Shown one piece after another: positions 1 to 43,515 of a DNA stretch of 43,515 bases. This DNA is from Elusimicrobiota bacterium. GTDB taxonomy: Bacteria; Elusimicrobiota; Elusimicrobia; UBA1565; UBA9628. A model generated the notes under the pieces. That model made no database searches. It was not told where the DNA came from and saw only the letters and a list, made by a program, of their open reading frames with translations. The stretch spans positions 1-43,515 of the forward strand of contig DAHVNA010000001.1 in NCBI GenBank assembly GCA_027319565.1. Direction: 5' to 3'. Within the stretch, counting starts at the first letter, position 1; each line of letters starts with the position of its first letter. Both the position numbers and the translations under genes were made by a program.

Positions 1-2190
1 CGGCTTGTATCCTCGCGCCCGTGATTGCGGGAGCATGGCGAATATTTCGCGAATAGGAGACCAGAGGCCGGTATAGGTGGCGGGGTTTGAGCGCGGCGTG
101 CGGCCTATGGGAGATTGATCGACGACGATGACCTTGTCGATTTTATCCGTTCCCAGAATAGACCGATAAGCGCCGGGCGCTTCTTTGGCTCCATAAAATT
201 TTTGGGCGAGGGCTTTGTAGAGAATCTCGTGGACCAAGGTTGATTTTCCGGAACCCGAAACCCCTGTCACCGAGACAAATAGGCCAAGAGGAATTTTGAT
301 ATCGATATTTTTAAGATTAAATTGCTTGGCCCCTAAAATGGAGATAAACTCCCCCGGCTTGGGGCGCCGCAGCGGGCGGTTTTGGAGAGACTTTTTATCT
401 CCCCGGAGATAAGACCCGGTCAAAGAATGGGGGGAGGCGAGAATTTGTTTGGGAGTTCCTTCCGCGATGACTTTTCCGCCGTGAATTCCGGCTCCGGGGC
501 CCAGATCGACAATCCAATCGGCGCTGAGCATGGTTTCCTCGTCATGTTCGACGACAATCAAGGTGTTCCCGAGGTCCCTGAGGCGTTTGAGGGTGGAAAG
601 AAGACGAGTGTTGTCGCGAGGATGAAGGCCAATGGAGGGTTCGTCAAGCACGTAGAGAACGCCGCTGAGACCAGAGCCGATTTGAGTCGCTAAGTGGATT
701 CTCTGAGCCTCTCCGCCAGCCAGGGTTTCTGAACTGCGGTCAAGAGTTAGGTAATCGAGGCCCACATTGGTCAAAAATTCAAGGCGAGAGAGTATTTCTT
801 TAAGAATCATTTTTGCGATCGTTTTTTCAGTGGGGCTTAAATTGAGATTGCCAATGAAATCATAAGCTTCGGAAATGGAAAAAGAGACCACTTCCCGAAT
901 ATTTTTTCCGCCGACGAGCACCGCCAGCGCCTCGGGTTTAAGGCGGGCGCCGTGGCAGTTGGGGCAGGTCCTTTTTCGCATGAATCTCTCGGCGATGGCG
1001 CCTTTAACGAATTCCGATTCGGTTTCTTTATAACGGCGTTCGAGGTTGGGAATAATGCCCTCGAACTCTTGATCGTTTTTGGCCCAATGGGGCCGGTAAT
1101 GTCCGCCCCCGTAAAGAATAATTTCCTTGTGCTTGGCCGGGAGATCCGACCAGGGCGTTCGGGGATTGATTCCATGCTGTCGGCAGATCGTCTCCAGTAT
1201 TTCCGTATAGTATCCGGACCAAGATTTTTTCCAACGATTGGTTCGGGTCGTGACCGGGTCATCCCATGCGACGATCGCTCCGTCTTGGACCGATAGAGAT
1301 GGATCGGGAATAACCAAATCCGGGTCGACCTCGGTTTTCTGGCCTATTCCATCGCAGGCGGGGCAAGCTCCATAGGGCGAGTTAAAGGAAAAAAGCCGGG
1401 GCTCGAGTTCCGGAAGACTGACTCCGCATTCAGGGCAGGCGTGGTGTTCGCTCATCATGACGCTCTTGGCCGGCTTTTTAGACGGCTCAACCTTGACCAG
1501 TCCGCGGGATTCTTTAAGCGCCGTTTCTATCGATTCAAAGAGGCGATCTTTTTCTTCCTTGACGGCGTCGACTTTGTCGATAAAAAGTTCGATGACGTGC
1601 TTGGCGTAGCGGCTGAGTTTTTCAATGGAATCCAGATCTGAAACCTTTCCGTCCACGCGAACCTTGACATAACCCGCGCGCTTAAGGCGGTTGAAGAGTT
1701 CTTCATAAGTTCCGGTTCTGCCCATCACCAAGGGAGACCATAGAGTCACGGATTCTCCTGGAAATAGATTGAGCGTTTCCTGGGTAATGGCCTGGGCCGA
1801 TTGTTTTTTGACCGGCCTTTTGCATTGAGGGCAGTGCGGGCGGCCGACGCGGGCAAACAAAAGGCGCAAATAATCGTAAATTTCCGTCGTGGTGGCGACG
1901 GTCGAGCGAGGGTTGTGGGAGGGATTTCTCTGTTCGATGGCTATAGCCGGAGACAATCCCTCGATTGAATCGACATCGGGTTTTTCCATTAATTCCAAGA
2001 ACTGCCGCGCGTAAGCCGATAAACTCTCGACGTAACGCCTTTGCCCTTCGGCGTAAAGAGTGTCGAAAGCGAGGGATGATTTTCCCGATCCGGACAAACC
2101 AGTGATTACCACCAGTTTATTTTTAGGAAGCTCTAGGGAGATGTTTTTGAGGTTGTGCTGGCGCGCTCCCCGGATAATGATCTTATCCAT
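1..2190 (-). CDS. uvrA: Excinuclease ABC subunit A (3' end beyond window edge)
   Basis: Manual translation from ATG 2190: [50 protein letters not shown], Zn-finger CxxC motifs, [26 protein letters not shown], second Walker [10 protein letters not shown]. Open to position 1 and absent from the ORF track because no stop is in the window. Confidence 0.97.
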
Positions 2191-2192
2191 GT

Positions 2193-3791
2193 TTAACTAA
2201 AGCGCTCGGAGAGACGGACAGCCGTTTTTTGATCGATTAAGGTATCCTTTTTTTGAGACGGGGCGGGTTTGGGATAATCGAGGGTATAGTGGAGCCCGCG
2301 GCTTTCTTTTCTCTGAAGAGCGGATAAAATGACGGCGGTGGCCACGTTCGCCAAGTTTCTTAATTCGATCAAATCGGGAGTTAAAAAGAAATTCCAATAA
2401 TAATGATTGATTTCGGCGTCGAGAAGCTTCATTCGCCTTAAGGCGCGCTCGAGCCTTTTGGTCGTGCGGACAATGCCGACGTAATTCCACATCAGCCTTC
2501 TGATTTCGTCCCAGTTTTGGGTGATGACGACCGCTTCATCAAGGGCCTTGGCCTTTCCGGGATTCCAATTTTTGGGGGTGAATGCTTTGAGCTTTTGAGC
2601 GGCAATTTCGTCTTTGATATAGAGAAAGAGGCGATGAGCGAAAACGCAGCCTTCCAACAAGGAATTGGAAGCCAGTCGGTTGGCCCCATGAAGCCCGGTT
2701 TGAGAAGTCTCTCCGACGGCGAATAATCCTGGGATATTGGTTTTGGCGTTGGAATCGACCCGAACTCCGCCGCAGAAAAAATGGGCGGCCGGCACCACTG
2801 GAATGGGAGTCTTGGACATGTCAATTCCGTAGCTTTTGAGGGTGCGATCGATATTGGGAAAGCGCTGGGAAAGAAATTTTTTCGTCTTGTGGGTCATGTC
2901 CAGGTACACGCAGGGCTCTCCTGATTTTTTGAGCTCATAATCGACGGCTCGCGCGACGATATCTCTTGGCGCAAGCTCGGCCCTGGGATCATGTTTTTTC
3001 ATGAAGGCCTGCCCATTTTTGAGAATGAGTTTTCCGCCTTCTCCGCGAAGCGCTTCCGATAAAAGAAAAGATTTAGCCTGGGGGTGGTAGAGGCAGGTCG
3101 GGTGAAATTGAACGAATTCCATGTTGGCCAAAGTCGCTCCGGCGCGATAGGCCATCGCCATTCCATCTCCGGTCGCGATGTCGGGATTGGTCGTGACCAA
3201 ATAGACCTTGCCGGCGCCGCCGGTCGCCAAAACGACCGCTCGTCCGGAAAACGCGCGGATTTTTCCGTGTTTGCGGCTTAAAGAATAAAGCCCGCGGCAA
3301 CGTCCGCTTGGATCCAGGATTAAGTCAATTCCGATCTCGTTTTCAAAAATATCGATGCGCGGGTTTTCCCGGCATGAGTCAAGAAGGGCGCGCTCTATTT
3401 CTTGGCCGGTGATGTCTCCGGCGTGTAAAATTCGTCTTTCGGAGTGACCCGCTTCAAGCCCGAGATCGACGATTCCCTTTTTTCGGGAGAAGCGCACGCC
3501 AATTTCCTGGAGTTCCTTGATCCTGGCGGGAGCGTCTTTGACGGTCATTTCAACTATTTTTTCATTGCAAAGTCCGGCGCCAGCGATCAGGGTATCGTTA
3601 ATATGTCGTTGAAAACTGTCGATTTGGCTGGTGACGGCCGCGATTCCGCCCTGAGCGTAATTGGTGTTTGATTCGACCGCTTCTTTCTTGGTCAGGATCG
3701 CGACGTGGCCAAGCGCCGAGAGCTTATGAGCGCTTAAAAGACCCGCGATTCCGCTGCCGACGACGATAAAATCGAATTTTTCGTGATCCAT
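2193..3791 (-). CDS. nadB: L-aspartate oxidase
   Basis: GSGIAGL FAD motif, [45 protein letters not shown]. Confidence 0.95.
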
Positions 3792-3847
3792 GAATACGAA
3801 GGGCTTGCCTCTACTAGTTCGATTTTACCATAATCATCAGAGGGTCT

Positions 3848-4369
3848 ATGATTTACGGGTTTTTAAATGAGAAGCCGCGGATTGATAAAACGGCGTTTGT
3901 ACATGCTTCCGCGCAAGTCATTGGCCGCGTGACCATTGGCCCGCGGGTCTCTCTGTGGCCGCAGGCCGTTGTTCGCGCGGATGTGTGTCCAATTAAAATT
4001 GGAGAGGCGTCCAATTTGCAGGATGGAGTTTTGGTTCATGGGCGAGAAGAATATCCCACCCAAATCGGGCGCGGCGTGACGGTGGGGCATGGCGCGATTA
4101 TTCACGGGGCGAAAATTGGGGATTTGTGCTTGATTGGAATGGGGGCTATTGTCATGGAGGCCGTTATCGGTAAGGAATGCGTGATCGCCGCCGGCGCTTT
4201 AGTTCCTAAGGGTTTTCGCGTTCCTCCCAGGCATTTGGTCATCGGGCTTCCAGCTAAAATCGCTCGGCCACTCAGCGCCGAAGAGATTAGGTTTTTAAAA
4301 CAGAGTAGAGACAGTTACTTGGATTTAGCGAGGAAACATCAAAATTCATCAAAGGCGATTTCGCGGTGA
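3848..4369 (+). CDS. Gamma-carbonic anhydrase family / hexapeptide repeat protein (PaaY/YrdA-like)
   Basis: Left-handed beta-helix repeats, RAD, NLQDG..VH, VTVGHGAIIHG. Confidence 0.9.
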   Translation: MIYGFLNEKPRIDKTAFVHASAQVIGRVTIGPRVSLWPQAVVRADVCPIKIGEASNLQDGVLVHGREEYPTQIGRGVTVGHGAIIHGAKIGDLCLIGMGAIVMEAVIGKECVIAAGALVPKGFRVPPRHLVIGLPAKIARPLSAEEIRFLKQSRDSYLDLARKHQNSSKAISR

Positions 4370-5148
4370 TTTATTTTTTGTGGGGCTCTATTCTCGGCGC
4401 GGGTCTTGCGGTGATCGCGGGGATGTTTTTTTACCGCAGGACGCGGCATAAAATTTCCCGATTTTTGGCTTTTGCCGGACATGAGATGAACACTCCGGCT
4501 ACCGCCCTTCGTCTAACGACGATGAATTTTCTGGAAGGAATTTTCGGAGATTTGACCGCAGATCAAAAATCTTGGCTGGAAATCATGAACGAACAGACCG
4601 GACGCCTGGCTTTCCTAGTAGGAGAATTGAGAGATTTCGTCCATTTGGAAATGGGCGATGACCTGGCGCTGCGTCTGCAGCCTTCCAAGGTGCAGGAGAT
4701 TACCACAGAGGCGCAACTCTCCATTAAAAGAGGTTTGGAACAGTCGGGAATTGCGCTGGAAAATGACGTTTCAGAAAATCTGCCCGAGGTTCTCATCGAT
4801 CCCGATAGAACTATCCGAGTTTTGTCGAGCCTTTTATTTTATGCCAGGAAATTCCGGAAAGAAGGGCCCTTGGTTCTCAGCGCTTTTGAGGAAGATAAAT
4901 GGGTTCATATCGTCTGCCGCTTCAAAGCTCATCCCATCTCGCTTCAGGATTTAGAAAAAAGTTTGGACTTGTTTTATCCCGCCCAACTGGCGCATAGCCC
5001 GATGATGCAGTCGACGGGTTTTGGCCTTGGTTTTGCGCGTCACTTAATGCAAGCCCAGGGCGGAGATATGATCGCGCAATTAAACTCGGGCGGCGAACTG
5101 TCATTGACCTTGCGCTTGCCCCAGGTGGAGGCTCATCATGGCCGCTAA
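4366..5148 (+). CDS. Membrane-anchored histidine kinase-like protein with degenerate HATPase domain
   Basis: N-terminal TM, H-box HEMNTP, G2-like STGFGLG. The N-box reads YARKF (no Asn) and no G1 DxGxG is present. Confidence 0.75.
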   Translation: MIYFLWGSILGAGLAVIAGMFFYRRTRHKISRFLAFAGHEMNTPATALRLTTMNFLEGIFGDLTADQKSWLEIMNEQTGRLAFLVGELRDFVHLEMGDDLALRLQPSKVQEITTEAQLSIKRGLEQSGIALENDVSENLPEVLIDPDRTIRVLSSLLFYARKFRKEGPLVLSAFEEDKWVHIVCRFKAHPISLQDLEKSLDLFYPAQLAHSPMMQSTGFGLGFARHLMQAQGGDMIAQLNSGGELSLTLRLPQVEAHHGR

Positions 5149-5512
5149 AATATTAGTGATTGAAGATGACCCAACGATCGTGGAGAGTTTAAAGGCCTTG
5201 TTGGCGGCTAAAGGCTATTCAGTTTCAACGGCCATGGATGGGGCCGATGGGGTCGCCGCGGCCAGGCGCGAGAAACCCCAATTGATTCTTTTAGACGTCA
5301 TTTTGCCCAAAATGGGCGGCTTTGATGTTTGTCAGATTCTCAAAAAAGATCCCGCCACCAAGGCCATTAAAATCGTGATGACCACCGCTTTAGGGCGTAT
5401 GGGAGACGTGGAGTCCGCCTTTGCCAGCGGGGCGGATGATTATCTCATCAAGCCCTTTGACTCTCAAAGGCTGTTTGGGAAGATTGAAAAGGTTTTAGGA
5501 ACAAAGAGCTGA
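5138..5512 (+). CDS. Single-domain response regulator receiver
   Basis: ILVIEDD, LLDVILPKMGG, GADDYLIKPF. Confidence 0.92.
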   Translation: MAAKILVIEDDPTIVESLKALLAAKGYSVSTAMDGADGVAAARREKPQLILLDVILPKMGGFDVCQILKKDPATKAIKIVMTTALGRMGDVESAFASGADDYLIKPFDSQRLFGKIEKVLGTKS

Positions 5513-6237
5513 AATTTCGCAAACCGACGCCGCTTTTCATTTATCGCCGCTTGTTGAAATCCTATGGACCCCAGGGCTGGTGGCCGGTCACTCCGGACGG
5601 AGAGTTTACCCCAAGGTATCGGTCCGGGTTTTGGGGCGATTTAAGCCAAAGAGAGCGCCTTGAAATCGCCATTGGCGCGATCTTGACTCAAAACACGAAT
5701 TGGGGAAATGTCTGTTCCGCGCTTGAACGCTTGAACCGCGCTCAAGTTCTAGAACTTGAAAAACTCTCGAAGATAAAATCACGGACGCTTGAGTCCTTGA
5801 TTCGTTCTTCCGGCTATTTTCGCCAAAAAAGCCGGAAAATCAAAATCTTTGCCGAGGCGGTTTTAAATCGCGGCGGTTCGCTAAAAAATTGCTTGTCCGG
5901 CCCCTTGGAGAAAACTCGCGAAGAGTTGTTGAGTTTGTGGGGGATTGGTCCTGAGACCGCCGATTCCATTCTTCTCTACGCCGGCCGGCGCCCCATTTTT
6001 GTCATTGACGCCTATACCTTGCGCATCAGCCGCCGCCTTGGATGGTTTCGTCAGACTTCTTATGACAAGCTCCAAAAATTCTTTGAATCGCATTTGCCCA
6101 AAAAAAGTTTTTTGTACGCCGAGTTCCACGCCCTTTTCGTGGCTCTTGCGAAAAATCATTGTCGGGTCAAGCCTTTATGCGCGGGCTGTCCGATCGCGGA
6201 GTTTTGCGCGACAGGGCTGCGGGCGATAAAAGCATGA
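5509..6237 (+). CDS. Endonuclease III-related HhH-GPD DNA glycosylase (probable CTG start; TTG 5551 alternative)
   Basis: GPQGWWP, GAILTQNTNW, HhH LWGIGPETADSILLYA, C-terminal CxxxPxCxxCP Fe-S motif. Confidence 0.85.
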   Translation: MKFRKPTPLFIYRRLLKSYGPQGWWPVTPDGEFTPRYRSGFWGDLSQRERLEIAIGAILTQNTNWGNVCSALERLNRAQVLELEKLSKIKSRTLESLIRSSGYFRQKSRKIKIFAEAVLNRGGSLKNCLSGPLEKTREELLSLWGIGPETADSILLYAGRRPIFVIDAYTLRISRRLGWFRQTSYDKLQKFFESHLPKKSFLYAEFHALFVALAKNHCRVKPLCAGCPIAEFCATGLRAIKA

Positions 6238-7394
6238 GCTCTCGAAAAAAGATCATCCATTTAATTACCCGTCTCGATTTTGGGGGCGCGCAGCAAAACA
6301 CTTTGTGGACCGTCGGGCATCTTAATCCGGAAAAATATGAAGCGGTCTTGGCTTCCGGGAAAGGCGGGGCGCTCGATGGGGAGGCTCGGGAGAATGCGAG
6401 ACAAGGTCAATACCGCGCCGTATTTTTTTCGTCCTTGATTCGAGAAATAAGCCCGCTCCGTGATTTCTTGGCGGTTTTTCTCCTTTGGAGATTTTTCCGC
6501 AAGGAAAAGCCGGACATCGTCCATACGCATAGCTCAAAAGCGGGGATTCTGGGAAGGCTTGCCGCTTGGGCCTCGGGAGTCAAAATCATCGTTCATACCT
6601 ATCATGGTTTTGGGTTTCATGATTTTCAAAATCCCCTGGTCAAAAAAATTTACGTGTTTCTCGAACGTTTGTGCGCCCGTTTTAGCCGCGCCTTAATTTT
6701 CGTTTCCCGCGCCAATTGGGATTACGCCTTAAAAAACGGGATCGGCCCACAATCGCGCTTTCATCTAATTCGTTCCGGAGTTGATTTGTCGCGCTTTCCC
6801 GCCAAGGTTGAGGACCGCGCGCTCAAGAAAAAAGAGTTGGGCTTTAATGCCGACGCTTTGCTTGTCGTTTCTATCGGCAATTTAAAGCCTCAAAAAAATC
6901 CGCTGGATTTTGTCGAGATGGCGGCGAAGGTTTCCGCGGAAGTGCCGCAAGCTCAATTTCTGTTTATCGGGGATGGTCCCTTAAGATCTAAAGCCGAGAA
7001 TTTCTCTAGGGAATTGGGCGTTTTTGAAAAAATCCGCTTTCCCGGCTGGAGAAAAGACGCGGATGAATGGATGGCCGTCGCCGATGTTTTTATCCTCACT
7101 TCTCTTTGGGAAGGCCTTCCCCGCGCCTTGGTCGAAGCCATGAAAAGCGGCCTTCCCTGCGCGGCTTACGCGGTGGACGGAGTCTCGGATATGATCCATG
7201 ACGGTGAAAATGGTTTTCTCATTCCAGTCAAAGAGGTTGAGTTGTTGTCAAAGCGCGTGATTGAGTTTTTAAGGAACCCGGATTTAAGACGCAAGATGGG
7301 ACTTCAAGCGGCAAAGTCCGTCGCCGAGGAATTTGATATTAACCAGATGGTTCAAGAGCAAGAAGCCCTTTACTTCAATCTTTTGGGTAATTAG
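6234..7394 (+). CDS. Glycosyltransferase family 4
   Basis: GGAQ, VHTHSSKAG, EGLPRALVEAM. ATGA overlap with the upstream stop. Confidence 0.9.
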   Translation: MSSRKKIIHLITRLDFGGAQQNTLWTVGHLNPEKYEAVLASGKGGALDGEARENARQGQYRAVFFSSLIREISPLRDFLAVFLLWRFFRKEKPDIVHTHSSKAGILGRLAAWASGVKIIVHTYHGFGFHDFQNPLVKKIYVFLERLCARFSRALIFVSRANWDYALKNGIGPQSRFHLIRSGVDLSRFPAKVEDRALKKKELGFNADALLVVSIGNLKPQKNPLDFVEMAAKVSAEVPQAQFLFIGDGPLRSKAENFSRELGVFEKIRFPGWRKDADEWMAVADVFILTSLWEGLPRALVEAMKSGLPCAAYAVDGVSDMIHDGENGFLIPVKEVELLSKRVIEFLRNPDLRRKMGLQAAKSVAEEFDINQMVQEQEALYFNLLGN

Positions 7395-7431
7395 GGTTTT
7401 ACGGAGAGTTATGCATTTTAACTTTTTATTG

Positions 7432-7460
7432 TTGATATTGCATAAAATCCATGGTAAAAT
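7432..7460 (+). promoter_or_regulatory. sigma70-type promoter, probably leaderless
   Basis: TTGATA(7432-37)-17 nt-TAAAAT(7455-60) with TG extension. GTG start 6 nt later. Confidence 0.7.
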
Positions 7461-7466
7461 AATTTT

Positions 7467-8648
7467 GTGCCGCTCTATATTCATCGCGCTATAGAAAAAG
7501 AGTTGAAGGCGGCTTCTTTGGAATTTCCCGTGGTGGCTCTCACGGGGCCACGCCAGACCGGCAAGTCCACGCTTCTTAAGAAGATATTTCCCAAGCACGA
7601 CTACTCCTCCCTAGACGATCCACTCACTCGAAAATTCGCGATGGAGGATCCCCGATCTTTTCTGTCTCAATCTCGCCGCCTGATCATAGATGAGATGCAA
7701 TATTTCCCAGAGATAGCGCCCTATATCAAAATGAGCGTGGATGCGGACCGCTCTTTCAAAGGCCGATTTCTTCTGACTGGTTCCCAATACTTTCCATTGA
7801 TGGAAGGTCTCGGAGAATCACTGGCTGGCCGCGCGGCGCTCTATGAGCTGTTGGGCTTTTCCTTGGAGGAGATTTCTCGTAACTTTAGGGGTCGCCGCGC
7901 CAAAGATCCTTTTAGCTTGATATTCCAAGGCTTTTACCCCGATGTCTCTATTCATGGCGCGGATCGAAACCGGTTTTTCTCTTCCTATATTCAGACCTAT
8001 CTCGAGCGGGATATCAGGCAGATTTCCTCGGTCCACGATTTGAGAGTCTTCCAGAATTTCCTTGAACTCTTAGCGGCGCGAGTGGGGAACTTGCTTAGCC
8101 TTGGTGAAATTGCCAAGGAGTGCGGAATCAGCTTTACCTCGGCGCGTCGCTGGCTGAGCCTGCTTGAAAGCACTCGCATCGTTTACCTCTTAAGGCCCTA
8201 CCATAAAAATGTGACCAAGCGGGTGGTCAAAAGCCCGAAGCTTTATTTTACCGACACGGGTCTCCTTTCTTATCTTTTGCGCTACCCTTCGGCTTTGGTT
8301 CTAAGTCGTGGTCCACAGGCCGGAGCCTTTTTTGAAAATTTCATAGTGGCCGAGTTTTTAAAGCATAAATTAAATCACAACCTCAATTTCGAGCTTTACT
8401 TCTACCGTGATTCCAATCACAATGAAATAGACCTCCTGCTTGATTTTGGAACGCTGTTGAAGGCGGCGGAGATCAAGGCGACGGCGACTCCGAGTTTCGA
8501 TCATATTTCAACCTTTAAAAAAACAGCGTCTCAATTGAATGTCGCGGCCGGTTATCTGTTGGCCTTAGCTGAAAAAGAGCAAAAAATAGGGGAAACTCTT
8601 AAGATTTTGCCGTGGAATAAAGCTACTGATATTCTTGATAGCGCGTAA
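7467..8648 (+). CDS. AAA_14 family ATPase with DUF4143 domain
   Basis: Walker A GPRQTGKST, IIDEMQ, LTGSQ, ESLAGR, KSPKLYFTDTG, C-terminal EIDL..EIK. Confidence 0.9.
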   Translation: MPLYIHRAIEKELKAASLEFPVVALTGPRQTGKSTLLKKIFPKHDYSSLDDPLTRKFAMEDPRSFLSQSRRLIIDEMQYFPEIAPYIKMSVDADRSFKGRFLLTGSQYFPLMEGLGESLAGRAALYELLGFSLEEISRNFRGRRAKDPFSLIFQGFYPDVSIHGADRNRFFSSYIQTYLERDIRQISSVHDLRVFQNFLELLAARVGNLLSLGEIAKECGISFTSARRWLSLLESTRIVYLLRPYHKNVTKRVVKSPKLYFTDTGLLSYLLRYPSALVLSRGPQAGAFFENFIVAEFLKHKLNHNLNFELYFYRDSNHNEIDLLLDFGTLLKAAEIKATATPSFDHISTFKKTASQLNVAAGYLLALAEKEQKIGETLKILPWNKATDILDSA

Positions 8649-8650
8649 GG

Positions 8651-9355
8651 CTACCGGCACAGCCAGCGATTATCCGATGGGTCGTAGATCCAAGACTTGA
8701 TTTTTTCGTGGAGAATGACAAAGACCTTATGAAAACCGTATTGGCGCAGCGTTTGGTCTATCCGGGCCCAGAGATCGTCCTGGGCGCGGCTATTCGGCGC
8801 GGATCCGGGCGAGACGTTGCAGACGGCGCTTCGGATCATGAGGGCGGCGGCGAGAGCTCCGGTCCTGTCGGAGCCGTCTTTACAGTGGAAGTAAACGGTT
8901 CGTCCTTGAGCGCGTTCGGACAAAACGAGTCGGAAAGCCTCGCGAAAAGTTTTCCAATCAAAGAATTCGTCATCAAGAGGAAATAAAAGCAGCGGCTTAC
9001 GGACGCAGTTGAGGCCGTAGCGGCGGCAGAGGGTGGACGAGTCCTCGTGGAAATACTCTAAATCAATCACCGTGGAAACGCCGAGATTCTTTAAATAATC
9101 GAAGTTCTCCGCGGTTTTAGGCCTACTCCCGCGGTAAATTCCTTCCGAAACCATCCCGAAATTCGGCGGCGGCGCTATTTTCGGGCGTCCTTTCATTCGC
9201 GCCCGAAGCGCCAAGGCGGGCTTGAGCACGGCCGCGTGCGCCTTGAAGAGAGTTTCTGAAAAGCCGGGCGTTTCACCCATGCTCATCTTACCAAACGACA
9301 AGACAGCCGCGGCCACTAAAACCATGCTTGCCGATTTTTGCGCCATGGTTTTCAT
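8651..9355 (-). CDS. Secreted Cys-based (dual-specificity/tyrosine) phosphatase
   Basis: Signal peptide, NFGMVSEGIYRGSRP, catalytic HCKDGSDRTG (CX5R). GGAG RBS favours ATG 9355 over 9361. Confidence 0.85.
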   Translation of the reverse strand: MKTMAQKSASMVLVAAAVLSFGKMSMGETPGFSETLFKAHAAVLKPALALRARMKGRPKIAPPPNFGMVSEGIYRGSRPKTAENFDYLKNLGVSTVIDLEYFHEDSSTLCRRYGLNCVRKPLLLFPLDDEFFDWKTFREAFRLVLSERAQGRTVYFHCKDGSDRTGALAAALMIRSAVCNVSPGSAPNSRAQDDLWARIDQTLRQYGFHKVFVILHEKIKSWIYDPSDNRWLCR

Positions 9356-9393
9356 GTTCATAGCTCCGTATTATGGCATGGTCCTGCAAACAA

Positions 9394-9461
9394 AGTATAT
9401 CACGAGTCGCGAAAATGGACATGGGCCAAAAGGCCTAGATGATTTCCGGCAAAGGCCCCAG
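9394..9461 (-). promoter_or_regulatory. Box-associated promoter 1: extended -10 TGaTATACT plus GGCC boxes
   Basis: -10 at 9394-9399. Box ATGGGCC-AAAA-GGCCTAG 9421-9438 and second copy TTCCGGC-AAAG-GCCCCAG 9444-9461. Confidence 0.75.
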
Positions 9462-9494
9462 ACGTGCTTAGGCCTTTTTTAGAAATTGTTTCTA

Positions 9495-9523
9495 TTGACA
9501 ATGTAAGAAACGGGGGGTAAACT
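9495..9523 (+). promoter_or_regulatory. Near-consensus sigma70 promoter
   Basis: TTGACA(9495-9500)-17 nt-TAAACT(9518-9523), followed by GGAGG RBS before ATG 9562. Confidence 0.8.
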
Positions 9524-9561
9524 GTGGAAGGCGTCGTAAAAGTCTTTTGGGAGGGCAGAGG

Positions 9562-11196
9562 ATGTCGCTTTTTGGCGTTAATTGGCGGCGAGCCGTCTTG
9601 ATTCTAGTTTTTCTTTCCATGTTCGTCGTGCGCTTGGCGGCGGCTGTCTCTAAGCCAGAGGAGCTCTCGGCTTGCTTAAAATCTTACCGCAATCCAGACT
9701 ATCAAGATGAGTGGGGATTGTCCTATCAAAGTTGGGAATCGGGTTGCCGAAAAGGCGAGCGGCCTAGGGAGATTTTAAATAAGGCGGAAAATAGTTTGAT
9801 CGCGTCTTGCGTGGGCGATGGAGTTCCGGTGGTCAAAGCGGGTTTGATGGATGTTATGGCCGTTAAGCGCTTGTGCTCGCGCGGCGTTTCAGGACGGAAG
9901 GAAATCTTAACGCTTGCCGGAAAAAGTTTGGGGTGGCAAAGGGGTCGCGGCATGAGCGTTCAAGCGAATGCGATCACATCCATAACCGGACGGGTCAATG
10001 GAACACTCAGGAAAGGAGGCCTTAACGCTCTTTATGGAGAGCACGGCCAAGGCGATGGTCTGAGCGTGAGTGTAGGCGCTTCTTCGCATAGGGGTACACC
10101 CCGTGCGGGTTTTAATATCCAAAGTCTTGCTTCCTCCGTTGTCGGCCTAATTCCACCATCGCCTAAAATTGCAAATACGGTTCGCGAGCGATATCTCAAA
10201 ATTCTAATCGGGCATGTGGTCTCCAACGGCGCAAGCCCTGAAGCCGTGAAATATGCGAAGAAGATTCTGGGCGGGATGCTTTTGCATGTTCCCACTGAAA
10301 TTTTAGGACGGCTGGTTAAAAGAAACGATTATTTGTTCATTATCCCTCAAGGGAAAAAACTCACTCAGGTTTGGCCGCTTACAAGACTTGCCGGTAAAAA
10401 GACGTTTGACGGGCGTCTTTGGGACAATGTCAGAGGTATTTCGGGTGTCGCTTTTAAGGACAAAAAGGGCCGAAGCGGAGTGCTGTCAGCGGTAGCCGAG
10501 GAGAATTTGCTTGGATTAGGTGGTTATCGCAAGGGCTTTGTGCTTCTCCACGAGTATGGTCATATAGTGCGCTTGAGCGGCTTGATTCGCGAAAATGATT
10601 GGAAATGGAAGTGGAAGCAAACTCCACATAAGCGGCCTAGCCTTTATAACTCCAAAGGCCTTGAGGCGTCCGTCAGTTTGGGTGAAATGATTTTGAGAGT
10701 TCGTAATCTTCCTTCTAAAATTTTGGCGTCTTTTAAGGCGCCACGGGAATATATGCCCACTCGTGACTACTCAAAAGCCATTTACGACAGTGTGATGAGA
10801 AATAAGGGAACGCTCGGTCTAGGCGCTTATGCCGATTCAAATTCCGATGAAGCCTTTGCTCAGGCTACCGCGGCCTATTTTGGCGTGGGGTATAACGGAG
10901 AGGTCGCGGGAACGTTGCGGCGCAGAGACCCGCAGATGTATCGTCTAATGGAGAGGGTTTATGGCCGGGAAGGGGCGGATGAATTTCGCGAGCGGGGGAG
11001 TCGCGCTATATATGCAAAGACATTGTTAAATCTGGCTAAACACGAGAAAAAAAATTTCAGATGGCAGTACTTCGAGAGAGTTGTTATATTTGCCAGAGCG
11101 ATTGGCAACGATAAATTTATCGCAAAAATGTGCGGTGAGATGGGCGCTGAAAGATGCAAGAAATATTTTGGCGGTTCTACGCCAAAGGGATTTTAA
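9562..11196 (+). CDS. Secreted zinc metallopeptidase, anthrax lethal factor (ATLF)-like domain
   Basis: Signal peptide, Cys-containing N-domain, GRLWDNVRG, AEENLL, HEYGH, YADSNSDEAFAQ, LRRRDPQMY. Confidence 0.7.
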   Translation: MSLFGVNWRRAVLILVFLSMFVVRLAAAVSKPEELSACLKSYRNPDYQDEWGLSYQSWESGCRKGERPREILNKAENSLIASCVGDGVPVVKAGLMDVMAVKRLCSRGVSGRKEILTLAGKSLGWQRGRGMSVQANAITSITGRVNGTLRKGGLNALYGEHGQGDGLSVSVGASSHRGTPRAGFNIQSLASSVVGLIPPSPKIANTVRERYLKILIGHVVSNGASPEAVKYAKKILGGMLLHVPTEILGRLVKRNDYLFIIPQGKKLTQVWPLTRLAGKKTFDGRLWDNVRGISGVAFKDKKGRSGVLSAVAEENLLGLGGYRKGFVLLHEYGHIVRLSGLIRENDWKWKWKQTPHKRPSLYNSKGLEASVSLGEMILRVRNLPSKILASFKAPREYMPTRDYSKAIYDSVMRNKGTLGLGAYADSNSDEAFAQATAAYFGVGYNGEVAGTLRRRDPQMYRLMERVYGREGADEFRERGSRAIYAKTLLNLAKHEKKNFRWQYFERVVIFARAIGNDKFIAKMCGEMGAERCKKYFGGSTPKGF

Positions 11197-11552
11197 TGAA
11201 GGGATATTTCTTGGTTTTACGGATTATTGCACTCGGGTTGTTGTGGACGCTCTACGCTTGCGGCCCGGATTCCGCGCAGAAAGGCCATAAGGGAGTTCGC
11301 GCGGTTCCGACGTGGTCGGTCTATAATAAGATGGGGGAGGAGGTTTTGAGAGTCAAGGATACTCCAGGGCCGCTTATCAGCGCCGCCATTCCGCCTCCTG
11401 ATTCGCCGCCGGTATTAAATCCATTTCTCAGCGCGACGGCTCTTGAACCCACAGAGGAAGACGCCCTTCACGCCATTCTTGAGAAGTCACGAAGCTTCAA
11501 TGAATTTATTCAGAATCTAAAAAAGAGCGGCTATTCCGTAGTCCAAAGATAA
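11196..11552 (+). CDS. Hypothetical lipoprotein
   Basis: TAATG overlap with the upstream stop. MKGYFLVLRIIALGLLWTLYA-C lipobox-like signal. Confidence 0.7.
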   Translation: MKGYFLVLRIIALGLLWTLYACGPDSAQKGHKGVRAVPTWSVYNKMGEEVLRVKDTPGPLISAAIPPPDSPPVLNPFLSATALEPTEEDALHAILEKSRSFNEFIQNLKKSGYSVVQR

Positions 11553-11789
11553 ACTTCTCCATGGACGCAAGAGGAGAGTGGGGATTGGATTTCTATTCCC
11601 CAGGTGGCGACGCTTGTCGCATGTTTATGTTTTAGAGGCTCATGTTTGACTAGATATGCCGCTGAAACCCGCTCAGAATTATTGGAGTCTTGATTCCCAG
11701 GAATATGGGCGTTGGTAAGTTCCATCGGGAATTTAAATTAATGTAACCCGTCGCCGAAGAGTTCGACATCGCAAGTCCCGGAAAAATCT

Positions 11790-12527
11790 TTACGAACCCT
11801 TAGCCGCGGCTCTTCTTCGATCGTTGTCGACTGAGGTTTTATAGGCGGCGATCATCACGATTAAGCGGGAGTCGACGGCGCGGGCGTCCTGAACTCTCAC
11901 CGTCCATTTGTCCACGAAAACATTCAGCCAGGGCCGACGCAGTTCGGCGATGAGGCCGCCGTCTTTCCTTCGCAAGACGACGTCCGTGGATATCCATTCC
12001 GTTTTTCTCGACTTCGCAATTTCGCGGTCATGGGCGTCCAAAATGGAATAAACCGTGTAGACCTTTAAGAGGGATTTAAAGACGTTTTCCTTGATAGAGC
12101 CTATCTTTTGGCCTTGGCAGTTCGCGACATCAATTCGCGTCCCCCAGGAAAAGAATCGGGCGCGGGCCTTGGCCGCGCATCGGCCCGAGGAGTCGTCATA
12201 GAGGAAAGATTTCGTCAGGCTGAAAAACTTTTCCGTCAGGGTTCCCAGCTTTTGATTCCCGGCTTTTAGATCGAAGGTGTCTGTGAGAGAAAAAAATCTC
12301 TCGCGGATCGTGAACTGATTGGGCAAAGGCGGGGCGACATTCGGCGAAGAGGCCGGAAAACCCACGAGGACGGGCTTTGGGACCGGGCTTGCCGCCTCGG
12401 CGGATATCCCGTAGGCTGCGGCGGAATTTTTGAGGGTTTGAAACGCCCCGAGGCCTTTTGACCAAGCGGGGAGCGCCAGAAAAACGGCACAGGCTGACGC
12501 GGCGATTTTTTTTATCGTCGAGTTCAT
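11790..12527 (-). CDS. Secreted LURP-one-related / Tubby-C scramblase-like protein
   Basis: Signal peptide, Pro-rich linker, repeated (R/K)FFSL/W beta-hairpins (IRERFFSLTDTF, EKFFSLTKSF), terminal helix DSRLIVMIAA. Confidence 0.75.
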   Translation of the reverse strand: MNSTIKKIAASACAVFLALPAWSKGLGAFQTLKNSAAAYGISAEAASPVPKPVLVGFPASSPNVAPPLPNQFTIRERFFSLTDTFDLKAGNQKLGTLTEKFFSLTKSFLYDDSSGRCAAKARARFFSWGTRIDVANCQGQKIGSIKENVFKSLLKVYTVYSILDAHDREIAKSRKTEWISTDVVLRRKDGGLIAELRRPWLNVFVDKWTVRVQDARAVDSRLIVMIAAYKTSVDNDRRRAAAKGS

Positions 12528-13504
12528 TTCTTGTAGATCACGAACGGAGCTTCGTCTTCGGCCCAGGCCTCTCCTGAGTTATTGAGACTTCTTAATATTT
12601 TTAAGTATCCGCCGTTGGCGGGGTCCATTAAATCCGGCGACAAGGGTTTTTTGACGGCGATGACGTGGATGGTTCCCATGGCCGTTGATTGCCCTGTGGG
12701 GATTTGGGCCAAAAGTTCAAGGCCGCTCGCCAGTGTTTGGGCGTCCGGGTAGGTCCAGGATTCTCCCGCCGATAATTTTTGGGGGGCGGCGGACAAGTCC
12801 GAAGGGGAAAGAAGTGTCGCCTGCCATTGAGGACCGACGTCGTAAATATAGACGAAGCAGTTTTGAGAGCAAAAAACCCGCGCTTTCATGGAGTCGTTTT
12901 CCACGAAATGAGAGCGCGAAAGGCTTAAGCGCACGCTCAAATCATTTTGCGTTTTGCGCACCGGCGCCACGCAGGCCCGTATTTCGGCTCTATAAAGGCA
13001 AGCGGAGCAGTTGGGCGCGTCCTGATAGCCCTCGGATACGATTTTTTCCTTAAAAATTCGGCCTCTTCGGCTAATGCGCAGGACATTCTCGACCAGACGT
13101 TGATCGGAGGGGCGGACGTCTCCTTTTGATTCGCTGTGCTGAATGCTGAGATATCTCGAGTTGACGTTGACACCGAGAAACTCTTCGACCGCCCCAAGTC
13201 TCGCGCGGCCCAAGGCTTCGCTGCGGACTTGCTCGCGCGTGTTTTCTTCTCCCACGGGGATTAGGGCTGAGCTTTCAACCCAGGTGCAGCCGGAAGAGTC
13301 TCCTTTTAATATCCGCGCGCGGGAGAGGGTCGTAGGATTTCTTCGTGACTTGCGCATCCTTGACAGAGCCGCGTGGGCTAAAGTTTCCGCTTTGGCTCCG
13401 GCATTCGTGAAACTGCCAGCGCTGTCCATATTCTGTCCCCGGATGTTCGCCGCGGGCACAAGACCGATGAGCGCTGCGAGAGCGAAAAATCGCAATTGAT
13501 TCAT
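12524..13504 (-). CDS. Secreted protein, FlgT/LPP20-like N-domain plus DUF4384 domain
   Basis: Signal peptide, REQVRSEALGRARLGAVEEFLGVNV, C-terminal RVFCSQNCFVYIYDV..ATLLSP. Confidence 0.6.
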   Translation of the reverse strand: MNQLRFFALAALIGLVPAANIRGQNMDSAGSFTNAGAKAETLAHAALSRMRKSRRNPTTLSRARILKGDSSGCTWVESSALIPVGEENTREQVRSEALGRARLGAVEEFLGVNVNSRYLSIQHSESKGDVRPSDQRLVENVLRISRRGRIFKEKIVSEGYQDAPNCSACLYRAEIRACVAPVRKTQNDLSVRLSLSRSHFVENDSMKARVFCSQNCFVYIYDVGPQWQATLLSPSDLSAAPQKLSAGESWTYPDAQTLASGLELLAQIPTGQSTAMGTIHVIAVKKPLSPDLMDPANGGYLKILRSLNNSGEAWAEDEAPFVIYKK

Positions 13505-13527
13505 AAATTTAATCCTCCCCCATCTCC

Positions 13528-14211
13528 TTAATCATGGATTTTTTTGAAGAAATAACAGCGGTATCCCCAGTGATGAGATGTGTCTCGCTCTTTCTCAAGG
13601 ATATATCCATTCGCTTTTGAGAAATGGTCTTCGTCCGCAGAGGAATCTTTTAGAACTTCGCCAGATTTGATTTCCTGGGATATCTGACTTTGAATAGATT
13701 CGTCATTAATATTATTTTCCAAGAAGCTATCAACGTTGGGGTAGCTGTCGAGATTGTTGCCTTTGGAGTCTGATAAATTACTGAAAGCAACTATGTTTAC
13801 CCGGAAAATCGCCGGAGTTTCATCGCTAAACAGCGGCCCGTTGTCGGCACTGGATGCGGCGATTGGCCCGCCAACGAGCAACTCGCGTATCGGAATATTA
13901 GGCTTGTCTTTTTCGTAACAACGCCCGATGAACGCTCCCGTCATGTCTTCTCTGGACACGGGAACGCCTTGACTGAAAAGCTTGTCCAGTTTCGCGTAGG
14001 CGGTTTGCGAGTAGTCGAACTTACTCTTTTGAGGCATTGATTTTTTTATTTCCGGCTTGTGCTTTAAGACGAAGTTATGAATATCCGAAGTCGCTTGAGT
14101 GAGGGCTTGGCTTCCACTGCCCCATGTTCGCTCGGAGCTTTGCGCCAAGGCGGAAAAAGACGACAACGCAACCAAAGCCGCCGCTATTAAGGCCAACTTG
14201 AGATTTTCCAT
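13528..14211 (-). CDS. Secreted hypothetical protein
   Basis: GGAGG RBS 7 nt before ATG 14211, signal peptide ending ALA, paired Cys (GRCY / YRCYFF). Confidence 0.7.
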   Translation of the reverse strand: MENLKLALIAAALVALSSFSALAQSSERTWGSGSQALTQATSDIHNFVLKHKPEIKKSMPQKSKFDYSQTAYAKLDKLFSQGVPVSREDMTGAFIGRCYEKDKPNIPIRELLVGGPIAASSADNGPLFSDETPAIFRVNIVAFSNLSDSKGNNLDSYPNVDSFLENNINDESIQSQISQEIKSGEVLKDSSADEDHFSKANGYILEKERDTSHHWGYRCYFFKKIHD

Positions 14212-14260
14212 TTTCATTCCTCCATCCTCTATATTCATCGTTTTCATCGAACGATAACTT

Positions 14261-14403
14261 ATGATACCACGCCCTCAAAAATTCCGCATGGGCCCAAAGG
14301 CCCAGAAGAGTTCCGAAAAAAGGCCTAGGGGGCGGCCGGCAAAAGACCCAGACCCAGTCTAGGCCTTTGGGCCCTGTTGCGGCCCTCTTTTTTGTCCTAC
14401 TAT
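14261..14403. promoter_or_regulatory. Divergent box-associated promoters 2 and 3 with four phased GGCC boxes
   Basis: Minus-strand -10 TGgTATCAT (14261-69). Boxes at 14288-14305, 14311-14328, 14334-14351 and 14359-14376. Plus-strand -10 TACTAT at 14398-14403. Confidence 0.78.
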
Positions 14404-14409
14404 GAGGAT

Positions 14410-15588
14410 ATGATTAAGCTAATCCTTCTTATAAGGCTCTTGAGCTTTAATTTGCATGCCCTCAACCGAGACGAGGCTTCTTCCCAATTTCAGGAACCTG
14501 TTCCAGTCAATATCAATGTTTCTATCCCCGCGCTTGACGTCAATCAAGGCCAAGATTTAAACGCGGCCCTTCAAGAAGACGATACCGCGATTTCCAAAGA
14601 AAAAATTCTCGCCCCCGAAGAGGTTTTCCCGCAAAAAGACTTGCCGCTGGCTTTGTCCGCCCAACCGGCGGAGAATTTGCCTGCGTCTTTGGGAGCTATA
14701 AGCGGAAATGAGGGAAAGCCTCAAGCCCTTCAGAGTGGGCAAGAAGAAGGGCGCGCTCAAATTCATTCAAAAGCCTGGAAGAGGCTCAAGTCTTTTGCGT
14801 CAAAGTTTTTAAAGCGCGGTATTCGCCAAGAGTCTTCATCTTTGTGGGATGGAGATAGCTTTAAAGGGGAACGGGAGGGGCAATCCGGTTCTCTCTTGGC
14901 CCGGGGGCCGCCCACGGTTATCGAGGTTCATAACGCCGGAGAAGTCGCCCAGGCGATTCCTAATAACAACGCGGCGCTGGAGCATTTCCGCGAACAGTTG
15001 ATGGAGGCTTTTTGGAATGGAAAAATTCATTCCATTAAGGTTTATCGCTATCCCGGCGGCAACGGCGGCGAGATTATCACGGTTGACGTCTCTCATTCTC
15101 CAGCCTTGGTCGAAATTTTGCCGGATTTATTGCCCCATGAAAGAAGGCTTTTGGAATCGCTTTTGAAGTCCGGCGCGAGCCAATTGCAGGTCGTTCTCAT
15201 TGAAGGCGGGGTTCGAGAACAATCAACTCCGGATCTGGTTTTAGACGGGAGAATGGCGGAGATGAAATCGGTTCATTCCCTATCGAGCTTTCCTCTCTTT
15301 TTAAATAAAGCCAATTCCCAGATTTATAAACACGCCGAAAGACATGGCCTAGGGTTGGGGACGGTGGTTATCAATTTGACCGATGAGGAGCGCGTGCCCG
15401 TTTTGGAGATTTTAAAAGCCATTCAGTCTTGGCGAGAAATTCCGGAGGGAGATAAGGTGGCCTCGCCGTATCAAGGCAAGCATCCCAACGTAAAACATCC
15501 CTTGGCGGTGGACCGCATCGAGGTTTTCGCCCGCCAGGAACATCGGGTTTTTGTCCGGGGAACGGACGGAAATTTTAGAGTTCTCTAA
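14410..15588 (+). CDS. Secreted protein with C-terminal CdiA-type PD-(D/E)xK nuclease-like domain
   Basis: Signal peptide MIKLILLIRLLSFNLHA, low-complexity linker, TPDLVLDGRMAEMKS..LNKANSQ..VVINL. Confidence 0.6.
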   Translation: MIKLILLIRLLSFNLHALNRDEASSQFQEPVPVNINVSIPALDVNQGQDLNAALQEDDTAISKEKILAPEEVFPQKDLPLALSAQPAENLPASLGAISGNEGKPQALQSGQEEGRAQIHSKAWKRLKSFASKFLKRGIRQESSSLWDGDSFKGEREGQSGSLLARGPPTVIEVHNAGEVAQAIPNNNAALEHFREQLMEAFWNGKIHSIKVYRYPGGNGGEIITVDVSHSPALVEILPDLLPHERRLLESLLKSGASQLQVVLIEGGVREQSTPDLVLDGRMAEMKSVHSLSSFPLFLNKANSQIYKHAERHGLGLGTVVINLTDEERVPVLEILKAIQSWREIPEGDKVASPYQGKHPNVKHPLAVDRIEVFARQEHRVFVRGTDGNFRVL

Positions 15589-15633
15589 CGCCGGATTTTT
15601 GGAAAGCTTTTAAGGTGAATCTCGCCCATGAAT

Positions 15634-15642
15634 TGCTATAAT
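15634..15642 (+). promoter_or_regulatory. Extended -10 promoter, leaderless
   Basis: TGcTATAAT, with ATG 15650 7 nt downstream and no SD. Confidence 0.7.
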
Positions 15643-15649
15643 AAAACTG

Positions 15650-16408
15650 ATGGCCTTAAACGCGGAGCATATTCAGCGCCTTATCGAGCTTCAAGCGCAC
15701 GATCAAGCCATTGACGCTGTCGATAAGTCTTTGCTTGAGATTCCTGCCGCTATCGCGAATTTAAAAGAACAAATCGAGGCCGCCCGCAAAAGGGCTTCCC
15801 AAGCCAAGACCCAGGTGCAGGATTTCGAGAAAAAGAAAAAAGAGCGGGAACTGGAACTGGCTCAAAAAGAAGAGGCGATTCGCAAACACTCCGGCGAACT
15901 CAATACCGTTAAAACCAACGAAGCCTTTAAGGCTCTTCAGTCCGAGATTGACCGCGCAAAATCCGAAGTAGGCGATATTGAGACTAAAATTCTGGAGCTA
16001 ATGGAGCAAATCGACGGCGCCCAACAGGAGTTTAAGAAAGCGACGACGGATTTCGGCGCGGAGGAAAAGGTTCTATTGGCTCAAATCACGGAAAAAGAAT
16101 CCGGCCTTGCGGCAGTTCAGGCCAAGAAAGAAACTCTCTTAGCCGAACGCCAGGCGTTGGCGGCCCCTATTCCTGAAGATATTCATAAAATTTACGATCA
16201 TATCCGCTCCCGGGGCAAACGCGATCCCATTTCCAAGGCAATTAAAAAATCCGATGGCGGCGCCGTCTGCGGCGCTTGTCGGATGAATCTCGCTCCACAG
16301 ATGGTCATCGAAGTGACCAAGCTTAAAAATTTTGTCTTTTGCGAAAGCTGCCAGAGAATTCTTTACATCCCCGAAGTTCTTGAGAAAGCCTTAAAAGTCG
16401 GCGCATAA
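15650..16408 (+). CDS. Coiled-coil protein with C4 zinc ribbon (DUF164 / CT398-like)
   Basis: LQAHD N-terminus, long coiled coil, TNEAFKALQSEI, CGAC..CESCQRILY. Confidence 0.88.
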   Translation: MALNAEHIQRLIELQAHDQAIDAVDKSLLEIPAAIANLKEQIEAARKRASQAKTQVQDFEKKKKERELELAQKEEAIRKHSGELNTVKTNEAFKALQSEIDRAKSEVGDIETKILELMEQIDGAQQEFKKATTDFGAEEKVLLAQITEKESGLAAVQAKKETLLAERQALAAPIPEDIHKIYDHIRSRGKRDPISKAIKKSDGGAVCGACRMNLAPQMVIEVTKLKNFVFCESCQRILYIPEVLEKALKVGA

Positions 16409-16428
16409 TTAAGCTTAAGGAGACCTCT

Positions 16429-17937
16429 ATGCCTATCGCTACTATTGCCCCCGAAGTCCATCCGAATCTTCAGAAGTTTTTGTCCAAGAAAATTCATCCG
16501 ATGCTGATCGGCGGACGCTGGGTTGAGTCTGCATCCGGGAAAACCTTTAAGACCTTTAATCCCGCGACGGGAGAAGTTCTCGGCGTGATTTCGGAGGCGG
16601 GCGCCCAAGACGTGGAGCTCGCTGTTTCGGCCGCTCAAAAAGCCTTAAATGGATCCTGGTCCAAGATAAGCCCTGCCGAGAGAGAGAAAATTTTAAACAA
16701 AATCGCAGATCTCGTCGAATCTCACAGCGAGGAATTGGCCCAGCTTGAAACCTTAAACAACGGGAAAACCATTCGCGAGTCTAAAAATGGGGATTTGCCG
16801 CTGGCGATCGGTCTCTTGCGCTATTTCGCCGGCTGGCCGACCAAAATTCACGGCGAGACGATTCCGGTGTCGGTGCCGTATTATCCCGGAGCGAAATTTC
16901 TCCACTATACCGTTCGCGAGCCCATCGGCGTTGTTGCCGCGATTATCCCTTGGAACTTTCCGCTTTTAATGGCGGTGGAACGTTTGGCTCCGGCCTTGGC
17001 TTGCGGAAACGCCGTTATTTTAAAGCCGGCCGAACAAACGCCGCTTTCGGCCTTGCGTTTAGGCGAGCTTCTTTTAGAGGCGGGTTTGCCTGAAGGCGTC
17101 GTCAATATCATTCCCGGTTTTGGGCCGAGCGCCGGAGCGGCCTTGGCGGCTCATTCGGGAGTGGATAAAGTCACTTTCACGGGTTCAACCGAAGTGGGGC
17201 GAGAAGTGATCAAGGCCTCCGCCGGCAATTTAAAGCGCGTGACTCTTGAGCTTGGCGGAAAATCTCCCAATATCGTTTTTGCCGACGCGGATTTAGAAGC
17301 CGCGGCCAAAGGGATGTTTATGGGAGTTTTTTATAATCAGGGCCAATGCTGTTCCGCGGGATCGCGCATTTTTGTCGAGCGCTCAAAGTTTGATGAACTC
17401 GTTGGAATTCTTTCCGAGCGGGCTAAAACCGTTCGCCAAGGCCCGGGGCTTGATCCCAAAACCCAGATGGGGCCATTGGTCTCAGAAGAACAGCGGCAAA
17501 GGGTTTTGTCTTATATTGATTCCGGCAAAAAAGAGGGCGCCAAACTTTTAGCGGGAGGAGAGGCCGTTTCGGGCGCGGGTTATTTTGTTCGCCCTACGGT
17601 TTTTTCAGAGATCAAAGATACAATGAAAATTGCCCAGGAAGAAATCTTTGGTCCGGTGGCGGCGGTGATGCCGTTTGATTCTGTCGAAGAAGTCCTCAGC
17701 CGCGCCAATGACAGCGCTTACGGGCTTGTCGCGGGCGTTTGGACCAAAGACGTCAAAAAGGCGCATCAGATGGCGCAAAATATTAAAGCGGGGACGGTGT
17801 GGATTAACTGCTATCACTTTGTGGACGCGGCCGCGCCCTGGGGCGGCTTTAAGCAAAGCGGTTACGGACGCGAGAAGAGCCAATACGCCATTGAGTCTTA
17901 CACCCAGCTTAAGAGCGTGTGGGTGGATTTGAATTGA
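16429..17937 (+). CDS. NAD-dependent aldehyde dehydrogenase (possibly phenylacetaldehyde dehydrogenase from context)
   Basis: PWNFP, FTGSTEVG, LELGGKSP, NQGQCCSAG, EEIFGPV. Confidence 0.93.
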   Translation: MPIATIAPEVHPNLQKFLSKKIHPMLIGGRWVESASGKTFKTFNPATGEVLGVISEAGAQDVELAVSAAQKALNGSWSKISPAEREKILNKIADLVESHSEELAQLETLNNGKTIRESKNGDLPLAIGLLRYFAGWPTKIHGETIPVSVPYYPGAKFLHYTVREPIGVVAAIIPWNFPLLMAVERLAPALACGNAVILKPAEQTPLSALRLGELLLEAGLPEGVVNIIPGFGPSAGAALAAHSGVDKVTFTGSTEVGREVIKASAGNLKRVTLELGGKSPNIVFADADLEAAAKGMFMGVFYNQGQCCSAGSRIFVERSKFDELVGILSERAKTVRQGPGLDPKTQMGPLVSEEQRQRVLSYIDSGKKEGAKLLAGGEAVSGAGYFVRPTVFSEIKDTMKIAQEEIFGPVAAVMPFDSVEEVLSRANDSAYGLVAGVWTKDVKKAHQMAQNIKAGTVWINCYHFVDAAAPWGGFKQSGYGREKSQYAIESYTQLKSVWVDLN

Positions 17938-18024
17938 GACATAAAGCGCTATCTTTTGGAACAAAATGACGGTATTGCCCGTATATACTTATAGGAAGCG
18001 TTGGTTGTAGGGAGCGCTGATTTT

Positions 18025-19323
18025 ATGTCTCAAGACAGTGTAATGGTTTCATCCGGGTCCGTGAGACTTCCACCAGGAGTAATGCTGGAGGAAGGCGCGC
18101 TCTTGGAATTTTTTAAATCCTTCGTCTATCGCGAGGAGGGGACTTTTTTGCCCGGGGCGCGTAGTCGATGGGGCGCCTCAGATTTAAATATTTCAGTCTT
18201 TACCAATGAATTTTGGACTTCTAGACAACGGCAGGCTTCTTCTATCCACGAACTTTCATATCGCGCCTGCTTTAAGCCTCAATTGCCGCGTTTTTTTATC
18301 GAGCTTTTGACTAAGCGAGGAGACACGGTTTATGATCCGTTCCTTGGGCGCGGCACTACGGCGATTGAGGCGGCGCTTTTGGGACGAGTTCCCATTGGAA
18401 ACGACATCAACCCGCTCAGTCAAATTTTGACTTGGCCAAGGTTGCGCATTCCATCTTTAGAAAAAATTTCTCGGCGTTTAGATGAAATCCCTTTGTTGAA
18501 AAAACGTCAGGCGACAATCGATTTGTCGATGTTTTATCATCCGGACACGGAAGCGGAAATCGTATCGCTAAAAAATTATTTGGCGCAACGATTGGCGGAA
18601 GGCAAGGAAGATGACGTTGACCGCTGGATCCGTATGGTGGCGACTAACCGCTTAACTGGGCATTCCAGGGGATTTTTCTCGGTTTACACCTTACCACCCA
18701 ATCAGGCGGCCTCCCAGAAAGATCAGATGCGTATCAATGAAAAAAGAGGGCAAAAGCCGGAATATCGGGATGTAAAAGCGATTATCCTTAAAAAAACCAA
18801 GAGCCTGTTAAAAGACTTGACGCCCCTGCAAATTGAGGCGCTGGACATTTCTTCTCGGTCCGCTTTATTTCTTGCCAACGATGCGGCAAGAGTTCCGGAA
18901 ATTGAATCAGGGTCCGTGCAGTTGACGGTCACATCCCCGCCGTTTCTGGACATCGTCGAATATTCAAAAGATAATTGGCTACGCTCTTGGTTCAACGAGA
19001 TTGATGCGGGTCTTGTCGCCTCAAAAATAACGATGTCTAAGACAGTGAAAGAGTGGGCTCATGAAATGGAAAACGTTTTCCACGAGTTATACCGGATTAC
19101 GGCTAAAGGCGGCTATGTCGCCTTTGAGGTTGGAGAGGTGCGCAAAGGGAAAGTTAAGCTTGAGGATTGTGTTGTTCCATTGGGCCTCGCCGCCGGTTTT
19201 CATTGTATTGCGATCATGGTTAACGAGCAGCGGTTTACCAAGACGTCGAATATTTGGGGCATAAGTAATAACGCTTCCGGGACTAACACAAATCGTATCG
19301 TTATTTTTCGCAAAATGGCTTAA
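18025..19323 (+). CDS. Site-specific DNA methyltransferase, N4-cytosine type
   Basis: Motif I DPFLGRGTT precedes motif IV TSPPF. Start could be TTG 18001. Confidence 0.85.
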   Translation: MSQDSVMVSSGSVRLPPGVMLEEGALLEFFKSFVYREEGTFLPGARSRWGASDLNISVFTNEFWTSRQRQASSIHELSYRACFKPQLPRFFIELLTKRGDTVYDPFLGRGTTAIEAALLGRVPIGNDINPLSQILTWPRLRIPSLEKISRRLDEIPLLKKRQATIDLSMFYHPDTEAEIVSLKNYLAQRLAEGKEDDVDRWIRMVATNRLTGHSRGFFSVYTLPPNQAASQKDQMRINEKRGQKPEYRDVKAIILKKTKSLLKDLTPLQIEALDISSRSALFLANDAARVPEIESGSVQLTVTSPPFLDIVEYSKDNWLRSWFNEIDAGLVASKITMSKTVKEWAHEMENVFHELYRITAKGGYVAFEVGEVRKGKVKLEDCVVPLGLAAGFHCIAIMVNEQRFTKTSNIWGISNNASGTNTNRIVIFRKMA

Positions 19324-19327
19324 GAGA

Positions 19328-20011
19328 ATGGGTTATCCAGAAGCGTCGGGAGAAGAAAGTCTTGTCTATGACATCGTTTATGTCAAGCGGCTTGAATCCG
19401 CCGTTAGGCAGATGATTGAGCCGTTAAGAAATGTTCCATTTAGACTCGTGATTGAGTCTTTGTCCGGGCATAAAATTGTTCCCTTCAACCGGAAGGATAA
19501 AAAAGATCAGCGTCTTCTTGATCTGCTCAAAGAAACAGCGAAGGTCGCTACTAAAAATATTAATAAAACTGGTATCCGTAAACGCGTCAATGAGGTTGGG
19601 AATGCCGTGGAGCCCTTCGTTGAGGATGCGCTCAATTCGCTGAAAGCGGTTGCGAACAAACCAAAAGTTCGCGGGAAAACAAAAGCGGCTGGATATCCGG
19701 ACTTGGAATTTCTTGATCTTGATGGACGCTTGAATTATCTTGAATGTAAGACCTTTAGCGAAAAGACCAAAGCGACCACGCAACGCTCATTTTATCTTTC
19801 TCCATCTGAAGATTTTAAGGTCACGCAGGATGCTCGTCACTTCGTTTTATCATTGGAAATGTCTCAGGATGGGCGCAATATCCATCGCTGTAAAGGCTGG
19901 AAAATCGTATCATTAGAAAATCTAGTGGTTGACGTAAAGCATGAGTTTAATTCGGATAATAAGAGGCTTTATGCGTCAGAGCTTGTGCTGGATCAAGGAG
20001 TTGTTTCCTGA
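19328..20011 (+). CDS. Putative Type II restriction endonuclease
   Basis: NEVGN, GYPD..YLECK PD-(D/E)xK motif. Lies 4 nt downstream of the MTase. Confidence 0.7.
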   Translation: MGYPEASGEESLVYDIVYVKRLESAVRQMIEPLRNVPFRLVIESLSGHKIVPFNRKDKKDQRLLDLLKETAKVATKNINKTGIRKRVNEVGNAVEPFVEDALNSLKAVANKPKVRGKTKAAGYPDLEFLDLDGRLNYLECKTFSEKTKATTQRSFYLSPSEDFKVTQDARHFVLSLEMSQDGRNIHRCKGWKIVSLENLVVDVKHEFNSDNKRLYASELVLDQGVVS

Positions 20012-20029
20012 TTCAGGAGCGATAAATCC

Positions 20030-20818
20030 ATGGCCAAATTAAAGCAAGAGTTGATCATTGATCAGCAGGGGCCAATTGGAATTTTGACTTTAAACCGTCC
20101 CGAGGCTTTAAACGCTTTAAGTCATCCTCTGATGGACCAAATGGAAGAGGCGTTGAAAAATTTTGAGGCTGACGCCGCTATTCGCGTGGTCGTCATTGCG
20201 GGATCTGAGAGAGCTTTCGCCGCGGGCGCGGATATTTCGGAAATGCAGGGAAAAACGAGCGCCGAAATGCGTGCGGATTTACATTTATCTCGCTGGGACA
20301 AGGTGTCCAATTTCCTCAAGCCGACGATCGCGGCGATCAGCGGATACGCTTTAGGCGGCGGATGTGAATTGGCTTTAGCCTGCGATTTAAGAGTCGCTTC
20401 GGAAACCGCGGTTTTCGGTCAGCCCGAAATTTCAATCGGGGTCATTCCCGGAGCGGGGGGAACCGTGCGACTGGCGAGACTCTTGGGGCGGGCGTTGGCT
20501 TTGGAGATGGTTTTAACCGGGCGCAGAATATCGGCCCATGAGGCGTTGAATTTGGGAATGGTCAACCGCGTGGTTCCGGTGGAACTGTTTTTGGATGAGG
20601 CGATCAAATTGGCGCATCAGATTGCCGCCATGCCGCCGCTTGCGGTCGCGGCGGCCAAAAAATCCGTTCTTTCGGCCTTGAGCCCGGATTATCCGTCTTA
20701 TCCCGCCGCCCTTCAATTAGAGCGGGAGCTTTTTTATTCGCTGTTTGACACCGAAGATCAAAAGGAAGGAATGCGCGCGTTTATCGAAAAACGCAAACCC
20801 AACTTTAAAGGAAAATAA
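20030..20818 (+). CDS. paaF: Enoyl-CoA hydratase (PaaF-like)
   Basis: LNRPEALNAL, AFAAGADI, GGGCELA, FGQPE, EGMRAFIEKR. Confidence 0.8.
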   Translation: MAKLKQELIIDQQGPIGILTLNRPEALNALSHPLMDQMEEALKNFEADAAIRVVVIAGSERAFAAGADISEMQGKTSAEMRADLHLSRWDKVSNFLKPTIAAISGYALGGGCELALACDLRVASETAVFGQPEISIGVIPGAGGTVRLARLLGRALALEMVLTGRRISAHEALNLGMVNRVVPVELFLDEAIKLAHQIAAMPPLAVAAAKKSVLSALSPDYPSYPAALQLERELFYSLFDTEDQKEGMRAFIEKRKPNFKGK

Positions 20819-20819
20819 A

Positions 20820-21623
20820 ATGGCCGAAGCCCTTCAAACACGACCGCTTCTCGTCGAAATAAACGGCGCCGTGATGACTCTGACCTTAAACCGTCCCAAT
20901 GTTCTCAATGCGCTCACTCTTGAAATGATGAAGGGGCTTTTAGAGGCTCTTAAAAAGGCGGAAAAAGACAAAAATATCGGTTGCGTAATTTTAACGGCCT
21001 CAGGCCGCGCTTTTTGTGCCGGCGCCGATCTGGGTGATCTTAAAAAACGGCAAGAGGAGGCTCCGTTTTCTTTAGGCGATGAATTGCGGCGTCATTTTAA
21101 TCCGCTGATTCTTCAAATTCGCCGCATGGAAAAACCCGTGATCGGGGCCGTCAACGGCCTTGCCGCTGGAGCCGGAGCGAGCTTGATTCTATCGACCGAT
21201 CTCAAAATCGCGAGCCGGGATGCGAAATTTATCAACGCCTTTTCGCGCGTGGGTCTTGTCCCCGATTCCGGCATGACTTATTTTATGCCCCGCTTTCTTG
21301 GAATGTCTTTGGCCCTTGAATACGCCTGGACGGCTAAGCCCATTACGGCGGAAGAGGCTTTTCGCTTTGGCTGGGTCAATCGTCTTGCGGATCCCGGACA
21401 AGTCATGGATGAGGCGCGGAAATTGGCTCAAGAGCTGATTGCGGCCCCGCCCTTGGCTATTGCCTTGACCAAGCGCGCGATGAACCGCTCTTTTGAAAAC
21501 AACTTAGAGACGCAGATGGAATACGAGGCGCAGCTTCAAGAGGTGTTGGGAAAAACGCATGATCACGCGGAAGGAGTCGCTGCATTTCTTGAAAAAAGAA
21601 AGCCGCGCTTTGAGGGAAGATAG
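20820..21623 (+). CDS. paaG: Enoyl-CoA hydratase/isomerase (PaaG-like)
   Basis: AFCAGADL, AAGAGASL, AFSRVGLVPDSG. Adjacent to paaF-like and paaA-like genes. Confidence 0.75.
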   Translation: MAEALQTRPLLVEINGAVMTLTLNRPNVLNALTLEMMKGLLEALKKAEKDKNIGCVILTASGRAFCAGADLGDLKKRQEEAPFSLGDELRRHFNPLILQIRRMEKPVIGAVNGLAAGAGASLILSTDLKIASRDAKFINAFSRVGLVPDSGMTYFMPRFLGMSLALEYAWTAKPITAEEAFRFGWVNRLADPGQVMDEARKLAQELIAAPPLAIALTKRAMNRSFENNLETQMEYEAQLQEVLGKTHDHAEGVAAFLEKRKPRFEGR

Positions 21624-21631
21624 GAGGGCTT

Positions 21632-22459
21632 ATGCCAAAAGAACCTGAGCGAATCAAAGAAGAAAAACTTCACGAGAAATTAAAATCCGGCGGAAAAGTC
21701 GAGACCCTTGAAGAAATGACAGAGGAGTATCGGGAAAATCTCACGCATCTCATGATGATGCAGGCCGATTCGGAACTGGCCGGCGCGTTTGGTTATGTCC
21801 CGTGGATTATGAAATCTCCGGACATTAAAGAAACTCTGCAGGTGTCTCAAATTGTCAAAGACGAGGTTCGTCACGCTCGGGTGATGTACCGGCTTCTGGA
21901 AGGGATGGGGCTTGACGTGGAAGAGTATTACAAAAAACATAATTTCAATTTGCGGGTGAAAGATGAGGACATCGGGACTCAGCGCGTGTCCGATGACAAA
22001 CGCGTCAACATCTTCTATTATCCGATTGAAACCTGGTATGACTTCATCATGTTCAATTTTTGCATGGACCGGGGCGCCGGACACCAACTTGAAGACGCGC
22101 TCGATTGCTCCTACAAGCCTTGGTGCGACGTGATGGACGGCATCTTCAAAGAAGAAGGCATGCACATGGCGCATGGGGATCAGTGGACCGAAAAACTCGC
22201 CAAAGATGATAAAACCCATGACGATCTCCAAAAGGCTTTGGACAAATGGTATCCGCGCACGATGAATATTTTCGGGCGCGCGGGATCTCCGAGAAACGAA
22301 ACCTACCGCAAGCTCGGGCTCAAAAAACGGGGAAACGACGAGGTCCGGCAGTCTTTCGCCGCCGATGTGAAGGATAAGTGCGCGAAATTTGGCCTCAAGG
22401 TTCCCGATTGGAAGCCCGAAATCTCGAAGATGACCGAAGAGCCGTTTATTCCGGGGTGA
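21632..22459 (+). CDS. paaA: Divergent phenylacetyl-CoA epoxidase subunit A-like di-iron protein
   Basis: Ferritin-like ligands DSELAG, DEVRH, DRGA, KEEGMH. IFYYP and NDEVRQSF motifs resemble PaaA. Confidence 0.7.
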   Translation: MPKEPERIKEEKLHEKLKSGGKVETLEEMTEEYRENLTHLMMMQADSELAGAFGYVPWIMKSPDIKETLQVSQIVKDEVRHARVMYRLLEGMGLDVEEYYKKHNFNLRVKDEDIGTQRVSDDKRVNIFYYPIETWYDFIMFNFCMDRGAGHQLEDALDCSYKPWCDVMDGIFKEEGMHMAHGDQWTEKLAKDDKTHDDLQKALDKWYPRTMNIFGRAGSPRNETYRKLGLKKRGNDEVRQSFAADVKDKCAKFGLKVPDWKPEISKMTEEPFIPG

Positions 22460-22484
22460 CTTGGACGCAGCCTTTATTCCTTGA

Positions 22485-23564
22485 ATGATTAAGAAGGTCG
22501 GCGTTTTGGGGGCGGGGACGATGGGTTCGGGTATCGCCCAGCTGTGCCTTCAACGCGGATTTCCGGTGTTAATCTATGACGCGGTTCCGGAGGCTCTGTG
22601 TTCCGCCGCCGGAAAAATTCGCCAGAATCTTGAAAACGCCGCCGCTAAAAATAGAATCACGTCGGAGGCGCTTCAGTTTGCGATTCAAAACGTCATTTAC
22701 GCCAAGGATCTTAAAGAGTTTGTGGGGCTGGACCTCGTCATTGAGGCCGTGACTGAAGACCTTGCCATTAAAAAAAACATTTTAGCTCAGGTTGAAGAAA
22801 TTTGTCCCCAGGCGATTTTGGCGACCAATACCTCTTCTTTTCTTGTTTCAAACGTGGGAGAAGAACTGAAAGACCCGGGCCGATTTCTGGGGCTCCATTT
22901 TTTTAATCCACCGGTCGCGATGAAACTCGTCGAGATGATTCGCGCCCCGAAAACGGACGCCGCTATTTTCGAGGAAGCAAAAAAATTTATTGATGAATCT
23001 CTTCAAAAAACGGCGGTGGCGGTCAAAGACACTCCCGGCTTTATCGTCAATCGCGTCATGCGGCCTTATTACTTGGAGTCTCAGCGCGCGGTTTTGGCCG
23101 GAGCCGGTATTTCAGAGCTAGATTCCGCTGCCCGGGAAATTGGGAAAGTTCCGATGGGGCCTTTTGAACTCATGGATTTAATCGGCTTGGATGTTAATCT
23201 CGCCATTACTAAAACGATCTATGAGGCGTTTAAGCGACCCGAGAGGTTTAAGCCGCAACCCATTCAAGAGCATTTAGTCTCCTTGGGACATAACGGGCGA
23301 AAATCGGGGCAAGGGTTTTATCTCTACCAAGACGGAAAATGTGTTGGCGAAAATCCGGAGGTGGCAGTCGTCGCGGCGGGAGATGGAGATTTGTCGGATT
23401 TAGAAGCGTGGGAGTGCGTGATAAATGCGGTTACTCAAGAGGCGGAATTGGCCTTTAAAGAAGGAGTTGCGACGAAAGAAGATATCGATCGGGCGATCAC
23501 TCTCGCGATGAATTTCCCGCGCGGGCCATTTTCATGGAAAAACGAAAGCGCAAAGCCAAACTAA
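22485..23564 (+). CDS. paaH: 3-hydroxyacyl-CoA dehydrogenase (PaaH-like)
   Basis: GAGTMGSGIA, EAVTE, ATNTSS, GLHFFNP, PGFIVNR, PMGPFELMDLIGLD. Confidence 0.85.
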   Translation: MIKKVGVLGAGTMGSGIAQLCLQRGFPVLIYDAVPEALCSAAGKIRQNLENAAAKNRITSEALQFAIQNVIYAKDLKEFVGLDLVIEAVTEDLAIKKNILAQVEEICPQAILATNTSSFLVSNVGEELKDPGRFLGLHFFNPPVAMKLVEMIRAPKTDAAIFEEAKKFIDESLQKTAVAVKDTPGFIVNRVMRPYYLESQRAVLAGAGISELDSAAREIGKVPMGPFELMDLIGLDVNLAITKTIYEAFKRPERFKPQPIQEHLVSLGHNGRKSGQGFYLYQDGKCVGENPEVAVVAAGDGDLSDLEAWECVINAVTQEAELAFKEGVATKEDIDRAITLAMNFPRGPFSWKNESAKPN

Positions 23565-23761
23565 AAAATCAAAAGTTGCATGAGCTGATTCGTCAATACC
23601 CGGAGATTCTGCCGATTTTAGACCGCTACGGCATTTCATTTTGCGCGGGGTGTTATTTGACCCTGACGAAAACCCCCAAAGAAGCCGCCGCTTTTCACGC
23701 CGCGCCGGACGCGCAAAAATTTCTAAAAGATTTGTCCCGTGCCGTCTTAAAAAAGTCTTAA
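23534..23761 (+). CDS. Small DUF1858 / ScdA-N-like Cys protein
   Basis: YPEILPILDRYGISFCAGC. Confidence 0.65.
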   Translation: MEKRKRKAKLKNQKLHELIRQYPEILPILDRYGISFCAGCYLTLTKTPKEAAAFHAAPDAQKFLKDLSRAVLKKS

Positions 23762-23764
23762 AAC

Positions 23765-24796
23765 CTATTGATGCCCCGTTCTCATCCGCGGGTCTACGAC
23801 CGCGTAGAGAATATCCGAAACGAGGTTTGCGAGCACAAATAAAAGAGCGGCCAGTAAGGTCGAACCCAAAACCCCGGGAACGTCTAATTGTTGGGCGGCG
23901 ACGACTCCCCAGTGGCCGATGCCGGGGTAATCGAAAACCGTTTCGGTGATGACCACTCCGCCCAAAAGCCCGACAAATAAAAGGCTGGAAAGCGTGATGA
24001 CGGGGATCAGCGCGTTTTTGAGGGCGTGCTTGACGATGACGGTTTTTTCATCCAGACCTTTGGCCCGCGCGGTGCGGATATAATCTTTTCCCATTTCCTC
24101 AAGCATGGATGATCGCGTGATACGCAAAATAAGAGCGATTTCGATGTAGATCAAGGTTAAGGCCGGCAAGACCAGATGTTTGGCGATATTGAAAAAGGCG
24201 GCGAACTGCCCGTTTAAAAGCGCGTCCAAGCTTAAGAGCCCGGTATAATTGTGAAAAGAGGAAGAGTGAACCAAAATATCGACATCAATAGAGTATCTTC
24301 CCGGCGGGAACAGGTGAAATTCTCCGTAAAAAATCATCAATAGAAATAGGCCGAAGACGAAACTCGGCAAGGAGTAACCGGTGATCGCGACAAAGCGCAT
24401 CAGTTGATCAAACCAACTGTCCTTGTAAACAGCCGACAAGACGCCGAATAAAACGCCAAAAATCAAGGTCGGAAAAAAGGCCGCGATGGCGAGTTCCGCC
24501 GTCGCCGGAAAAAACGCCCGGATGGCGTCTAAGACCGGCATTTTGGCGGTTTCGCTATATCCCAAATCTCCGTGCAGAACCCCTTTAAGCCAAATCGCGT
24601 ATTGAACCGGCATCGGCTTATCAAGTCCGTATTCCCGAATAACTTCGTTAAGATGGGCCATTTGCCGCGGGTCTTTGATGTAGAGGGCGGCGCGCATGTC
24701 CGGAGATAAAAACTGGAGAATCGCGAATAAAAGCGCGGTGACCCCCAGCATCACCAAGGGCAGCATCGCCAGCCTGCGCAGAATGAATTTAATCAT
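23765..24796 (-). CDS. oppB: Peptide ABC transporter permease (DppB/OppB)
   Basis: MIKFILRRL, YGLDKP, GDLGYS, TRSSMLEEMGKDYIRTARAKGL, DILYAVVDPR. Confidence 0.9.
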   Translation of the reverse strand: MIKFILRRLAMLPLVMLGVTALLFAILQFLSPDMRAALYIKDPRQMAHLNEVIREYGLDKPMPVQYAIWLKGVLHGDLGYSETAKMPVLDAIRAFFPATAELAIAAFFPTLIFGVLFGVLSAVYKDSWFDQLMRFVAITGYSLPSFVFGLFLLMIFYGEFHLFPPGRYSIDVDILVHSSSFHNYTGLLSLDALLNGQFAAFFNIAKHLVLPALTLIYIEIALILRITRSSMLEEMGKDYIRTARAKGLDEKTVIVKHALKNALIPVITLSSLLFVGLLGGVVITETVFDYPGIGHWGVVAAQQLDVPGVLGSTLLAALLFVLANLVSDILYAVVDPRMRTGHQ

Positions 24797-26624
24797 GGTT
24801 GATTTTTCCTGTTTTGGGAAGTTCTTTGTAAAGCGGGTAAAAATAGGCGCTTCGAACCGGATTATAAACCCAACCGTGCACCCAGCTTCTCCGAACATGT
24901 AGCTCAAAAGGTTCTACGATCAGAATATGCGGAACGTCCTGGTATTCAATCTCTTGTAATTTCCAGTAAAGCTTCTCTCGTTTTTTGAGGTTTAATTCGC
25001 GCGCGGCTTGTTTAATAATCTTGTCGGCCATGGGATTTTTATAGCCCTGGGTGAAGGGATAGACTCCTCTTGAGTCCATGAGGGGAAAAGCGAAATCGTC
25101 GGGATCCGGAAAGTCCGCGGTCCAGCCAATGACAAAAATAGGGACGCGCGCGGAATTAAGCGCGTCCAAAAAAGTGGACCAATCCATGGGCCTCAGATCC
25201 ATATGAAACCGCGGGTTTAAGCTTTCTACATTGTGCTGGAAAATATGGGCGATCGCCATCGAGGGGCTTGAACCCGCGTTATATTCCATCGTAAAACGAA
25301 AGCCTTTTTGCCAAACTTTTCCGCTTAGGGCTTTTTTGAAATAGGCTTTCGCTTTTTTTAAGTCGAGGCGATAGGTTTTTTGATTGGGATTGTGCCCCAG
25401 CATCCCTTTGGGGATACATCCATTGGGCTGAAAACCTTTTCCGCCTTCGATGTCCCGAATATATCCTTGATAATCGAAGCTGTAAGCGAACGCCTTGCGG
25501 ATGTTTTTATGAGAAAAAAAATCGGGCGGAATTCCCTGCCCATCGAGTTTGCCGGAGCCGATAAAAGAGTTGGCCTGCGTGCTAATATGAAAAGTGAAAA
25601 AAGCCGAGGGATTAGTCCCTAAAATTGGCACATCGGCGATTTTAATTCCCGGCATATTCTGAATTTGGGAAAGATGCTGACGGCTAATCGAAATCGAATC
25701 AGCCGCCCCTGATTCAAATAGAAGTTTCTGAGTCTCAAACTCGTTAATACTGCGAATAACAATATGTTTAAGCCGCGCGGGCTTTCTCCAGTAATGATCG
25801 TTGCGGTTTAAGACAATCTCATGAGTTTTACGGTCCCATCTTCCCAGCGAAAAAGCTCCGGTTCCATTGGTTTTTTCAAAGAAGGGGGAATCTAGTTTTT
25901 TAGGATTATTGAATTTTCGCCAGGTTTTAAGACTCCCGTCCCAGCCTCCTCGACGAACCGTCCATTTTTCGGAGACAATTGGGGCCCAGGTCGCTAAAAT
26001 CGAGAGAAGCGGCGCGTAGGGTCTTGGCAGGGTCAAGATGAGATTATTCCCCTGAATTTGAACGGCCTTAAACGCCCGCCGTCCGATCCCGGGGATAATC
26101 TTTCCAGTGTCATCTCGCGTGCTGGGAACTCCCAAGAGCGGTTGAAGGAGAAGTACCGAAGGCCCTCCGTCGCGATCGGAAAGCATAAAGCGCAAAATAG
26201 AATAGCGCACGTCTTCAGGCGTCATCGGAGTTCCGTCCTGGAAAAAAACGCCTGTCCTTAGAGGAATTGTATACCTTCGTCGATCTTTGGAGATGAGACC
26301 ATTTTTTCGGGATGGAATCTTCGTGGCCAGCAGGGGGTCTAGCTTTTTAATTGAGGATTTGTGGTAAGAAAAAAGCGTTTCATAAATATTGAGGATAATG
26401 GTGCTGGTGGGAACATCATAAGCCCAGGCGGGATCGAGGCTGTCATAGCCGCCCTTGGTCAAGACGACGTAGGTTTCGGGATCAAAAGCGGCTTGCGCTG
26501 TCGGGCGCGCGCGGCAGGAGGCGAAAACGGCGAGAAACGGAAAGCAAAAGAAAGAAACGGAAAGAAACGAAAGGAAACGGGAGGCAACGGGAGGTTTTCT
26601 CTGTTTTCCGTTTTGATCTGCCAT
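24789..26624 (-). CDS. oppA: Peptide ABC transporter substrate-binding lipoprotein (DppA/OppA)
   Basis: Lipobox FASC, SLDPAWAYD, NIYETL, FQDGTPMTPEDVRYS, GTGAF, GWTADFPDPDDF. Confidence 0.9.
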   Translation of the reverse strand: MADQNGKQRKPPVASRFLSFLSVSFFCFPFLAVFASCRARPTAQAAFDPETYVVLTKGGYDSLDPAWAYDVPTSTIILNIYETLFSYHKSSIKKLDPLLATKIPSRKNGLISKDRRRYTIPLRTGVFFQDGTPMTPEDVRYSILRFMLSDRDGGPSVLLLQPLLGVPSTRDDTGKIIPGIGRRAFKAVQIQGNNLILTLPRPYAPLLSILATWAPIVSEKWTVRRGGWDGSLKTWRKFNNPKKLDSPFFEKTNGTGAFSLGRWDRKTHEIVLNRNDHYWRKPARLKHIVIRSINEFETQKLLFESGAADSISISRQHLSQIQNMPGIKIADVPILGTNPSAFFTFHISTQANSFIGSGKLDGQGIPPDFFSHKNIRKAFAYSFDYQGYIRDIEGGKGFQPNGCIPKGMLGHNPNQKTYRLDLKKAKAYFKKALSGKVWQKGFRFTMEYNAGSSPSMAIAHIFQHNVESLNPRFHMDLRPMDWSTFLDALNSARVPIFVIGWTADFPDPDDFAFPLMDSRGVYPFTQGYKNPMADKIIKQAARELNLKKREKLYWKLQEIEYQDVPHILIVEPFELHVRRSWVHGWVYNPVRSAYFYPLYKELPKTGKINHD

Positions 26625-26630
26625 GCGCTC

Positions 26631-26639
26631 ATTATGCCA
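26631..26639 (-). promoter_or_regulatory. Extended -10 promoter, leaderless
   Basis: TGgCATAAT, 6 nt before ATG 26624. Confidence 0.55.
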
Positions 26640-26677
26640 TTTTCCGAGATGGGCTCAGAAGTTCCAGGGCAGAAACG

Positions 26678-26812
26678 CTATCTTCTGAGCGCCGTCAAAA
26701 TCGCGACCCAGAGGAAAAATAGGAGAGTTAAGAGAACAAAGGCAAACGAGTATTCATGGCCGGTGGGAATCAATCGGCTGGAATACCAGGTCACTCCTCT
26801 GGTTGTCTCCAC
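26678..26812 (-). CDS. Candidate small single-TM protein (not in ORF track)
   Basis: GTG 26812 or 26794: (METTRG)VTWYSSRLIPTGHEYSFAFVLLTLLFFLWVAILTALRR*. Confidence 0.35.
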   Translation of the reverse strand: METTRGVTWYSSRLIPTGHEYSFAFVLLTLLFFLWVAILTALRR

Positions 26813-26827
26813 TGGAGACAGGTGATC

Positions 26828-28450
26828 TTAGCGCCCTTTCAGATTATCCGTCGCGTCAATAAAGGCGGCGACAGTTTTGTGAAGGTCTTTGAGAGACGGT
26901 TCATGGGCGTAGACCATATGTCCCGATTGATAAAAATGGAAAGAGATATTTGAAAAGAGCTTTCTTGGAATTTGAAGATGGCGCATTTCGTAGATGCCTT
27001 CATAAAAGGGGGTTGCCAAATCGAAATAGCCGGCGTTGAGTAGAATTTTGAGATCCGGATTTTGCTTCATCGCGTCGGCTAAATCCGGCATGACATTGGT
27101 CGCTTGAGTATTTCCCTTGTGTTTAAAATCCCAGTTTGGGATATCGATTTCCGGCTTGAAGATTTGGTTGAGCCCGTAATGAAGGGTTTTTCGGATGTAA
27201 TCGTTAAAAGCCGAGACATAGGCGGAGCTGATCGCCGAACTTTGGGGGTCGTAGCTTGCTTCCTTGCTTAAGGGGTCGAGAGTCGGGCCGGAAAAGCGGG
27301 TGTCCAGTCTTCCGGTGGTCATGCCCTCCTCATCCTCGAGATTTTTTTCAAATTCTCCGCCGTCGATTCTTAGATTGGCTTTTTTAATGTAAGAGACGGG
27401 AAGCCCCGTGTAATTGTGGAGTTGAATGGCGATAGCGTCTTTTTCCTTGGGGCTGAGCGTCAGTCCCCGGGACAAAGCCTGGGCATATTGATTCATCGAA
27501 AAATGTTTCACCTCGGCGATCAATTTCTCCAAATTCTTTCTGGGAACGGGCAATTTGTGGTGAAACCAGGCGGTGGCGGCATAGGTTGGAAGAGCCAGTT
27601 CGTACGGCAAATCAACCGAGGGATTGGATTCCGGGCCGTCCACGCTTAAATCAAAGTTGAGAATTTGAGAGAGTAAAATGACCCCGTTTAAATCGATCGC
27701 CTCGTCGTTTTCAAGCTCGTCTACCACGACGGCAGACCGGGTCGTGCCGTAGCTTTCTCCAAAAAGATATTTTGGCGAATTCCAGCGTCCGTATTTGGAG
27801 AGAAATTGGCGGATAAATTCGGAGAAAGCGTGCGCGTCCTGGTCCACGCCCCAAAACGCCTTGGCCGCGTCTTTCCCGGCAATGCGGCTAAAACCGGTTC
27901 CCGGGGCGTCGATAAACACCAAATCGCTGGCGTCAAGAAGGCTATAGTCATTATTGACGACTTGATAAGGAGCGGCGGGGGTGTGGGTGTCGTCCTTGGT
28001 CACGACGCGTCTGGGGCCAAAAGCGCCCATATGAAGCCAAACCGTTGAAGAACCCGGGCCGCCGTTATAAAGGAAAGTGATCGGGCGTTTGTCTGGCGAA
28101 ACCCCGCGCTTAAAATAGGCGACATAAAAAATAGAGGCTTCCGCTTGCGGGGTTTTCACTTCATCCTTGAGAGCTTTTGATCCCTGGGGTGGAGTCACGT
28201 CGTCATAACCTTTTGGGTGAACGACCAGGGTTCCCGCGATGGCCTGATAATCCACGCGCTTATGGTTGATCATGACAGAGCCTTCCGTTATTTTCTCTTG
28301 GGGCTTAAAAAAACCGATAGTGGTTGCATCTTTTTTGGATGAGGAGTCCTTTTTTTTCTTCGCGTCTTTGGCGGCGAATACAGGCGGCGCCATTAAGGCG
28401 GCGCTGATGAAAACGGCGATGATTTTTTTGAAGGCGTTTGTTTGTTCCAT
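26828..28450 (-). CDS. Serine carboxypeptidase, family S10
   Basis: Signal peptide, NGGPGSS, FIDAPGTGFS, GESYG, GYFDLATP, SGHMVY. Confidence 0.92.
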   Translation of the reverse strand: MEQTNAFKKIIAVFISAALMAPPVFAAKDAKKKKDSSSKKDATTIGFFKPQEKITEGSVMINHKRVDYQAIAGTLVVHPKGYDDVTPPQGSKALKDEVKTPQAEASIFYVAYFKRGVSPDKRPITFLYNGGPGSSTVWLHMGAFGPRRVVTKDDTHTPAAPYQVVNNDYSLLDASDLVFIDAPGTGFSRIAGKDAAKAFWGVDQDAHAFSEFIRQFLSKYGRWNSPKYLFGESYGTTRSAVVVDELENDEAIDLNGVILLSQILNFDLSVDGPESNPSVDLPYELALPTYAATAWFHHKLPVPRKNLEKLIAEVKHFSMNQYAQALSRGLTLSPKEKDAIAIQLHNYTGLPVSYIKKANLRIDGGEFEKNLEDEEGMTTGRLDTRFSGPTLDPLSKEASYDPQSSAISSAYVSAFNDYIRKTLHYGLNQIFKPEIDIPNWDFKHKGNTQATNVMPDLADAMKQNPDLKILLNAGYFDLATPFYEGIYEMRHLQIPRKLFSNISFHFYQSGHMVYAHEPSLKDLHKTVAAFIDATDNLKGR

Positions 28451-28451
28451 G

Positions 28452-29879
28452 TTAGACCTCATGACCTAGAATTTTGCTGAGCGGACGATTGGCGGCAAAG
28501 AAAATAAGCCCGGAACCGATTCCAAGCCCCGTCATCAGTGCAAAAAACGCTTCCTTGGTCATCGTCCCGTAAAAGCCGCCGATAAAACCCGAGAGATAGT
28601 CTCCGAAGAAACTGGATAAAAACCACATTCCCATCAGCATCGAGACCATGCGGGCCGGAGAAACCTTCGTGACTAAAGACAATCCAATGGGAGATAAGTA
28701 GAGTTCGCCGATGGTTAAAATGGCGGAGCTAGACACCAGCCATAGAAGGCTTCCTCTTTCTCCGGACAGAACGATTCTTGAAGCGACGATCATGACGACA
28801 AAAGAAAGGCCAAGCAAGACACAGCCGATGCCCATTTTCATGACGCTGGACGGCTCTTTTCCGCGCTTATTTTGCCATTCCCAAAATTTATCGAGGATGG
28901 GCGCGAAAAGGAAAATAAAGGCGGGGTTAAAGGCTTGATACCAGCTGGACGGGAGGTGAAACCCAAAGAAATTCCATCGCGTGTTTTGATCGGCCCAGAT
29001 CTGCATCGTGTTTCCCTGCTGTTCATAAACGGCCCAGAAAACGATGTTGACGATGCAGAGAAAGACGAGCGCGGCAATGGCCTTCCACTCATTCGGCGTG
29101 ATTTTTTGCTCGGCAATCTTCTCTCGGGCAAGACCCTCTTCCTTGATTTTATCCTGCGGGAGAAGATGCCGCCCAAAATGGTAAATCAAAAGTCCCGAGA
29201 CCATGCCGACGCCCGCGGCCCCAAAACCCCAATCCCAGCCGACCAGTTGGCCGAGGGTTCCGCAGACTAAAGGCGAGAAAAAGGCGCCGAGGTTGATCCC
29301 CATGTAGAAAATAGTGAATGCCGAGTCTCTTCTCGGGTCGCCCTCCGGATAAAGATCGCCGACTTGAGTCGAGATATTGGGCTTAAAGCAGCCGTTGCCT
29401 AAAATTAGAAATAAGAGCGCGAAGAAAAAGAAGCGCTCGCTGGCCATCAAAAAATGTCCGATCGTCATCAGAATTCCGCCGATATAGACCGACTTTCTCT
29501 GGCCAAAAACGCGATCGGCCAAAATTCCGCCGAAAAAAGGCGTGAAGTAGACAAAACCGGTGTAGAGCCCGTAGATTTGAGAGGCGAGGGCTTGGACGGA
29601 AAGCTGGTTGTGGACGCCAAAAAGCCCCACGGACCATTGGACAAACATTTGAACCGAGTGGTATCCAAAAACGGTCATCCCCTTGTTGGCGTCTAAAATC
29701 AGGATTTTCATCATGTAAAGAACGAGAAGCGCTCTCATTCCGTAATAAGAGAAACGCTCCCACATTTCGGTAAAGAAAAGAACGTAGAGGCCTTTGGGAT
29801 GGCCAAACCATTCGCCCGGCGTTTTTCGGGAGGTCTCTTCAACCGCGTGAGAGGCGGGGACTGTTCCTAATTCATCCAT
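28452..29879 (-). CDS. POT/PTR family proton-dependent peptide transporter
   Basis: EMWERFSYYGMR, GNGCFKPN, FYMGINLG, GELYLSPIGLS. Confidence 0.93.
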   Translation of the reverse strand: MDELGTVPASHAVEETSRKTPGEWFGHPKGLYVLFFTEMWERFSYYGMRALLVLYMMKILILDANKGMTVFGYHSVQMFVQWSVGLFGVHNQLSVQALASQIYGLYTGFVYFTPFFGGILADRVFGQRKSVYIGGILMTIGHFLMASERFFFFALLFLILGNGCFKPNISTQVGDLYPEGDPRRDSAFTIFYMGINLGAFFSPLVCGTLGQLVGWDWGFGAAGVGMVSGLLIYHFGRHLLPQDKIKEEGLAREKIAEQKITPNEWKAIAALVFLCIVNIVFWAVYEQQGNTMQIWADQNTRWNFFGFHLPSSWYQAFNPAFIFLFAPILDKFWEWQNKRGKEPSSVMKMGIGCVLLGLSFVVMIVASRIVLSGERGSLLWLVSSSAILTIGELYLSPIGLSLVTKVSPARMVSMLMGMWFLSSFFGDYLSGFIGGFYGTMTKEAFFALMTGLGIGSGLIFFAANRPLSKILGHEV

Positions 29880-29885
29880 TGAGAG

Positions 29886-29891
29886 ATTATA
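29886..29891 (-). promoter_or_regulatory. -10 TATAAT, leaderless internal promoter
   Basis: TATAAT 6 nt before ATG 29879, no SD. Confidence 0.55.
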
Positions 29892-29893
29892 TC

Positions 29894-30898
29894 TTATGAG
29901 GATATTCTTGCGTGAGCCAAAGGCCTCACGGGACAGGCGGCGCGGTGATGGGGAGAAACTTCCTCTAAGACGGGAATTTCTCTACGGCAGGAATCCTTGG
30001 CGTAGCGGCAGCGGGGATGAAAGGGGCAACCCGTCGGAGGGGACAGCGGGCTGGGAATGTCTCCCGACAAAATGATGCGGCTTCTCTGTTTCTGCTTTTC
30101 CGGGTCGGGAAGCGGGATGGCCGACAAAAGGGCTTCGGTGTAGGGATGCTGGGGATTTGAAAAGATTTCGTTCGCCAGGGAAAACTCGACAATTTTTCCT
30201 AAATACATGACCGCGATTTTGTCGCAGAGATGTCGCACGACCGAAAAATCATGCGAGATAAAAATATAGGTCAGCCCCAATTCCTTTTGAAGGTCTTTAA
30301 GCAGGTTAAGAATTTGAGCTTGGATCGAGACATCTAGCGCGCTGACCGGCTCGTCGCAGACGACCAATTTTGGATTTAAGGCCAAGGCTCTGGCGATTCC
30401 GACTCTTTGCCTTTGCCCGCCGGAAAATTCGTGCGGATAGCGCGACAAATGGCTTTTGGAGATTCCGCACTTGTCGGCGAGCTTGAGAAGGCGTGTTTGC
30501 CCGTCGTTTTTCCATTCCCCGTGGATAATGAAAGGTTCTTTTAAAATCTCCAATACGGTCATTCGGGGGTCCAGGCTTGCGTAGGGGTCTTGAAAAATAA
30601 TCTGGACTTCGCGCCTAAACTCCTTAAGTTTATTTCCCTTGAGGTTTTGGACTTCTCTTCCGTTGTATAAAATCTTTCCTTCGCTGGGGGTGTCCAATAA
30701 ACACAGAATTCTCCCCAAGGTCGTTTTCCCGCAGCCCGATTCTCCGACAATTCCCAAGGTTGTCGCTTTTTCAACGCCGAGAGAAATTCCGTCTAAAGCG
30801 CGGATGGTTTTGGGAGGACCAAAAAAACCTTCTTTCGCCGAGAAAAATTTTCGCAGGCCCTGGGCCTCGAGATGGAAAATTTCTTTCTCTGTCGTCAT
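29894..30898 (-). CDS. oppF: Peptide ABC transporter ATP-binding protein (DppF/OppF)
   Basis: GESGCGKTT, FQDPYASLDP, YPHEFSGGQRQR, HPYT, GCPFHPRC. ATGA overlap with oppD. Confidence 0.92.
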   Translation of the reverse strand: MTTEKEIFHLEAQGLRKFFSAKEGFFGPPKTIRALDGISLGVEKATTLGIVGESGCGKTTLGRILCLLDTPSEGKILYNGREVQNLKGNKLKEFRREVQIIFQDPYASLDPRMTVLEILKEPFIIHGEWKNDGQTRLLKLADKCGISKSHLSRYPHEFSGGQRQRVGIARALALNPKLVVCDEPVSALDVSIQAQILNLLKDLQKELGLTYIFISHDFSVVRHLCDKIAVMYLGKIVEFSLANEIFSNPQHPYTEALLSAIPLPDPEKQKQRSRIILSGDIPSPLSPPTGCPFHPRCRYAKDSCRREIPVLEEVSPHHRAACPVRPLAHARISS

Positions 30899-31866
30899 TG
30901 GTTTTCCAAAAGCCAACAATTGGCGCGGTGTCCGTCTCCCAAATCAAAAGAAGGGGGGTCGTTTTCTCGGCAGCGCGCTTGAACCTCGGGGCAGCGGGGG
31001 GAAAAAGGACATCCCCGGGGCTTATTTTTTAAATCCGGCGGGCGCCCGGGAATGGATTCAAGACGGTCTTTTTTTGAATCCGGAGACGGAATGGCGCTTA
31101 AAAGCCCTCGGGTGTAGGGGTGAGACGGAGTCTTAAAAAGAGAAGTCATCGAAGCCGCCTCGACCGCTCTTCCGGCATACATGACGATCATTTGATCCGC
31201 CATGTCGGCCACGATGCCGATATTGTGGGTGATGAGAATGACCGCCATTTGAAATTCTTTTTGCAATTCTTTGATTAGTTCCAGAATCTGGGCCTGAATC
31301 GTCACGTCCAGAGCGGTCGTGGGCTCATCGGCGATTAAGATTTCCGGGTTGCAGCTGAGGGCCATCGCGATCATCGCGCGTTGACGCATTCCTCCGGAAA
31401 ACTGATGAGGATAATTATTGAGGCGGTTTTTCGCGTCTGGAATTCCCACCCTGTCTAGGAGTCTTGCGGCCTCCTTAAGCGCGTCGGCCCTGCTTTTTCC
31501 CCGGTGAATCAACAAGGGTTCCGCGATCTGTTCTCCGATAGTTAAAACCGGGTTTAAAGAGGTCATCGGTTCTTGGAAAATCATCGCGATTCGATCCCCT
31601 CTAATTTTCCGCATTTCTTTGATCGGCAGATCCAAGAGATTTTTTCCGTGAAAGAGAATTTGTCCTTCGATTTTGCACTGGGGGCTGGGCGGCAAAAGGC
31701 GCAATATCGACAGAGCGTGAACGCTTTTTCCGGAGCCCGATTCTCCAACGATGGCCAAGGTTTGGTTGGCGCTTAAAGAGTAGCTTAGGTTTTCAACGGC
31801 TCCAATAGGGCCCTCATCGCTTGAGAAAGAAACCTTGAGATTGGAGATGGAAAGAACGGGCGGCAC
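30895..31866 (-). CDS. oppD: Peptide ABC transporter ATP-binding protein (DppD/OppD)
   Basis: [44 protein letters not shown] 31866 avoids overlap with the upstream gene. Confidence 0.92.
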
Positions 31867-31873
31867 AGAAAAA

Positions 31874-32107
31874 TTAAATTGCGGTCGTGACCAGGCTTTC
31901 CGTTGATAGAACTCCGGGGGTTGAGCGGATGCCGCGAACGACCACATTGGATAAAGTGACGATGTCTTCCGTTTCGACATCCAAGACTAAATCCCAGCGG
32001 CCGAAAACGGCCGTTACGTGGGCGACCCCTTTAATGGCCTTAATTTGGCTGAGTGCGGATTTCTCTTTTCCCGCCATGAGTCTTACCAGAACGAGTCCCG
32101 TAACCAT
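31874..32107 (-). CDS. Stand-alone Lrp/AsnC ligand-binding (RAM) domain protein
   Basis: MVTGLVLVRL..VFGRWDLV..GVLSTESL. GGAGG RBS and TGgTATACT -10 at 32136-32144. Confidence 0.8.
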   Translation of the reverse strand: MVTGLVLVRLMAGKEKSALSQIKAIKGVAHVTAVFGRWDLVLDVETEDIVTLSNVVVRGIRSTPGVLSTESLVTTAI

Positions 32108-32175
32108 AAATCCTCCTGATCTTTTGTCTTTTGTCAGTATACCAATTTGTTTAATAAGATATATCGGGTTAGATC

Positions 32176-32673
32176 GTGGGAACTCTATTGAGGCCGCAAA
32201 AAGCTTTTTTATTTCTCGCTTCGCTTTTCGTCTTGAGCGTGGGAATATCCGCTTGGTCCAAGGACCAAGCTTTTCATGCGACAAGGCATGTCGTTATCAA
32301 GTGCGCTTCCGGCGCCAAGATTAAAGCCGATATCGCTGACACCCCCAAAGAACGGGAAGAGGGGCTGATGTTTAGAAAAAAACTTCCTAAGAATTACGGG
32401 ATGCTTTTCGTTTTTCCTCAGGAAGATTATTTTGAATTTTGGATGAAAAACACCTGGGTCAATTTAGATATGGTCTATATCGGTTGGGATAAAAAAATTA
32501 CCGCTTTGTACCCCAATGTCGCGGCCTCGACTCCCAAAACCAAGGATGCGGACGTGGCGCGGGTGGGAGGACGGGCCCAATATGTCTTGGAGCTCCCCGC
32601 TGGGGCGGCCAAGCGCGACCATCTGGCGCTCGGTCAGGGTTTAAAGTTCAAAGTCAAGATACCGCGAAAATAA
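32176..32673 (+). CDS. DUF192 family protein
   Basis: ADTPKEREEGLMFR, GMLFVF, FWMKNT, YVLELPAG. Confidence 0.9.
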   Translation: MGTLLRPQKAFLFLASLFVLSVGISAWSKDQAFHATRHVVIKCASGAKIKADIADTPKEREEGLMFRKKLPKNYGMLFVFPQEDYFEFWMKNTWVNLDMVYIGWDKKITALYPNVAASTPKTKDADVARVGGRAQYVLELPAGAAKRDHLALGQGLKFKVKIPRK

Positions 32674-32693
32674 AAATTACGCTGGGAGACAAT

Positions 32694-33062
32694 ATGATGA
32701 ACAAGCGAATATTGGTTGTCGAAGACTTGGCGGTCGCCAGAGATTTTCTATGCCAGGTTCTTAAAAATTTGGGGTGCGTCGTGGTCGCGACTGCCGATAC
32801 CGGCACGAAGGCCATTGAAGCCTATCAATTACACAAGCCGGATTTAATGACTCTGGATATTTCGCTTCCGGATATGGACGGTTTATTCGTGCTTAAAGAG
32901 GTTAAAAGGGCGCATCCGGATGCCAAGGTTTTTGTTGTCACCGCCAATAACCAGGAAATGCTCAAAAAAGAGGCCATCGCTCTTGGAGCCGTGGGAGTTC
33001 TCTTAAAACCGTTTGGAGTCAAGGAAGTTCAAGAAGCCCTAAAAAGCGCGTTTCCGGCATGA
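32694..33062 (+). CDS. CheY-like response regulator receiver
   Basis: ILVVED, PDLMTLDISLPDMDG, LLKPF. Confidence 0.88.
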   Translation: MMNKRILVVEDLAVARDFLCQVLKNLGCVVVATADTGTKAIEAYQLHKPDLMTLDISLPDMDGLFVLKEVKRAHPDAKVFVVTANNQEMLKKEAIALGAVGVLLKPFGVKEVQEALKSAFPA

Positions 33063-33652
33063 GTTTGTCGCAAGTCCGTAAAAAATCCATCGCCGACTCT
33101 TTGGCTTTTGGCGCCGAAAAGATTGCCCAGCATCTTTCTCGATTGGATGGGCATCCCTGGGATTCTAAGGTTCAAACGGGTTTATACGGCCCGGAATTTC
33201 TCAAGCGTTTGAGCGCGGAATCAATTCATATCCCTTATTGGTCGGCCTATCTATCCGCCCAATCGAATATTCCACTGGGGGTCCATCTCTTACTTTCGCC
33301 TAAGGCCGCTTCCGTTTTGTCCCAGGTCCTGGCTGCCGCCTATGGACGGGGAGAGGCGGTGAAACTGTTTTCCCCTCAAGATGCGGTCAAGGAATTTGCC
33401 AATATCGCGGCCCATATTTTTTGCGGGGAATTTGGAGGACTCTCGCGCTCTATCTGGATTTTGTCCACTCCCGAAATTTTGCGCGGGGAGAGAAATGAAC
33501 TTATCTCCAGCCAATGGCGCTCGGTTAAGGGTGGCGACATCGCTTTTATGTCCGCCATCATCAACACGGGATTTCAATTTCAAATTGATTATGAGCTCGG
33601 TTTGTATGCGAGCGAGAAAGCGTTAGAAAATTATTTCCCCCAAGAGCCGTAG
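33059..33652 (+). CDS. CheC/CheX-like protein
   Basis: DAVKEFANI (ExxN motif) and ILSTP. Coupled to the CheY-like gene. Confidence 0.55.
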   Translation: MSLSQVRKKSIADSLAFGAEKIAQHLSRLDGHPWDSKVQTGLYGPEFLKRLSAESIHIPYWSAYLSAQSNIPLGVHLLLSPKAASVLSQVLAAAYGRGEAVKLFSPQDAVKEFANIAAHIFCGEFGGLSRSIWILSTPEILRGERNELISSQWRSVKGGDIAFMSAIINTGFQFQIDYELGLYASEKALENYFPQEP

Positions 33653-33656
33653 ACCA

Positions 33657-35684
33657 GTGTCCTTAAACGAATCTTCTTTATCATGGGAGTCTCAATGGAA
33701 AGAATTTCTTCGGGGAGTTTCTCTTTTTAAAGATTTAAAGGATGAGGACTTTGAAAAGATCATTTCCAAAATCCAGTTGGCTTCTCTTACAAGAGGCTCT
33801 GTACTTTTCCGCCAAGGAGATGATTCCCCGGGCCTTTTTATTATCACCTCCGGCCGCGTCCGGGTAGTATATCGAAGGGTGAATCAGGAAAGTGTCGAAG
33901 TCATCTTGGGCCGAGGCGATTGCCTTGGAGAAAGCGGAATCATATTAGAGGAAAAATGCGTCGCGACAGTGCACGCTTTAACCAGCTGCGAATTTCTGGG
34001 GATTTCCCGCGAAGATTTTTCTGAGACGCTTAAGGAACATCCGGAAATAGCCCTTCGGCTTTCCCAGGTTCTCGCGCGCCATGTCCTTCAAACGAGCGCC
34101 TCCCGCTCGAATTTGGGGCAGTGCCAGGCTAAATTTTTCACGATTTCCTCATCACTGCCTTTCCCGGAGCGGCAGTTCTTTTCCGCTTATCTGGGGCTTC
34201 AGCTTCAGGAACAGACTCGGAGCCGTGTTCTAGTTGTTGACATGGATGAAAAATTTGGAGAATTAGCGCCCTTATTTCAAACCCAGCCTCCGGAGATCGA
34301 TCGTGAATTTGTTCGCAAGCTCAATCGCCGGGAGGGGGCATGGTTTAAGACCTTTATCCGCCGCGGAGCTTTTGGAGTGGATATTCTCAGCGTTCCCGCC
34401 AATCGATTGGCTAAGGAATCGATGCAGGATATTCCAATCTTTTTGAATTTAATTCGCGAAAATTACGATATCGTGCTCATCCATTTGGGCAATGTCTTGG
34501 GGCCCCATGAACAGCGAGTTCTCATGGAAGCCGAGCGCGTCATTTTAGTCGGTTCTGAAAAAGGGCGGGAAGAATATTTACGGCTTGATGAAAAGATGGT
34601 TTCAAGCGTTGATCCGTCCCAAATTTTGCGCTTATGGTGCGGAGATTCAAGGCCTCCAAGCGTCTTTGGGGATGCTTGGAAATGGCGTGTTCCGTGGAAT
34701 CCTGCGATTTCAGAACTCATCTCGTCTTCAGAGCCGCTTTTGAAATTTTCCCAGTTGCATTCATCCTCTTGCCGGGTTATCGAAAGATTGGCCAGACATC
34801 TGACCGGTTTTAGCGTTGGAGTCGCTTTCGGTTCGGGGGCGGCGTTGGGATATTCGATTATCGGGGTTTTGAAAGTCTTTAAGCGCGAAAAAATTCCTAT
34901 CGATCTTGTCTCCGGAACGTCAATGGGTGCTTTCTTGGCGGGTTTGGTAGCCATGGGAATGGAACCCGAAGAGCTGGAACGGGGCGCATTTAAAGCCAAC
35001 CGGAAATGGATTTATGGGCACATCTTAAGAGATCTCTCTATTCCCCATTCCGGTTTCTTTTCGGGGCAATCGCTGATCAGGATTTTTGGGGAGTATTTTC
35101 AAGGCAAAACCTTTGAGGACTTGGAGCTTCCTTTTTCAGCTGTCGCTTCGGATATCGAAAGCGGAGAAGAAGTCGTTTTGTCGAAAGGCTCAGTGACGGA
35201 AGCGACTCGCGCAAGTTGCAGCCTGCCCGTTATTTTTACTCCTTTTCACCGCGAAGGGCGATTTTTAATTGATGGCGGCTTGGTCAACCCCGTTCCTATT
35301 CGGGTCGTTGCGGATATGGGGGCCGACATCTTAATTGCCATTAATTTAACCCTGCCGGCGGCGGACTACACCTCGGGCGCAAAACCTGGTTTTTTATCAT
35401 CGATATTTAAAGCCTTGGGAGGCGTCAAATATCCAAACGTTTTCCACACTCTTTTACACACGCTTTATACCGCGGAATATGAAATCGCTAAATCTCAATT
35501 AGGCATTGCGCATGTGATCATTCAGCCCGAAATCAAGGGCGTTTCCTGGACAGATTTCGGGCAGGCCAAGAGTCTGATTGCATTGGGAGAAATAGCCGCT
35601 GAAAAAGTCGTGCCTCAGATTAAAGCAATGCTTCCGGCTTTATCTCCCTATTGCCGATTGCCGAATCGTTCAGAGGCGATTTGA
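33657..35684 (+). CDS. cNMP-binding domain plus degenerate ParA/MinD-like domain plus patatin phospholipase
   Basis: LFRQGD..LFIITSGRV..GDCLGE; VLVVDMD / YDIVLI; GSGAALG, GTSMG, DGG. Confidence 0.85.
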   Translation: MSLNESSLSWESQWKEFLRGVSLFKDLKDEDFEKIISKIQLASLTRGSVLFRQGDDSPGLFIITSGRVRVVYRRVNQESVEVILGRGDCLGESGIILEEKCVATVHALTSCEFLGISREDFSETLKEHPEIALRLSQVLARHVLQTSASRSNLGQCQAKFFTISSSLPFPERQFFSAYLGLQLQEQTRSRVLVVDMDEKFGELAPLFQTQPPEIDREFVRKLNRREGAWFKTFIRRGAFGVDILSVPANRLAKESMQDIPIFLNLIRENYDIVLIHLGNVLGPHEQRVLMEAERVILVGSEKGREEYLRLDEKMVSSVDPSQILRLWCGDSRPPSVFGDAWKWRVPWNPAISELISSSEPLLKFSQLHSSSCRVIERLARHLTGFSVGVAFGSGAALGYSIIGVLKVFKREKIPIDLVSGTSMGAFLAGLVAMGMEPEELERGAFKANRKWIYGHILRDLSIPHSGFFSGQSLIRIFGEYFQGKTFEDLELPFSAVASDIESGEEVVLSKGSVTEATRASCSLPVIFTPFHREGRFLIDGGLVNPVPIRVVADMGADILIAINLTLPAADYTSGAKPGFLSSIFKALGGVKYPNVFHTLLHTLYTAEYEIAKSQLGIAHVIIQPEIKGVSWTDFGQAKSLIALGEIAAEKVVPQIKAMLPALSPYCRLPNRSEAI

Positions 35685-35685
35685 G

Positions 35686-36372
35686 TCAGTCTTCAAAGCG
35701 GTAACCTATTCCGCGAACGGGCGAAATTTTGTCGGCCGCTTTTCCCAATTTCTCTTTGAGGTGAGAAACCGTCACGTCTACGACCTTGGTGGTCAAGGAA
35801 AGTTCCTCGTCATATCCCCAAACCTTCTGGAGGATGAGCTCTCGGCTTAAAGCCTTATTTTTTTGTTCTGCGAGAAACCAAAGAAGATCAAATTCTTTTT
35901 CGCTTAGAGAAATATCTTTTCCGGAAACGCTGGCCTTTCGCGCCGCAAAGTCGAGGTGGATGTTCGCGCATCTGATTTCCATGACATCGATTTTGTAGCC
36001 CGCTCTTCTTAAGAGAGAGTCGACGCGCGCGCTTAATTCTTGGGTGTTAAAGGGTTTTCCGAGATAATCGTCGGCGCCTTGATTGAGGCCCGCGACGCGT
36101 TCAGGGGTTTCGTTCTGAGCGGTGAGAATCAAAATCGGGATGGCGGGGGCGTGGGTAGATGAGCGAATTTCCTTGACGAAATCAAGCCCTTCCCCATCTG
36201 GAAGTCCGCGGTCTAAAATCAAGAGATCAAAAATCGTTTTTAAAAATTCGCTTCGGGCGTTTTTTAATGAGGAGACTAGTTTGACGCCCAGATTTTTTTC
36301 TTTGAGAACATGGGATATCAAACTTGCGGTTGAGGGCGTGTCTTCAACGACTAGAATATGGGCGCGTTCCAT
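35686..36372 (-). CDS. OmpR/PhoB family response regulator
   Basis: LDRGLPDGEG, GADDYLGKPF, LSEKEFDLL, VDVTVSHL, VRGIGY. Confidence 0.92.
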   Translation of the reverse strand: MERAHILVVEDTPSTASLISHVLKEKNLGVKLVSSLKNARSEFLKTIFDLLILDRGLPDGEGLDFVKEIRSSTHAPAIPILILTAQNETPERVAGLNQGADDYLGKPFNTQELSARVDSLLRRAGYKIDVMEIRCANIHLDFAARKASVSGKDISLSEKEFDLLWFLAEQKNKALSRELILQKVWGYDEELSLTTKVVDVTVSHLKEKLGKAADKISPVRGIGYRFED

Positions 36373-36379
36373 TTTAAGG

Positions 36380-37984
36380 TTAAAGCGGGATATTGCGGGA
36401 AACTAAGTGTTGCCCCGGCAAGCGCTTATTTTTCAGGAGCCTAAGCGCGCGAATGATTTTCAGGCGCAAATCGGCGGGTTCGACGACCTCGTCAATGGAA
36501 CCGGAGCCGGCCGCGGGATAGGGAGAGGCGAATTTATCGGAATAATCTTTGATGAGTTTATCGCGCAGAGATTTTTTTTCCTCCGCCGTTTTTGCCGCGG
36601 CAAGCTCTTTTGAGAAAAGAATTTCTATTGCGCCTTGAGGTCCCATAACCGCGATTTCCGCGCAAGGGAAGGCGAAATTAAAATCGCTCTTGAGATATTT
36701 GGAACTCATCGCGATATAGGCCCCCCCGTAGGCTTTTCTTAGTATCACCGATATTTTCGGAACCGTCGCTTCGCTATAGGCGTGGAGAATTTTCGCGCCG
36801 TGCCTGATGATTCCGCCGTGTTCTTGATCTAACCCCGGCCAGTAGCCAGGAACATCCACCAGGGTCAGAATCGGGATGTTAAAGGAATTGAGAAACCGGA
36901 TAAAATGCGCGGATTTGTCCGAGGCGTTGATGTCCAAGGCTCCGGCGAAATGTCCGGGATTATTGGCGATGACTCCGACTACGTCTCCGCCTAGACGGAT
37001 AAATCCGGTGACGACGTTGCGGGCGTAGGATTCCTGAACTTCGAAAAACTTGTGCTCATCGGCGATCTGCCAAAGAACATGGTGGACCCGGTAGGGCTTT
37101 TTAGGATCGAGATTGCAAAGAGTTTCCAGTAGCGGCGTTTTTCGCCGAACCGGATCGGGGTTGGCGATTCGAGGCGGCCTTTCCCAGCGGCTTTGCGGGA
37201 GATAAGACAAAAGCTCGCGAACCTGCCTGAAACAATCGGGCTCTGATTTCGCGACAAAATGACAAACCCCGGATTTCGAGGCATGAACTGCGCTTCCCCC
37301 CAAGGCTTCAAATGAAATCTCTTCTCCGGTCGCGGCCTTGACGACATCGGGCCCGGTGACAAACATATGACTGATTCCCTCGACCATGAAAACAAAATCA
37401 GTCAAGGCTGGAGAGTAGACGGCCCCGCCGGCGCAGGGTCCGAGGATGACGGAAATTTGGGGGATGACCCCCGAGGCCATGGTGTTGCGGTAAAAAATTT
37501 GAGCATAACCGTCTAGGGAGTCGACGCCCTCCTGGATCCGAGCGCCTCCGGAATCCAAAATTCCGATGACGGGAACCCGACTCGACATGGCCAAATCCAT
37601 GATTTTCGTGATTTTCGCCGCATGGGCCAATCCCAAGGAGCCGCCGAGAACGGTAAAATCTTGCGAGTAAACGGCGACTTCCCTTCCGCCGATAGATCCA
37701 AATCCAGTGATGACTCCATCGGCCGGAATGTCTTTGTCTTTAAGCCCAAAATCGGTGGCGCGGGTTCGAACGAGTAAATCGGTTTCCTGAAAGCTGCCTT
37801 CATCCAAGAGATAGTGAATGCGCTCTCTGGCGGTGAATTTCCCGCGGGTTTTTTGCGCTTTAACGCGCTCGGGGCCTCCGCCCTCTTCCGCTTTTTGAAC
37901 CAAGGATTTCAGTCTTGATAGCGCTTTGGGAGTTTGGCGCGGCTTTTGACCCTCTTCTAGCGGGAAATCAGTTTGTTGGCTCAT
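36380..37984 (-). CDS. pccB: Acyl-CoA carboxylase carboxyltransferase subunit (PccB-like)
   Basis: TARERI, QDFTVLGGSLG, DSGGARIQEG, GPCAGGAVYSPA, RKAYGGAY. Confidence 0.85.
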   Translation of the reverse strand: MSQQTDFPLEEGQKPRQTPKALSRLKSLVQKAEEGGGPERVKAQKTRGKFTARERIHYLLDEGSFQETDLLVRTRATDFGLKDKDIPADGVITGFGSIGGREVAVYSQDFTVLGGSLGLAHAAKITKIMDLAMSSRVPVIGILDSGGARIQEGVDSLDGYAQIFYRNTMASGVIPQISVILGPCAGGAVYSPALTDFVFMVEGISHMFVTGPDVVKAATGEEISFEALGGSAVHASKSGVCHFVAKSEPDCFRQVRELLSYLPQSRWERPPRIANPDPVRRKTPLLETLCNLDPKKPYRVHHVLWQIADEHKFFEVQESYARNVVTGFIRLGGDVVGVIANNPGHFAGALDINASDKSAHFIRFLNSFNIPILTLVDVPGYWPGLDQEHGGIIRHGAKILHAYSEATVPKISVILRKAYGGAYIAMSSKYLKSDFNFAFPCAEIAVMGPQGAIEILFSKELAAAKTAEEKKSLRDKLIKDYSDKFASPYPAAGSGSIDEVVEPADLRLKIIRALRLLKNKRLPGQHLVSRNIPL

Positions 37985-37991
37985 AAGGATT

Positions 37992-37997
37992 ATTATA
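37992..37997 (-). promoter_or_regulatory. -10 TATAAT, leaderless
   Basis: TATAAT 7 nt before ATG 37984, no SD. Confidence 0.6.
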
Positions 37998-38006
37998 ACT
38001 AAGAGC

Positions 38007-39116
38007 TTAGGCCTCTAGAAAAATATTTTCGTAGGATTCAATCATCTTGGTTAAGGGAAATCTATTTAAAACGGATTCATGAGCGTTTTTGAGTAAGACC
38101 GCTTTTGAATCCTTGGGAAAATCGATGAGTCGGGCAATAGCGCCAGCCAATGCCTTCGGATTTTGCGGGGGAACTAAAAAGCCGTTGAATCCCTCTTTTA
38201 TGATTTCCGGAACTCCGTCTACGGCGGTCGCGATGACGGGGGTTTGGGCCTGCATCGCTTCCAAGATGACCGAAGGAAAGCCTTCCCAGTCCGAGGAAAG
38301 AATAAAGGCGTCAAGGGCGGGGAAAAACGACGAAGCGTCTTCTTTTTCTCCCGCTAAAATGACCGTATCTTCAAGCCCCAAGGTTTTAATCTGAAGCTCA
38401 AGGGCGCCGCGCTCGGGGCCGTCTCCAAAAATAACGCATTGAAGGTTCTTGGGAGATTGAATTAGATTCACCGCGTCAATTAAAGCGGCATGATTTTTCT
38501 GTTTATGGAGGCGTCCGGCGGTCCCGATGAGAAAAGAATTTTCCTTGATCTTAAGTTTTTTCCGAAGAGTCGTTTTTTCCTCTTGATTCAAATTGTGTTC
38601 AGTGTTTGCAATTCCGTTATAAATGACCTTGACTTTCTCGGGCATATAACCTTGATTTTGAATCAAAAAAGAGCGGCTGGCCTCGCATTCGGCAACGCTC
38701 AGATTATCTTGAGATTTGAGGGCCCGGTCCAGTAGCAGTGTTAAAAAAGAACGTGTGCGGGGGTTGACGCGGTGAGAGGAGATGAGTTTAAAAGAAACGG
38801 GAGATGAGATTTTAACGAAGCGGCATAACTCAACGGCCTGGTACATAAAGGCCAAGACAATATCGGGGCGTTTATTTTTTAGAACGCTTCTTAAAGTGGA
38901 AATAGCCGGAAAAAATCCCCGGCGTTCTGTCTCAAAACTCGAAACCTCTAGGCCTTCTTTTCTTAGAAGATCTCCGTAGACGCCGAGAGATTTAAGGCTG
39001 ATAAAGCCCGAGATCTCAAACTTTTCTCGGCTGATATTTTTCGCTAGAGTGTAGAGTATTTTCTCCGCGCCGCCCCGTGTGCTTGAGGTCGAGACCAAAA
39101 GGATGCGCTTAGGCAT
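38007..39116 (-). CDS. Glycosyltransferase family 4
   Basis: GGAEK, GRLHKQKN, EGFPSVILEAM. Confidence 0.9.
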   Translation of the reverse strand: MPKRILLVSTSSTRGGAEKILYTLAKNISREKFEISGFISLKSLGVYGDLLRKEGLEVSSFETERRGFFPAISTLRSVLKNKRPDIVLAFMYQAVELCRFVKISSPVSFKLISSHRVNPRTRSFLTLLLDRALKSQDNLSVAECEASRSFLIQNQGYMPEKVKVIYNGIANTEHNLNQEEKTTLRKKLKIKENSFLIGTAGRLHKQKNHAALIDAVNLIQSPKNLQCVIFGDGPERGALELQIKTLGLEDTVILAGEKEDASSFFPALDAFILSSDWEGFPSVILEAMQAQTPVIATAVDGVPEIIKEGFNGFLVPPQNPKALAGAIARLIDFPKDSKAVLLKNAHESVLNRFPLTKMIESYENIFLEA

Positions 39117-40228
39117 CAGCCTTTAAAAAAAGAAATCACCGCTTTGGCCACTTGCGACATCTCGGATTTGGAAAGAAACGGATGCATCGGAAGAGCCAAA
39201 ACCGTTTGAGAGGCTTTTTCGGCGACGGGAAACGCTTCCGGCTTGAGATTGAGGTATTGATAGCACTTTTGTCGGTGGAGCGGTAGCGGATAATAGACTC
39301 CGCAAGAAACGCCAGATGCCTTAAGATGGTTTGAGAGTTCATCTCTTTTTTCCGAGCGAATGACGTAGAGGTGAAACACCGATTGCGTCTGTCCATCTCC
39401 GATTGGAGGCAAGATCAAGGGAAGTTTCGAGAATTTTTTCTCGTAATACCTGGCGACGGCGACGCGTTTTTCGGTCCTTTCTTTAAGCCCCTTTAATTTG
39501 ACGCGCAACAGGGCCGCCTGGATTTCCGCCATGCGGCTGTTTCCAGCAATTCGGGCGTATTCATAGGTCGGTCCGGACAGGCCTCGTCCGGCGTTTCTGA
39601 TTTCTAAACAGGCGTTGGCCAAATTTGAGTCGTTGGTGGAGACGGCTCCGGCGTCTCCAAAAGCCCCGAGATTTTTTGAGGGATAAAAACTGAAGGCCGC
39701 GATATGGCCAAAGGAACCGACGGGCTTGCCTTGCCATTGGGCTAGGTGGGCCTGCGCGCAGTCTTCGATGACGTAGAGGTTTTTCTTGGCCGCCAGATCC
39801 ATGATTTCGCTCATGTTGGCGGGAGTCCCGTATAAATGGACGGGAATAATGGCCTTGGTCTTGGGAGTTAAAACGGCTTCAATCTGCTTCACTCCGATGT
39901 TGAGGGTTGAATCTTCAACATCACAGAAAATAGGAGTCGCTCCGACAGAGGAAACGGCCGCGGCTGTCGCGACAAAGGTAAAGGTCGGGACAATGACCTC
40001 GTCTCCGGGCCCAATTTCCAGAGCTTTTAAGGCTACTTCTAATGCGTCGGTGCCGGAAGATAAGCTGATGGCGTGTTTAGCCTGCACCGCTGACGCAAAT
40101 TCTGTTTCAAAGGCGCTGGTTTGGGGCCCAAGGATGTAGTGGCCCGAGTCAAGAACCTCGAGCGCGGCTTTTCTTAATTCTTTGCGAAGTTTTTTATATT
40201 CTGCGGTCACGCCGAAAATGGGAATCAC
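39116..40228 (-). CDS. DegT/DnrJ/EryC1/StrS family sugar aminotransferase
   Basis: SGTDAL, VHLYG, EDCAQA, FSFYPSKNLGAFGDAG. Confidence 0.93.
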   Translation of the reverse strand: MIPIFGVTAEYKKLRKELRKAALEVLDSGHYILGPQTSAFETEFASAVQAKHAISLSSGTDALEVALKALEIGPGDEVIVPTFTFVATAAAVSSVGATPIFCDVEDSTLNIGVKQIEAVLTPKTKAIIPVHLYGTPANMSEIMDLAAKKNLYVIEDCAQAHLAQWQGKPVGSFGHIAAFSFYPSKNLGAFGDAGAVSTNDSNLANACLEIRNAGRGLSGPTYEYARIAGNSRMAEIQAALLRVKLKGLKERTEKRVAVARYYEKKFSKLPLILPPIGDGQTQSVFHLYVIRSEKRDELSNHLKASGVSCGVYYPLPLHRQKCYQYLNLKPEAFPVAEKASQTVLALPMHPFLSKSEMSQVAKAVISFFKG

Positions 40229-40297
40229 GGGAAATCTCCTTTTTGAAATCGGCGTTTAGCCTAAGCCAAAGCCTTAGATTAAGCGCGTCTAAGATTC

Positions 40298-40306
40298 ATT
40301 ATAACA
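40298..40306 (-). promoter_or_regulatory. Extended -10 promoter for the DegT-GT4 operon
   Basis: TGtTATAAT, then a ~60-nt leader with an AAGGAG RBS. Confidence 0.55.
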
Positions 40307-40324
40307 TCTTGGACTGCCTGGCTT

Positions 40325-43015
40325 TTAGTCCGTGGTCTGTAAGACAAGATAGCGCGCGGCGGCCAGGCTCCATCTTCGGATGAGCTTGTTTTCCACGAGT
40401 TTATGGTTGAGATACAATCGCGTTTGATTTCTTTGCCCGCCTTTTCTCTTGGCGCTGAGCACAAATTCCACGGCGAGGTGCTTGGGTTTAATGAGGCGAA
40501 CGAGAACCTTCATCAGGTCTCCATAGGATAGGCCGTTTTTGTTTTCTCCAGAGATAAAATTGCGGATGTTTTGCGCTTGTCGATCGAGATTGAGTTTTGA
40601 TTTCTTGTGGGGATTTCCCAAATAAGGCAATTCATCGGCCAATTTTCGCATTTGCTCGAATTGATCTCTCACGGCGTGAAGATAGGATATGCGCCGAGTC
40701 TTTTCGGGGCTCGGCTTTCCGGGAGGATAGAGATCGCGGATTTCCCTGTTAAGGAGAGCTTCGGGCGTGAGGCCTTTTTTTGCGGCTCTGGCGGCGATGG
40801 ACAGAAGTTCTTGGCGATTGTCTTGGGCGTTTAAATACGAGGTAAAAACCAGACTCCGGGGAGCGCTTTTGATGTCTGAAATCGCGTTGCGGTCTAAAAC
40901 GACAGTCATGGCCGAAGAGCCGCCTTTATAAGCGTCTTTATCCCCTTTGGGAATCAATCCATTAAGCGGAAGCGCTAGTTTTTTCTCGCCGTAACTAGGG
41001 AAAAAAGAGCGAGCCAGTTTCGTTAAATGTTCCGGGGCTTTACTGTCTCTGGTTAAGCCCGAGTTTTGGGTATAGAGGATGACTGGAGAGGATGCGCGGC
41101 CTTTCTTGTCGTAGTAAAGAAAAGTGGAAACGCCCTCTTGGGAATCCTGCTCGAAGAGCGCTCCGAAATAAGGAAGACTTAATTCTCCGTTTTGATTTCC
41201 GTGCGAGGCGTCAAAAGCCTTAAACGTTCCACTGACTTTGAATGTCCCTCCGTTCGGATCGAAGATTTTCATTTGCTGATGGTCATGCGATGATTGGGCG
41301 GAGAAATTAAAAACGATGGGGATCGTGAAATTAATTGAACGGCTGATACCCACGCTTTCTTGGGTCCCCAGGAAGTTAACCGGGCTCTCAAGCTTCTTTG
41401 AGTTAGCAAGAGCGTTTTTAATGACGGATTTTTCCGTCAGCTTAAATGAGTTTTTTGCGGATTCCGTGTACATCTTCATGAGGGTTGAAAGCGTGCCTAA
41501 TTTTCCCCCGGTCGCGAGTTTTTGAAGCTCCAGCATTTGCTTGGGGTTCTCGGGATTAAGAATGAATTCAATCAGGGCTTGGTTCTCTCCGCTCCAGGAG
41601 ATGGAAACTCCAAGTTTAGTCGTGGTGTAACTAATGAGTTGGGTAATCCAAAGCTGGCTGAGGCCTTGCCCAACATTCCTTCCTCCGAGAGAATCTCCGA
41701 CCACCGGAACCTCTTGCGAGAATATGGCCGACAGCATCGGGCCGGCCATGCTTAATAGGGTTTGCCCCGAGGCGTTGAGGAGTTTGGCGTGGTTAAACCT
41801 TAGCCGAACTCGCAGATGGGTCTTGTCCAGGCGTCTTAAAGTCAGCCCGTAGCCTCCAGTTTGAGAATAGAGAAGATTAAGGCCCACGATCGCGGGGCCA
41901 AAAATGGGAGTGAGGCCTGGTCCCGCCGCGATTTGAATTTGAACGGGGAGTTTCCAGATTTCGCCAATTTCCATCTTCTCGATGCGTTTGGCTTTGAGCG
42001 GGAAAACGGTTTTGGCGTCAAAAGGGTTGAAGATGCGCAGTAGGCTGTTGCAGGCGCTGGCTTGGTTTAGCGGTAGAGGGCGAATGATGGTGGTATTAAG
42101 GCTCGTGTTCATTCCCAGGGTCAGGGTCAGTGGCGCTCCGCTAATCGTTGTGGGGACAAAGCCGTAGTGATATTCAGGCGAAGGCGTATAGGAATCTAAC
42201 ACCGCCAAGCGTCCGTTGGCATAAGGAAGAGCCAAGATGGCGCGGTGAATGGATCCGGATATCCCAAGATCGCCAACCCAGTAGGCCCCGGCTCCGTGGA
42301 GATCGAGTTTGCGGCAGGCCTTGCTAGTGTCTCCCACCTGATTATCCTGATTCATCAGCTGATCATTAAAAGTGATTTCGCTTTCATAGCTGGGGTCGTC
42401 TTCTGGGCTGATGTCGCCGTTGGCCGATTTTTCCCAATCGCTTCCTGGGATGGGAATAAAGCGCGGCGGCTTGGGGGCTGATTTTTTGGGCTGAGTGGGC
42501 TTTTGGGGCGGCGTTTGAGAACCGGGTTGAGGGGGTGTCGCGGTTGCGGTCAAAACAGGAGAGGGGTTTTGTTCGTTGTTGATTTCAAAAGACAGGGTTT
42601 GAAGATTCCCGGGCTTTGGCGTAGAATTTAAGCTCTGTGATTGCCTCTGGGCATTTCCCATATCGGCGGAATTTTTTGGGGAGAGAGAACTGGGGTTTGA
42701 GTTTTCTTCAAAAGCCGTTTGGGCGGTTGATAAAATACTACGGATGCGGACCTGGGTCTGGGCGAGAGACTGTTGGGATGAACGCTTTTCTGAAAACCTG
42801 ATTCCGCGCTTGCGTTTTTGCGGACAAATTCCATTGAGAACTTTATTTTGGTTTTTCACCGAAAGAGACAAGAACTCTTCAACTGAAAGGTGGCATTCTT
42901 TTGCGGCTTTCGCGATCGCTTTTGGTGAGGTGTTTTGCGCGGCCGCTGGAAAGGCCCATAGGATTATGCCGATCGCGGGCGCTAGTAACGCGGAAAAGCG
43001 CTTAGATTGATTCAA
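40325..43015 (-). CDS. Large secreted hypothetical protein
   Basis: 896 aa. Signal peptide ending AAA, Cys pair, S/P/Q/T-rich linker, ~650-aa beta-rich domain. Confidence 0.8.
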   Translation of the reverse strand: MNQSKRFSALLAPAIGIILWAFPAAAQNTSPKAIAKAAKECHLSVEEFLSLSVKNQNKVLNGICPQKRKRGIRFSEKRSSQQSLAQTQVRIRSILSTAQTAFEENSNPSSLSPKNSADMGNAQRQSQSLNSTPKPGNLQTLSFEINNEQNPSPVLTATATPPQPGSQTPPQKPTQPKKSAPKPPRFIPIPGSDWEKSANGDISPEDDPSYESEITFNDQLMNQDNQVGDTSKACRKLDLHGAGAYWVGDLGISGSIHRAILALPYANGRLAVLDSYTPSPEYHYGFVPTTISGAPLTLTLGMNTSLNTTIIRPLPLNQASACNSLLRIFNPFDAKTVFPLKAKRIEKMEIGEIWKLPVQIQIAAGPGLTPIFGPAIVGLNLLYSQTGGYGLTLRRLDKTHLRVRLRFNHAKLLNASGQTLLSMAGPMLSAIFSQEVPVVGDSLGGRNVGQGLSQLWITQLISYTTTKLGVSISWSGENQALIEFILNPENPKQMLELQKLATGGKLGTLSTLMKMYTESAKNSFKLTEKSVIKNALANSKKLESPVNFLGTQESVGISRSINFTIPIVFNFSAQSSHDHQQMKIFDPNGGTFKVSGTFKAFDASHGNQNGELSLPYFGALFEQDSQEGVSTFLYYDKKGRASSPVILYTQNSGLTRDSKAPEHLTKLARSFFPSYGEKKLALPLNGLIPKGDKDAYKGGSSAMTVVLDRNAISDIKSAPRSLVFTSYLNAQDNRQELLSIAARAAKKGLTPEALLNREIRDLYPPGKPSPEKTRRISYLHAVRDQFEQMRKLADELPYLGNPHKKSKLNLDRQAQNIRNFISGENKNGLSYGDLMKVLVRLIKPKHLAVEFVLSAKRKGGQRNQTRLYLNHKLVENKLIRRWSLAAARYLVLQTTD

Positions 43016-43081
43016 TTTTCCGTTCCCTGGTCGGATTCTTTATATTTGCCTGCTAAGACAGCATGTTTCATGTCTGAGTTT

Positions 43082-43149
43082 AGGATATCATGCGCTAGCG
43101 GTTTGCGCCTGGGTCCAAAGGCCTAGAAAAATTCCAGCAAAGGGCCCAG
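43082..43149 (-). promoter_or_regulatory. Box-associated promoter 4
   Basis: -10 TGaTATCCT (43082-90). Box CTGGGTC-CAAA-GGCCTAG 43109-43126 and second copy TTCCAGC-AAAG-GGCCCAG 43132-43149. Confidence 0.75.
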
Positions 43150-43152
43150 TAG

Positions 43153-43175
43153 TAAACGGGGACTGTCCCTATTTA
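43153..43175. repeat. Imperfect palindrome (REP-like or terminator hairpin)
   Basis: TAAACGGGGAC-T-GTCCCTATTTA, just downstream of the ankyrin gene stop. Confidence 0.45.
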
Positions 43176-43203
43176 TTTAGGAATTAGAGACCGCGCCGCT
43201 AGG

Positions 43204-43515
43204 CTATTGGCAAGTTTTAGTCCAAGACTGAATCTCTTGGGCGATTTTGGGAAATCCGTAGGACTGAGCCATGTTGGCCGCGGTTTGTCCGTCTTTGTTT
43301 TTCGCGCAGAAATTAGCTCCATGAGAGTGGAGCATCTGAACGATGACGCCATTTCCCGTGGCGGCGGCTTCCATTGCGAGGGTCCAACCGGTCGCGCTTT
43401 TGCCGTCAAGCTTGGCTCCGTGTTCCAACATTACTTTGACCATGACGGTATTTTGAAAGCCCACCGCGCACCAGATGACTCCGGCTCCGTGATGTCCGGC
43501 TAAATTGTCATAGAT
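43204..43515 (-). CDS. Ankyrin repeat protein (5' end beyond window edge)
   Basis: GWTLAMEAAATGNGVIVQMLHSHGAN..KNKDGQTAANMA. Frame stays open to 43515. Confidence 0.8.
   Translation of the reverse strand: MYDNLAGHHGAGVIWCAVGFQNTVMVKVMLEHGAKLDGKSATGWTLAMEAAATGNGVIVQMLHSHGANFCAKNKDGQTAANMAQSYGFPKIAQEIQSWTKTCQ

Follow-up and report, generated by a model that had tools for sequence, protein, structure and literature searches.

A DosR/LiaR-like promoter box probably marks a regulon of mostly exported proteins across the class Elusimicrobia

The window, that is, the whole 43,515-nt stretch of DNA that was analysed, contains four promoters that share an 18-bp box. The boxes, the -10 hexamers and the genes that they precede are as follows:

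8651-9355, minus strand: tyrosine/dual-specificity phosphatase-family protein (PF03162, PF13350), probable (weak) signal peptide
9394-9399, minus strand: TGn-extended -10 hexamer TATACT, separated from the box by 21 nt
9421-9438, minus strand: primary (proximal) box, 18 bp, 32.1 bits
9444-9461, minus strand: secondary (distal) box, 23 bp upstream of the primary
11790-12527, minus strand: probable signal-peptide protein, third gene of the leftward operon, no family match
12524-13504, minus strand: second operon gene, for a protein with a signal peptide and DUF4384
13528-14217, minus strand: signal-peptide protein without Pfam or NCBIfam family, first gene of the operon
14261-14266, minus strand: -10 hexamer TATCAT with TGn, leftward promoter
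14288-14305, minus strand: primary box of the leftward promoter, 29.3 bits
14311-14328, minus strand: secondary box of the leftward promoter, 23 bp upstream of the primary
14334-14351, minus strand: third, secondary-type box, common to the divergent promoters, period 23
14359-14376, plus strand: primary box of the rightward promoter, 28.3 bits, centred at -42.5 from the ATG at 14410
14398-14403, plus strand: -10 hexamer TACTAT without TGn, ATG 6 nt later, leaderless
14410-15588, plus strand: signal peptide, Pro/Ser/Glu/Gln-rich leader, WDG motif and C-terminal domain
40325-43015, minus strand: protein of 896 aa with a signal peptide, read from a TTG start, no family match
43082-43087, minus strand: -10 hexamer TATCCT with TGn
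43109-43126, minus strand: primary box, 28.8 bits
43132-43149, minus strand: secondary box, 23 bp upstream of the primary

The original prediction described the four primary boxes as quasi-palindromes of the form CTRGGCC-N4-GGCCYAG, each exactly 21 nt from a -10 hexamer and none with a recognisable -35. Each does depart from this consensus by a single mismatch; the 21-nt distance and the four hexamers are as it gave them, three of the four being extended by TGn, and the -35 positions read ATGTCC, ATGCGG, TGTTGC and AGGCGC. The ATG at 14410 indeed places its box at -51 to -34. The 18-bp box stands, but its symmetry does not, since it is oriented; likewise, the list of four primary sites was correct but overlooked a weaker second copy lying 23-24 bp upstream. 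The stretch 14288-14376 holds four such sites in an array (at 14288, 14311, 14334 and 14359), in which the box at 14334-14351 lies 25 bp from the rightward box and is an inverted distal site relative to the rightward promoter. A fifth match, at 12449 (17.9 bits), falls inside coding sequence and has no -10.

Among the products, the leader of the phosphatase-family protein was scored by our heuristic caller as hydrophobic without a cleavage motif, and the signal peptide of the third operon gene, which that caller did not flag, was judged by eye. The first operon gene was called from 14217, the start given originally, 14211, being the next in-frame ATG. In the rightward product, the WDG motif lies near residue ~146, and the C-terminal domain (Atlas score 0.93, with PF18451 on 12% of cluster members) may be CdiA_C-like, which we offer as a lead only. 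In two further genomes of the genus, homologues of the 896-aa protein likewise follow a box; the Atlas result for this protein (0.78) was of no use. NCBIfam holds no model for the orphan proteins of the window.

Allowing up to three mismatches, the window alone holds six sites against 4.29 expected, which is not above chance, so that the significance of the box rests on the genome. There, CTRGGCC-N4-GGCCYAG occurs at 21 sites with at most one mismatch and at 42 with at most two, and a position weight matrix of the box alone finds 59 matches at 17 bits or more, against a mean of 2.6 (maximum 7) for 20 column-permuted matrices and seven for the reversed matrix. The fixed spacing also holds genome-wide: TAnnnT is found at a spacer of 21 nt in 31 of the 59 strong sites, versus 26/1456 at other offsets (binomial p 2e-38), and all 31 of these sites lie outside called genes in a genome that is 92% coding. 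At 14 of these promoters an ATG occurs 6 nt past the -10; taking this as +1, the box ends 33 nt before it, at -51 to -34 of the inferred start, with the -10 at 21 nt and a poor -35 (mean match to TTGACA, 2.3/6), into whose hexamer the box extends by its final 2 bp. The mRNA leaders are mostly very short or absent. The original suggestion of a dimeric activator that would act from a class II position is supported, and so is the fixed spacing.

As the boxes are palindromic and multicopy, they might instead be ends or scars of a MITE or insertion sequence, or REP-like repeats, an outcome that the original prediction had itself envisaged. We give this virtually no credence: the flanking sequences bear no relation to one another (spacer identity 0.29, with an average information of no more than 0.18 bit per column and a mean of 0.16), the -10 lies at a constant distance, genes without homology to those here have the same promoter geometry in other families, and Rfam returned no match in the window or in three loci.

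When the half-sites of the 31 promoters are folded together, C7 is present in 62/62, G4 in 61/62 and G5 in 59/62, position 3 is always a purine (62/62) and position 6 is C in 50/62. The tandem second box, weaker and 23-24 bp upstream, accompanies 18 of the 31 promoters, versus 10/1000 random positions. When distal boxes are placed by their left half alone, G12 and C14 are each kept in 15/18, and the right half reads as a conserved GCCGG (G15 in 14/18, G16 in 12/18); because this is conservation rather than random decay, a second protein could be involved.

CRP/FNR operators have half-sites of the form TGTGA-N6-TCACA or TTGAT-N4-ATCAA, and the original prediction drew an analogy with class II CRP/FNR promoters. 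A dimeric activator beside the -35 is common to both, and the 5-N6-5 spacing, the similar position and the three CRP-family proteins of the genome would all suit a protein of this family, but the half-site sequence differs: the mean match is 4.8/10 to CRP half-sites versus 8.2/12 to those of the Dev box. Moreover, the three proteins carry ET-x-x-R helices, the genome has nine separate exact FNR-type boxes, and CRP-family proteins do not follow the box from genome to genome, since among five box-rich genomes of family f4 a CRP helix-turn-helix exceeds the Pfam cut-off in one but in none of the other four. Binding by a CRP/FNR-family protein is therefore most improbable. A LytTR direct-repeat operator was ruled out, as no LytTR-domain protein was matched in this genome (92% complete).

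The same box was not found described in the literature searched; contrary to the original impression that it is unlike any described regulon, it resembles the DosR/LiaR type of NarL box. The resemblance to the DosR (DevR) boxes of Mycobacterium tuberculosis extends to the 18-bp length, G4, G5 and C7 in both halves, a tandem arrangement of primary and degenerate secondary boxes (two to four sites), a centre at -42.5 (with 33 nt to the start, should the ATG 6 nt past the -10 be +1), and divergent promoters that share one array. In the Dev box, C7 is invariant, G3-G5 are conserved and G5 and C7 are essential; secondary boxes keep G4, C7 and G12; boxes P and S are centred at -42.5 and -63.5, with a period of 21 at tgs1; and in all seven mapped cases 33-34 nt separate the end of the box from the start (PMC3177182, Table 1 for the latter). 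At hspX, the DosR site has its centre near -43.5 (PMC13486717). There are also differences: position 6 is C here but A in Dev boxes, and the boxes repeat every 23-24 bp here instead of every 21. With LiaR/VraR, which serve cell-envelope stress, the box shares the consensus T(X)4C(X)4G(X)4A and the pairing of a consensus with a secondary site (PMC4482077), although here the position is class II, near the promoter, and the target set is much larger and turns over fast.

Only two GerE-domain (LuxR-type) proteins are encoded in the genome; both are NarL-family response regulators with REC and GerE domains, and both are closest in sequence to LiaR/VraR/DevR (top matches PDB 5hev, 7ve6 and 4gvp). 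Aligned with DevR, they keep N167, K168, K179, T180, K182, N183, K191, R197 and T198, such that K213, K216 and N217 of the regulator correspond to the base-reading K179, K182 and N183 of DosR; the helix, KT[VI]KN, differs from the KTVKT of LiaR/VraR. The better candidate is G000:C56:26123-26866, because in another genome with 21 box promoters, G004, a search found this paralogue only. In a tree of 48 regulators (the quick version of IQ-TREE), the single G004 copy groups with the C56 paralogue with a support of 100, and the C49 paralogue appears as a long-branched, genus-level copy. Autoregulation was not found, there being no box upstream of either gene in the source genome. In four of 26 loci of relatives, the regulator gene is closely preceded by a box, 20 further regulator loci have none upstream, and at one locus (L019) the boxes lie downstream of a -10-like hexamer of the regulator gene.

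This last arrangement would suit the same regulator acting as a repressor, with RNA polymerase obstructed at a box that reaches 2 bp into the -35, as would the many family f4 sites that run on into CCCTTG, a partial -35. It is, however, very unlikely, given the poverty of the -35 itself and a rigid 21-nt spacing that is the expectation for contact between activator and sigma factor, and the geometry of DosR.

Across 161 genomes of the phylum, the box with its -10 occurs in 55 and the helix KT[VI]KNHLN in 71, with both present in 54 of the 55, a pattern that draws on few independent lineages and that any class-wide protein would show. Among 90 helix-negative genomes, one has a (single) box match, and the five that fall inside the class have none; 17 of the 71 helix-positive genomes lack an exact match to box plus -10. 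The exception, G027, has 30 such matches (control 4) and no full-length regulator was found in it; an assembly gap is plausible, since this genome is 88% complete and a search for the hybrid kinase described below likewise gave no near orthologue (best 35%).

In 52 of the 71 genomes, 13-18 kb separate the regulator gene from the Tad pilus gene rcpC upstream of it, and in most of the relatives read, a dCache-HAMP kinase, a receiver-kinase hybrid and the regulator follow one another at the end of the Tad pilus locus; members of this genus have the kinase, regulator and Tad genes on separate contigs. The candidate kinase genes are C23:143602-145482 and C23:145479-146627. HisKA_3 kinases are the usual partners of NarL regulators, and none was found in the source genome (92% complete), in which respect it differs from LiaR/VraR systems; the linked kinases are instead dCache-HAMP-HisKA and REC-HisKA by domain, as opposed to the hypoxia-sensing DosS/DosT of the mycobacterial system, from which the linkage to a Tad locus is a further difference. 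The DosR dormancy regulon itself was considered and rejected, both for the missing HisKA_3 and because the targets are hydrolases and orphans rather than dormancy genes.

We consider it likely, largely from sequence comparison, that the box is the site of this class-wide conserved, DosR/LiaR-type NarL/LuxR response regulator, which would activate about 30-45 promoters. Quite unlikely, by comparison, is that the box is recognised by some other DNA-binding protein present throughout the class, or that the NarL regulator takes the primary site and a second protein the distal, GCCGG-type one. The boxes of G027, the conserved right half of the distal site, the frequent inversion of distal boxes in other families and a second conserved LuxR-type protein in family f4 all speak for it. 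Yet that second protein has no counterpart among the two of the source genome, G004, in which the search turned up one regulator, has the distal GCCGG form as well, and the match to Dev and LiaR in sequence, length, position, tandem layout and base-reading residues would have to be coincidence.

If the response regulator is indeed responsible, a periplasmic dCache kinase would sense a small molecule and pass phosphate via the hybrid kinase to the regulator, the phosphorylated dimer of which would bind the primary box through K213, K216 and N217 and cooperatively recruit a second dimer to the distal box. The proximal dimer could then contact sigma region 4 and the alpha-CTD, thereby standing in for the missing -35.

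In the genome of this uncultured bacterium, the box fronts about 30-45 genes, mostly for predicted exported proteins: by home-made heuristics for gene calls and signal peptides, which miss true leaders and admit membrane anchors, 26/36 box-led genes have signal peptides versus 158/669 others (odds ratio 8.4, p 3e-9). The predicted enrichment is therefore borne out, but the regulon takes in no more than a fraction of the secretome (19 of 120 genes with secreted-type leaders), and some targets elsewhere in the genome are not secreted, one PAS-GGDEF gene and one gene for a stand-alone receiver also being box-led. The targets, families of hydrolases and orphans, include cell-wall hydrolases, proteases (of FtsH, HtpX and trypsin-PDZ types, recalling LiaR/VraR) and proteins with an acidic or Pro-rich 'FDG' leader, which a third of the box-led targets in this genus have in common and for which NCBIfam has no model. 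Two box sites without a called gene lead into signal-peptide ORFs, one of them a Peptidase_C92. In three other families, a hydrophobic N-terminal leader follows 32 of 40 box-led sites. Only two of the targets in families f4, f5 and f8 have any BLAST match in the source genome, both weak, and the FDG leader, found in 1/31 in these families, is not class-wide.

The switch itself is of a familiar, DosR/LiaR-like kind; what matters is its reach. Most of a class with hardly any cultured members retains one box, one spacing and one recognition helix, while nearly the whole target set changes from family to family and still consists mostly of exported proteins. The box should thus mark co-regulated, otherwise unannotated proteins in these genomes, the linked kinase pair provides a handle on the signal, and the lifestyle of free-living Elusimicrobia, be it predation, antagonism, scavenging or envelope repair, becomes approachable through the regulon of one regulator. 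For the purpose of the regulon, we tentatively favour a contact or antagonism programme; a response to envelope stress comes second, and is on the doubtful side, followed by the scavenging of macromolecules, which appears more doubtful still. A stronger form of the first, which we regard as speculative and on balance unlikely, is a contact-triggered attack throughout the class, in which the Tad-locus dCache kinase relay would report prey or host and fire an arsenal of lineage-specific cell-wall hydrolases, proteases, nuclease-like proteins and giants. The FDG leader would then address cargo of ATP-dependent or cytoplasmic type (a kinase, FtsH-like AAA proteases, phosphatase-type domains) into another cell. 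Were this so, these bacteria would be unrecognised predators or antagonists, and the promoter tag would list their effectors from sequence alone.

PprA-PprB of Pseudomonas is a two-component system inside a Tad locus, and the encoding of the regulator within such a locus is a likeness between the two. The present system differs from Tad-locus systems in that no box promoter was found among the Tad genes of the source genome and that RcpC, present in 133 of the 161 genomes, extends to box-free lineages. Additionally, in the Tad-like Kil killing apparatus of Myxococcus, KilC is described as short (PMC8460266); the secretin here is short too, at 247-254 aa.

Each of the four 18-mers in the window, starting at 9421, 14288, 14359 and 43109, carries one mismatch to CTRGGCC-N4-GGCCYAG, and the box positions, the 21-nt spacing, the −10 hexamers, the TGn extension (three of the four) and the weak −35 elements are all as the original prediction described them. 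Taken alone, the window holds six matches at ≤3 mismatches against 4.29 by chance, which is no excess; the evidence for the box is therefore genome-wide. The source genome (G000; 2.03 Mb, 92% complete), in which the window corresponds to C23:1-43515, was searched with a PWM refined by iteration on the box sequence alone, the −10 being left out of training. At ≥15 bits this gave 64 sites; raising the threshold to ≥17 bits left 59, against 2.6 for permuted matrices. The fixed spacing to the −10 for which a genome-wide scan had been proposed is evident: 31 of the 59 strong sites have TAnnnT at spacer 21, compared with 26/1456 at other offsets. All 31 sites with a −10 are intergenic, and 10 of the remaining 28 lie inside genes. 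The box has an orientation, with the gene-strand consensus (PWM) CTAGGCCTTTTGGCCCAT. A second box, located by its left half alone, is found upstream in 18 of the 31 promoters, at 23 bp (15) or 24 bp (3) (control 10/1000); in its right half, G12 and C14 are each retained in 15/18, but positions 15 and 16 read G. In the window, these further boxes are:

9444–9461, distal box, upstream of the 9421 box
14311–14328, distal-type box, between the 14288 and 14359 boxes
14334–14351, distal-type box, between the 14288 and 14359 boxes
43132–43149, distal box, upstream of the 43109 box

An ATG follows 6 nt past the −10 in 14 of the 31 promoters; if its A is +1, the box would span −51 to −34. A mobile repeat, such as the MITE or IS end that had been considered from the outset, is ruled out because the 21-nt spacers are mutually unrelated (identity 0.29); the top spacer identity, 0.95, likely reflects a paralogous pair on contigs C26 and C65.

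The motif had not been recognised from described regulons; it resembles both the Dev boxes and the LiaR consensus. According to the accessible part of PMC3177182, the Dev motif is 18 bp long, with C7 in all 47 sites and G3–G5 conserved; secondary Dev boxes keep G4, C7 and G12, two to four boxes occur in tandem, and 33–34 nt lead to the start. The half-sites here share C7 (62/62), G4 (61/62) and G5 (59/62), but differ at position 6, which is C in 50/62. The LiaR site T(X)4C(X)4G(X)4A, as given in the accessible part of PMC4482077, likewise fits the box consensus. DosR reads bases through K179, K182 and N183, and makes contacts to sigma R4 and alpha-CTD (PMC13486717, accessible part). The GerE domain occurs in two G000 proteins, each of REC+GerE architecture; they share 58% identity and keep K179, K182 and N183 on alignment to DevR. 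LytTR was not found in G000, and a CRP-family HTH exceeded the cut-off in only one of five box-rich genomes of family f4.

Across 161 genomes of the phylum, scanned for the box with its −10 and for DNA coding the helix KT[VI]KNHLN, the former was found in 55 and the latter in 71; 54 have both, 17 the helix only and one (G169) the box only, with a single match, which is the control level. Within the class, five genomes lack the helix and the box alike, and two of them carry other NarL-type proteins with different helices; the number of independent events behind this is small. The box is also present in 40/41 relatives that form a separate set, and G014 passes a relaxed pattern (16 versus 3). 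In one of these relatives, G027 (88% complete), the regulator was not found despite 30 box and −10 matches, nor was any close orthologue of the partner kinase.

No HisKA_3 kinase was found in G000 (92% complete). Among 20 regulator loci read, 12 show a HAMP kinase (dCache-HAMP-HisKA-HATPase) and a receiver-kinase hybrid before the regulator (the hybrid in 13), and 11 have pseudopilin-like genes behind it (TadE over cut-off in one, weak in two). Upstream of the kinase–regulator block, G104 has TadE, RcpC, a short secretin, a CpaE/F-type ATPase, two T2SSF genes and a TPR gene; this order is repeated for RcpC, secretin, ATPase and T2SSF in G094. In 52 of the 71 helix-positive genomes, the regulator gene shares a strand with rcpC and lies 13–18 kb downstream of it (the other 19: different contigs, 16; differing arrangement, 1; without RcpC, 2); at least 34 of the 52 belong to one family and so are kin. 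Two observations count against a dedicated Tad link: RcpC occurs in 133/161 genomes, including box-negative lineages, and the box promoter is absent from the Tad genes of G000. There the block is dispersed, with the kinases at C23:143602-146627, the regulator on C56, Tad on C45 and pseudopilins on C67. The Tad cluster (C45, ~73–82 kb, L204; also L202 and L203) has a 247–254-aa secretin that is little beyond the secretin domain and a fused MinD-like/CpaF ATPase, and is preceded by a large FlgD_ig protein. By eye, a tRNA-like gene (CAT anticodon, opposite strand) adjoins the regulator in many genomes of family f1, lying upstream of it at L006, L008, L018, L019, L020, L031, L033 and L034.

With home-made, heuristic gene and signal-peptide callers, 26/36 box-led operon leaders in G000 were called secreted versus 158/669 others (OR 8.4, p 3e-9), in line with the predicted enrichment; of the ten missed, some six are true leaders by eye. 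That every downstream gene encodes a signal peptide holds for the majority genome-wide, but among the genuine exceptions are a PAS-GGDEF gene and a stand-alone receiver gene, both box-led. The latter (C89:45983-46429) has a near-identical promoter in each of the five remaining genus genomes and is possibly a feedback element. The box is present at only 19/120 secreted-type leaders in G000.

A domain scan covered 37 proteins that G000 encodes beyond the window (35 beside box sites, plus an operon partner and a divergent neighbour), 17 of which had no family match. The others include two SLT lytic transglycosylases, one Amidase_2, peptidases (M1, S8, C1, M48, trypsin-PDZ), GH15, an MscS domain, a YrbL-like kinase and three FtsH-like AAA+M41 proteins with signal peptides. 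These three (C26:31261-34071, C65:427-3234 and C67:14935-17958) are box-led and have long N-terminal extensions; one carries two AAA domains. In five genomes from three other families, 32/40 sites are followed by a gene with an N-terminal hydrophobic leader, in 25/40 also with a cleavage motif. Targets there include M15, Amidase_3, polysaccharide deacetylase, SNase, S11/beta-lactamase fold, M14, C1 and amylase, with no family for 19/36. Almost none has a G000 homologue, so the cargo turns over behind a conserved promoter.

A subset of targets shares a leader in which [FWY]D[GR] occurs at residues 110–190, past a Pro/Ser/Glu/Gln-rich stretch (the FDG leader): 14/40 box-led versus 12/255 other signal-peptide proteins, with a p of 2e-7 that is optimistic because the pattern was set after seeing these proteins. 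Two semi-independent checks agree with the association: C111:38695, picked up by the motif, carries a box that is weaker and stands 21 nt from a −10, and C70:58, truncated where its contig ends, is homologous to box-led genes in G003 (87% identical) and G004. The leader also occurs on second genes of box-led operons, including a 4659-aa giant. This protein (C56:31701-45680, L169), with a signal peptide, an LFDG leader and no Pfam or NCBIfam match, is encoded 3.3 kb from the candidate regulator gene. Elsewhere, the leader is found in 9/23 targets of other genus genomes (mostly orthologues), 2/5 in G014/G027 and 1/31 in families f4, f5 and f8, and is therefore lineage-restricted.

The box family is real; the system is of a familiar kind, and what is unusual is its class-wide secreted output. 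By analogy, the wall hydrolases, nucleases, giants and Tad link may recall contact-dependent predators (PMC8460266, accessible part); FtsH-, HtpX- and trypsin-PDZ-type proteases with MscS would recall an envelope-stress regulon; amylases and aminopeptidases suggest scavenging. A literature search, with most subscription journals outside its coverage, returned nothing on the box motif or regulator in Elusimicrobia, including in the accessible part of bioRxiv 10.1101/2023.11.21.568195. The helix co-occurrence, the kinase–Tad linkage and the FDG leader are new here.

Among other window genes, a near-consensus promoter (9496–9524, +; TTGACA, 17 nt, TAAACT) points away from the 9421 box; its −35 has the distal box of the 9421 promoter 35 nt upstream. 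It heads 9562–11196 (+), a signal-peptide protein with a HEYGH zinc-metalloprotease-like motif and no Pfam/NCBIfam match. The following were noted by eye. In the 43109 promoter, the −10 is followed after 10 nt by the start of a 19-codon ORF (43012–43071, −) whose stop codon overlaps the TTG that begins the 896-aa gene; the two are possibly translationally coupled. At 18082–20011 (+), a DNA methyltransferase-like gene precedes a nuclease-like one, a probable restriction-modification pair, and 20030–23564 (+) holds a partial phenylacetate-type cluster (two enoyl-CoA hydratases, a PaaA-like gene and a 3-hydroxyacyl-CoA dehydrogenase). Finally, 33657–35684 (+) joins a cyclic-nucleotide-binding-like N-terminus to a patatin-like domain, with CheY- and CheC-like genes upstream.
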